A program made the position numbers and the translations under genes. A stretch of 64,000 bases of DNA from Protoeuglena noctilucae (lineage: Eukaryota): the NCBI GenBank assembly GCA_958009085.1, contig OY253670.1, positions 558,001 through 622,000 on the forward strand. The letters are read 5' to 3'. Positions 1-64,000 of the stretch are shown in pieces; position 1 is the first letter of the stretch, and each line of letters opens with the position of its first letter. Under the pieces are notes generated by a model. It was not told the origin of the DNA. It searched no databases and worked only from the letters and a program-made list of their open reading frames with translations.

Positions 1-1605
1 CCGTCACGAGGCGGTCCAGCTTGGCGATCATCAGCACGATCGGGAGGTCCTCCTGGCAGGCCTGCCGCACAGCACGCTCCGTCCCCATCATGACCTGCGC
101 AGGGCCGAGGTCCACTTGGTTCGTGAGATGCGAGATGCAGGCCGAGTGAGCCCAGTTACGGAATCGTACATGCAAGAGTGTACATGTTGATTGCGAACAC
201 CCGCGCTCGCCCGCGCAGCCCCTGCTCGCCATACCCGCCACGCCCACTGCACCGCTTCGCAAATGCGCCGTTGCCGGCACAGTCGTTGCAGCCCTCACCC
301 CCTCTGCGGCATCGACCACCAGCATGACGCCGTCCGCCAGCCGCATCGCAACCGCGACCTCGTCGTTGAAGTTGGCGTGGCCCGGGGTGTCGATCATATT
401 GCAGAGGAACGACTTGCCCTGGCTGTCCTGCAGGCACGGGTGCGGCACAGGCACTGCACGTCAGAACATTAACTATCCAACAGGCCTGGCGAACCGTGGG
501 ACACATGGTACGCTGAGATGGTGACACACGGATCCCAAACTCGTCAGCGCAACCATCAGCGGCACGTGGGCAGGTGCACACGGGCCCGCACCGCCCGTTT
601 TGGGTCTCACACCTGGAGGACCAGGGACATTGGCGTCATCTTGATCGAGATGCCACGGCTGACTTCGTCGAGTCGCGTGTCGGTGTACTTCAGCATGCGA
701 CCGTCGTCCCGGGTCTCGAATCCCGTCTGGTGCGTCTGCTGCACCACCATGTCCATCACCGCGGTCTTGCCGTGGTGCAGGTGCCCCACCACCGCCACGT
801 TCCGCACCAGCTCTGCGCGCGGAGGCAACAGGTCCTGTCAGAGCGCGTACCGGCGGAGCGGGTGCGCTTTAAAGCGACGGAGGGGCCGGCGACTCGCCCG
901 CGTTGCTCATGAGCCCCGTGAGGAACTCCGCCGAGTACGCCGTCTCCGGCAGCTCCTTCTCGACAATCTCGTGCTTCTTCTCCGTCACCGGCGCGATGAT
1001 CGGCTTCTCCAGCGGCTGCGCGTCCTCCTCCATCACCAGCGTCTCTGCGCACGCCGCAGCAAGGCCCGTGAGGCCGCCTGCGCCCCTCGCGGCGCACCAC
1101 CTCAACAAACAAATCATACGCGTTGCGGGGAGACCAAGACCCGCGCGGGCGCGCCTGTCTCGGGTCCGTAAACCTCCTCGGCGCTGGGGTAGTACTTCTT
1201 GTCCTCGTGGAGGACGATGTCGGTGCCTGGCTCCAGCCCCGGCCAATCCTGATCCATCATCTCGTCCTCCTGGTCGAGCTTGCCACGATCATCGACTTCG
1301 TCGCGCTCCCCATGGGCGCCGGACGGCCCCTGCGCGAAGAAGCGGCCGGCAACGAGATGCCGGCGAAGGCGCGCTCCGCACACCTCCAGCACGCGCTGAT
1401 GCAACGTTTATGTGATGCATCGCAAGTGAAGGACGACTGGAGCAGCGCATGTCAGCGAGAGCACAACCCACGCCCCTCCCCGCACAGACAGCCATCAGGC
1501 CCCGCCTCGCACCTCTCCCCCCGGCCTCCCATCCTCGCTGCTCTCCGACCCGCTGAGTTCCGGGCCAATGTAATTCCCGAACTCATCATAGAGGTCCTCG
1601 TCCAT
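1..1605 (-). CDS. EFTUD2: U5 snRNP 116 kDa GTPase Snu114/EFTUD2, 5' part (runs off the left edge; multi-exon)
   Basis: Spliced translation [17 protein letters not shown]...[40 protein letters not shown]...[16 protein letters not shown]...[16 protein letters not shown]...[13 protein letters not shown]...[12 protein letters not shown], which is the diagnostic Snu114 N-terminus plus G-domain motifs. ATG at 1605. Confidence 0.97.
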
Positions 1606-2088
1606 CCTATGCACCGGCAACCGGCCGGGCACCGGCAGGTGCGGGTTCGGCCACCGGCAGCGGCCCCGCGCGCAGCTGGTAGCGGATCCGAGGTCTCAGA
1701 TGGAGGCAAGTGTGACAAAGATGCAAGCGCTACTGTTACAACTTCTAGGATGTGGCCCAGAAATCCACAGGCTGGCCGTCCCCACAGCCCCCGCGATCTG
1801 GCTCGGCCTCTGGATCGCGGATCCGGGCGCTTGCAGAATTAGGTGACGAGACAGGTGTGTTTCAAGGCCCATGCGCCAGTGCCGGCTTTCCCCGCCGGTG
1901 GGCGATCCTGGCCATCGTTCTGGCAGCGCGCCGCAGCGCCAGCCCCTCCAAGCCCTCGAACGCGTGCGCAAAAGAAGTAGGCTGATTTATACGGCTGCAA
2001 AGGGTACTGTCACGGACCCAGGGGCCAGCCAGCAGGGGCCAGCCAGCCAAGGGGCCTCATCGGCCTCATGGGGCAGGTCTTGATGTAC

Positions 2089-4820
2089 TTAGTTGGTGAC
2101 GGGCATCTCCGACTCCTTCTGCGCCGCCTGGTCGCGGTCCTGATCCCGCTGCGGTAAACAGGGAGGAGCGGCGGATGACCTCCAGCCGGTCATCGCAGCT
2201 GCAAATCGTCCATTTCGGTGCTGGCGCGATTGGCCGCTCACCCTGGCGGCCGTCGCCTTCTGCTCCTCGCTCTTGAGGAACGCGATCATCTTGTTCATCG
2301 CGGAGATGTAGGACCGCGCGGAGGACACCACGATGTCCTCGTCGGCGCCCATCCCGGTGAAGCTGCGCTTGAACGTACGGCCCTGCGCCGACGTGCTGAT
2401 GCCGCGGGCGCCCTTGGGGACGATCGACACGCGCGTGTTGGCCAGCGCGTCAATCCCTTGCGTCACGCTCTGCACGTTGTAGTCCGTCAGCTGGCACGGC
2501 ACCTGCGCGATCGCCAAGAGCGATGCACTGGCAGGAGCCCTCCGGCATGGCGCAACATGCGAATCGAATGCACGTCGGCAATGTACTCACCTGCACCAGC
2601 TGGTCGATGGCCTGATACGCAGCATCGACCGGGCCCGTGCCAATCGCCGTCGAGACGCGGCTCAGCCCGTCCGGCCCCCGCAGACGCACCGTCGCGGTCG
2701 GCAGGCCCATCGTGCCGCAGACCACCTGCAGGTCCTGCAGCTCCCACACCGTCTCTGGCTGGAACACCTGCGGCAAGCCAATCAGCCACGGGTGGTTGGG
2801 TCCGTGCACTCCTGTGCAGTGTTCTGACCCAGCCACCTCAATCCGCCACCCCACGCAAGCCCTCCACAGTAGCGCTCTCCAGTTCTCAAAGCAGCCCTGC
2901 TTTTGACACCTGACACGACCCCACCACCACCCCACACGACCCCGCCTCCCGTCACTCCACCCAGCGCCACCCCATAACGCACCTGGTCCCCCATGAGAGC
3001 CTCGAGGTCCTCGTCCGTGATGCCGCTCTTCTTGCGGTCGGCCAGCTCCTTGAACCTCCGGAACACGCCGTCCATCTGCTCGTCCCGAATGTCGTACCCC
3101 AGGCCATGCAGAGCCGTGGAGAGCGCGTGGCGGCCCGAGTGCTTCCCCAGCACGATCCCCGCCTCGTCCTTGCGGACCAGGCCGATCGTCTCAGGGGACA
3201 TGATCTGAGAATGCCGGGACGAGTACCCAGGTGGGCCGATGACGCAAAGCACGAGATGACAAAACGTGCTGCGTCTTGCCACCCATCTCACCTCGTACGT
3301 CTCCCTGTTCTTGAGCATGCCGTCCTGGTGGATGCCGGACTCGTGCGCGAAGGCGTTGGCCCCGACGATGGCCTTGTGGGGCTGCACCATCATGCCGCTG
3401 TACTCCTGGACCATCCGGGACGTCGGGCTGATGTGCACGGGGCGGATGCCCGTGTACAGCCCGCCCATCTGCTGCTCCCCCCTGCAGCACAGAGACACAG
3501 GCGCACTCAGTGGTACGATTGCGAGCACCCGGGCCGGTCGTGCCGCAGCTCCGGTGCGCTTCCTGCATGACTTTCCACGGAGCCAGGCGCCGTCCCCCAG
3601 CATCAGCAGTGAATGGCTCCCACCCCGGCCTCTCACCGCAGGCGGATGGCCATGACGACCTCCTCCAAAGAGGCATTGCCCGCACGCTCCCCGATGCCGT
3701 TGATCGTGCACTCGATCTGCCGCGCGCCGTTCATCGCCCCGGCCAGCGAGTTGGCCGTGGCGAGGCCCAGGTCGTTCTGGCAGTGCGTGGAGATGATGAC
3801 GCTGTCGGCCCCGGGCGTGTTCTCCTTGATGCCCTTGATCAGCGCGCCAAACTCCTGCGGCAGGTTCCACCCCGTCGTGTCGGGGATGTTGAGCGTCGTC
3901 GCGCCGGCCTTGATGACCTCCCCGAGGATCTGGTACAGGAACTGCGGGGCAGGGCAAACCGACACAATGACATGTGATGTACGCCCCACGCTTGCCACAC
4001 TCACCACGCCAGCACCCCAGCAGCCTCCCGGGCGGCGCGGCCCGCCGCCTCGCCTTGGGATCGGAGCGTCCCGCGTCCTCCGGGCTGAACTCGATGTCCT
4101 GGCACCCCATCTCCCGCAGCATCCTCACGGCGTTGACCGCTTTCTCCACGACCTGGTCGGGCGTTAACTTGAGCTTGTACTTCATGTGGATCTCCGAGGT
4201 GGCGATGAAGGTGTGGACGCGGGGGTGCTTGGCGTACCGGACGGCGTTCCACGCCGACTCCAGATCCTTGGGGGCCGCACGGGAGAGGCCGCAGATCACG
4301 GGCGCGTAGCCTGCGTCGTCCACCATGTTGCCCACCTCCATTGCGATGTTCTTCACCGCCTGGAAGTCGTCCGGAGACGCGATCGGGAAGCCCGCCTCGA
4401 TGATGTCCACGCCGAGCTTGGCCAGCTGCCGCGCAATGTCGAGCTTCTCCTTCGACGTCATCGTGGCGCCGGGGGACTGCTCGCCGTCGCGCAGCGTCGT
4501 GTCGAAGATGCGGACATAGTTGGGATCGTCAATCCTGCGGGGCGCGCGCGAGGGGCGAGCTGCGGTCGGCGCGGGGAGGGCGAGGACGGACGGCGGCAAC
4601 ATCCGGTGGGCCCCCGGCCGCACCTGTTCGGAATGTACAGCGGTCTGGCTCGCTCCATGCCGTTCGAGCCTGCCGCTGCGGGACGCACGGTCGCGCACCG
4701 TCGCCGCGTCCCCCGACATGGGCCCGCCACTGCGAGAACTTGCGGGAAGACGTCATCGGCACGACAGGGGAGCCGACAGCGCGCAGGTGGAGCCCGCAGG
4801 GCCATGTCCTTGCCATACAT
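2089..4820 (-). CDS. leuA: 2-isopropylmalate synthase, plastid-targeted (multi-exon)
   Basis: Motifs [86 protein letters not shown] and the regulatory-domain GTGPVDAAY. The N-terminus is Ala/Arg-rich and transit-peptide-like (ATG 4820 or 4805). TAA at 2089-2091. Confidence 0.96.
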
Positions 4821-5607
4821 GTCATGAGGATAGCGGCGGGGTCCGCAGAGACATCAACCGGATCGCGGCGGACGCGGGGCATGCGTGGTGGCTGGGCGCG
4901 AGGTGCGCAATTGGGTCCCGCCCAACGGCAGCGCAGGGGGCGCGCGCGTGAAGCGCAAAGCACAGCATTGGGTATCAACTTTGCCAACACTGAGGTATTG
5001 CGGAAAGAAGCGCTCAAGGAGCCCGTCTTCGGCAGGGAAACTCCTCGACCGGCGGCTTCCCGCCGCCTGGGAAAGCCACCGGCATAATTCTCGATAATAG
5101 GTCGCATCGGCAAGGCCCATCGACTAGGAGATGGCTACGACGCTCCGCGCGAGACAGGCCTTCGGACTGAAGCACGAAATGGCACGCGGATCCGTGCAGT
5201 CTCCTCCGAACAGCTACGATGTGGGATGTACAGGAGGCCGCGCCCGTCCCCGGAACTCACCCGGGCCCACCCGGATGGCCACGGGCCCCACCGCCAGCAT
5301 CGCCCCTTCGTACCGCTCCAAGCTCGATGTTACGGATGCCACCTGAGCCAACAGAGGAAGAGAGGCCTGCCAGTCGCTATTCGGAAAGGTCGGCATCTGG
5401 ATTCGCGCGCTCGTTTTGTGCGGCCCGCCGTCACCACGTCAGAGCCCTCGGAACTGGCAGCGAAAGTCGGGCTGAGGCACATCCCGGGCCCATCCTCCCC
5501 ATGCTGTGTAGTCCGCTCGAGTTCCATACCAAGCCGCTGTGCACGCATCAAGACGTGGCCCGGCTCCGCCTCATGCACCGGGGCTCTGCGCGAGACCAGT
5601 CGGCGCC

Positions 5608-7291
5608 ATGAACTTTTTGACGCAGATACAAAACACTCAGAAGCAGAGCATCAGGGAGGTCGAGCTCGGCATTGCGGACAAGGTGGGGCGCGAATTGGGG
5701 CCTCGCTGCGATCCCTGCGAGGTATTGGCCTGCTCTTTGCCTGGAGGGACCCATCCATGCGCTCCTCTCCCGCAGGCTTCCTGGCATGACCAATTCAAGC
5801 ATTCGGCCTACATTTTCGCCGGCGGCCTGAGCTTCCAGCTCACGGAGGGGGACGTTTTGGCAGTCTTTTCGCAGTACGGGGAGATTGTCGACGTACACCT
5901 CGTCAGGTGACCTCTTGTGCCGCTTCCCGCAATGCTTTGTATGTGTCGGTCTGTAGCGATAGCCTTGCTTGAGCCTCCCGCGCAGGGACAAGGAGACGAA
6001 GAAGTCGCGTGGATTCGCCTTCCTGGCGTACGAGGACCAGCGCAGCACCGTCTTGGCGGTAGACAACCTCAATGGCATCAAGGTGGACGGCCGGACCGTG
6101 CGGGTGGAGCATGTCCTCGACTACAGGAAGAAGCGGGAGGAGGCGAGCGGCAATTTTGCGTGTGCAGTGACGCCGCCGTGGCGCGCGGCATCATTGTTAC
6201 TCAGTTGGTGTCGTTTCGAACTGACTGGATCGCGAGGTATCCTGCATCCGCAGATGGGCGACGCGATGGCGGAGGGTGAGGTGACGGCGGACGAGCTGAG
6301 GGCATTGGGAGGGAACCAGGGGCCACAGGGGGCGCCAGGAGAGCCGCGGGGATCGCAAAAGGAGTCCGAAGCGACTCGAGGATCAAGGCGAGTGCGGGGC
6401 TGGGCACCCGCTGCGTCTCTGAGTCGAGGCATCCGTGTTTGGGCAACGCACCGCCGTCGTCGCTCACAAGGCAAGTTTTCACTGCTGCCCCCGCCGCTAT
6501 CGCTCGCAGCGCGCGGGCCGCAGGAAGCGGCCTTCCTTTCGGTGGGGAGGGCAGCGTGTTTGGTCTCCTGACTGAGAGCCAGGGTCACGCACGCGATAGG
6601 GAGAGGCCGTCGTCGAAAGACGGAGACAAGAAGGCTAAAAAGGAAAAGAAGGAGAAGAAGGTGAGGAATGGCTGTGTCGATAGATAGAACTGAGACCTGC
6701 AAACGCACACTGGGTCTGTGTATGACGGCCAGTGCAGCGAACACCACTCGCATGAGCGTTCGGGACCTACCAGGCAGGCCTTGTGTATCTGTTTCGCAGG
6801 AAAAGAAAGAAAAGAAGGAAAAGAGGGATAGTAAGAGAAAGAGGGAGGACGATGAGATTGCAAGAGAATCAGGGGGTAGGGACGCGGGGGTGGGGCTGAG
6901 GCCGAGTGGGCGTGACGACCGGGATGGGGGCCGGGAGTGGGACGGTGACGGGAGGAGAGGAGATGGGAGGCGGGACGATGAGAGGCGGAGCGACAGGGAG
7001 AGGGATGGTGACGGGAGGCGGGGCGATGGAGACCGGGGAGTTGAGCGGGGAAGGGAGGGGAGGGATTGGAGGGATCGAGGTGGGGAGTGGAGGCGAGAGG
7101 GTGGGTCTCGGGACGAGCGGGGCAGTGGCAGGGGTGGGGAGGACAACAGGAGGAGGGGTGGGGGGCGTGACTATGGGGTTGAGCGGGGCGAAAGGTATAG
7201 GGACCGTAATGGCTCAGATGAGGGCGGGCGAAGGGGTGACAGGGGCTGGGGTCGGGAGAGGGACGGGGAGAGGGATAGGGGCAGGCATTAA
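5608..7291 (+). CDS. RBMX2: RES-complex RRM protein RBMX2/Snu17 (Ist3) with Lys/Glu- and Arg/Asp/Gly-rich tail
   Basis: MNFLTQIQNTQK...ASWHDQFKHSAYIFAGGLSFQLTEGDVLAVFSQYGEIVDVHLVRDKETKKSRGFAFLAYEDQRSTVLAVDNLNGIKVDGRTVRVEHV; 5 introns traced in frame. Confidence 0.95.
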
Positions 7292-7946
7292 GTGCTGCTG
7301 ACGTCTTACTAGGCGCTTCTGTGTGCTCGTCAGAACCACAACGATTGCTTATGGCATGGAGCTCTCGCCAGGTAATGCGGGTCTATCAAGCAGGTCGAGG
7401 TTTGAATTCGCCGCGCTAATGCAACGCCGATACGCAAGCATGCCCATGCCAAAGACGGCTCTCCATGCGAAGACATGACGCGGCACGGACGGCCGTCGCC
7501 CTGCAATGGCCACCTGCACCACCCAGCCTTTCTCAAAAGGAGGGGAGGCGCGAGGAGCCTAGCTAGGCAGGACGCGGACGTCAGCGGGCGTCGATCGCCA
7601 ACACAAGCACCTCGATGGCAGAGACCTGCTCACCGCATGCGGCCACAGCAAACAAAGCGCCACTCAGATAACAGCACATACGCAGCACCACCGCTCCCGT
7701 GAGACCGCCTCCGCGCAGCAACTACGCGGCAACTGCGCCGACCGACCCTCAAGGCCTGACCAGCGCTTTCTGCAGCAATCTCTCTTGCACCGCCCCAACA
7801 CAAACACCGCATCCCTCCCATTAGCCGCTCGTAACTTCCCCGCGCGCCCACACTCATGGTGCAATCCTCGCGCCCCCGCATGAAACGACTGCGCAACCCT
7901 TGCGCCCGTTCGACTCCCATGCAGTCACCTTCACCCCTTACCCTAA

Positions 7947-8122
7947 CCACCCATCACATCCACCGCCACCAATCACTTCCATCCCCACCCATCACACCCA
8001 TTGCCACCCGCCACTTCCAAGCCCTTCCAAACCACCCATCACTCCACCGCCACCCATCCTATCCGTCACCCATCCCCACCCGTCACTTCCGTCCCCACCC
8101 ATCACATCAACCGCCACCCATC
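7947..8122. repeat. Degenerate C/A-rich minisatellite (unit ~19/38 bp, core CACCCATCAC..CCACCGCCACC) just downstream of the ankyrin-gene stop
   Basis: Repeated CACCCATCAC / CACTTCC(A/G)TCCC motifs are visible directly in the sequence. Confidence 0.6.
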
Positions 8123-11100
8123 AATCCCGCATTCCCTGACCCACCCCCGCCCCACCGTCACCCGGCTCCACGTTCAGTCCATCCGCAGCCACGTGAACGC
8201 TGGGGTTTCCCAGCGCAAATAGCCCAGAACCATGCCCATGCCCACCCTTCTCACGCGCCCCCACGCCCGCCATGCCCGCCGACGCACGCCCGAGCTGCCC
8301 CGCGTCGCCGCCATCCCGGATGCCGGCGCTGTCGACCCCGGGTGCCCCCGCCGACGGCCGGTCCTTGCGCGGCGGCGCCTTGGGCTGCGTCAGCGGGGGC
8401 GCCACACCACCCGCCTCCCACCCCGGCGCCTCCCAGGCCCCCGCCCACGCCCCGTCCCTGCCCCCGTGCGCCCCGGCCGCCTGGCCCAGCAGCGAGCTGA
8501 GCTCGAGCGGCGGCACCACGGGCGCCGCGTGGCCCGGGCGCGGGGGCGGCGCGGGGGGCGTGTCGGGCACGCGCGTTGCGTACCCCCGGGCACCCTGCCC
8601 TGGCCGCGGCGGCGGTGGCACCTCGACGGGCCAGAACCCCGTGTCGTCATCCGGACCGAAGTACGGGTCCGTGTAAGAAGTGCCGCCGTAGCCGTCCCAC
8701 GCGTCCGAGTACACGCTCACGTCGTGCGCCATCGCGCGCGTCCCTGACACAGTGAAGGGCGCCGCGTTGGCCGAGAGCTCCCCGGGCCCCACGGGGCGGT
8801 CCCGGGAGGGCCGGTTCGGGGTGTTGCGCGCCGGGGAGTTGGTGGAGGGCCGGGCGACGGTGCTGAGGGGCGGCCAGGCCTCGGCGCCCATCGCGCCGCC
8901 GAACGGGTGCGGGGCGGCGCTGGGTAGGCTGAACGCGGAGGCGAAGAGGCTGCTGGAAAAGATGGATGGCTCGGCGCCGAACGAGCTGCGCGGGGGGCCG
9001 TGGGGGTGCGCGGGGGACCCCGGCGTCATGGGGACTTGCCGCATGGCGCGTGTCGGGGTCATGTCGAGGGTGGCCGACTCCCCGACGTCCTCCGCTTGCG
9101 GGAAGGGGGCCACGGGGAGCCGCAGGTCCTGCGAGGCGTCCTGGCCGGCGCCCCAGGCGTCGCTGCGGGCGCGGGAGGGGTGGGGAGGGCGGGCGTGGGT
9201 GGGTGAGAGAGAAGGCGAGCAGAGTTAGGGTGTTAACGGCAAGGGCTGCTGAGGTGAGGTCACTGAGGGAGGGTGCGATGGGAGGTAAACGGAGCGAGGC
9301 ATACAAAGGTGCAAAGGTGCGGTGGGTCACTGGCACTTGTGCTGGGATTGCCCTGGCTGTGCGACCTCAGGCGCTCACCCGCCGCTGTCGGCGCGCCCCA
9401 GTCCGACACCCCAGGACGCCGCCTGCCCGTCGGGCATCAGGAGCTGCATGAGCTCCGAATGCAGGTCGTGGATCCCCTGAGATGCGCCCACGGAGCTCCC
9501 CAGGGGCGTGTGTGGCCCGTTGCGGTGGGCGCCCTGTGAATGGAGACGAGCGAGTGGAACAATCGAATCGTGGTGAATGCAATAACACCCTGTTGCATTT
9601 ACTGACAGCGACAGCTGCAGTAGTGATGCGGGCTGTGCTGCGAGCATTGCCGTGAACCGCGCACTGCGCACTCACCGCCCATCATGGCAATTCCACACAG
9701 AAAATGGCAACCCCTCGCGCAAAGCAAAAGCACTCACCGCCCCGAACGCATCCCCCAGGCCCCACGCCGCCAGGCGTGACCCCATCGGCGACAGGCTTCC
9801 CGTCGCGGCCTCCCCGCCCCCCGTCGTTAACGCCTGGCTCAGCAGCTCCGCCTCCAGCTGCGTCCAGGTGCTGTTGCGGTGGTGCCCGGACCGCACCTCA
9901 GGCGACAGCTGCGCGCCTCCCGACGCGCGACCTCCCGAGGGGCCCCGGGACACCACGCCCTCCTCCGCACCCCGCCACTCCCCCGGCCCCGACTCCGCAA
10001 CCCCGGCGGCCCTCGCCGGGACCTCCGCAACCAGCGCCGCCCAGGGCCTCTGCAGCCCAGTCGGCCCCTCCCCGCCGGCGCCGACAGCACCGACGCGGCC
10101 ATTCCCCAACCCGACCTCCAGGCCACCCCCGTTGGCAGCCCGGCCTGCGATCGCATCCGGCGCCTCCGACAGCGCCGGGACGCCCGCTCGGAGCCCCACC
10201 GCCGCGTCCGAGCGCTCGTCGAGCGAGTTGGGCCCCGTGCTGTCTTCGGCTGCCCTCCCGACACTGCCAGAGGACCTGCTAGACGTGGACTCGCGCGCAT
10301 GCGCCACCGTGGAGGCTGGGGGCAGGAAGGAGAGGGAAGGGTCTTGTTTCACGAATGACGAGCAGCGCGCGAGAGCTGCTGGCTGCCCTGTGAATCAATC
10401 CGCTAAGTGCACCGTGGCTGCCTTTTCCAGCCCCTGCCAGGTCACACCCTTGCGGGCAGACACCAACCCTTACAAAAACCCAACGGTGCACCCGGCCCGG
10501 CCCCATCACGCCCCCTCACCCGACCGCAGCACCCTGGCCTTGGTCCCGTCGGCGAAACCCTTGTCCGACGCCGCTGAGATGGCCTTGACCATCACGGGCC
10601 GTCTCGCCTGCCCCACGGGCCCCGCCGGCCCGGCAGACTCCGGGCGAGTCGCTGCCTTGGGACCCTCCGCCTTGGGGCGCGCGTCGACTTTGACTGCCTC
10701 CACGATCCGCCCGTGCCGCTCCTGGCGCTTCCGCTGGGCCTTGGCTGCGCGGTCCGCCTCCATGCGCCGCTGCTCCGCTTCCTGCGTTTATTTACAGCGC
10801 CAAGGATTATACTCGACCCCACCTCTCATCACCACCCCTCCACAGCCACCCATCACTCCTGCCCACCTTAGACCGCCTCTCCCTCTCCCGCTGCTCCTGC
10901 TCCTCCCGGTCCCTCTGCATCTGCGCCTCCAGCTGAGTCAGCAGCGCCAGAACGCGGCCGCGCTTGTCCTCCACCTCGGCCTCCACCTCCTGCAGTCGCG
11001 CCGAGTGCACGTCCTCGCCACCCTCCACGTTCACATCGCCTCCCGCCGCCGCGGCGCCGCCCCGCTGCCCCTCCCGCCCCCGCCCGCCCTTGTGCATCAA

Positions 11101-14100
11101 CCGCGCACGCGCCACCGCGATCGCCGCCTCCGCCAGCGCCCGCCGCTGCTGCGCCCCCGCCCCCGCCCACTGCCGGAGCACGTCCTCCAGACTCAGCTCC
11201 GCCACACGCAACTGACGGAGGGCCTGCGGATGAGCCGGATACGGCTTTCATGCACCATTCTTATTGCGATGCACTCGTACTGCACGCACTCCCATGCAAC
11301 CTAAGCTGCACACGGCGACAACACCGCCCAAAGTAAGCGACACTAACACTGCCGCTCACCAGCGTGCCCTCCGCGCGCGCCACGACGCCGGCCTGCACCC
11401 CCGCCGCCCTCGCGGCACGGATCGCCTCCTCCAGCGCAGCCTCGGCCCCCGGGGCACCCGTGGGCGCCGCCAGCGCCCCCTCCAGATCCCGCATGGCCCG
11501 CAGGACCTTGCGTGCCCTCGCCACGCGCACCCCCGCCGCCGCCGCCTCGTCAATCGCAGCCTCCACCTCCGCGGCCGTCTCCGCCGCGCCTGCAACAGCT
11601 GACAGCCGCCCCTGCGCCGCCTCGGCTGCCCGCCACGCCTCCAGCTGCTGGGCGGCACGCTCCACCTCGTCCGCCACGTGCGATCTCACGAACGCCGGGC
11701 GCCCCTCGACCTCCTCTTCTAGGAACTCCCTCGCGCGCGCCAGCGCCGCCTCCACCGCCTCCTCCGCCGCCCCCCGCGCGCCCCGGTCCACGTGCTTCAG
11801 CTGCAGCAGGGCACGGTACAGCGTCTGCTGGGCCCGGACCCCGGCCTCCATCTCCGCCCGCATCCGCACCGCCGCCGCCAGCAGCTTGTCCCCCACGCCC
11901 TCTCCGCCCAGCCGCTCCACCTCCCGGATCGCCGCGTCGAGCCGGGGGAGGTCCGCGACCGACCCCGCCGCCGCCATGGCACGTTCCAGGCCCCCGCCCG
12001 CCTTGCCCACCGCCAGCCGCTGCTTGGCCGACGCCACCCGCGCCTGCATCGCCTGGAGGTCCCCCGCAGGCACCATCCCTCGCAGCGCCTGCACCGCCGC
12101 CTCGGCCCCGGGGATCGCCGCCCGCAGACGCGACCGCGACGTCACCGGTGGCCGGTCCGGCACGCCCCCGGCCGCCTGCCCGCCCTCGGCGTCGTCCCTG
12201 GCGCCCGCCCCGCCCGCCTGGTGCTCCTGCAGCGCCTCCGCCAGCGCCGCAAAGGCCTCCACTCCGCGTACCTTGGCCTGCAGCATGCGCAGGAGCTTGC
12301 GTGCGTCCCCCAGGCTCACTCCCATGCTGGCGTGCTGTACGGAGGAGATGGCCTGCTTTAGCGTCGCCGCCACGCCGTGCAGCGCTCGGATGTCCTCGGA
12401 ACCTGCAGAGCAAGGAGAGCAGGGGTGGCGTGACATGGGGAGCAGCTGATGGTAGTTAGGGACGTCATGTTCTGGCAGCTGGGCCGCCTGTCTTGGCTTA
12501 TTTTGACTTGGCACAGGAGTAGCTCATGAGGTAAAGCCACGTCGGGCACAGGATGGCTCATTGACAACAGCCCCGTGCCATTTCATCAACCAATGCGACC
12601 CCCCAACCCCCAGGAGGGGCGCTCACCTGCCGTGTCGGCCATCTCCAGGACACTGGGCTCCCGGCCGGGCGTGGCGGGCAGGCTCCAGGGCAGGCTCGTC
12701 TTGGGCGACGAAGAGGCGTTGGGATCGCCGGCGCTCGCGGGCGCCGACACCGTCGATGCTTCTCGGTCCATCGAACGCCTGGTGCTCCTCCCCGGGGTCT
12801 CCAGATCCACTGAGAATGTATGAAACACCTCGGACATGAGCTTTGCATCGCGAGAGCAGACACCGCTATGCAAGGCCGACACAGTGCAAAGTGAGAGGGA
12901 GAGGAGCATCGTGATGGCAGCGCGCGATGCCACGGCCCGTCCCGCCCCGTCCTCTCACCCGAGATGCGCTCCTGCTGCTCGATGGCGGCAGCCATGGCAC
13001 CCCGCAGGTACTGCAGGGCCTCTTGGCTGGCACGACACCTCGCCAGCAATGACCGCCCCGCCTCCATAGAGTCTGCCAGGCTCGGGAAGTCCTCTGCGGC
13101 GCTGACCAGGTCCTCTAGCTCACGGAAAGCCTTCTCGTCCATCTGGGAGTGCTCGCCCAGCGCCAGCAGCGACGAGAGGCGGTTGGAGAGCTGCGAGGGC
13201 GGGAGACGACACAGCGGGTAACATGGCAGGTCAGGTTGGGTGACCATGTGGGCGAGGCTAGCATGTGGTATGTTCCCACGCAAGCGGAGTACTCGCCTCG
13301 AGTTCCCTCCGCGCTGCTGCCAGCGCCGCCTGCGCCAGCTCTGCCACCTCGGGCTCTGCGTTGCGGGCGTGGTACTCGAGGGCACGCGACAGCGCATCCA
13401 CGCGCGAAGGGGTGGCGCCGCCCGACAGCCGCGGGCCCTGCGGTGAAGCACCATCAAGCGCACGCGCCAAGGCGCCCGACACGCTCTCCTCCGGCAGCAC
13501 CCCTCCCTCGCACGCGGCCTCCGCGATGCGGATGTCCGCATGCGCCTGCCTCGCCCACCGCTCCAGCCTCGCCGCGTCCCCCGACGCCCCCGCGCCGCAC
13601 CCCGCCAGCGCCGCCAGCCCCTGCCCCTGCAGCTTGCCCCAGTGCGTGAGCGCCTGCTGCACGCACGCCAGCGCAGCGGGCGTGGCCGGGCGCGCGCACT
13701 CCGTCTCGAGCAGAGACGACAGGCGCACCGCCACGATGCGCGAGAGGGCCATCCCGATGCGGCACCACTCCTCCAGAGCCGCCGCCGCCGCCTCACCCCC
13801 CGCCCCCGCCGCCAGCTGCCCCGTCACCGGGGTCGTCGTCGGCGGGTCGCGCAACACGTCTTCCAGGCCAGTCAGCTCCCGCCCGGGCCCCACCGCCCAG
13901 TACACCACACCGGGGCCCCCGTTGACCTCGGACAGGCGCGTCCCCGGCACCACAGCACCCCTCCACGCCGCCTCGATGCCGTTTCTGGCGGCGCGGGACG
14001 ACCGGTCGACGGTCGCCTCCACGCCCGCCTCGCTGGCGCCGAAGAGCCGCGCGACCTGCAGGTGCGCCATGTTGGCGACCTGCGAGAGGTGCGCGCCACA

Positions 14101-16225
14101 CTCGGCGCACTGGCAGCACGTGTACTGCACCAGCATCGACTCGGCCCACAAGCGGTACAGGTCTGACTGCTCCGCGGGCCCGAGCGCCGCGTCGCTGCCG
14201 ACCCCGGCCTCCCCCTGCCGCTCCAGCCGCTGCAGGGCGTGCACGGCGCGGACGAAGCACTGGTAGGCCCGCTCGGGATCCACCTCGACTCGTCGCCGGC
14301 CGTCGGGCATCGTCGGGCGGTCGGCGTCTGGGTCGGTATCTAAGCCGAGCAGGCGGCGGCCCTTGGCGGCCTCGGACCGAATCGACCGGGCGAGGTTCTG
14401 GGAGGGCGGAAGGCGTGGGTGTTGGGCGGGGTAGGGAGCGGTCGGCGGAGGTGGGTGGGGCGTATGACGAGCGGGGTTGGGTGAGTGGCGCGAGCAGCTG
14501 TGGGCCCTCACTTCTGCCGTCTGCTTGGCGAGCTGTCGGGAGAAGTGCGCCCGGTCGCTGAGGTGCCTCTGGAGCTTGGGGCTGGCAACGGCGTGGTCCC
14601 GGAAAATGACGCCCACGGCCGCAAGCGTGGAGAGCAGCGCCATGACTGCCCACATGAGGAGCCCGGCGCGGAACCACACCAGCCCCTGCGGAGGGAAACG
14701 AGGTCAGATGCGTCACGCAAGCGTGGGTACACAGGCAGCACTGCTGTGGTTGGCAGCCAATACTCTACAAGTGCGCGTGCATGCCTGGCCGGCCAGGTGG
14801 CGAGCGAGGGCCGTGGAGGATGAAATTGGACAACACAGGAATGGCGCCTATACCAAGGCCGGCTGCCCCAGGCTTGGTCGCAGCAAAGGCACGCACCTGG
14901 GCGATGAGGAGCTGCCTGCAGATGTCCACGTTGCAGCCGTCGAAAAGGATCGCCTCCGACGGGTTCTGGCACTGGCAGAGGCGCTCGCCCCTGCGCCACT
15001 GGCAGCGCGGGACCAACTCCAGAGGCAGCTGGCCGGCGGCGGTAGTGAGCGTGATGTCTGCCCCAGACATGAGCAACTGCTCCACGGCGGCCGGGAGGCC
15101 CCGCAGCGCTGCGCAGTGCAGCGGCGTGGCCATGTCCAGCAGCACCGCGGCGCCCGTGAGCGTCAGGGCGGGCCCCGATGGCCCGGGGGCCTCGGGAGAG
15201 TCGAGGTCGAGCGTCACCGAGGTGCGGGGCTGCTCCGGCGGATGCACCCAGATCGACGAGCCCTTGCCCCGGCGACCGACGCCCTTGAGCACGGGAGGCA
15301 GGAACTCGTCCACCTGGGGACCATGGGGCAAGGGCGGCACGTAATTGCGCTGTAGCCAGGGTTGGGAGGTTGACAAGCGCACGTCCGGCCGGCAGAGCGC
15401 TCGCGACGCGTTCGAGGCTAAGCAAAAACCATCCGTCGATGTCTTGGGATTGCAACTGCGCGCCCGCCGCGCCGCGACGCACCTGGGGCATGCAAATGAA
15501 GCCGAGCAGGACGTCGAGCATGGGCTGCTCGAGCGGGGCGTTGACGAGTGCGCGGCGGTGCGGCGCCGAAACCGCGTTGGATTTCGCCGCCGATCGGAGG
15601 AGCACCTCGACGTCCTCGTCCGGCGGGTCGGCGTCTGTGAGGCTCGCCCACGGCACGCGACAAAGGAACTCAAGGAACCCCGGGGGCGCGCCGAGGAGCG
15701 CGCCGGCGCACAGACAGCACGCGCCGGCCGTCTCAAGCGGCACGCGCCCCTCCGCGCCGGCCTCGCGCACCGCGGAGCTCATGGCGACCGGCGCAAGGAA
15801 GGACATGACGAGATGGGCGACCTGGCTCGCGCGGACGTTGGGGTCCAGCACGCCCCCCTGCGCAGATGGATAAGAGGGTCACGATCGCGGGCGTGGGCGC
15901 AGCAGGAGGATGCCGGGGCGGTGGGGCAGAGCATGGCGGGTCCCGACAGGGATGGGCTGGCAGGCGCGCCGGCCGGGGCGCAACAAGAGCGCTAGACCCA
16001 CGAGGCGGTGAAAAGAGCCAACGCGCGCGATGCTGCGTGGCGCCAGCGGGCCCCGGCCCCGCCGTGTCCCCGAACTCTCACCTGCTCGCGGGGTGTCGCA
16101 GCCATGGCGCTGCCCTGCGACCTCCGGGCGCTCGGGGGCCTGTAACCAACCGAATCCACGCGCTTTTGAACGACGGCCTCCTTTGAAGAGGAAGGCTTGC
16201 CCTTGGACCTCCCCTTGCGCCCCAT
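8121..16225 (-). CDS. Large multi-exon protein: ankyrin repeat, Cys-rich segment, predicted TM helix, helical/coiled-coil region and disordered tail with WG/GW and PAM2-like motifs; function unknown
   Basis: About 12 exons join in frame from MGRKGRSK (16225). Ankyrin consensus TPLHCAALRGLPAAVEQLLMSGADITLTTAAGQLPLELV (~15010-15130). Hydrophobic WFRAGLLMWAVMALLSTLAAVGVIF (~14600-14675). Ala/Glu/Arg-rich helical exons at 10500-14400. Confidence 0.7.
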
Positions 16226-16926
16226 AATCTGTAGGCGGGTGACGACGGGGTCGACTCTCAAAGCCCGCCCCGGCGACGGCCGCTGGCCTGCTGAAAGCGC
16301 TACCGAGACGATATGCGGATCGTGGCTACACGGTGGCGGCGTGCCGGCCCGCGAGAGGCAGCGAACTGTATGCCTTCCGCCACATCTCGCGAGCCCCGTC
16401 CGCTAAACGGGGGGCGCTAGCGGCCGGAATGCTCCAGGTCAACGAGGGCGGCAGGCAAGGTATACCTGGCGCAGATGGCGCGCAGTTCCCCTGGCAGGAG
16501 CACATGCAGCGCCGTGCATCGCTACCCGGCGCTTAGAGACCGCTTCGCCGGGCAGGCTGCCGCCTGTTGCGTTCCTCATGCTAAAGTTCACCTGGGCCTT
16601 GTCACATTCTCGCGGGGGCCTCCCAGTTCGGACCACCTTCGACCCTCCCGGCCTCAGCTGTGACCCAGCGGCCGGATTCTAACCGAGCGCGATCTAAGAA
16701 ACGCATTTAATGGGAGGCTCGACCAGCAGGCGCGGGAGGAGACGACGCCAGGGAGGAGTTTCTGGCGCTTCGTTGGGTTGCTCGGCGCCATTTGCAGGGT
16801 TGACACCACCCAAGACTTACATGACTATCCTATTTGCAGGCGCCCATCGGCTGTGCAGACCATTCCACCCCAGCACCTACACCAGGCCCTCCCCCAGGGA
16901 CCCGCAGTGTTGCGCCCGGAGCTCCC

Positions 16927-18671
16927 ATGCGCGGCCTCTCTCTGAGCGAGAGAGTTAGGCAGGTGCGATCCGCGTCTCCTCTGAAACAAACGCGCCCGCA
17001 GTCGACGCGCCCGCGAACGTTGCAACCTGTTGCTGCTGCAGGGGGGCGGGTCGTCCCTGTCGTCCCTCTGGGCGCTCTTGACCACCGAGGCGAAGAAGCT
17101 GGGGCGCGTTGACCTCTGTCAGGGCTACCCTAACTTTCCAGGATGCGAGGCGGCGCGGAAGGCAGCGGCAGAGGCGGTATTGGGCGATTGGGTCCACGCG
17201 CAGTACTCTCCCCAAGCAGGGACGCCCCAACTTCGCGAAGCCATCGCGGACCTGTATCGCCGGGATCGCCAGCTCCCTGACCTGGACCAGAACTCCGTCG
17301 TCGTCACGACGTCGGGCACCGAGGGCATCATGGCCATCGCCGCTGCTGTGCTAGACGCCGGCGACGAGGTGGTTTGCATGGAGCCTGCCTTCCCATGGTG
17401 AGTGCACGGCGCTGCTCGCTTTGCAACCCCGTTCCCTGTGCCATTGAAAGGCTTGCTAACAACGACCGTGACCCCTGCTGCCCCAGGTACGCCCCATGCG
17501 TGCGCCTGGCAGGTGGCTCAGTGGTCCCTATCCCATTACAAGAGGAGGGCGGGTTCCGCGTGCCGATCCCACAGCTGCGAGAAGCACTGCGCCGGCCGTC
17601 TGTCAAGATGCTCATCACCAACAGCCCTCATAACCCCACGGGTGCCGTGATGACCAGGACAGGTGCGGCCACACCGTGGCAGTCACCTGAGCACAGCCCG
17701 TGCACCCAGCCGCAACACGCCGCTGTCGAATGAGGCGCTGGCCAGGTGATGGCTGCACCTGACGACCGCCGCTGGCTGTTCGATCGCGCCTGCAGAGGCA
17801 GAGGAGGTGGCCAGGCTCTGTCGGGAGTCGGACGTGTGGCTGCTCTCCGAAGAGGTCTATGACGAGGCCGTGTTTACACAAGGCGGGGAGCACGTCTGCT
17901 GGCGTCACTCCCGGAAATGCGGGAGCGCACGTTCGTGCTCGGCAGCGCCAGCAAGCTCCTGTGGGTCACCGGGTGGCGCGTGGGCTGGGTCGTGTGCCCT
18001 CCCGCGGCTGTCGAGGCCGTCCGCGCCGTCCACAGCTACGCAACTTTCTGCGCACCCACCCCTCTCCAGGTGCGGCGGGGTAGAGGGGAGCTTTTTCGTA
18101 TCAGATCTTAATGGCCCATAGGGTGAGACCCAGATCCAGATTTGTGGTACATACCAGGGGCGTTACGACAGATGCCCTGTGCGTGTTCCACGCAGGAGGG
18201 CGTCGCGAAGGCCCTCCAGTCGGGGGCTGCCGTGACGTACGCCCGCGAGGTGTCCCGGCTGCTCGAGGACAACACGAGGGTGCTGGAGAACGCCCTGCGT
18301 GACATGGGTGCGTACTCGATCCCAGACGCGTCGCACGGCACCGCAAAGCTGGTTGCGATGGCAACCATTAACCGCTGCACAACCGCTGTGGGCCCGCAGG
18401 ATTGGCGCCCATTCCGGCGCAAGGGGGCTGCTTCCTGGTGGTGAATGTCGCGTCTTCGGGACTCAGCGACGTCGACTGGTGCCGAACGGTGTTGGAGCAC
18501 GCCGGGGTGGGGTGCCTCCCGATGCGGGCCTTCTACTCCGACCAAGACTCGTGCCCCAAGCACCTGGTCCGCATCGCCATCTGCAAGACGCCAGAGACGG
18601 TGCGAGAAGCCGTGGAGCGATTGCGGGCGGCTGCGTCACACATCGGCGCCAGGGCGGCGGCGGGCTCTTGA
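16927..18671 (+). CDS. Class I/II PLP-dependent aminotransferase (kynurenine/methionine/glutamine transaminase, YbdL/KYAT-like); contains a 1-nt frameshift near 17899
   Basis: Motifs VDLCQGYPNF, QYSPQAGTPQLREAIA, VVVTTSGTEGI, NSPHNPTGAV, LSEEVYDE, PLP-lysine motif GSASKLLWVTGWRVGW, AQGGCFL and VRIAICK. Confidence 0.88.
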
Positions 18672-18974
18672 GCGCAGGTGGCGCACGCTGACCCGCCAAA
18701 GACGGCGCTCGCGACATGTGGGAGCGCACAGAACAGGGTAGGGCAGGACCAACCCGGACCGTGGGTTGCCGAGACTCGTTACAGCTTCGCATATGCATTC
18801 ACATGCACTCACATCTCTCAGCGACAGCAGGCAGTCTAGCATCAGCACAGCACACTACGCGCAATGTGAACTTGCGCCACGGACACTGCCGCCTCGGCGA
18901 GCACGTCAACATGTGTACCAAGACACCGCAACTACGCATCGCCAATTACACATCGCTACATGCATTCGTTGCCC

Positions 18975-21900
18975 CTAGCCCGACTCCCCGGATCCCTCCA
19001 GAGCGGGCCTGCCGCCGCCGCCAGACCCGGCAGAGGACTCGGACCCTAGGTCGTCGTCTCCAGAGGCGTGACCCCCAGTGCGGGTGACAGGTAGTAAGAA
19101 CGCAGCGGGAGGGACGCGCCCGCTCAGCACCTCCCCCACGGCCGACCCCGGGCTCGGCACCACCGTCGAGTTGCGGCTCATCTTGGAGCCGTGCCCGTCC
19201 CGCGCCGTGTACGTCACCGACTCGGCGGGGCCGCGGCCACGCCCGCGCGGCGCGGGGCTGCGGCGCCCACGCCCACGCCGCTGCTGCGGCTCCTCTCCCA
19301 TCCCCATGTTACTCCCGCTGGCACCCGATAACGCCCCGTCAACCTCGTGATGATCCATGCCCTCCTCGAGCCTCCCAATTGAGGCCGGACCCTCGATAGC
19401 TGCCACCGACCCACTCCCGCGCGACAGCGGCGACGCCTCCGCCATCTGCGGCTGCTCAGGCCGCGGGGGCGCCGCCGAGTTGCCGGCCGTCAGCGCCGTG
19501 CGCGCCAAGGTCGCCCCGGACTCCGCCCCGCGCCCGGCCCCGCCGCCGTCGGTCGTCGGATCCCGGCCCAGGCCCAGCCCGTCTGTCGCGCCCACGGAAG
19601 GGTGCCGCGAGCCCTCCTGCTCTCGTGTGCCCTCTGGCTCCCGAGAGCCCTCTCGCTCGTGGGCCGCTGCGCCCGGTATCAACCGCAAGTGCTCCAGCGC
19701 TGCGGACGGGAGGCCCCCCGCGTCGCTGGGCCGGTGCCCGCTGCTCGTGCGCGCGCCCGCCCATTCCCCGACCACCGTGGCGCGCGCGGGCTGGGCCGAG
19801 CTCGTCGCCCGGTGCGGCGCGGGGGCTTCGTTGTTGGAGCCAAGCGACAGGGTAAGGCCCTGGGGTGACGGTGCCGTACCCTGCCCCGCCCCATCGCTCA
19901 TGGCCAGGTCCCGTCTGCCGAGAGACGCGCCCCGTGCGTCTGGAGGGTTCATCGGCTGCAAGAGGTCTCGCGACGCCCACGCCTTGCGCATCGAGTCCCC
20001 ACGGCGCGTTGTTCGCGACGCCCGGGACGTCGCTGGCCAACGCGTGCGCATCGATCGCCTGCGAGGTAGGAAGAGGCCAGATCGAGGTAGTAGCTTGTTG
20101 AGATGAGGATGTGTGGAGCTTTTGCCATCGAGGGTGAGAGTCCCCATCGGCTGTACCACAACGCAGCGCCGCACGCCCTCTACGCATGGCCAGCCTCACC
20201 GGCGTCCCTGCACCAGTGAACGGGTCGGGCGGGAGGGTGCTGGTGTGGTCGAGCACCCCGTGGGGTGCCGCATTAGAGGGCCAGGGTCCCAAGAGCGTGC
20301 CGCCCTGAGACACCCCCGCCAGCTGCCTGGTGACCATGTGAGTGGCGGACCGCGACAGGTGTGTCAGGTGTTGCATCGCGTCGTGGGAGAACATCTACGC
20401 CGAAAACGAGGTGGTGTCGCCTCGTTGGACATGCCTTGCGAATGACACAAGCAGCGTGCAGCTGCGAGCGATGTCAAACACATGCCAGCCATCTCGATGC
20501 GTTCATAAGATGAAGTCACAAGCATAAGTCACAAGTAACCAGTCTCACCTGGTCCGCGCGAGAGTCCGAGGCCCCCGGGGTCCCCAGGGCGCTACTGCGG
20601 CTCCTCAGTATGTCGCCCGCCAAGGGACCCTCGCTGTTGGAGAGAGAGCGGCTCGGGCGCTGCGCCACGACAAAGTCCCCAGGACCGCCACCCGCTCTCG
20701 TCGCAACCACGGAGCCCTCCTCATCGCCGTCCTCGCCTGCCCAGCCCGACCGGGGCTGCCCCTGCGATCACAATGCGAGAGGTGTCGTCGTTGCGTCGTC
20801 TGCAACCTCCTGTACCCGGCAACACCCGCTCCCAACAGCGCCCTGCAACACAGCACCCGTCACAACACCCGCCCCATCCATGCTCCACATAGCACACGTA
20901 CGACATGCACCAGCCCCATCCCACCTCCGTCTCCGAAACCTCAACGTCCGCATTCATAAACGCATCAGCGTCCGCCATGCCGCCCTCCGCGCCCCGCGCC
21001 GCGCCATCCCCAGCCCCACCCTCCCCGTTCGCCCCGACTCTGCCCCGCCCGCCCGCCGTCAGCACCCCGCCCCCGCGTGACGTCCCCCCGCCGCTCTCTC
21101 CCATCGCTGGCCCCTCTGCGTCCGTCTCTACTCCTCCCAGCTCCACATCCAAGGCCTCCTGCGCTTCCTCCTGTCGGCCCAGCCGCAGCCCCGCACCCCG
21201 CTTGCCTTGCATGCTGCCCACCGACCCTGCGCTGCCACGCTCCTTCGGGGGAGACGAGTTCGCGCTCATGTCGCTTACCCTGCCGTCCGTCGACCGCACT
21301 TGCACCCCACTCCCGCCCGCCTCTGCTTCCGCCTCTACCGCCGGCCCCATCGGCCCGCGCGCTCGCTTGCTCGCTTGCGCCCTGGACCCTCCCCGGCCCT
21401 CGCTCTCGCGCCCCTCCGCGCCCTCCGTCGCAGTCACCGTCTCTCCCCTCGCGCTGTCGCCCCCCGTCGTCTGCTGCACCACCACTCCCTTCGCGCTGTC
21501 TGACAACGCCAGATCGAATCTGCCCAGCCGCACCCACTGAGCGGGCGCCCCGGCGCTGCCCGCCACCCACTCCGCGACCTCGGCGCCCTCCCTGCCCAGC
21601 GCCCGCTTGCCCGGCGAGTCCGCCGCAACGCTCTTCTGATCCCTGCAAGCCAAAGCCAAACAAACGACCCTCGCTGCTCGCTCATTGCAGCCAGCCAGGC
21701 GCCAAGCACGACCCAGTTTACATCGCATGTCACTCACCGTCCATCGTCCCCAGCCTCGCTGTCTGCGCGCCCCCCTGCTCCCAGGCCTTTGCTCCCCGCA
21801 TCTGCCAGCGCCAGTCGATGCCCGGCCAACGCCTCGCCTACGCTCGCGTCCACCCCGACAGTCCCCAGGCCCGCCCCGCCCAAGTTGTCCCCCACCACCA

Positions 21901-24529
21901 CCGCCAGCGCCGGCCTTTCTGCGCCCCTCCCTTCGCCCCGCGCCTCCACCACCTCGCCAGGCGCCATCTCACCCTCCTCCGACACCAACATGCCCATCTG
22001 CGACATCTGCTCCGCTGCCGTTTCCCTGCAACTCCGGGCACCCACGCCCTCGCCCCTGCCACCCCGCCTCGACCCTCCCACCGCCCACCGCGACCCCGCA
22101 GGGACGCCACGCTGGGACTCCCCGGATGCCCGCTGCTGCTGCTCGCTGCCCGCTGCGGTCTCCCCACCCTCGCAGGCACCCTGAGACGACCGCGCCGCAA
22201 ACACCGCCCCGGCCGGCAGCGTCGGGTGCCCCGGGTAAGGCCCTCCGGGGCACTCGGCACCGCTGCTCGCCCTCACCGCGAAGCCGGGCGCAGCCGGGGC
22301 CGTGCCGGGTCCCCGCCGGTCCTCAGATGATCCCAGGCAGGATGAGCGTGGGAGGGGAGGGGGGCGCACGAGGGGTATGCCATGCACCGCTGCAATAACG
22401 CCCTCCCTCGCCTCGATTTCCCCGGCCCCTGCGCCAGGGTCCGTGCCATCTGCCGTCCCACCGTCCACGTCCGCCCCATCCGCAGCCTCTGCGCGCGCCG
22501 GCCCGCTGCTCGCCCGCTGCTTGACGTCGGACTGAAGGGCGCTCAGGCCCTGGTTCCCAGCTGCCGAGAGGGGCAGGTCGTCCCCTGCAGGGACACGCAG
22601 GTGGTGGATGGTGGCACGCCTGGCATCAGGCTCACTCAGTATCACTCAACCCACCGCGCTCACAAAGCATTTTACTATAAAGTGCTCATGATACTGTAAC
22701 CGAGCCCCGCTGTGGCTCCTCACCTTTGGCCAGCGCCTCACGGCTACGAGAGCTGCTGCCGCCGCTCTCGGACAGAGGCGCCCCGACCTCATGCGCCGGG
22801 CCTTCCACGCCAGGGGGACTCCGCGCGTCCCGTGCGGCCGAGGCCAGCCGCCGGGCACGCGACGACGCGCTCGCGCCCCTCGACGCGCTGGCCCCCGTCA
22901 CGCCCTCCACCCGCGCCTCCGCCAGGCTGGGCGTCCTTGCCACGTCAGGGCCGCCGTCCCTGCTGCCCTCCCCGGACTGCCCGGAGCCCCCATCGCTGGC
23001 GGCGGACGGGGGCCCGGGGTCCGTCAGAGCCCCACGGTCGTTCGAGGCGCACTGCGGCGCCACACGGTCCACGCCCTCTCGGTTCCCGCCCTCTCGCGAG
23101 GCGGTGCCGGCGCCGGAGCGGCCCTCCTGCGCACCCCCCGAAGCTTGCAGGGAGGACTGGCCCCCGGCAGTTTCTGGCACGACCGGTCCCGGGGCTGCGC
23201 GCCCTGGGCCGTCCCCCGGGGCAGCGCCGTTCTCAACAGCGCTGCCGTGCCCGTGTTCCGTGTTGGGCGGAAGCCTGCAAGGGAAGCACGGAGATTGATG
23301 TGCTCGCTCGCTGCCACCTCGCTGTGCATGCTTCCCTGACAAGGGCCTCGTGCAATAGGTCGTTGCTGGACGCGGGATGATGCTCCTGTCACCTGACGGG
23401 GGCGCAGTCCACCGGGCGCCCTTGCGGCCCGTGGCCCCAGGCGGATGCGGAACCCATGGTGGGCCGGGATCGGCTGACTGTGGCTGAGTGGAGGGGCAGC
23501 CCGGCGTAGGCCGCAAGCATGGGGTGCGACCGGTGCGGCGACTCGCCGGCGATGCCGGCCAGCATGCCCGCCCCGATGAGCTCGGGAGGGGCGCCGGGCA
23601 GGCTCAGGTGCGCCCAGTCACCGCCCGGGCCGTGCCCTGCGGTGGGGAGTCCCGACAGCGGAGCGCCCCAGGGCCGACTCGAGTGCCCCGACCGGGCAGG
23701 CCCGCCCCGTCGCACGCCCTTTCGCGGGGACGGTCCCGTCCGTCCGTCCGTGGCGCCTCGACCCCTCGGGCGCACCACGCGCACGGCAGGGGCGGCCGGC
23801 TGCGGGATGTGGAGCTTCGGGAGGGCCACTCCGCGAGGGACCCTGCACAAGCCAAGGCGGAGAAGGTATGATAACTGAGGTGTGCGGAGACTGGCACAGC
23901 CGAGTGTAGATGCGACGGCAAGGGCGGGCCGCAAGTGTCAATGTGGGGAGGGCGTCAAGGCTGCGTGCTTGCGTCACCTCTGCCGAACCGACCGGGACCC
24001 CGTCGCGCCCTGACTCGACAGCTCTCCCTCTTCCGTCCCGCTCCTGCCCTCCGATGGCACCGCCGCATGGGCGCCACGCCCAGTCGCCAGCCCCGCGCGT
24101 GCGGACCCAGCGCCCGCACCCGGCACGACCCCCGCCGACGTCGCCGCCACAGAGTCCCTGTCGCGCGGGCTGGGCCTCTGCTGCTCCCGCGCCTCCGGGT
24201 GAGTCGGGATGACTGAGGGAGGACGTGATTTGGCCTCCAACTGCACGGCGAGGGTCGATCCCAACAGGCCCTGCAGCAGATGCATCGGCACGCGGCCGTC
24301 ACTCTTCCCGCCTTCGTAGATGCCGAGCTGCAGAGAGGAGTGAGTTAGGCGGCATGTCATGTTCCTGCTATGGAATATTGTCCCCGCTGCTCGCCCCGCT
24401 TGCTCTGCGCACCTTGGGCCCGTCGCTGCCACGAATGGTGGCCTCCAGAGCCTCACGCCAACGCATGACATCGCCGGCTCGATTCGGATCGAGGGCCGCG
24501 GCGCCTGCAGGCGGAGGAAGAGCGCGCAT
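18975..24529 (-). CDS. Large low-complexity (Gly/Ala/Ser/Glu/Pro) hypothetical protein, ~9 exons
   Basis: Long open exons joined by phase-compatible GT-AG introns from MRALPPPAG (24529) to TAG at 18975. No recognisable domain. Confidence 0.5.
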
Positions 24530-25457
24530 AAATAAATAACAGAGTGTGGGCATCGTGCCCTCCCCTGCCAGCAGCTCGTGCAATCAGAGCAGAGGCGTTC
24601 CCTTGGGATGCTGACGAAGGACCTCCGCAGGGTCTACGCAGGCACGCTTGGGCCGCCGGGCCCCGTCCTCTGCCGACGCAGCTCGGCGTTTGGCAGTAAC
24701 GGCACCCAGCACACCGCCGGCCGAAATACCAGGCTCCCCGCAGCCGTGGGCGAGAAGCGGCCGCATCAAATCTCTCAGCGTAGAATCGAGGGGGCCACCG
24801 GGCGCCGCGAGCGCCCCTGCGGGTGGACGCGAGGCGGCCAATTACAGTTGGGCCGACCGCGGCGCGACGCTGGCTTTGTCGGCGCATGCTTTGGCGTCAG
24901 ACAGCAGACTTTGTACACATGTTTCCTACAGGTACTGCAGGGGCGACTCAAACCCTCGCGCGGCGCTGCAGCCCACCAGCGACTCGCTGCATCCCACCAG
25001 CGACGTCCTTCGCGCCAAGCCACGGCCCGGCGTATCCGCCGCTGTCATCTTCACGACGATGTCCCAGGAGACCCTCGCCGTCCCTGGAGAGGCGCAGCGC
25101 GAGGCCGGGACCACGACCACCGGGACTGTCCATGTCCTCTGGAAAGACAGGGCTCGCTAGCCTCATGGCGGTGGCTAAGTCATCACGCCTGCGCTTGCAG
25201 CAGCGGTATGGTTGCAGGCTCGGCGGTGGGTGGCTGGCTAGGTGGGTCGGCGTGCGCACAGGGGGTGACCCTTCTGGTGCGTCCTAACAGCCACCCTCGG
25301 CCCGCCCCTGGGAAGCAGTTCAGTGCCTTGCTTAGATGCGCCTGGCGATGGCTGAACCCATGCGCGCTCAGCGCGTTCTAAAAGCAAAGTTGACGATGGC
25401 AGTGGATTCTTCCGCGTCTCGCTAGAAGTCCGAAGCATCGAAGGTCCCCCCACGACC

Positions 25458-28400
25458 ATGCTTCGGTGGACGCTGGGCTGGCGCGCTGCCGCGCAGCACC
25501 AGCTTGTCGCCGCGGTCGTGACCCTTTTCCTGGCGCTTCTGGGGGTCGGGTGGTCGCTGCGTCATCTCCTGCACTTTTATTACCGCCGCACGGCTAAGTC
25601 GGGTGAGCTTGCTGTGCGGGGGAACTTTGGATTGGGCCGGGGCGGTGTAGCTGGGCCCTGGCAACGCTCCCCTTCCGCTTTCGCGCTTCTCAGTGGCAGC
25701 GGTGGGTGCAAGCCAGTTGAAGGAATTGCGAGAAGCGCAACGCCGGCGGCAGGGGTCTCTCTTGGCGACGCGAGGGGCGGGCCCAGAGGCGCAACCAGCG
25801 CAGGGGAGGCCGGTGCAGGGGAGCGACGCCGCAGACGCCGATGAGAGCTGGAAACAAGCCGTGGCAACATGTCCAGCGTCCGAGTTGCACCTCCTGGGCC
25901 CGACAGAGCGGCAGGTGCGACACGATGCCGCCGACGGGCACCAACCGGCGCGAGGCGGATGCGGCTTACAGAGTACCCGCCCTTTCCGCTTCGCAGGCGC
26001 ACAGATTTTTTGAGCACGACGACACGGCGCAGGACCTGACCCTCGTGACGTGCTACGTGTGCTATGGCACGCTGGGCGGCCGCCGCGCCATGTGCTGTGA
26101 GGTCTGCGGCGTCGGGGTGCATCACAAGTGCCTGAAGAAGGTGCCGGCGGATTGCAAGCCCGTGTCGATCGTCTCTGCGGAGCTTCTTACGGATGCGACC
26201 GGTCCCGCTGCCAAGGAGGAGGTTACAGGACCGCCACGCTTGGCACCACCGCCCATGGGTCACCACTGGCTGCCCGACGGGTGCATCATCGAGGGCGTCG
26301 AGCAAAGCATGGGTGCGTCCGCGGATGCGCTTGCGGTTGCGCGCCTCGTCAGCCCGCCCACGTCAAGTGCTGTGCAATGTGACGTCGTTGTGCCGCCCTT
26401 GCAGTACCGGAGATCCGGATGTGTATGGCCTGCCAGGAGCCCTGCGGGGGCGCCCAGGCGGGCCTGGCTCTGTCCATCGCGCCGTCGTGGACCTGTGCGT
26501 GGTGCCAAGTCAGCATCCACCCCTCGTGTTATCTGGAGGCGCTCCGGTGCGTGTGAAAGGAGCCGCTGTGTTGAGGACACGGTGGGTCTATGCACAACCA
26601 CGGCGACGATGCTGCCCCTTCCCGCAGAGCACGTATTCAGGGCGCGTGTTGCGTGCAAGAGGCCGCCACCGGCGACGAGCGCAATGGAGCGGGGCTGAGG
26701 GCTGGGACGGAGGCGGACAGTGTGGCTGTGGCCAACAATGCGCCTTTGCAAGACCAGGAGGGGAGCTCCGGGGAGGAAGGCGAGTGATGCGTGCTTTGCA
26801 TTGCGTTTCAAACTCAGAGAGGGGGCTGCTGCCTTGACGACGGCGTGTTGCGATGCTCTGAAGCCGCTGCCCTTTGGTGCAGGGGCGTATGTCCGCAGAA
26901 CGCCGGGCGGACTTCCTGTGATGGGTGGCCGGAGCGACGAGCAGGAGGGCCGCAGCGCAGGGACCGGCGGGGGCCAAGGTCTTTTCGCGCAAGGCACCGC
27001 TGGCAGCGCGAGCAACCACGGGATGCAGTCACGGGACGAGGTACGTAGGTGGCTGCTGAGCCGCGCGGCAAGTCGTCGTTGCCTTGGCAGATTGTGTTTG
27101 GGGCCGCCGCTTAGGATGTGCGCGGCTTCCGTGCCCATGCGGCCGTCTCACATGCGTGCTCGGCATCGTGCTCTGCAGTCGGTGGTGCAGCACAGCGACT
27201 CTGAGGACTCCGACGGCGCCTCGACGCGCGCCGAGCAGGCAGCGCCGCTCCCACTGGCACAGGTGGTCTCGTCGCCGTCCAAGTCTCCCCTGCCAAGCTG
27301 GGTTGGGTCCCTGACCGCGGGGGCCCGGCAGCGGCTGCAGTGGGCGCTGTCGTGGGAGAGGCGGGCGGCGCAGGAGTCCGGACCGCAGGCGGGCCTGGCG
27401 GCGATCGTGGAGGCGTCAGAGGACGCGTCAGACGCGACGCTGTCCCCGCACGCGCGGAAGGGGAGCGCAGGGATGGGCGCTGCGGTGGGCACGCGGCGCC
27501 TGGGCACAGCCTCGACCTCCGAGCTCACGGGCGACGCACGGCCGCGTCACAAGTTGCCGGAGCTCTCCATGAGCTTCTCCACGTCCGCTCGGGTCCCGGA
27601 GCTGCCCCGGCAGGCCGAGCAGGGACGAGGGGCGCGGCCCAGTCAAGGGCGTCCCCCAGCGGTCGTGCTCGAGGAGGAGGAGTTTGGCTCGCCCGCCGCA
27701 TCTGTCGCGGACGACGCGTCGTCGGCGCTGAGCTCGGGGAGCAGCTCGGCGCCCTCGCGTCTGCTCGTCGCGGGACACAGGTGTGTGGAGAGGACTTGTG
27801 GCACTTGGGCGCCCATCCCAGCCCTGCTTTCCGCAATCAGCTACCTGCTCTCTGCCCCGCTTTCTCGTGGGCCTACTCGGAGCGACCGGCGCAGCGCGGA
27901 TCCTACCGGGTGCCCTACTGAAGTTTCACTGCGCCGGCCGGCCTGTCCCGGCGACCCTGGGCAAAGATTCAGGCTCAAACGTTTCCATTTCCATAATTTA
28001 CACGCGCCGCTAGGTAAGGCAAGCGCCCGCGGTCCCGACGCCGTTCGTGAGGGGGTCCCGGAGATTTGCTAGGGGACCCGGCTGCGCGGCGCGAGGAAGC
28101 GCCTAAATGGGTCGCTCTGTTGCTGACACAGCGCGTCTTACGATCCAAGTCTACCTCGTCGCCGCGCAGGCGCACCAGGAGCCACGGCGAGGGCCTGGGA
28201 CAGCTGCTGAGGTCGCCGGGGCAAGCCATGTCGCTCGCGGCGGCCCTGGACCCTTCCGCAAACGCGTCGGGTCCCGGGACCCTAGCAGCAGCCATACATC
28301 GGCTGAGCCATGCGCAGACCCCGGGAACGAGCCGCTTTGGGACCCTGCCCCTGCCCCAGCGCCGCGGCTCTACCCTGGCCGCCAGCCACGCCCGGAACCG

Positions 28401-31400
28401 CAGCGTGGGGTCCGCGCACCTCGGTCTGAAGCGGTTCGCGTCACGGGGTTCTATGTCCGACTTGGCCTTTGCAGGTGAGCGGATAGGGGTGGCGAGCATA
28501 GACCTGGTCGACCCTCCCAATTCCCTCCGTCTGACGCATTGCGACGCCCGCACCTGCGCGCAGGGAGCGCAGCGATGCTTCCGGCGCTAGCGGCGGAGGC
28601 CGTGGGGCCCGTGGACCCCCTCGTGTGCTCCATCGGGCCCCACGCCCGCCTCGTCTTGCCTCCGTCCAGCGTGGAGGTGGTCCCGCGGAGCCGGGAGCGC
28701 GCGCGCGACGTCGTGGCTCGGATGGTAGAGAGCACTGTCGAGAAGGGCCTCAAGTCCCTGCAGCTCACCACGAACTACCTCAAGAAGCAGGCAAGGGACA
28801 AGGCAATTACGCGCGTTGCCCGCGCTGCACTTCTGCCAGCACATTCCGATGGCGCCATCCTGTTGCCGTCTCCGCCTGTTCGTGCTGAAGTTGGAACGCT
28901 CCGCATCTTGCCCCATTTAACACCGCATGTGCCAATGCGGTCGTCTCTATGTGTGCGCAGGTGGCTGAGCAGGACTGGCTGCAGAGCCTATCGACCCCCT
29001 TAGTGACCGGGAGGCTCCTCGCACCTTCCTGGGGCGGGGCCAGGGACGCTGGGGCCGCACCCCGGGCCACGGCAGCGGGCGATACGTGGCAGGCGCCTGC
29101 GGACAGCGCCGGGCGTGACACGGCGAGACTGCCAGAGCCGTGGTCTCCGCCGATGTCGCCCTCGCAAACGGTATCGCGCGCGGCCCGCGCCGACGGGGCT
29201 GCAATGCCCGCGGAGCTGGTGGCGGACGCCCTGGCCCGTCAGTCGAGCACTGCGAGCATGGACGGCGGCCCGGAGCCATCGCAGTCCCGCCCCGCTCTCG
29301 CGGTCAGCGCGACTGGGGAGGACGCGCGTGGCGTGCGCGTCGCAGAGCGTGCGGGGGCGCGTCCGGCGGAGTTCCAGGTCAAGGCCGTGCCGCCTGGTTT
29401 CAAACCCCTCTTGGTGGTGAGCCTTGCTGGGCTCATGCTGAACGGCGGGGCTGCCTTGCGATGCGATGAGCGGGGGCGGTGCACTCTTCACTTGGCTGCT
29501 TATCGCACGCACGCGATGTGGCAGCATGCGCAGGAAGCGACGGGACGCGCCTGGTGCCTCACGCACGCTGCCTTTACATGCCGCTTCTGCTCCCCACGCA
29601 GTTCCTCAACACCAAGAGCGGCCCTCAGGTCGGTGCGTCCCTCAAGCGTCGCTTTCTCAAGCTCCTCAACCCCCTCCAAGTCGTGATGCTGCCGGCCGAG
29701 AAACCCGAGCCCGCGCTGCGGCTGTTCCGAGGTAAGCTTCTTCCAAACACCATGCTTGACCCGCAAGCGACGCTGTGTGCGCATCGTCACGCACCTTAAC
29801 ACCCCCCGCGCCACCTGACGAGCATCGGGAGGGTTGCGGACCTGGGCAGCACGTGCAGCACCTGGTGCCATGTTCCTTCCCTTCCCTGTGCTGTGCTCAG
29901 ATGTCGAGGACCTTCGCATCTTGGTGGTCGGTGGCGACGGCACGGTGGGGTGGGTGCTGGGTGCCGTCCACAAGGTCTTTACCGAGGAGGCGGGGGCGGA
30001 GGGCGACGCGTCACTCCCACCCGTCGCGGTGCTGCCCCTGGGGACCGGCAACGACCTGGCTAGGTGCGCGGGGACACCATGTAATAGCGGAGCTTTTTCA
30101 AGCCGCTTGTGGCTGGTCCTACTGACGTGTCTCTAACACCATGCGACCCTCGCCTTCCGGCTGTGCACTGCTTGCTTTCGTAATTGCCTCGGTCCAAGCC
30201 TGCAGCAGGGCTAGGCATCACCCACGCGACCCCTCCACCCGCAGGTGCTTGGAGTGGGGCAGCGGGGTGGCGGGTTTCAAACAGAGGGGCCTACCCGCGG
30301 TGTTGCGTGACGTGGAGTTTGCAGCCGTTGCGATGTTGGACCGGTGGACGGCGCACTTCACCCCGAGGACCACCGCGGCGGGGCCGAAGGCCGGGCGGGA
30401 TTCGGAAAGTGACAAGGTCGTGCAGTTCAACAACTATTTGGGCATTGGGATCGACGCCAAGGTGGCGCTGGACTTCCATTCCATGCGCGAGGCCCACCCC
30501 CGGTGGTTCATGTCTCAGGTCGGCAACAAGGTCTGGTACGGCACCTTGGGAGCCACAGGTGGGGCGCGCGGGGTGTCTAGGTGTCTGGCGGGGGACCCTG
30601 AAGGGTGCGGGTGTTTTCTGGGACGTTTCCTGCGTAACATTGCGATGTCAGCGTTCAGGCCAAGCATCTTGCGAACGACCTCGTGTTGTTACAAATTGTG
30701 AGGCCGTACCGCGCCCCGCGCAGACCTGCTGGCGCGCGCGTGCTCGCACCTGCCTCAGTCAGTCAAGCTAACCGTGGACGGCCGGCCCGTGCCAGTCCCG
30801 AGTGACTTGGAGGGCATCGTGGTCCTCAACATCGCCAGTCACATGGGAGGCGTCGATCTGTGGGCGTCGGCCCTAGGTGGAGCTGCGAGCGCGGGAGGCG
30901 CCACGGCGGTGGGGTGAGTCGGGGGTGGCGAAGGCGGCGCTAACAACGACATCGACAAACATGCTGCTTCACAGCACATGGACTGTTTCAAATCTGCCGT
31001 GCTGCGCATGGCGCCCATGCCATGACGCACTCAGCCCCCTGGCATCTTGGCAACGGTCCAGGGCACACAGTCGCTTTGCCGATTTTCTTTCGTTCACCCA
31101 CCGATCCTTTGCATTCCCGACCTCTTCTCCAGGACGCCTAGGTCGGGCCCCCCGACGGCCCTCGGCGCCGGCCCCTCAGAGCCCCTCTTGCCTCAGCTCC
31201 TCGACGACGGCCTCATCGAGGTCGTGGGCGTCAAGAGCACCGTGCACCTGGGCCAAATACAGCTGGGACTGTCCCGCGCCGTCCCCATCGCACAGGCGAG
31301 GGCCGAGTGGATACCGCGCAGGCCGGGCCCGTCACGCCCGCCATCTCTCGCTGAGGTTCTAACCCTGATTGACTCGACTGCTACACAGTTGCAACAGAGG

Positions 31401-31918
31401 CATGACGTCTGTGATGTGTTCTCAGCCCGTGCTTGTCCCGACAAGCCTCCTGACACCGGTGATCCCACGTCCCGCAGGGCACGGGTGTTCACATCGAGAC
31501 CACGGCCCCTCTGCCCGTGCAAGTGGACGGCGAGCCCTGGCTGCTGCCGCCGTCCCACGTGCGCATCGACTTCCACTGCCAGGCCCCCGTGCTCCGGAGA
31601 CCCCGGTCAGGCCCTGCAGGGCTGGTCGCGGCAGCGGTGTCTGAGGTGCGTTTTGACTGCCATGGGGAGAGAATGGCAATGCAACTGAGCGTCAGTCGGT
31701 GCCATGGCTGGGATGGGTGCTGGCTTGGGTAGGGATCTGGCTGGGCCGGGATGGATGCTGGCTGAGGCAGGTGACGGTTGTGAGGCACATCTGCGACCGC
31801 ACTGTCCACGCCCGTCCCGCAGGTCCTGGTCGCTGCCGAGTCGCTGCAGGTCATCTCGTGCGACCAGCGGAGGGAGCTGGCAGCTGCCATCGCCATGCGT
31901 GTCGCGCCGCTGATTTAA
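25458..31918 (+). CDS. DGK: Diacylglycerol kinase, plant cluster-I type (N-terminal TM, two C1 domains, catalytic and accessory domains)
   Basis: [20 protein letters not shown]1a H...CYVC...[13 protein letters not shown]...C. C1b CMAC...[14 protein letters not shown]. Catalytic/accessory motifs [72 protein letters not shown] and [12 protein letters not shown] at 31916-31918. Confidence 0.93.
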
Positions 31919-32207
31919 CAAGACCGTGCGCTCGCTTTGGGCTGAAAGGGAAAGTGCGCTCGCTTCGATTTCAAGACGGTCCGTTCTCCGCCGTCATCGC
32001 GTAGCTAGCAACGCCCATCTGGCTCTGCGCGTCTGCTCGATTGAAGGAACGTGACGACGCTGCGATGCCATGCGGGGCCCCGGGCAGTGTGCGCATCGAC
32101 CCGTGTTCCCACGCGACGTGACTCGGTCTCAGACGCGGAAGTCTGCGGGCAGGGTTTCACAAACTCGGGTAAACACTCGGACGCACCCACCTGGCCCCAG
32201 AAAGCGC

Positions 32208-34706
32208 CTAATTGCTAGCTATCCTGCCTGCTGCTATGCTGCTTTCTGCTTTGTTCCAAGCCACGTCGCCGCACTCACGTCCGATCTTGTCGTAGTAGAC
32301 CCTGAGCAGCTCCGCGACCTTTTCCTTCATGCGATCGGGCATCTGCGTTGCGAGCAACTCGTGCTGTCCGTTATCTTGTCGAACAAGCTCGGGCTGGCAA
32401 GAGGACACGGTGGCTGGCACGCGCAGGGGTGCTGCGGGCTGCTGGCCGACGCACCTTGGTGTAAATGCCGCACATCCTCGTGCCCTTATACTCTGCCAGA
32501 ATACTGCGCCAGTAATGCTGAGTCTTGGGCTCCGTCACCTCCCCCGGCCTGCCAGGCCCGTGGAAAAGCTTATGTATGACCTTCCACTTGCTGCAGGGGA
32601 ATAATGAGAACGTCACTCAGATGTGCCAGTGGCCTCTGGTCTCGGGCGCTTCGTGCTCTGCAACGAGCACGGTGCCACGCCGGACCGCCGCCACTCACTT
32701 GACCCTCCCTTCCGGCTCGTATGCCCCCATGACGAATATGCTGTCCAGGTACCACTCCATGTCCTCGACCGCCATGTAATTCCAGTACTCCACGTGCGCC
32801 CTGTTCGCATCGCCCTGCATCGAACTCCCAAACGCGTCCTCCGCCCCGTTCTCCGCCAACGCACCCGCCGCCCCTTCCACGCCCTCGCGCACGCCCTCCC
32901 CAGGCCCCACTCCATTCGACCCCAGCTCCACCCCGTCTGCAGGACCCAAACCCTCCGCGACCTCCGCCACCCTCGCCCCATCCGCCCCTGCCCCAGCCAT
33001 CGCCGATGGCCCCTCTCCAGCAGCGTCCACTGCGCGGGCCGCCTCCCCGGTCCCCGCCCCACCGCCGTGCTCCGCCTCTCCCCCTGCCACCATGCTCCGT
33101 CTGCGTTTCTGTCGAGGCCCCTCTTCGCCCCAGGTATAGGGCCCGTCTAGGTAGGCATCGTATGGCCGGTCCCGCAAACGAGCTACGAAATCCTCGCCCA
33201 GGACCGCCTCGATCAAGTCGAAGTGGCGCTTGGCAATCCATCGGGCCGCAAAGTCCCTTCGTGCCTCCGCGTCTTTGTTCTCTGGAGCGTCTTTCTGGTA
33301 CTCGCTGCCTCGCCACTGTGCAGCAGACGCCGCACGCGTCACGGCTCCATTCTCCGGGTGGGTCGGGATGTGCTGCCTCACAGGCTGCGGGGGGTCGAGG
33401 GCGACGGCTGTGGTAAGACACGGCGCGCACGCTACGGTCAGGAAGCCCCTGGCAGGTCAGAGGGCGAGCGCAGGGAAGTGCAGCGGCACCGGCACCCCTG
33501 CTACTGCACGCTACCCTCAATGCGCCCCGGAGCACCACCCGCCAGAACCTCGCCTGGTTGACGAAGAGGTGGAGGTCGGTGTCGGAGAAGATTCCGTAGT
33601 CGGACAGCCTCAGCATGCGGGAGCTATCGGAGTACGGGTGCAGCACGAGTCCGACCCCCATCCGCAGCTCCATGCAGCTCGGCAGCAGCACGCGCTGGGT
33701 GGCCTGGCTCAAGTAGGCCAGCACGCTCCACACGGAGTCGTCCGGCCGGCACGGCAGGGACAGCGGCGGGGCCACCAGGCTCAGCACGCGGATCTCGATC
33801 GACTTCCGGTGGTGCGCGTACGTGGCGGCGGGGGCAGGGAAGGCGCGGAGCTCCGCATGGCCCATTACGGCGGGCGGGGCGCACTCCCGCACAGCCCTGC
33901 GGGACAGCGACGAGGGCCTCGGCATCCGGGTCGCGAGACGGGCATGGAAGGCACACAAACCACGACACAGACGGCACTCACTTGTACTGGTCGAGCCACG
34001 CCTTGGTCCGCTCGTCCCTGGGCTGATGGTTGGCGATGTTCTCGTCCTCCAGCGCGCGGACGACGGCGGCCGCAGGACCCGCACTCACGACGGCAGCGAA
34101 CGAGTCCGAAGCGCCCGCGTGATCGGGCCCATCATGGTCCTGGCGCATCGCCTGCGTCGCGCCACGCTCGGCCTGCTGCGGCGTGCGTGCCGCGAGCTCG
34201 CTGGAAGCCGGGCCCATGCGCTCCGTCCGCAGAGGCTCTAGACGGACACTCGCCGTCTGGGAAGAGGTACGGATGTTGAATCGGATGCCTCGCGGCGGAA
34301 TTGGGCACAGCGCACACTGGGCGCTGAAAAAGCTCACCGCGGCGGGAGATGGGCTCGAATCGGCCTGCCGCTGCTCCTCCTGCCTCTTTCTGCGTTGAAA
34401 ATTGCTCTTACGTTGGTCTCCAATCTCGGCCTCCCCCGACCTGCCGTGAAACCAAGGAGAGCATGAAATTTACGAGCATGAAAAACACGAGGATGCAATC
34501 CACTTGCCTCTCGTTGAACGCCTTCGACGTCTCCGCGACGAAAGGTTCGGGAGGGCGCCTGGCACGCTTAGACGTACGCGCTCCTGCGACCGCAATCAAG
34601 ATCGGCGTCACGCGAGTGCCTTTCTGCGCTGCATCTAGCGATGGCAGCGGAGCCAGCGCGCACCGAAGCTCAGGGCAGAGGCACACTGTCCTCCACTGAT
34701 TGTCAT
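32208..34706 (-). CDS. Hypothetical protein with an internal ubiquitin-like (beta-grasp) domain, ~7 exons
   Basis: Exons join in frame from MTISGGQ (34706). Segment IEIRVLSLVAPPLSLPCRPDDSVWSVLAYLSQATQRVLLPSCMELRMG...LRLSDYGIFSDTDLHLFVNQ (~33554-33800) follows the ubiquitin pattern (..TLSDYNIQKESTLHLV). Confidence 0.6.
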
Positions 34707-35169
34707 GGCATCGGAAGGTCAGACCGGCGACGCCAACCAAGGCCGCAATCCACGCTGGTGCCGTGGAGGTGCTGGCCCGCCCAACCGAAGCGCCAAAGCC
34801 GCGATCGCACCCCCTATAGCCCACAGTGCGGGCGTCCTCACTTCCTGTACGTTCTTGGGCGGGCGAGTCGCGGGCCTGAAACCCCCGCCAGATCGAGGCT
34901 CTGACGCTGTGTCGCCGACGGGGAGAAGAGCCGAAGGGGAACGGCTGCGCTCTTCACAACTGTCAATCTTGTGACCAGCGTGTTTTACATCTGCCCGCTG
35001 CGTCTCTCGCCTGGGTGCTGCTGGGTCCTGTGAAGAAAGGACGACAACGCGTGCCGCCTAGGGACGAAGCGGGCCCTTTTACGCTGCAGCGAAACGCTCT
35101 CGGGATACTCAATCCTACGGGCTAGCATCGGACGTATTGGCTTGACCGGGGCGGCGCAGGCAGTGCACC

Positions 35170-38100
35170 ATGGTGGTGGCGACAACGGCCCAGCAGGCCC
35201 AGCAGGAGGCCGTGCTCTCCAAGACTGAGTCGCTGGAGGCGATGAAAAATCTCGGTGCATTGACTCGGCTCGCCCGCGCGTCCTCCGGAGCCCGCGCAAC
35301 GCTGTTCTGCCTGCGCAGAAGGCATCGCAAATTTTCAAAATGCCCGGCCCACCGGCGCCTCCTCGCGTGCGTCTGCAGCTCGTCTCGCCATCTACAACGT
35401 GGCCTTCTTGCGCGAGCTCTTCGAGAGCGAGCACTTCGTCCCCAGGGAGCTCCCGCAGACTGACGGCCTGCAGTGCGTGGCTGCGCTCAGCGCCGCGGAG
35501 CGCCCTGCCCGAATTAGCCAGCATTTAATGGCTTTCGTTCGTTGCGTCGTTTCGCAGGATGCACTGCCTGAAGCCCAAGTGCCCCGAGTCGCTGCGCCTG
35601 GTGGATTGGGTCGAGAAAGGTACGGTCCGTGGTTGGCCTCTGCCCACATGCCCCTCCCCCGCGGCTCGCCTACGACGCCGCCGCCTGTTGCTGCGCAGGG
35701 GTCATCGACGCGCTCGAGAAGGGCTACCTTCGCAACGTGTACTTTGGGTTTGCGGCTGACCCTGCGGGCACCAAGCTCTTTGAGGAGTACATCTTCACAT
35801 TTACGGCAGACGGGGACGAGAAGGGGACTGACGACGAGCACGCAGAAGCAGGCGCGGGGCGAGCAGTGGGGCTGTTGGTGCCTGGGGATGGGCTGCCACG
35901 GTTTGAGTATGTCGCTGTCCACCCTCGCGCGAACAGGGGCCGCAGGGGAGGACGGGAGGACGAACAAGGTCAACCTGGCGGTGCCCTGTCCGCCCACGGT
36001 GCAGAGCGTCCGCTACCAGATGGCGCGAATGGTCCGCATGCTCGTCTCCCTCTGCAACACGCTCGACAGGTAATTGGATGCACGGGGTCACTCCTTGCAC
36101 GTGCGGGCCCGTGTGACAGAATCGTGCGAACTGAGTGTTGCTCCATTCCCTGGGGTCAGCCATAGCCTTGCTGGCTGGCTCGCCCTGGGCCACGTCAGCA
36201 CGCCCTGCCCGCGAGTGCGCGGCTGCGGCGGGCGTCTGGCAGTACCGATCTGGTCGCATGCGCCATCCGGTCCGCCTGCCGCAGCGTGCCCAATGAGCGG
36301 TACATCTTCCTGAAACTGACCTACAACGAGGGCACTCCCCAGGACTACGAGCCGCCCCTCTTCCGCGCCGCCACTGAAGACGACTTTGGGGCCTTCCCCC
36401 ACCCGCCCTGCGAGCTGGTGACGAGCAGATCTGGCTCCTATGTTCGCTCCTCACGCGTGCTCTCTCGGTTGTTGCGACCCGCTTGCCTGTTGCATGGCGC
36501 CAACCTGTCGCGGGCACTGGGGGATGTCCAAGCGTGGTTGCAGGACGTCGGTCTCATGGACACGTCGTTCTTCCGGAGCACGCTGCGGATCAAGACTGTG
36601 CTCGCGGACGGCCAGCAGGTGAGGGCCGCAGTCCCGGCGCATCGCAAGGCACCGCACCTGGCCGCCGCATGCACATGCTTGAACCTGGGCTGCCACTGCC
36701 AGCCTGCCACGCTGACGTCGACGTTCCTCATGCTTCGTAGCCCTGGGGACCCAACGCCCGGGAGGCCAGCGCAGTGCCGGAGTTCACGGTCAGCGGCGGC
36801 AGCACGGACTCGTGCCGATCGGGAGTTGCGGCAGCTGCAACACCGCCAGACTCCGCAGCGTTTGCTTATTGGCTGAGAGATGCCTCACCAAGGCGCTCCT
36901 CCCTTGCAAGACATGGTTGACAGCACCACCCACCCTTGTGTGCGGGTGCAGCGGTGCAAGCGCGGCGCTAAGGGTAGGGTAGCCCCTAACCATGCTACCC
37001 TTCGTGCAGAGCCCCACCCGGGCCCCGAGGCAGTGGTCATGGCGCCGAGCGTGGCCCAGCCGGGGAGTCCTGGGATGCGCTCGGGCATCCTGAGCCTCAG
37101 CACGCGCATGGCTCCGCAGCAGAGCCCCTCAGGAGTGGGCCAGGGCTCCACGGCGCAGGGCGGGGTGCCAGCGGCCGCACCTATGAGGGGCTCCAAGCCG
37201 GCCCTGTCGGGTCCGCTGGCCGGCAGCATCCCCATGTCTCCGAAAGTCGTCGATTCGGAACAGCTCGACGCCGCAGAGGGCAACGGGGCCGCGGCAGACA
37301 GGTGAGCCGTGAGTGAGTCGACTCACTCACTTCGGTGAGTCGAGTGAGTTCGGTGAGTCGAGTCACTCACTTCGGTGAGTCGGCAATCACACGTGGCATA
37401 TCGACGTATCATGCTTATGATGGCTGGGTTGTCCTTCACGCTCACCCCTCGCCCTCGCCAGCGACGCGACGGTGGACGACGTGATCGAGAGCATCCGGCG
37501 ATGGGTCCAGGAGAAGACTGTGGTCAGCGCGCCGGAGGTGGCAAAGGAGGTGAGGGGCGCCATACCAACCTGATTGAACCCTCACATGTGGTAAAACGTC
37601 ATGTTTCCTTTCCGCAGACGTGCCATGCATATGGCTTCTCGTCTGTCCTCACTCCCTCTCCCTTGAGCTGGGGTCATTCGCCATCCAGTCCACCACCCCC
37701 TGGCTTGCCACCCTCCTCGTTCTCAGTTCCCCGAGCTGGACATCGACACCGTCGAGGGCATTCTGGACGGCCTGGTTTCTGGCGGCCTGCTCTCCAAGAC
37801 GAGCCTCGGTGGCTACCTCCTCACCAAGGGCCGTGGGGCGACGAGCGCAGCCCAGGGCAGGCGAGGCTTTCAATGCCCTGCAATGGGAATGGGATGCTGC
37901 ACATTGCTGAATGTTGTCACGCAAGCACCGACCGCGTGGCTACCTTCTTTGGTAGCACCAAGGCACATGACGCAACGACTGCCTCCTGTGTCACCTGCGC
38001 GCGTTCGCAAGGCTGCACGGCGAGCGTCACAGCGCTCTGCAGGTCTTCACGCACTACGTTGCATGTCGGACGCCACATCTGGACCCCCCTCGCCTCGCCT

Positions 38101-38810
38101 GCAGGAGGGCCGAGACCCGTGACACATGCCTCAGCAAGCTCGTCGGCAACATGGACATCACAGACGGCCCAAAGTGAGTCCTTCACTCACGTTGCGACTG
38201 CAGATCTTGTGGACGTCAATCCATTTGTTATCAGTGTACACACGCCTTGTCCCAGCGCTCGCAGGAGCGGCGCCCCGACGACCCCGGGAGAGTGCCGGGT
38301 GCCCGGTGGGTCAAAGCGTGCCAAGGCGACCGCTGAGGCGACAGAGGCAACCGAGACGAGCAAGGACGCGCAGGACGCACAGGCACAGACGCGTCGGTCG
38401 AGCCGCCGCAAGCGTGCTGCAGCCGACGATGGGTGAGGCTCCGTGCTGCACAGGCATGTGCTACTGGCAGAGCTGACGCAGGTCACAGAGAGAATACGTG
38501 GGGGGGACAGAGCGGTGATATATACGACACGCGAGGCGTTGCTCAGTGCTGTTCTGGTCATGCCGAGCGCTTCCTGGCACAGCACGTTGCCTCTTCCCTG
38601 GCCCTCACGATCCCACAGAGGCCGGCTGTGTGCGGCATCACAAAAACACTGACCTGCTGGCATAACATGTTCTCGTTTGTCGTGACTTGCAGGGAACCCG
38701 GACCCTCCGGGCCAGCTGCCGCTTCAGGCCCCAACGCGGCCCGTGCGACGCGTAGCAAGCGAGCGTGCCGGGTGTCTACGGTGAAAGAGGCCATCCAACA
38801 GCGGCGCTGA
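35170..38810 (+). CDS. ASY1: Meiotic HORMA-domain axis protein ASY1/HOP1/PAIR2
   Basis: HORMA domain: ESLEAMKNL..LAIYNVAFLRELF..RLVDWVEKGVIDALEKGYLR..EEYIFTF..RMLVSLCNTLD.VPNERYIFLKLTYNEGTPQDYEPPLF. Winged-helix-like segment (IRRWVQEKTVVSAPEVAKEFPELDIDTVEGILDGLVSGGLL). C-terminal closure-motif-like RSKRACRVSTVKEAIQQRR. Confidence 0.9.
37309..37382. repeat. Intronic palindrome/hairpin array built from GTGAGT/ACTCAC units
   Basis: 22-bp perfect palindrome GTGAGTGAGTCGACTCACTCAC (37309-37330). 20-bp direct repeat TCACTCACTTCGGTGAGTCG at 37323 and 37363, each containing ACTCAC-TTCG-GTGAGT. Confidence 0.95.
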
Positions 38811-39289
38811 GACGAGCCACGGACACCCAAACGATACGGCCTGACGCGCTGCTACAGTTTGGTCAGGCCCCAGACTGTCTGGGGTGTCCAAACACTGCTG
38901 TCTGCGATGTGCGTGTCGAGCACCGTGACGAGGGCTGGCCTCGACTCAGCCGGAGGGGGGGGGTTGGACGCGCTGACTGTCCCACACCATAAACGAGCTG
39001 AGAGTGCCTGGGAGTCGGAGCCCGTGTTCGGTCTGCGCCTGCTTGAGCGCTCGCAAGGGTCTGACGGTGGCTTAGAGATGTGATGTGCTGCAAGCAACAT
39101 GAGACAAGACATTAGTTGTCATTGAACGCGAGATGTTCGAGAATTTGCAAGCTGGAAAATGGCCAGGCTATCACGTCCAGTGCAGAAGCAGCCCATTTGC
39201 GGAGCTGAAAACACCAAAGCGTAGCGATACGCAGCCCTGCCTACGCCCCTCGTGTTTCGCATTCAACCATGCAACCTGAGCTCGCCCGC

Positions 39290-42200
39290 CTACGCCCCTC
39301 CCTCGCCGCCAACTGGCGCCCTCGGGCAAAGCTCCTGGAAGGGCCACGTCTGAGCCAACTGCAGCATGCGACGGCCCGCGTGGCTGAGCGTCCCTGACGC
39401 CTCCTCCGCCACCATCGCCCAGACCCCACCCTCCCTGGGCGTAGCCGCCCTCGCCTCCGCGGCGGCACCAGCCACTCCGCTGCTGGCGAACCCCTCCCAT
39501 CGACTCGGCCGCGTCCTCTTAGGGCTTTGCGACGCTGCTGCCTTCGCAGCGCCGCGCCTCTCGCGCTCGGGCGCCGTCGGCCCGCCGGACGCCGCACTCG
39601 GCCCCGTCCGCGCGCGGCGGTCGCCCTCCTTGTCGGATTTCGCGTCTTCGTCCGACTCGCTGCCGTCCTGGACCCCCAGTAGCGCCGTCAGCAGCGTCGG
39701 CACCCGTCGCGTCGTACCGGGGTTTGCATTGGCAGGCACGGACGGCGTTGCTGGCGCGGACGCCGCTCCCGCACCCCGACGCAGCGCACCCGCGGACGTG
39801 TCTGCCGCAAGCGCAGCCGCACCGCCGCCCTTGCCCGCACCACCACCCTCACCGCCCGTGCCAGCAGCGCCATCCGCACCCCCACCCGCTGGCGTAGGGC
39901 CACGCTTGGCAACGCTCGGGGTCTCTCTCGCCCCACGCACCGCCCCACTTCCACCCTCTGTCAGCGCCTTGAAGGCGGCAGCTGCCGCACCCGCGCCTGC
40001 TTCCGCTCCCCCGCCCACCCCCGCCCCCGCACCCGCTCCCGATCCCCCAGCCGCTACCGCGCCCACGCCTGCTCCCGCACCCTCGTTCTCGCTGTTCGGC
40101 ATCTCCACGTCCTGGCCAGGGCGGGCCGCCTCAGGCGCGACAACGCCGCCCTCGGTCCCCATCAACGGCCCCACCGCCTTACCCCCCGCCTCACGCTCTC
40201 CCACAGCAATCTCAGACTCCCGTAAACCTCCCACGCCCTCTCCCACACCCTCTCCACCCATCTCCACGCCCGCAGTCCCCTCTCCCCCACCCCGCAGTCC
40301 CCGCACGGGCAGCTCTCCAGCCCCACCCTCCCCATCCTCTCTGCGCAATGCATCACCCGCCTCCCTAACCCCATCCACCACCACCGCCTGCCGCGCTTCC
40401 GGAACTGCGTCACTCGCCCACGGCAAGCCAACCCGCACACCTTCCTTAGGGCCCTCTGCCCCAGCCACCGTCGCACCACCCTGCAGCCCACTGCCACTGG
40501 CGACCCCACCCACGACCCCACGCCCCGCCTCATCTGCCTCCGTCTCTCGTGCACCCTCTCCAACCCCCGTTGGTTCCCTAGAGTCCCCAACCACGCCTGC
40601 CTCTGTCCCCTTTGTCGCCTCACGACCCACCGCCTCCCGTCCCTGCCCACCAGCCCCCGCTCCCGCATCTCCCCCGCTCCCCGACCCTCCACTGACACTG
40701 CCAGATTCCCCGCTACTACTCCCGTCAGACTCCCCGCTACTCCCGTCAGAGTCCCCACTAGTCCCGTCAGACTGGCGATCCCTGGACGGGCCCTTCCCTG
40801 CCTTCGAGACCCCTCGGCCCCTGTCGGACCCCGCGCTGCCGCTCCCACTCCCGCTGCTGTCCCCGCTCTCGCTCCCGCTCTCGCTTTCCTCAGAAGAGGA
40901 GGTGGGGGAGTCGGCCTGAATGGCGGTACGGACGCGCCACTCCGTGTCTGCACGCACCGCACGTCGCGGCAAGCGACGGACGCCTCCCACAGCGTCGGGA
41001 GAAGTCCCAGCATCGCCTCCCGCCCCTCGCCCCGGCTCGCCGTCTGCCGCACTCCGGCCAGCACCCGCACCCCGCCCTCTTCCCCGCCGCCCCCGGCCCC
41101 GACCCCGCCCCTGCGCAGGCCCCACCGGCCGCGCCTCCCCCGTCGTCTCTGCCTCTGCCAACCCCGACCTCGCAGCACTCCCGCTCTTCCCTGAAGCCTC
41201 GACGCCCCCGCTGACCCTCTCGCTACCCACTTCCCGCCCACCCTCCGCGCCACCACCCTCGCCTCCCAATCCTCCGCGCTCGCCACCCTGCGCCCCATCG
41301 CCCCCCTCCTTCGCTGCCGTCTCCATAACTTCTTCCCGCTGAGCCGTCGTCGAGCTATGGCCAGCTCGCCCCCGCCCTCTGCCCCGCCCCCGCCCCCGCC
41401 CCCGCCCCCGCCCCCTCCCACGCCCGCCACCCTCACTAGCATCCCCATCAGGCTCGCGATCGCTCCCCGCCTCCTTCGACCCCTCAGCCCCCTCCGTTCC
41501 CTTCACCTCCACATCCTCCTCCTCTCCTCCCCGCCCCTCCCCATCTGCACGCATCAGCGCCCCCTCTTCCCCCTCGGACCTGCGCCCCCGCCCACGCCCC
41601 CTCCCCCGTCCCCTCCCACGCCCTCGACTCGACCCAACTTGACCCTCTCGACCCTCCCCATCCCCGCCCTCGCCCTTTGCCGCCCCACCTCCGCTCGCCC
41701 TGGGACCGACCCCGCCGCTTGCCCCGCTTGCGCCACCCGCCGCTGCCGATCCCCCGCCACCCCCGCTCGACCCGTCCTTCATCCCCTTCCTCCGGCTCAC
41801 CGAAGCCCGCTCCTGCTCATTCACCAACCACCACTCCGTGGCCCGCTCCTTACGGCGTCGCCCTCGCCTGACCGTGCCAGAAACGCCGTCCCCAGAGTCC
41901 CTACCCGCCGCGCCAACCTCCTTCCCTCCCTCCCTGGCCCTCTCGCTGCCCGACACGCCACCACCAGTACCGCCACCGTCCCCGCGCAGTGCGTCGCAAC
42001 CACTGCCGCCATCCCCGGCCATCGCGCCACCACCACCACTGCCGCCACTGTCCCCACCACCACCACCGCCGCCGCCAACATCGGCAACTGGCCTCCCAGG
42101 CTCTCCGCCCCGATCTTCCCCATCATTGTGCCCATCTTGGCAACCACCGACACTTGCATTGCCCCCATCGCCTCCACCCAGCCCAGCAACGCCAGCGTCG

Positions 42201-43377
42201 CCGTCCCCGTCCCTCTCCACCTCGCCAGTCTTAACCACTCCGCCCACACCATCCACCTCGCCCCTCTCCCCTCCCTCCTCCACCCCTACTCTCGGACGCT
42301 TGGCACTACGGGGGTGCGGGGTGCCACCCGCCGGCCCCCTCGCCACCTCAGACCCACCGGCCTTTGAATCGCCCGAGACAGAGTTGCTCGGGGTATCAGC
42401 GTCCATATTGACGTCCTCAGCGACGGTGTTAGCCTCCACTGCCGTCAAACCGCCACCCTCACGCCCCCGCCCGCGCCCGCGCCCGCGGCCGCGCCCATGC
42501 CCACGCCCCCTCCCTCTCCCCCTGCCCCGGCCGCGACGACCGCCCCTCCCACCACGCCTCGCCTCACCAACGCCCCCTCCCTCCTCAGCTTCCCCATCGC
42601 CACTGGGGCTATCTGAAGAACCCCCCTCGCTGCTCTCCTCGGACCCCCCGTCTCGCGGCTCCGCCTTCGTCCCCGTCCCTCGCCGCTCGCCCGCAGAGCC
42701 ATGACTCGCATCCACGATTGCGAAAATGGCCTGCACACCGCTCTCTAACTTCCCCAGCCCTTCTTCATTCGGATTTGCCCCGCCCGCCGCACCGAAGCGA
42801 GGCGACGACCAATGAGCGCCCCGGTCGCCCCGACCGCCGCCACGCCCCTCTCCACGGGCCCCGCCCCGCCGCCCACGACCCCGCACGCGGCCTCCGGAGC
42901 GCTTTGCCGGGGGGGCGTCGCCTTCGGTGGCCGCAGCATCGCGGGCGAGCATGGAACCCTCCTGCGCCGGATCCGCCGGGTTGGGTGAAACATCATTGGT
43001 CATTCACGAGGCGCGCGACTTGTGCGGAGCTCGCTGGTCGCGCCGCGGGAGGTTGTTGCATCTCCTGGAGAGTTCCTGATGCGTGTGCATGCGCCCGGGC
43101 TCTTCCTCTCGCACCTGTGCCTGTACGACTCGCTTCTTTGTCGGAGGTTGGTCCTCGCCATCGCCATGGGGACTTCCCGCGTCCGCAAGTTCCCCGCTTG
43201 CTGGGCTCGCTGCTGGGGTGTCCTCCCCGCGGCGCCTCTTGCCCTGCGACGAAGGCTGCACGCGACGCTCGAAAGCAAACAAGCCACGAGTCGCGAGGCG
43301 CCGGCATCCATGGATGCGACGTGTCCTCGCACCTGCCCACGGGCACCACCACGCCCTCGGGCTCGCTTGGGAGCCAT
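39290..43377 (-). CDS. ~1270-aa intrinsically disordered Gly/Arg/Glu-rich protein with multiple (GR)n tracts; probably nuclear
   Basis: Two short exons (MAPKRARGRGGARGQ | PSSQGKRRR...PPTKKRVVQAQ) splice in phase 0 to a ~3.7-kb open exon ending at 39290. NLS-like motifs and GRGRGRGRG runs. Confidence 0.65.
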
Positions 43378-43655
43378 CCGCCACCCAACCTCCGCTCCAA
43401 AGGCTCTTGGAGGTTCTCCACCTCTCGCTTGTTTCACTCAAATGCCATGCGACGTGCCGCACAGCCAAGGCGAATCGCCTCAGGCGACGCCTGGCGATGC
43501 AAGAGGAAACTGTAAGTGTTTGCTCTGGCGAGCTCGCGTCATTTGAAGCTCCAATCGGCCTCGCCGGTTCCTACCAAAAGCGACCACGACTTTGCTGCTG
43601 TTGGGTCAGGAAGGATTCTTGGGACGAGCACGGCGGGGCCAGAGACAGCAGGGAG

Positions 43656-44963
43656 ATGGGGGACGAGGAGCCCAAGCAGCCCGTGAGAGGCAGCGGACGA
43701 TAGCAATGTTGTCAATGACGCTGTTAAATAAATACCGGGAGAGCTTGCCGTGCCCCCTCCCTCGCTGCGCAGGTGTGGGAGGGCGAGCTGAAGGACGGGG
43801 TGGCGCATGGTCAGGTGACCGCGAGCCACGGCGTTTCCAGCCGCGCAGGCCTCGATGCGAGGCTTTCGCTGCTTAGTTGATAATGTAAGTAAGGCATATT
43901 ATTGGTTCTCAGGCGTCCGCTCGCCCCCAGCGAGTCGGGTGGAGCTGCCATTCCCCACCCCAGCCGGGCAGCCCGCGCGGAGCCCTCACCCGCGGCTGCG
44001 GCTCGTCTCCGCAGGGCAAGATGACGTACCCCGGACCGGTGGATCCCGAGACGGAGGAGGAGCTTCCGGGCCCCACGTTCGAGGGAAACCTCGAGGAAGG
44101 CGTGCGGCAGGGCCACGGCAAGTACGTGTGGCCAGGGCTGCCCCCCATGGAGGAAGGGAGCATCGCGGTGAGATGTATATGCATATTTCACAGCGCGAGC
44201 GGCCCTCCCTTCGCCCGTCGCCTGCCTGGCCCGCACCGGCATGCACTGAGCCCCGCCTCCCGGACACCGCCCCGCCTTGCGCAGGCGTACTACGAGGGCA
44301 ACTACAAAGATAACAAGAAGCACGGGAAGGGGTTCATGAAGTTCCCGGACGGGTCTACGTACGACGGGGAGTGGAACATGGACGAGATGGAGGGCGAGGG
44401 GACCTACACGTACGCCAACGGGGACGTGTACAAGGGGCAGTTTCTGGCGGGGAAGGCGAGGATCGCACGTGGCGTCTGGGTACGCGCTGTGCCCTCATCG
44501 CCGTCGAGAGTTGTGACGACGCGCCCGTCTCCCGCTGGGTCCGCAGAAGCACGGCAAGGGGTCGTACATGAGCGCGCAGACCAGGTCGCAGTACGTGGGG
44601 ACGTGGAAAGAGGGGGCGTTCCAGGGCGGGCAGTGGGTCCTCGTGGACAACACCGTCTACACCTCCGAGGTGTGTGGCAGGTCTATGATCCGAGATGCCA
44701 GCCCCGCGCCTGTTTTATGCACGCCTGCCGGCCACTGGCCTACGTCCTGGAAGCACAGAGCATGCGCACCGAGCTCGCCACCGTCGGTGCCGCCGCAGGA
44801 CGACAAGGTGGCGACGCGGGACGTGTACGGCCGTGCTGAGTACAGGCCTGGGGTGTTCCAATCGGTGCGGCTGTCGAACGACTTGGTCGAGTTTCCCATC
44901 TGGGGCGGCGCTGCGGTGCCCATCCCTGAGGACACCGCGGAGGTGGCGGGGGAGGCCGCCTGA
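43656..44963 (+). CDS. RSP10: Flagellar radial spoke head MORN-repeat protein RSP10 (RSPH1 family)
   Basis: Spliced MGDEEPKQPVWEGELKDGVAHGQGKMTYPG...FEGNLEEGVRQGHGKYVW...YYEGNYKDNKKHGKGFMKFPDGSTYDGEWNMDEMEGEGTYTYANGDVYKGQFLAGKKHGKG: MORN repeats and an N-terminus matching Chlamydomonas RSP10 as I recall it. Confidence 0.88.
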
Positions 44964-45187
44964 CAGCGAGGGCCATGTGCAGTGCAGAATGCGCGATTTC
45001 ACATGCGCATCGACGCAGCGCCCAATGTCTCTGCTGCTTGGAGAACCAGAATGCAACCGGAAAAGGGGCGCATCAATCGTGGACCTTGCACAACAAATCA
45101 AAGGCTTGGCAAGCACACCGCAGCCAAAAGCGATGCAGCAACTCGCGTGAGCCTTAGAGACTCTTTGCAGGGCGATCCTAGCGCCGG

Positions 45188-47784
45188 TCAAGGGCCAAGT
45201 CCCACCGGCGAACCTGGAATGGCAACCACGGAAACCGCAATGTTCAATTGCTCTACCGGCGCGGCAAAAAAGCCTCCGTCGGAACTCCTCGGCGAGGGTG
45301 AGGGCAGGCGGGAACGACGGGGTGAGGACGAACCCCTCCAGCGCGGCCGAGGTGCGGGGGACCGCTCACGTTGTCGAACAGGCGACAGCGATCGGCCGAG
45401 CGACCAGACGAGCCTCAAACGACCATCGTGCCATTCGCGCTGCGGAGACCGCCCACGGTCCCCGCGCCTGCGGACGGCACGCTCGCTTCGCCCCCCCTCC
45501 GACCCCGTGTCGTCGCACTCCCATCCGCGCACCGTCCCCAACTCCCCCTCGTCCCTCTCCCACCACCCATGCCCCACCCCCGCTTCCTTGTTCCGCTCTA
45601 CTATCCTTTCATCCCTCTCTCGCCACCCGCTCGTCGTCCACCACTCCCCCTCATCCCGCTCTCGCCACCCGGCCCCCGTCCCCGTTCCCTCATCCCCCCT
45701 TCATCCCGATCCCGCCACCCACGCCCCCTCCCTGCTCCCTCACCCCGGTCCATCTGCCCCCGCTCCACCTCCGCTTCCCCTCGCTCAGTCCCATTCGCAC
45801 TCCCACCGTTGGACCCTCGGTGGGCGTGAAAGCTTTCCACATACGCCACCATCTCCGACAAAAGGTCGTCCTTCTCAAACGCGGAGATGTCGCTGTCTCG
45901 GGCAAGCGCCAGGTAGAACCCGGCCATGTTAAGAGCTTGCTGCGTCCATTTCGTCTGGTGGGAAGTTACGCCCCCCTTACTGACACGCATGGCCCACAAA
46001 CGGGGGAGGTCCTTGAGGTCGGTCCCCATCAGCCCCTCGTCCGGCCGGTTGGCAACAGCTCTGGCGTCCCTCCCCTCCGCCACGCGTGTGATGCCCCACA
46101 GCAGCGGGTGGAGATCTTTGGCCTTCTCCATGCGTGTCGCATCGCTCGGTGGCACCCACACGGTCCCTCCTTTCCACAGCTGAGAGAGAGAGAAAGGCAG
46201 AGGAAAGCCATCTCGCAGCAACGTGGGCCTCCCGTGCGTCTCAGCAGCAGGGACGCGGGACATCCCCCCCACGTGCCACCTCACATGTCCCTCATCTGCC
46301 TCCCGGAGAGCCACCAACTTGGGGGTGCAAAACGGCTTCAGGACGTACACAAGCTCGGCCTCAGTCATGTCCGAGGGCACGTACGGCAAATCCACAGCAC
46401 GAAGCTCCTCATCTACCCTCAACCCCACATCGCAACCCCCTGTTGTGCCGCCCGATCCGGGGGACTCCCCGACTGCCGCGACGCGCAGCTTCGGAGGGGC
46501 TGGGAGGTTGCTCCCTCGAAGCGCGGCAGACACGGAATGTTGCAGCGCAGCCACGGCCTGGTGAGTCCTATCGGTAAGGGGCGGAGTGGCGACGCGTGCC
46601 GCACTGCGAACTTCATCCCCGCCCCGCGAACCACGTGAGGGCTTTCCACCGCCGTTCGCGTCCTGGGACACGAAGCTGCCCTTGGCCGCTTCCATGCGAG
46701 GTGTGGACGAGTCCCCTCCACCCAGCGAGCTCAGCGTGCTGTCATGCACGTCGTCGGAGGAGTCTCGCCGGTCGCCCCTGCCGTGGCTCTCCGCGCGTTC
46801 GCCTCGCCGTGCGCGCTCCATCCCGCTCTCCTGCGCGCGCTCCACGACCTCCGCCCCTCGCCTCTCCAGCCTCCCGGATCGCACCTCCCCAGCGCCGTCC
46901 GACCGCGCGCGGCCGGCATCCTTGGCGGCGCGAGGGCGGTCGGGCTTGCGCCACGGCTCTCTCTCGCGATACTCGGGCTCACTGCCACGGTAGGGCCAGC
47001 GTCTCCTGGTCGGGCGCTCCACAGCGAACCGTGGCGGAGCAGTGCGATCAGGCGACGCAAATGCTGGCGCCGTCGATGTCGTAGACGGGGGCGGTGAGGG
47101 CGGTGGAGGTATGCTGCGGATCAGAGGCACGTTGTGCTCCTCCCGACTCGTCGCTGCATGCGCCTCTCGGGTCATGCTCGCTGTCGGACCGCACGCAGCC
47201 AGAATTGGGCTCGTCTCCCGGTCGAGCGCATATCGCCAGCCTCCCTCTTGCGGAGGTGCAGGTCCAGCTGCGAGCTCGTTGGCGAACAAGCTCGTGCTCG
47301 TCGACGCCTGCGGTCACAAACGAGCTCAAACTCAACGATGCCTCCTGGGCAGCTTGCGGCGCCTCAGCCGCCTGCCGTCAGCGGAAAGCGCGCTCTTACG
47401 TCTAGGAACTCACATTGATGGCACTTCGCGCGGCGATCTCGACAAGCGCCGGCTCCGCGGGCTTCTGATGGGCGCGGTGCCCAGGGTCCCTCGGTTTTCG
47501 GGGATCTGCACCGGCGACGTGCCCGTGCCCGATGACGAGCACATCAGCATCTGTCGTCACCGTCTCCCCGAACCTCAAGGGAGTGGGGAGCCATGTTCCC
47601 TCCTCCATTCGCTCGACGTCGACCACCCACCCCCCCCTGCGTGGAATTAGACGGACACGGGCGAAACTGGGAACAGTGCGCATCAGTGACAGTGATATGC
47701 GACAAAGGCTCGCGCATAGGCGGGTGAACGCAGGCGCGTTCCTCGCCTGGGCCCCCAATCTTCCCCCCATGGTTTACGCCCCAT
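45188..47784 (-). CDS. Hypothetical protein with an RRM-like segment, GW repeats and RS/SP-rich tail; a 1-nt frameshift in the C6 run at 45694-45699 is needed for the full frame
   Basis: Three exons in phase (MGRKPWGEDWGPR | GGWVVDVERM...SAIN | ASTSTSLFANE...). RRM-like LRAVDLPYVPSDMTEAELVYVLKPFCTPKLVALRE. The GW(R/W)(D/E)RDE repeats continue across the frame break. Confidence 0.55.
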
Positions 47785-48561
47785 GTCGGTACGCACCCTA
47801 CGCACATGTCGGTAGAGCCTCGCGCAGCATTGCACAGGCTACCAGACTGAACCCTAGTACGCGCCTACCGCCGCAGTCCACCGCTCCCGGGTCCCACGTT
47901 TCTGGCATCAGCTGCCAGTAGCTGCCTTGTCGCCAAACGCCGCGACGCGCGCTCTTACGCGTAATGTTGGCACTCGCAGACGCCCTGCAGCGACCGCAAA
48001 AGGCCCTGCGGCGTCTACTTGCAGCTTGAGACATGCGTGTGGCCGCTGCGCCGGCCTCGGCGCGCGCGGGTGTGGCGCGTGTGGCTGTTGTGTATAAGAG
48101 TCCTTTGGCCACTCGCCAGATGGCAGAGAGACAGGGTTCGGACGCGCATTTGACGCGGCACTCGCGGCAGCGACGGCTCGCACACGGTGAGGCTGCACTG
48201 GCCGCGGCTGCACCGAGAGGTGCCCCAAGCATCCCACGCCTTGTCGGTGCAGCTTACCGAAGGGTTCCGCATAGGTATCTGCCGGCCGCGCGTCCATCCT
48301 GCCACGCGCAGCTCGCGATTTTCGAAGGCCAGCCCCGGGCCCCCCGCGCGGCCGGCGATCCTCGCGCGCTTGCCCCGACGAAGGGATGATTGTATTTTGC
48401 GCGAGGATATGGCTCCCGGGTCACTCCCCGAAGCTCTCGCGGCGTGCGCGCCATACGACTTTTCGGAGCGGGGCCCTGCCCCGGCGCCCCGCGACTCCCT
48501 CGGTCGCCGAGAGAGTCTCACGAGTGGCTGGGATCTAGTTGCACAGGGTCATGGGGTGGAA

Positions 48562-50615
48562 ATGGCGTCCTGTCGCGCATCCACGCGTCCCCTGTGGGGG
48601 CGCGCTTGCCCTACTACACACTCCGGCCCTGGAGCGCGCCGGGCCGCGCCCTGCATGGACTTCCTGCATCCCGGAGAGTTCCTTGCACCTGACGACGATG
48701 AGCTGGCGTTCGAGAGAGCGATACCTTGCTCCGTCCGCAGTGGGGACGCTCGTCACGGGGGACGATGGCGGGGCCGACCGTGTCCAGGTGACCGAGGCGG
48801 TCGCGGAGCAGGAGGACGCGTCCGAAGCCGCGGCTGGGCCGTCGCCTAGGTCGTCGTGGTCGCTTTGGAGCCCGCTGGACAGGGACGTGGTGGTGAACGC
48901 CCTCGCTGCGGCAGGCGCATCCGTGGGTGAGCCCCGCCGCCCCCCAGCAGCCCCGGCAGTGCGCCCAACGCGTCGCATACGCATGCATCGATGTGTCGGC
49001 TTACCTGACTACCTGCGCCCGCACCGCAGCGGACCCTCTCATGTCGCTCGTGGACACGGCGTTTGTGGCACGCCTCGGCACCGTGCACCTCGCGAGCCTG
49101 GGACCCAACGCGGCGCTGTACAACATGATCTTCTTCATTTCTTTCATGGTAAGCCGAGGGCGGGGCCCTGGCCGCTTCCCCGCTGCCAGAGTCGGGCTGC
49201 CCGAACCCCGCCCGCTCCTGCCCCCGTCCCAGGCCATGGCGGTGGTGACGACGGATCAGATGGCGTCGGCCAACAGCAAGGGCGACGTGCGTGGGGTGGG
49301 CCGCGCCTTCTTCACCAGCGCAACCACGTCCCTGCTCGTGGGCCTGGTGTGCTGCGCGGCGATCGTCGCCTTCCCCGAGGCCATCCTTCGGGGGTTCTTC
49401 CAGGTCAACGACGAGATGATGGGCCCGGCCAAGGTCTACGCCGTCATCCGGGCCCTCTCCATCCCCGCCTCGCTCATGATGGTCACGTGCCAGGCCGCCT
49501 TCCGCGCCCTGCTCGACCTCCGCACGCCCCTCCTGGTCGTCATCGCCGCCGGCTTCGTCAACCTGGTCCTCGACCCCCTCATGATGTTCAACATGGGCAT
49601 GGGCATGGCCGGCGCTGCCTGGGCCACGACCATCTCCCAGTACATTGGCGCGGTCGCCTTCTTCGTGCTCCTCTACCGCCGGCGCCGCGAGTTCGGCCTC
49701 GACTCCGCCCTCCAGGAGTGCCAGGTTCGCGTCCGCGGCGCTCCGTCGGGGGGTTTCCTGTCCCAGTACAGCTGCCTGCTGACCGACCTCGACTGGGGGA
49801 CCTTCACGCGCCGCTGCCGCACCCTGGCCTTGCGTGCGGTGCTCATCCTGTCCACCTACACCATGGCGTCCATCACGGCCACCAACCTGGGCACGCGCGT
49901 CATCGCCGCGCACCAGGTCATTAACCAGCTCCAGCAGCTCCAGCTCAACGTGACGTGGGCCTTCCTGTCCGTCGGCCAGACCATGACCGCCAACGTCTAC
50001 GGCGGCAAGGGAGGGGCCAAGGCGGCACGCGTGGTGGCCAACCGCGTCGTCTTCTGGGGCGCCGCCACCTCCGCCATCCTCGGCATTGTCACCTGGAGCC
50101 TGCGCGACTTTCTGCCCCTCGTGTTTGTCCAGGCAAGCGCTTGTATGCCCCACGCATGTACCATGCCGCACCGCTCACCAGCCGGCGTGTGGCGTTCGAC
50201 ATCCAGTCCGCAGCCTGCCTCATGCGTTCCGGCACTGTCTCCTGAGCATGTCAGGAGCATTGTGAGCGTGTCGCAGGGTGCGTTGTGAGCACGTGCCACC
50301 CCGCGTCCTCCTCCTGTTCCGCAGGACCCCGCTGTGCTGGCGATTCTGCGCACGGCCATGCTCCCCGCCTGCGCCATGCTGGCCTTCTCCTGGAACAACG
50401 CCCTCGAGGGGTGCCTGCTTGGGGCGGACGACCAGGGGTATGTGGTGGGCACCTACCCCTGGGCCGTGTCGGCGGGCCTCATTGTGCTGGCGGCATCGTA
50501 CAAGCTAGGGTACGGACTCCCCGGCATCTGGTGGTCCCTCACGGCCTATTACATCGCGCTGGTGACGTCGTTCGGGTCGCGATTCGTGGTGCCGTGGAAC
50601 CGCGGCAACCTGTGA
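48562..50615 (+). CDS. MATE/DTX-family efflux transporter (DinF/DTX44-47-like), probably plastid-targeted
   Basis: AADPLMSLVDTAFVARLGTVHLASLGP, YAVIRALSIPA, QAAFRALLDLRTPL, NLVLDPLMMFNMGMGMAGAAWATTISQY, IAAHQV, LEGCLLGADD and GLPGIWWSL. The start codon and first exon are uncertain. Confidence 0.92.
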
Positions 50616-50804
50616 CCCATCTTTTTGCTTTCTTTTTTTACCGTCGCCTTCTCGACGCTCCCTATGCGGCTGCCCGGACGTGCGCCCCGGTGATGTTGCG
50701 GGTGTCCTCTGTGGCAGCCGCTCCCACCACTCTATCATGGCGACAGCGGTGCCCCCCGCGCTTTCCTCGCGCTCATTCAAACTCGACTACCCTGCCCGTC
50801 CACT

Positions 50805-52072
50805 TCACTTGCACCTGTCCAACGTCTGCAGCGCCTGAGTCAGGTAGGACCGTGCTGCCGCCACATCGTCAAAGTCCAGCGCGCTGACAGCGTGCTTGGC
50901 GAACCGCCGGGCCTCGGCCACCGCGGAGAGCGCCGACGGGGGTGGACTGGGCCTGTAAGACATCGTAGGGGGCTCCGACACAGCCTGGGGCGCAAAAGAG
51001 AGAACGTCGGTGTCGGCATTGCCTCGGTACCCGAGGGTGCCGGTGGCGCACGGCGTGCAGGTAGCGGCTCGCACCGGCGGGTGGAAGGGCATTGCGGGGG
51101 CAGGGGCTTGGGGTGGCGGTGCCTGGCTGAAGGACGTGGGGTAGGAAGAGGGCTGGGGGGGCTGGGGTGGCGGGGCGGAGCGGGGGTCGGCGCCGGCGAA
51201 GAAAGGCGGCGGCGGGGGGCGCGGGACGGGCGGGTCACGACTCGCGTCGTGCATGGGCGGCTGGGGGAAGGCCGATGCCTCGGCCTCGCCACGTGAGCCA
51301 CGGTCCGTCCCGGGCACAGACGCGGTGCCGTCGCTCGGGCGCGACGACGCCGCTCCCGGGCCAGGGGCGCCCGCCGCTGCGCTCTCCTCGCCCGCACCGC
51401 CCGGCGTCGGCTGGCGCCCCTCGCGGATGGCCTTGCGGATGTCAGCGGCCTTCCAGAGAGAGTACCGTGCCTTCTTCACCAGCTCGTCGGGCAGCTCCCC
51501 GAAGGTCTCCAGCGCTTGGATGAAATAAACCGCGGCGTAGAACGTCTTGGCCGTCGATTCGGTCGCTGCACCCGCGCGGTCCACGCGGTCCGCCTTGTCA
51601 AAGATCTCCATGGCGAAGCGCTCCATCTCCAGGTGGTCCGCCTCACGGTCCAGCTTGCCCAGAGTCGCACGTTGGGTCTCCATCTGCTCAATGACTGCGC
51701 GAAGGGTGCGGGGAGCCGCAGAAGTTCGGCGCGGCCCCTCTCCGGTACCATGCCCCTCGCATCGCGTCCCGGGAAACGAGCAACGCGTTCTGGCCGCTGC
51801 GTATCAACGACGTGGATCTCGCCTGTCTCAAGGAGCTTTTGCAGCTCTGGCGAGCGATCCTCGACCTTCAGGCCCTGGGACACGACGAACTCGCGCAGGT
51901 AGAAGGCCACCTGCGCCCAGCGCGCGGAATCTTCACCCCTCACCCAGGAGACGCGAGAAGAGGGCGCATGAGCGCAGCGAGGGGGCGTAGGGCTCGCCTT
52001 GGGCTTCAGCTTGGCCACTTCTGCGGCCCTTTGGAGGAAGGGCTGCAGCCCCTTGACCTCCGGGTCGCCCAT
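50805..52072 (-). CDS. VTA1: ESCRT/Vps4 cofactor VTA1/LIP5
   Basis: MIT region LQPFLQRAAEV...VAFYLREFVVSQGLK...FAMEIFDKADRVDRAG...TAKTFYAAVYFIQALETFGEL...KARYSLWKAADIRKAIREGRQPTPG, then a Pro-rich linker and VSL domain AEARRFAKHAVSALDFDDVAAARSYLTQAL. Confidence 0.95.
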
Positions 52073-52479
52073 CTCCAGCAGGACCCACACGCAGCTCAAT
52101 CAGAGCAGTCGGGGAAGGTCTCGCAGTGACGCTCAGGACGGTCCTGAGCGGGCAGCGCTCGGGGCACGTCAACCTCAACACGCAGCGGCCTGAGCAGAGG
52201 AATTGGCCACGCTTGATACGCCAGCGATTGCTACGGTAGCTCTCTGTAATCCCCGGATGCTGGGCAGAACCCAATTGAGCCCGCGGCCGGCCCCGCGGCC
52301 TCACCGCGCCCAGCGTGCCAGCGAAACGTCACAAACTCTTCGTTTCGGCAGTTGCTCGAGGGCTGGACAGCATAACGAGCTGAGGCCAGAGCACAGAAAC
52401 CTTCTCGCGGGTCATGAAGCGAGGATTGTAGCACAGCGACACTTGTGGTGCATGCAATCGGTCTCTACACAGAGCTGCC

Positions 52480-53688
52480 ATGAAGAGAATCGTGTCGCTG
52501 CTGCCATCCGCGACGGACACGATAGTAGCGGTGCGGAGGGTGCCTGCGCCAGCCGCGAACGGGAAGCACGGGCGCGAGATGCACGCAAACAAGTCCCTCT
52601 CGCCCCCCCACCTCGCGCAGCTCGGCATCAGCGACTGGGTCGTCGCGCGATCCCACGAGTGCGACCAACCTGAGGTGTGCGGGGCGCGGGTGCTGACATC
52701 AAGCAAGCTCGGGGCCCCTGGCGCCTCCACGGCGGACGTCGACGCGGACTGGGCCGCCAGCGGAGTGCAGACGTTCGAGTTCGAGGCGCTCGGGCGCCAG
52801 GCATTGCTGCCGTGGCTTGAGTTCAACCTCGGTGAGTTTTCAAGACCGGACGTCTTGGTGCGATGACCTCCCATCGCGCTGTGCATGGCAGGGAGGTTCG
52901 CACGCCGATTCCCAGGCTCTGTATGGACCCCGCCAGAGGCACGCCAGTTGTCCGTCGCAGGGGTGTACCGTACGGACCTGGACGCGCTGCGGGAGTGCGA
53001 GCCGGACGTCGTGCTGACGCAAGTTCAGGGCCTGGGCGTGCTGGGGGGCGACACGGTCAGGGAGGTGGAGCGGGCTGTGTCGGACTGGGCGGGGCGGCCG
53101 GTCGAGGTCGTGCACCTCGCAGCGAACTCTCTGGAAGAGGCCATGGAGGACGTGTCTCGGGTCGCCTCGGCGGCGGGGATGCCGGAGGAGGGCCGGGCGC
53201 TGGTGGCGTCGCTGCGATGGAGGATGCGTGCGGCACAGGACGCCGCGCGGGGCCGCCCCGTGCGCCGGCTGGCGTGCGTGCAGTGGCCCGACCCGCTGTA
53301 CGCCGCGGGGGCGTGGGTGCCGGAGCTCGTGCACATGGCGGGCGCAGAGGACGTCCTGGCTGCGACTGCGGAGGCCCGAGGGGGCCAAGTGGACGAAGAG
53401 GACGTCGTCCGGGGCAAGCCCGACGTGCTGCTGCTGGCGATCTGCGGGGTGGGCTTGCGGGAGAACAAGCAGCACGCGCGCAACCTCGCGCGGAGGCTCG
53501 CGCCGCTGATGCCAGGCGCACAGTCCACGTGCCTGTCCGCTGGCCTCGCGGCCTGCGACGGCCTGCGCACGCTGTCGCGCCCGGGCCCTCTCCTCGCGGA
53601 CGCCCTTGAGATGCTGGTGGAGATGCTGCACCCCGAGGCCCAGGGATACGGCCGCAGGGGCACCGACTGGGACTGGGTTGCTGCCTGA
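52480..53688 (+). CDS. BtuF/TroA-like (periplasmic binding protein type 3) cobalamin/Fe-siderophore-binding protein; 2 introns, no signal peptide
   Basis: MKRIVSLLPSATDTIVALGISDWVVARSHECDQP...VYRTDLDALRECEPDVVLTQ...LACVQWPDPLYAAGAWVPELVHMAGAEDVL...PDVLLLAICG...DGLRTLSRPGPLLADALEMLVEMLHPE. Confidence 0.85.
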
Positions 53689-53835
53689 GCAAGCACTATG
53701 TTTGAACGGTTACTGCTGTATAAGATTAAAATAACTACATGGAACGGGCAAGTATTGACCCAAATGGCTGCCTGGCCTATGGATTCTCATTGCTGCTAAG
53801 AAAATATGAGTAAGATAGACATTGGTGGTACTATC

Positions 53836-55095
53836 TTACGCCCGTAGCTGCTTGTCAAGCGCTTCCAGGAGCTCCCTGCGCTTCTCCCACTGCTGCACCT
53901 GCTCCAAGAGCTTGTCCTTGACCAGGGCGATCTCCGCGAAACACTGCTCGATCGCCGGGACGAGCTTGGCTAGGTCGGCCTTGACTGGGGCCTCGCGACT
54001 CTGCACCAGCTCCACCACCGCCGCGCCCAGCCGCTCCCCCTCCTCCTCCAACCGCTTGATCTTGTCTCGGCGCACGGATATCTCCCCCGCCACCTCCTCG
54101 AGCCGCAGCTGGCACAGGGCGCGCTGCTCGTCCACCCCCCCGGGGCAACCATGGGCGGCCAGGGCGGCGCAGATGGGGGGAGGCCCGCCGGGAAAGGGCG
54201 GCGCCGCACGGTGCTCCTCCGTCCACGACGCCATCCGCGTCGGCGGGGTGGGCGGGGTGACGTACTTGGTCGGCGGAGGCGTGGGGGACCCCAAGGCGTC
54301 TCCCGTCACGTCGCCCTCGCCAGGCACGTTCACAAAGCCCGGGCAGGACCGCTCGTGGTTGTCGACAAACTCGCGGAGGAGCCATCGGCGGCAACGCTGG
54401 CAGCGCGCGAGCTCGCCGCGCTCCGCCAAATGCCGACGCAGCCACTGGACATGCTCGTCGTAGAGCCGGACGGCCAGGTCACACAACTCCTTTGGCGTCT
54501 CTTGCGCGGCGTGCGTGAACAGGCACTTCTTGCCCCGGCACGTGTACCCATTGCAGGGCAGAACGCCGCGGTAGTTGGGGTGCTTGGGGTGATGGAGCGG
54601 GCGCACCAGGAATGTCCCATCCGGGCCCTCAACGGCCCTGGCCTCGGGCGGGTGCCGGTAATAGCAGCCCGGGTTGGCGCAGAATCTGCGGTGAAGGGGG
54701 GAGGCGAAGGGGAGGGGGTGAGGAAGAACTGGGGAGGGCGCGGATCGAAGCACGCGCGGGGGCGATTGAAACCAGGGCAAGCAGATGGGCAGCTCACCCG
54801 AAGCCGCGCTGCACTGACTGGCACAACATAGCATGCTTGTTCTCCTCGTGCGTCGCATCTACAGCAGTCGCGTCGTGCCTTGGGGCCGTCGACTCCCGGG
54901 AGCGCGATGGGACAGCCCGCCAGTCACCATCCGATCCGGTATGGTGAACGAGAGCGCCCTGAGGGGAAAGGAGATGAAAGAGAGCGCTCTGTGGGATGGG
55001 ACATTCATCCTGGCGGCGACGCTTCGCGAATCTCGGGGTCACATCGCGCTTCGTGCTCCGATGGCCGAAAAGGCACCCACCCCCGCCCTCACCAT
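53836..55095 (-). CDS. Zinc-finger protein: two CCCH-type fingers, one C2HC-type finger and a C-terminal coiled coil
   Basis: Spliced CQSVQRGFGFCANPGCYYRH, CNGYTCRGKKCLFTH, CQRCRRWLLREFVDNHERSC and a heptad-rich C-terminus. The first coding exon appears to be only the ATG (55093-55095). Confidence 0.6.
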
Positions 55096-55486
55096 GCTGC
55101 TGCTATGATAACGTGAATGTATATCGCACGCGCGTGCGTCGGGGCTGGCTGGGAGCTGCGCGCGATGCGACGGCGCGCGCGTAGAGCCGTAGGATGGCGT
55201 GATGAAGCCGGATATGTACAAAGAACAATCGTGCGGGCGAAAACTGACCCTCATCGACGACGACGAGGCTGTTCCTGCGCCGCGCACTGTCCGACCCAAG
55301 CGTCAGTAGGGTAGTACAAGCCCGCGCCTTCTTGCCCCTGCCCGCGTCAGAGGAAGAACAGCTCGAATAGATGGAACGGAAAACCGCAGATTCTACCACT
55401 GGCAGGAGCTCTGGACACCGCGCGCCGAGCAGCATCAGCACAGCGTGGCGGTTTCGGCGGGAGGCCCTGCGGGCGCGCGCGGCGAG

Positions 55487-57027
55487 ATGGGGGACGGCCT
55501 GCCGGGGCCGTCCTCGTCCGGGGCGAGGGGTGAAAATGCACCCTGGATCGAAAAGTACCGGCCTAGCAAGCTGGACGAGGTCGCTGCGCACACCGAGATC
55601 ATTGCGACAAGTGAGCGCGAGGCATTCGCCGTCGCGCGATGCGCGCATCGGCGCTGCGTGGAGAAGAGTCTTATCTCGCGTCCGTGTCCCGCAGTCAAGC
55701 GGTTCATGAACGAGGACCGGCTCCCACACCTCCTCTTTTACGGGCCGCCCGGGACGGGCAAGACCTCGACCATCCTCGCCCTGGCGCGCGAGATGTACGG
55801 GTCGCGTGTTGGTAATATGGTTCTGGAGCTGAACGCGTCGGACGACAGGGGCATCGGGGTCGTGCGGCAGGAGATACAGGATTTCGCCTCGACGATGCTC
55901 ATGGTGGGGCGCCACCGCTTCCGCGAGAGCGCGCTCCCGGCATTGCGCCGCCGCGCTGGGAGCCCGCGGATGCGTTCCTCTCCGCAGTTCGCTGGGAAAG
56001 CCCTGAAGCTGGTCATCCTGGACGAGTGCGACGCCATGACCAAGGACGCGCAGTTCGCGCTGCGCAGGGTCATCGAGAAGTACTCGCGCAACACGCGCTT
56101 CTGTCTCATTTGCAACTACGCCTCCAAGATCATCCCCGCGCTGCAGTCGCGCTGCACCCGGTTCCGCTTCGCGCCGCTCCCTGAGACCTTTGTCCGCAAC
56201 AGGCGAGGCAGCAGCCCGGGCAGGGCGCCGGGCGGGGCGCCGCGTTGCGGGATGACCGGCCTCGCGGTGCCGCGACGCAGGGTGGAGCACGTGTGCCAGG
56301 TGGAAGGCGTGAAGATTGACGGCCCCGGGCTGGACGCGGTCGTGCGGCTGGGCGCCGGCGACATGCGCCGCACACTCAACATCCTCCAGTCGACCGCGAT
56401 GGCCGAGAACGACGCCGGGGGCGCGATCACCGAGCGGGCCGTCTACTCCAACACCGGTGGGCCAGCATGAAGCGCCTGTGCCTGCCGCAGTCGTCCCAGC
56501 CCGGACCATTGGCCCTGCGCCAGCTCGGACCCAGACCCGCATCGGCCACACCCTGCCCGCAGACAACCCCCTCCCGGCGGACATCAAGGCAGTCGCCCGG
56601 TCTCTGCTGAACGACACCTTCACCGGTTGCATGGAGGCCGTGCAGAAGCTCCAGATCGACAAGGGCGTCGCCCTCGTGGACGTCGTCAGGTGCGCCTTTC
56701 CTCTCAGAGACGGGCCGCTCCTGAGCCAGCCGCTGTGATCACAGCGGCTCCCAGTGCACGCGCCGGGCCGCTCGAGACTTTCTGGGCGCCCGACATCGAT
56801 GCGTCGCCGTGGCAGTGATGGGCCAGGCCACGGGCGTCGATGTCCGCAGGGAGCTCCTGCCGCACGTGACGTCGATATCCATGCCGCCCAGCGCAAAGGC
56901 GGACCTCGTGGAGCACATGGCCGAGATCGAGTACCGCCTCGCCTTTGGGACGAACGATGGCATACAGCTCGGGGCTCTCGTGGGTGCCTTCGTGGAGGCG
57001 CGGCAGGCGGTCGTGGCTTCCGTGTAA
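55487..57027 (+). CDS. RFC5: Replication factor C small subunit (human RFC5 / yeast Rfc3 orthologue)
   Basis: PWIEKYRP, LPHLLFYGPPGTGKTSTILA, VLELNASDDRGIGVVR, KLVILDECDAMTKDAQFALRRVIEKY, IIPALQSRCTRFRFAPL, GDMRRTLNILQS and IEYRLAFG. Confidence 0.95.
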
Positions 57028-57302
57028 GGGTGCTTTAAGGGTCATGCGCTACGGCAGAGCAACAGCTGCGCTGGTCCGGAGGACAAAAGCGACTGGCGGG
57101 AATTCTGCTACTCTTTGCTGGGCCCAGGCATCACACACAGACGGGCCCTGGAAGGCTGCTATCATAGAGAACCGGGGTGCGCGGTTGGTTCTAACGTGGC
57201 TCCACAGGCGCTGCACCCAAATCAAACCAACAGCGCTGCGTGGTTAGGGTCACGATTGCGGCACCAAAGTGCCTGTAGCGGGGCTCGTGCCCCCTGCGTC
57301 GC

Positions 57303-59045
57303 CTACATGAAATCGTCGGGGAAGGGCTGGATGCCCATGCCCGCAATGCCGTTGCGCACGTCGTCGCAGTCCGCCAGAACGTCCAGGCATTCCAGCAGAG
57401 ACAAGAGGTCCTGGTCCCCCATGTCGTCGATGAAGGTCGATATCGGGACGGCGTTCTGCGCGAGAAAGAGCGCATCAGGCAGTCGGGTCCCGACCACACA
57501 CCACCCAGCCAGGAGCGCAACGGGCCAGAGGCTGGCGGAGTTGGCATACGCACGATCCCGTACGGCGCCTTCGCAAGCGCGGCGGCGCTCGCCTCGGGCT
57601 GGAAGATGTACGAGTGGGGCGAGTTGTCGACAATGATCGTCTTGCTGAGCTCCCGGCCCAGGCAAAGGAGGTTCTTCACGTAGTTTCCCTCGAACGGCTG
57701 GCATGCCTCGCGGAAGAGGCGCCACCGGACCACCTTGGACACATCCAGGAGGTCCAGCAGAGGGTCCGCGTACTTGGCGAGGGACGCGGTGAACACGACG
57801 ACCTGCGGGCGGCGGCGCAAGGCGTGAGCAGCGCGAGGGCGGGCGCGCCGCCGGGTCCATCACGCAGTGCGTCATCGCTGACCTCGAACTTGGCTCCCAC
57901 GTGCCGCAGGAACTCATCCAAATGCGGCCGCTTCAGAACATAGACGTCCAACACCCGCCCGTCGATGTCCACCGGTATGATGTAGTCGGCGTCGGCGACG
58001 GGCTTGAAACTCGAGTGGACCAGCGTCTCGTCCAGGTCCAGCACCTGCGCGAGCGCCACGGCCAGCCCCAACCGTCAGCGCCAACCGTCAGCGTCAACCG
58101 GCCATGCGCTTGCCCGGGCCGTCCCAAACGCGGCCGCGGCGCTTGCATGCAGCGGCTGCACCGTACCAGGGTCTTCTTCTTCCGGTCCATCTCGTGCGCG
58201 GGGCCGATGACGCAGTTGGGGTAGCCCGCCCAGCGCTCGCCCTCCGAGGGGATGGGCACGCCCCGGGGAATCCAGCCCGCGGAGCCGGCCGGCGTCGACG
58301 ACGAGGCGGTGAAGACCAAGCGCGCCCGCCCGGGTGCCACGTCGACCGAGTAAATGATGGGGTTGGCCGAGGCCGGGGGCGGGGCCGGGGCCTCCAGGTC
58401 CCGATCGTCGTCCGCAGAGAAGTCCCGCATGCCCCGGGCCTCGGCGTGGGATCGCGGGGAGTTGATCAGATCGCGGATGGGGGCCTGAGGGGCCACGGCC
58501 ACGGCGATGTGCGGCTGCGGCTTGCCGTCCGCGTCCAGTGCGCGGTGGCCCCCGAGCTCGGCCTCCGTGGCGTCGCGATTGAACTCCGTGTCTGCGGATG
58601 GAGGAGCGCGGTCCTTTCCGCGAGCCGCAGCGGGTATCCCAATGCGCAAGCACGGCCCGGCGCGCGGCTCACCATCGCCGTTGCCGTTGTTCCAGTCGTC
58701 GTACCCTCCCCGCTGCGCCCGCGGCATGAGGCAGCACAGCATGCGGGCAAACCATCCCTTGTTGCTATTTTGACGAGGACGTTCCATCTCCCCCTTGCTC
58801 CAGCCCTTCGGGCCACTTCCAGGCCCGGGCCCAGACCGCTCGTCAACCTGTGCTACGACCTGCGGTCGCGGAGGTGCCGAGTGACCGCGGCGAGCCACCG
58901 AGGTTCGTGCATCGATGAAGCGGACCCGCGGGCGTGCGAGCGGGGCGGCGGGCCCCCGGCGCGCGGCACCGACCTTGTCGACACTCGACGAGCTTTCACC
59001 GTCCTCCGTCGCCTGACCCTCCGGCAGGACCTCCACCGGCGCCAT
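57303..59045 (-). CDS. CTDSP: CTD small phosphatase (SCP/CTDSP/Psr1, NIF/HAD family)
   Basis: [88 protein letters not shown]-terminal VVAQV and MLCCL (palmitoylation-like) motifs. Confidence 0.93.
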
Positions 59046-59697
59046 AAGCGGCGGCTCTGCGATGACAAGGGAGACACGGCGTGGGAGGCCTTTGACGCGC
59101 CGTGGGCCCGAAAAGGTGCGAAGACGGGGCCGGGGCAGGTGGAGGGGCAAAAAGGCCAAACGTCTGCCGCGAAGAGCGCGTGCACCCCACCAGCAACAAG
59201 GCGTCAAGTACTGCGCCACAAGTCCGCGCGGGGGTCGGTCGGCGGAGCCTCCCCGGACGGGAGCCGTGGGCGGGACAGCGCTGCAGCAACTGCCCATGCG
59301 TAGTGTGAGGCCTTGCGCTGCTGCCTGCAGATCAGCCGAACCTCTCGCAAGCGACGGAAAGCGAGGAGCTACCGCGAGGGGGTTGTGAACAGACGACAGA
59401 CGAATTGTTCAGGGCCTGGGCAGGCACGGATGGCGCAGAGCACGGTCCGCCGCGTCGGTCCATCGACTACGTCGTGCGTGGATTCCCGGGCGCCCTCAGC
59501 ACCGGCGCGGTTGCCCTTGTCGGGCCGGACGTCAGGCCCCGCCATGTCAGTCGGCGATTTTCTCGCAGCGATTGCCGGGCAAGGCAGGCCTGCGCTTTCC
59601 ATTTGCGGTTTAGAGATCCCCCGCGTGCCAACCGCACGCGCATCGTCGCCGGCACCCAAGAGACCTGCCGGGCCCTGGCCCGGCGAGCGGAGCCAGG

Positions 59698-61506
59698 ATG
59701 GAGAACGAGGCGAGGCTCGTGGACTTCCTTCGTCCGGTGAGAATGGCGACTGCGAGGAGCCGCGGCGAATGTGCTTCAGCATCGCCACGGGAGCGCTACG
59801 CGTCCTCCAAGACAAGGCTGGGCAATGCGCGGGCTTCCGAGGCGTTTTCGGCCTACTCGCTGCAGGAAGAGATTGCAGAATGGGAAAGCGAAAAGAAGTT
59901 CTTCCCCCTTTTCGCGGGCATGGCGCTCGTCGGCTTCTACGGGACGTACTTCACCGTGGAAAGGTGAGGGCGTTTCGGGGCCCCGCGGCACGGCGGAGTG
60001 CGCGCGTGCGGTTCATGGTGCTCTTGAACTGCGATTGTCTACATGGCAGTGGCTCCTTTGGCGCCCATCGACGCCACCTCGGCCGTCGTCGCCTTCGCAG
60101 CTTCCTGGACGTGCTGAAGCGAGCCAACGTGTTTAGCGTGGATGAGGACGACAAGAAGAAGTTCGCTTTCCTCATCGGTGAGTTGAGTTCGGGGGCTTCT
60201 TGCGCGGATCCCTGGAACACGGCACCTCACGCACACGGGCCCGGTTCGCGCGCACGCAGTGAGGACGGCGCTCGCCCCCCTCTTCTTCTGCTTCGGCATC
60301 TACATGGCCATGTTCCACTGGGGATGGCTCGCGGACTCGGACCGCACCTTCCTCTTCAGGCGAGTACGTTCCCGCTCGCCACGCCTGGAACTCCTTCCGT
60401 CCCCCCCGTCGCTGCAAAGTCCCTCGCTTGCCCGCTCGCAGCCAGGCAACCATGTCAGTCGCGGCAGCTTTCGTGGCGATGCAAATAAACGAGGTCATGT
60501 TTTTCATTAAGAACAACAAGGTGCGGGGCAGCGCGGGAGCGGACGGCCGAGCTCTGTCACATGCCCTGGCGCATTGCTGCGCTGTGGCCGTTTACAGGAC
60601 GCCCATCACCGTTGTCGAGCACTGGTATGCAGGCCTACCCGGACGACGTGGGCGTCGCCCTGGTCACCACCCCGCTCTACTGCATCTACCTGTTCACGTA
60701 CCTCTTCTGGCCGTCCAGCATGAGCCTCAGGGTGAGTGGCCGGCCGCGGCAGGAGCCAGTTGCGCAGCCCACCCGACGCTGCGGTAGAAAAGGGCAACGC
60801 TGGCACTGCTCACGCGCTCCCGGAGCCGGAGATGCGAGGTGTCGCGGCGTGTGCATGGCTTGCGTCTCCGCGCCTTCGCCGCAGGTCATCCTGAGCCACT
60901 TCATCTTCGGGGAGCTCTTCAACTTCGCCAAGGGCATCAACTTCCTCTCCGGCGCCACGGGCACCTGGGCCGTCTTCACCCCCTCCCTCGTCGCCCGCCA
61001 GGCTCTCTCCATCGCTCGCCAGCTCGTCGGCGTGGGTGAGCCAGCGGCGCTCCCGTGGTCACCGGGGCATGATTGCTGCGCCTGACTGCCAAGGCACAGG
61101 ACCGCCAACCCCGGCCCCCTGATTCCCCTTCACAGCGGCCAACCTCTACGCCTGGTACTGGCTCATCTGGAACAAGGTGTGGGACCTCGAGCTGCCGGAG
61201 GAGCTCCAAATCAACCTCCTCTGGGTCGCCATCGTCTACGGCGTCGGGGCCATCTCGCTCAACCTCGTCATCTACTCGGAGTTCAAGCTCACCTTGGACA
61301 TGTCCAAGACTCTGCTCAGCCAGAGGTGAGCACGGAGGAGGGGAAGCGGCACCCAGAGGCGCGTAGAGGGCCCTCCCGCTCGACCCCCACGTCCACGTCG
61401 GCGCAGGAGCAAGCGCATGAAGGCCGACGAGCTTAAGAAGAAGCAGGAGCGCAAGGAGAAGGTCGAGAAGGTCGAGAAGGCCAAGAAGGACGGGAAGGCC
61501 GAGTGA
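59698..61506 (+). CDS. Multi-pass membrane protein (~6-7 TM, possibly TLC-domain-like) with a Lys-rich C-terminal tail
   Basis: 8 exons join in frame: MENEARLVDFLRP|EEIAEW..FFPLFAGMALVGFYGTYF..LAPLFFCFGIYMAMF..VALVTTPLYCIYLFTYLFW..INLLWVAIVYGVGAISLNLVIY..KKDGKAE*. Strong C/G-ending codon bias. Confidence 0.7.
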
Positions 61507-61736
61507 GGTGTTTCTGACGGCTGGAGAGCGATCGCGTCGTGATGATTCGCGGCCGAGCCGACCGCGCTGCAGACGCCTAGTGCGCGCTCGTCACACCTCC
61601 GGTGCCGTTGTTTGCTTTGCTTCCTCCTTTGCCCCTAGCCGAAGCGCCGAAGCGCCGGCGCACGATCGCCACACACCGATTGCTCCCGTGAATCAGAACT
61701 GCGGAGTGAGGGCTGCAGCCAGCCCCGGGGGCCTCA

Positions 61737-64000
61737 ATGGCCCCCCCGATAGCGCGCGGGAGGGGGGGGGCGGCAAGGCTCGCATTCGCATGGTGAGCGC
61801 CGTCGCAGAAACGATCATTGCGAATAATATTCTGCGCTTCGATGGGCGAACTGGCCGCTAGCCTCCTGAAATCCTGAGTAACTCCGAATCGCTGCCAAAA
61901 CCGACCGCCCTCAGGTGGTGGTGCGCCATACTTCTCGTCCTGGTCGTGGGCCTGGCCGCTGCGCACGGTGAGCCCCTGCAGGCGCCGCTCCAGGCGTCCC
62001 CGCCTCTTCCCATCGCGTGCGCCCTGAGGAGAAACGCGATGCCTCGCTTGCGATGCCGGCATGCGCAGCGTGACCGGTAGAAACCAGGATATCGACCGCG
62101 GCGACGCCTGAGACCCGCGGGCCCCTCCGCCCCCAGGACCCATTCTTGCCCTCGCACGCCGCTCTCTGCCCGCCGCGGCACTGCTTCTCACCGGCGCCGT
62201 CTCCGCGTTCCTCATCGACAGCATCCTCCTCGCGTTGACGGCGCGCCTTGAGAAGCGGAAGGCGAGTCGCCGATGGGCAGAGATTTGGGTGATTTCCTGC
62301 TCGTGGCCCTCCCTGCGCACCCCGCCCGGCCCGCCCCGCCCCCGCAGGACTCCGCGTTGCCCGCCGAGTGGGCCATGGCAATCCCCAGCGTTCTGGCCTT
62401 CGCCCCACTCATCCTCGCGGCCGTCCCCGGCCCGGCCACGGGTGCCCTCGCCACGGGCGCCACATGGCACGTCGACTCTGGCGGCTACCCTCGGCTGCAC
62501 GTCCTCGAATTCCTTATCGCCATCGTGCCCTCCGCCGTGCTCATGAAGTCTGCCTCGCTGGCGTACCGCCTCCACGTCTCCATCCCCGACCTCCTCGGCA
62601 CGTGCAAGTGCCGGCTCGCGAGGCGAGTCATCTACCTCACGACGGCCGCCGTCGCCTCCCTCATTTTCGCCCTCATCCTCTGCTACGAGGCCATCCGCCT
62701 CTCTCGCGCCCTGAGCGCCTCGACCGTCCAGGACATGCTCACCGCCCTCGAGGTCGCCTATCAAGCAGACCGCAGCGCAATGGTGTCCTTGGACGGTAGC
62801 GGCGCCCGGTCCGCCCTCGACGCGCTCAGCGCGTACGTCAAGTCGCAGACCGACGTCTGCGTGCGGGCCGTCCGCCTGGGCTCGGCGCCCGTGGCCGTCA
62901 GCTGCGGGGGGACCCGCCCCGGCCCCGCATGGGACGTGGTGGTGCAGGAGACCCTGCCCTCGGGCGACGTGTTCGCCGTCACGCTGGACCACACAGGCGA
63001 GTCGCGCCGGCTCGCAGCGACGCCGGGATTTCGCGGGCACGTCGCATGACGCATCCGGGTCCCCACCCGCTGCCTACCGTGAGCGGCATGCGTCTTACAT
63101 GAGAGTTCCTCCCGTCCGCAGACTGGCGCCGGGATCTGCTCCTGAAGCGCACCCCGATCGCCGCCGGCGTCCAGGTGGCCGTGCTTCTCGTGGGCGCGGC
63201 TCTGATCCTGGCACCCATGGCCGCCTTCGGGGTCGTGCGCCCCCTCGAGTCGCTTTTCCGACAGGTCCTCGAGTGCGCGAGGTACTTGGACCACAACGGC
63301 CTCCTGCCCCCGCCGGGGCCCCTACCCCGGCAGCTGCACCGCGGGAGGTCGTCGACCGACCAGCGCCACCGGGAGGGCCGCCTGCCTGGGGTTGTGCGTG
63401 GGGCGTCATCCAAGGGCCTTGCCGGGCTTTCTTCTCCCACCGAAGGCCTCTTCCACGCCCCGCAAGATGGGCGCCTCCCGCGCGACTCGTCGGGCGGCAG
63501 GGGCTGCGTGGAGGGCGAGGAGCTGACGATCGAAGAAGCCATGTCACGCGTGGCGCACATGACGCAGCGCCTCATCCAGGCGCACGTCCTCGACTCCAAC
63601 GCCCTCGTGCACCGTCTCATGAACCAGATCTACGGGCACGACCCCCTGGCGTGCAGGTGCCGGGTCCTCCAGGCTGCCAATCGCTGCTCTTTCTGCAGCT
63701 CTGTCGCCATCGGAGCGACTCCTCACACCTTCAAGCCCCGCCCCCGCAGTTCGGTGGTCAACAACATCATCCAGCTGTACATCAGCCCCGCCCGAGGGAA
63801 CAAGGAGTCGTCGTACATCGCCGTCTCCTCGAGATCACGCGCCAAGGTGATGGCCGCAAAAAGGCTTCCTCTGAGCCACGTTCAATCCTTTACTGGATGG
63901 CGCGGCTGCGTGTACCATGCTGCCAGCATGAAGTCGGCGCTGCATGTGTAAGAAGACCAGGAAGCTTGCGTGGCGAGGGGCAATGTCTCTGCAAAGCTCA
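61737..64000 (+). CDS. Multi-pass membrane protein, 5' part (continues beyond the window); possible sensor region of a cyclic-nucleotide or other signalling enzyme
   Basis: In-frame exons from MAPPIARG..WWWCAILLVLVVGLAAAH through several hydrophobic helices, an extracytoplasmic-looking loop, TM + VVRPLE (HAMP-like start) and a helical linker. The last visible donor is at 63847. Confidence 0.6.

Follow-up and report, generated by a model that had tools for sequence, protein, structure and literature searches.

GC-AG introns make up about 1% of the introns of most eukaryotes. Animal and plant introns with a GC 5' splice site, ~1% of the total, are described as having compensated donors (Kralovicova et al. 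2011, PMC3167603; Thanaraj & Clark 2001). For GC-rich algae, GC-AG shares of 39.6% in Aureococcus anophagefferens, 22.2% in Micromonas pusilla and 7.7% in Chlorella sp. were given by Iwata & Gotoh (2011, PMC3033335), who found the high share together with an unchanged U1 5' end and termed the origin of abundant GC-AG introns an enigma. M. pusilla is listed with ~0.9 introns per gene and 8831 splice sites (PMC6310983 supplement). In Emiliania huxleyi, GC donors form 56% of 241 curated junctions and were ascribed by the authors to genomic GC content (Feldmesser et al. 2014, PMC4028052), and in pelagophytes a GC-AG share of ~14–17% was ascribed to high GC (bioRxiv 10.1101/2024.10.30.620910). That GC-rich algae can have abundant GC-AG introns, and that this goes with their GC content, was published in 2011–2014, and the present finding opens no new question. 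The first-pass annotation of the window also named an elevated share in a GC-rich pedinophyte green alga; the word 'splice' is absent from the preprint of the pedinophyte genome, whose supplements might have splice-site tables.

The window analysed here is a 64-kb stretch of DNA with a G+C content of 67.5% (mean over 16 rows). Probably, judged jointly with the whole explanation of its donors given below, it is nuclear DNA of a GC-rich marine green alga. The top named matches of its diacylglycerol kinase (DGK) protein are the trebouxiophytes [Myrmecia] bisecta and Apatococcus fuscideae, at 45–47% identity. The Snu114 exons match PDB chain 8xi2_C best, with human second to it, and the top named matches of VTA1 are mixed (a chytrid, Erythranthe, Chlamydomonas eustigma and Prasinoderma). 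A search of the ESM Atlas with the 2-isopropylmalate synthase (IPMS) exon gave no usable lineage. TGTAA, a chlorophyte poly(A) signal, lies 3' of the stop codon in 6 of 22 genes and is uninformative for lineage. The merged set of introns holds 86 introns over 24 gene models (~3.6 per gene), and 13 of these models have at least one GC donor. Emiliania huxleyi and M. pusilla were rejected as the source on the grounds of this intron density and of the named DGK matches.

The first-pass annotation of the window had listed about 20 GC donors, and G/GC is indeed found at all 22 coordinates it named, on the strand given; those at 60360, 62262 and 62997 are on the forward strand (Table 1). A GC-AG intron is supported exactly at 11 sites and partially at three (62997, 62262 and 35852), and none was refuted. 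Its further claim, that restoring the reading frames requires GC donors, does not apply to 34507, where the sequence looks non-coding, with no coding context on either side. The other eight of the 22 sites (6143, 6388, 13296, 26780, 33553, 34507, 37861 and 60360) are putative, from our own crude gene finder, frame logic or motif alone.

Table 1. GC-AG introns at the 22 donor sites (exon in lower case, intron in upper case; a slash marks the border)
Feature	Position	Strand	Donor	Support
Snu114/EFTUD2 GC-AG intron	813..897	-	cgg/GCGAGT	PDB-chain continuity; also gene-finder choice
Snu114/EFTUD2 GC-AG intron	1045..1154	-	cag/GCGCGC	Pfam continuity
2-isopropylmalate synthase GC-AG intron	3942..4053	-	aag/GCGAGG	Pfam continuity
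RBMX2-like gene, putative GC-AG intron	6143..6253	+	gag/GCGAGC	gene finder alone
RBMX2-like gene, putative GC-AG intron	6388..6509	+	aag/GCGAGT	gene finder alone
Large ankyrin-repeat gene, putative GC-AG intron	13191..13296	-	gag/GCGAGT	gene finder
Diacylglycerol kinase 5' part, putative GC-AG intron	26780..26882	+	aag/GCGAGT	frame logic alone
Diacylglycerol kinase GC-AG intron	28791..28960	+	cag/GCAAGG	spliced protein P0001
Diacylglycerol kinase GC-AG intron	31296..31477	+	cag/GCGAGG	spliced protein P0001
'Ubl' gene, putative GC-AG intron	33316..33553	-	cag/GCGAGG	gene finder alone
Doubtful GC-AG intron, possibly 5' UTR	34441..34507	-	gag/GCAAGT	motif alone
HORMA-domain (ASY1-like) gene, putative GC-AG intron	35852..35945	+	cag/GCGCGG	gene finder + profile length
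HORMA-domain gene, putative GC-AG intron	37861..38104	+	cag/GCGAGG	gene finder alone
Radial spoke protein 10 (MORN) GC-AG intron	44456..44546	+	aag/GCGAGG	PDB-chain continuity
MATE transporter GC-AG intron	50133..50324	+	cag/GCAAGC	RNA contigs
VTA1 GC-AG intron	51695..51822	-	cag/GCGAGA	homologue profile
VTA1 GC-AG intron	51911..51997	-	aag/GCGAGC	homologue profile
RFC5 GC-AG intron, in frame, stop-free	56203..56280	+	cag/GCGAGG	structure alignment
CTD small phosphatase (NIF) GC-AG intron	57456..57592	-	gag/GCGAGC	RNA contigs + Pfam
Membrane-protein gene, putative GC-AG intron	60360..60441	+	cag/GCGAGT	gene finder alone
GC-AG intron, acceptor side in RNA	62262..62347	+	aag/GCGAGT	RNA contig piece
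GC-AG intron, donor side in RNA	62997..63121	+	cag/GCGAGT	RNA contig piece + gene finder

RNA shows four of the GC introns to be removed at exactly the predicted borders, and homology shows the same for seven more. The segments 50133–50324 and 57456–57592 are skipped in RNA contigs from the metatranscriptome runs X1, X2 and X3, which come from one single study, and are not skipped in the DNA run X10. GC..AG is the sole cut that fits either joint, and no permitted cut is GT..AG, which answers for these two segments the proviso of the first-pass annotation that transcripts might use nearby GT donors or retain the sequence. Among the joints listed (15 of 42), the RNA runs hold 14, of which 12 are GT-AG and two GC-AG. 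The other two sites come from P0001, a JGI protein of 909 aa that shows 100% identity over the query exon and that the window exons match exactly save at residue 439. Its sequence is reproduced solely by the junctions 28791–28960 and 31296–31477 at those two places. Since its coding region takes up 4653 nt of genome, more than the 4630 nt of its contig, that contig must be spliced; the protein yields ten introns, eight with GT and two with GC.

Two of the partial cases rest on one side of the intron. At 62997, the RNA piece stops at 62993 within longer X1 and X2 records, and because 62994–62997 hold no GT, a donor near 62993 can only be GC. At 62262, an RNA contig piece begins at 62346 within a longer record, with the AG at 62346–62347, and 62262 is the best donor in the ~850 nt upstream of this acceptor, placing the intron ends at 62262 and 62347. 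An RNA contig piece also stops at 51694, adjoining the VTA1 intron 51695..51822, and P0010 (152 aa, 100% identical) begins inside VTA1 exon 3 and spans no junction. Seven of eight loose-end strings of the contigs have no match in the window and probably reflect chimeric contigs. Scans of metagenome contigs with the 62348–62995 exon and with P0001 gave no confirmed locus.

Continuity of homology across the junctions was read from structures, Pfam domains and profiles. For 897, the flanking exons align at 87–133 and 136–203 of 8xi2_C and at 79–125 and 128–190 of human 3jcr_B, the gap between the aligned blocks being one exon residue plus the split codon. For 1154, Pfam PF16004 positions 44–90 stop at the exon end and positions 93–124 begin with the first residue of the exon that follows. 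At 4053, HMGL-like positions 2–141 lie in one exon and 143–240 in the following one, and a neighbouring GTGAGT would disrupt the reading frame. The exons flanking 44456 align with PDB chain 7jr9_E at 70–126 and 127–164, and those flanking 57592 hold NIF positions 56–126 and 127–160. The spliced VTA1 model shows no gap at either junction (51822 and 51997) against a profile of 120 homologues, and the version retained at 51997 has a 29-aa insertion and a best-domain score lower by 21.6 bits. The read-through VTA1 N-terminus gave a weak alignment with PDB that runs through the intron-coded residues. Read-through at 56203 inserts 26 aa where human RFC5 (6vvo_C) has one residue, exactly there.

Among the putative sites, the third partial case is 35852: ~46 residues separate HORMA profile positions 107 and 154, and it takes the 40-aa exon, read in this frame, to fill these 46 positions, so the intron fits the profile length. 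A PDB search with two HORMA exons, and homologous-protein searches with the HORMA-gene exon modelled at 37012–37299 and with the 'Ubl' gene exon at the 33553 site, gave no match. At 13296 the coding score is +6.8 on the upstream side and drops to −15.8 on the downstream side. At 26780, which the gene finder did not pick, the upstream frame hits a stop 6 nt past the donor, whereas a join to 26883 keeps a single frame open. The 111-nt stretch at 6143 is stop-free on read-through; against PDB the alignment of the RBMX2 read-through segment ends at the exon end, and retention of this putative intron is possible.

That many of the GC donors are modelling artefacts, with transcripts using a nearby GT or keeping the segment, is very unlikely. 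The heptamer AGGCGAG is common in GC-rich coding DNA, and the two strands of the window together hold 197 copies of G/GCRAG; four of the GC introns (6143, 50133, 51997 and the one in RFC5) are in frame and stop-free, which makes read-through possible on paper. In addition, 34507 lacks coding context, and one X2 contig extends into the 60360 intron, up to 60419, so that some retention of this putative intron is possible. However, all testable sites passed, the artefact is ruled out for the 11 exact sites, and the two RNA joints admit no GT..AG cut.

The share of GC donors was estimated at two levels. Among introns defined at the RNA level, 4/25 or 16% (95% CI 5–36%) are GC-AG, an imprecise figure given n = 25 introns in a single 64-kb window, and with the 15 listed of 42 joints behind the count. 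In the merged set for the window the share is 20/86 or 23% (15–34%). Both agree with the proportion of one in five to six introns given in the first-pass annotation, and it is confirmed that GC-AG introns are real here and much more frequent than the customary 1%. As judged within the window, a G+C content above ~64% and a share far above 1–2% place this DNA with the GC-rich algae that have abundant GC-AG introns.

The gene finder was donor-blind, in that G followed by T, C, A or G was allowed equally as a donor. Its choices were GT 59, GC 19, GA 3 and GG 2, and the GC share stayed at 24–26% over four penalty settings. Admitting GC as an extra donor type gained 198 nats, compared with 72 for GA and 62 for GG. 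A test combining the motif with a drop in coding score passed 17/91 GT, 14/197 GC, 1/104 GA and 5/164 GG sites. Decoy donors were seldom picked by either method, which speaks against the artefact explanation; in the gene finder they came to 5/83 after strand resolution and to 13–14 per decoy type in the raw two-strand runs. Of the introns defined at the RNA level the gene finder recovered 18/25, and it failed to pick up any of the three in-frame introns of RFC5. Blocking single donors cost 0.9–14.6 nats (14.6 at 37861 and 10.7 at 60360), a measure that does not discriminate, because the RNA-proven donor at 57592 costs just 1.2 nats. A first gene finder, lacking a donor PWM, did not tell the donors apart (GG 15, GT 14, GC 9, GA 9) and was dropped.

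The flanks of the GC donors were strongly compensating, as the first-pass annotation had described. In the merged set, all five flank positions are matched at 16/20 GC donors and at 13/66 GT donors (p = 1.6e-6), and at the RNA level at 4/4 and 3/21 respectively (p = 0.0028), showing flank compensation at the GC donors of this window. No stronger acceptor signal accompanies GC introns (acceptor PWM means 3.27 vs 3.46, p = 0.48), and median intron lengths are 137.5 nt for GT-AG and 117 nt for GC-AG. In the merged set, each of the 20 GC donors is GCGAG, GCAAG or GCGCG, and 0/20 carry an ATCC-type U12 donor box. A U12 type for these introns, for which GY-AG ends are possible (PMC3033335), is extremely improbable in view of these donors, whose flanks follow the U1-complementary consensus; equally so is editing of the +2 C to U before splicing, of which there was no sign, mature RNA being uninformative either way. 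The introns show the traits of the U2 type, namely a GC 5' end, an AG 3' end and U1-complementary flanks (AG/GYRAG).

In our view, these results are very probably explained by roughly one-fifth of ordinary U2-type introns beginning with GC, as compensated donors under GC pressure, with no change of the spliceosome required. A GC donor loses the +2 U:A pair with U1 snRNA and would therefore be tolerated only if all other pairing positions match (AG/GCGAG or AG/GCAAG), the compensation shown above. Strong GC-biased mutation or gene conversion may then convert the +2 T to C. At fully matched donors this change would be near neutral, leaving about half of such donors as GC, and at imperfect donors it would be selected against; the T-to-C direction and the neutrality are what we infer from one window. 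The GC-biased drift proposed in the first-pass annotation fits the observed proportions, since GC accounts for about half (16/29) of the perfect donors, not far from the 0.62 found for C/(C+T) in introns.

An altered spliceosome, in which U1 or U6 snRNA (by sequence or modification), U1C, Prp8 or another protein reads C at +2, is unlikely. A share of 16–23% exceeds the customary 1% ten- to twentyfold, and GC is as common as GT among donors with perfect flanks (16 vs 13), as would be expected too of a machinery that makes no distinction at +2; U1 snRNP proteins or base modifications were raised in PMC3033335, the U1 5' end being unchanged in Aureococcus and Micromonas. However, GC is present at just 4/57 imperfect donors, the pattern of classical compensation by unchanged machinery, and GA and GG donors are at noise level. 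The generally relaxed +2 recognition that had been proposed earlier is not supported, in view of the same two observations. Nothing in the window favours a changed component, and an Rfam scan of the whole window gave no matches and no snRNA gene. The near-restriction of GC to perfectly matched sites favours mutation pressure with compensation over a changed spliceosome.

A stronger statement, that C and T at +2 are functionally equivalent wherever the other five U1-pairing positions are matched, seems to us rather doubtful. If it were true, the GC-AG share would equal the fraction of perfect donors multiplied by the compositional bias (intron C/(C+T)), and the 'enigma' of 2011 would be answered in quantitative terms by the window. 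Such equivalence could have arisen if an adaptation of the lineage's spliceosome, in one of its proteins or by modification of an snRNA, had let it read GC at full efficiency, or the tolerance at +2 could always have been there and be exposed only by GC pressure.

Gene finders restricted to GT would mis-model about one-fifth of the introns here, and with them many genes. Several in-frame, stop-free introns pass silently as open reading frame, including all three in RFC5.

Compared with animal and plant GC sites, the donors of the window likewise match better at the remaining donor positions, but their frequency is ten to twenty times higher and their acceptor signal is not stronger (PMC3167603; Thanaraj & Clark 2001). 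As in E. huxleyi, which is GC-rich (65%) and marine, RNA verifies the GC donors, and the acceptor is still AG (PMC4028052), although in that haptophyte they are the majority and here a minority of 16–23%. The GC-AG share is similar to that of pelagophytes, which are stramenopiles with 0.1–0.9 introns per gene and whose figure comes from predicted gene models (bioRxiv 10.1101/2024.10.30.620910). With the window, a probable green alga rich in introns joins the few GC-rich algae for which abundant GC-AG introns are on record, being far more intron-dense than M. pusilla (PMC6310983 supplement). With the algae of PMC3033335 it shares high G+C, a GC-AG share of about one-fifth, a marine habitat and similar lengths of GT-AG and GC-AG introns; set against that report, what is measured here is how far GC is restricted to donors with a perfect match.

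Each of the 22 GC donors named in the first-pass annotation was read at its coordinate and on its strand as G^GC(G/A)(A/C)G, where ^ is the exon–intron boundary. Such strings (AGGCGAG and the like) are frequent in DNA of this composition, and the window, counted on both strands, contains 197 instances of G^GCRAG. The use of these donors was examined in RNA, in protein homology and with a gene finder.

Contigs of three metatranscriptome runs and one DNA run were placed on 44001–64000, and 15 of the 42 resulting joints were listed. One, an assembly artefact, was confined to the DNA run. The remaining 14 were present in all three RNA runs and absent from the DNA run, and comprise 12 GT-AG and two GC-AG introns; no permitted shift of either GC-AG joint gives GT..AG. 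One further GT intron was fixed by the loose end of an RNA contig. A search with one exon of the diacylglycerol kinase (DGK) gene retrieved P0001, a 909-aa JGI protein from a 4630-nt contig, 100% identical to the query exon. It fits 27263–31915 exactly, with one residue substituted, and defines ten introns, eight of them GT-AG and two possible only as GC-AG. The genomic coding span (4653 nt) exceeds the length of the contig, which must therefore be spliced RNA. Among the joints listed and P0001, the GC share was thus 4/25 introns, or 16% (95% CI 5–36%).

Continuity of homology across the junctions was assessed by scanning 100 single-exon translations against Pfam, and by PDB searches made exon by exon or with read-through sequence (see table). 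At 897 the gap between the aligned blocks of Snu114 equals one exon residue plus the split codon. For VTA1, a profile was built from the 120 of 149 fetched homologues that were 230–480 aa long; retention of the first intron produced a 29-aa insertion and −21.6 bits for the best domain. The middle of VTA1 (50805–51692, −) is a long Pro/Ala/Ser-rich linker between the N-terminal Pfam Vta1 and C-terminal Vta1_C domains, and P0010, a 152-aa protein with 100% identity, begins within this exon.

Introns placed by RNA, protein or homology evidence (a single coordinate is the donor start)
Type	Coordinates	Strand	Gene	Evidence
GC-AG	50133–50324	+	MATE	RNA joint
GC-AG	57456–57592	−	CTD phosphatase	RNA joint; NIF profile 56–126, next exon 127–160
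GC-AG	28791–28960	+	DGK	P0001
GC-AG	31296–31477	+	DGK	P0001
GT	43815–44014			loose end of RNA contig
GC	1154	−	Snu114	EFTUD2 N-terminal profile 44–90, next exon 93–124
GC	897	−	Snu114	exons on 8xi2_C 87–133 / 136–203, on human 79–125 / 128–190
GC	4053	−	IPMS	HMGL-like profile 2–141, next exon 143–240
GC	44456	+	RSP10	exons on chain 7jr9_E at 70–126 and 127–164
GC	51997, 51822	−	VTA1	spliced model gap-free at both junctions vs homologue profile
GT	55611–55694	+	RFC5	first of three insertions between four blocks, read-through exon vs human RFC5
GT	55904–55987	+	RFC5	second insertion
GC	56203–56280	+	RFC5	third insertion

Several other sites were partly supported. An RNA piece at 62346–62993, contained in longer records, sets an acceptor at 62347, and the sole possible donor at its other end is the GC at 62997. 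The model using 35852 agrees with the length of the HORMA profile. The donors at 6143, 6388, 13296, 26780, 33553, 34507, 37861 and 60360 are putative, and the sequence surrounding 34507 has no coding character. Among the 14 of the 22 named sites that could be examined, none was refuted. At 60360–60441 (+), one RNA contig from metatranscriptome run X2 passes the GC donor and reaches 60419; it continues for 124 more letters, the first 30 of which were not found anywhere in the window. The contig may keep the intron and end in a chimera, or splicing may here start from another GT donor, at 60419/60420.

To find introns without regard to the second donor base, a Viterbi gene finder was used in which a donor is G plus any base at equal cost, the other donor weights being trained on GT donors only. 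Its 83 introns had 59 GT, 19 GC, 3 GA and 2 GG donors, and included 17 of the 22 named sites. The GC share was steady at 24–26% across four penalty settings, with 5–10 decoy donors. A GT-only model improved by 198 nats when GC was admitted as a donor, compared with 72 for GA and 62 for GG. The finder is noisy, since decoys were still chosen 13–14 times in raw two-strand runs, and its ‘GA’ donor at 48674 is a proven false positive because it lies inside an RNA-backed intron (48187–48740). It recovered 18 of the 25 introns fixed by RNA contigs or P0001, and missed all three RFC5 introns. The latter have lengths that are multiples of 3 and no in-frame stop, so that the gene can be read as a single ORF of 323 codons which, compared with human RFC5, carries three insertions; such silent introns are a hazard for annotation. 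A finder-independent count of G^GNRAG sites with a coding signal upstream and a fall downstream gave the same picture (GT 17/91, GC 14/197, GA 1/104, GG 5/164), its decoy matches mostly adjoining true donors or gene ends.

A merged set was made from the finder's introns by removing the five GA/GG predictions and those clashing with RNA-level introns; the latter were then added, together with two introns of RFC5. GC donors made up 20/86 introns, 23% (95% CI 15–34%), including one doubtful member (5688–5985, GCGCGA, 298 nt). The abundance of GC-AG introns originally claimed is confirmed, and it is credible that they account for about one intron in five.

GC donors were far closer than GT donors to the U1-complementary consensus. 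When five flanking positions were scored (−2 A, −1 G, +3 R, +4 A, +5 G), all five matched in 16/20 GC donors of the merged set vs 13/66 GT donors (P = 1.6e-6); the RNA-level set, independent of the finder's weights, gave 4/4 vs 3/21 (P = 0.0028). Put the other way, 16 of the 29 perfect donors were GC, compared with 4 of the 57 imperfect ones. Acceptor strength did not differ between GC and GT introns (P = 0.48), and a U12-type box was absent from all GC donors of the merged set. Judged from sequence, this is the pattern classically expected when a major spliceosome that has not changed reads compensated GC 5′ splice sites. The first-pass annotation had offered two mechanisms, GC-biased drift of donors and relaxed recognition of position +2. 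The former, combined with compensation, is supported; a relaxed +2 rule behind the high GC-AG share is not supported and is improbable. C/(C+T) within introns is 0.62. Under GC-biased drift, +2 T would change to C, presumably in that direction, by GC-biased mutation or gene conversion, and the C would persist only where the donor is otherwise fully matched.

Some features of the gene models deserve mention. The GT-AG intron at 48187–48740 (+), which lies 5′ of the MATE coding region, is 554 nt long, 4× the median (137 nt), and is probably a 5′ UTR intron of that gene. In DGK, tblastn with Apatococcus homologues placed two C1-type zinc-finger segments (26081–26170 and 26422–26541, +) upstream of the P0001 part; the finder skipped the second, so the 5′ part of the gene has more introns than modelled. 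Two good GT donors, 61793 (atg^GTGAGC) and 61968 (acg^GTGAGC), both +, lie between the stop of a membrane-protein gene (61506) and an exon ending at 62261, and additional 5′ exons of the downstream gene probably lie near them. One RNA contig bridges these two genes. A putative gene, the uninterrupted 1237-codon ORF at 39290–43003 (−), encodes a low-complexity, Gly/Ala/Arg/Ser-rich product with GRGRGR runs and no match in Pfam; it contains several tandem repeats and sits in the window's strongest GC skew (−0.355 at 40–44 kb).

The window has a G+C content of 67.5% (mean of rows) and carries tightly packed, intron-rich genes on both strands. One study contributed four marine metatranscriptome runs that contain 55–63% of the sampled words of 50001–60000; four more runs, all labelled with a single organism, contain 100% and probably represent the source DNA. 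Among named sequences, the DGK exon is closest to those of two trebouxiophyte green algae, [Myrmecia] bisecta and Apatococcus fuscideae (45–47% identity), PDB chain 8xi2_C outscores the human protein as a match to the Snu114 exons, and the best named relatives of VTA1 are a mixed set. These matches point, with moderate security, to a green alga that has no close sequenced relative among them. P0001 differs from the window only at residue 439 (codon 29225–29227, +), the rest of its 909 aa being identical, so a JGI environmental data set must include a near-identical strain.

Literature searched without the organism's name held no earlier report tied to this alga. The raised share that the first-pass annotation ascribes to a GC-rich pedinophyte was not confirmed, the word ‘splice’ being absent from the preprint text of that genome. 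The chief value of the result is practical, as a caution for gene annotation, and the window is also a small, clean example of donor compensation. Abundant GC-AG introns are themselves an already published property of several GC-rich algae. Pelagophytes are reported to have ~14–17% GC-AG introns (2024 preprint, bioRxiv 10.1101/2024.10.30.620910), and Emiliania huxleyi 56% GC donors among 241 curated junctions (Feldmesser et al. 2014, PMC4028052). For Chlorella sorokiniana, 7090 major non-canonical vs 117336 canonical sites are listed in supplement file 8 of PMC6310983, and for Micractinium 8057 vs 106289. Iwata & Gotoh 2011 (PMC3033335) give GC-AG shares of 39.6% for Aureococcus anophagefferens, 22.2% for Micromonas pusilla and 7.7% for a Chlorella sp., report an unchanged U1 5′ end in Aureococcus and Micromonas, and term the origin of abundant GC-AG introns an enigma.
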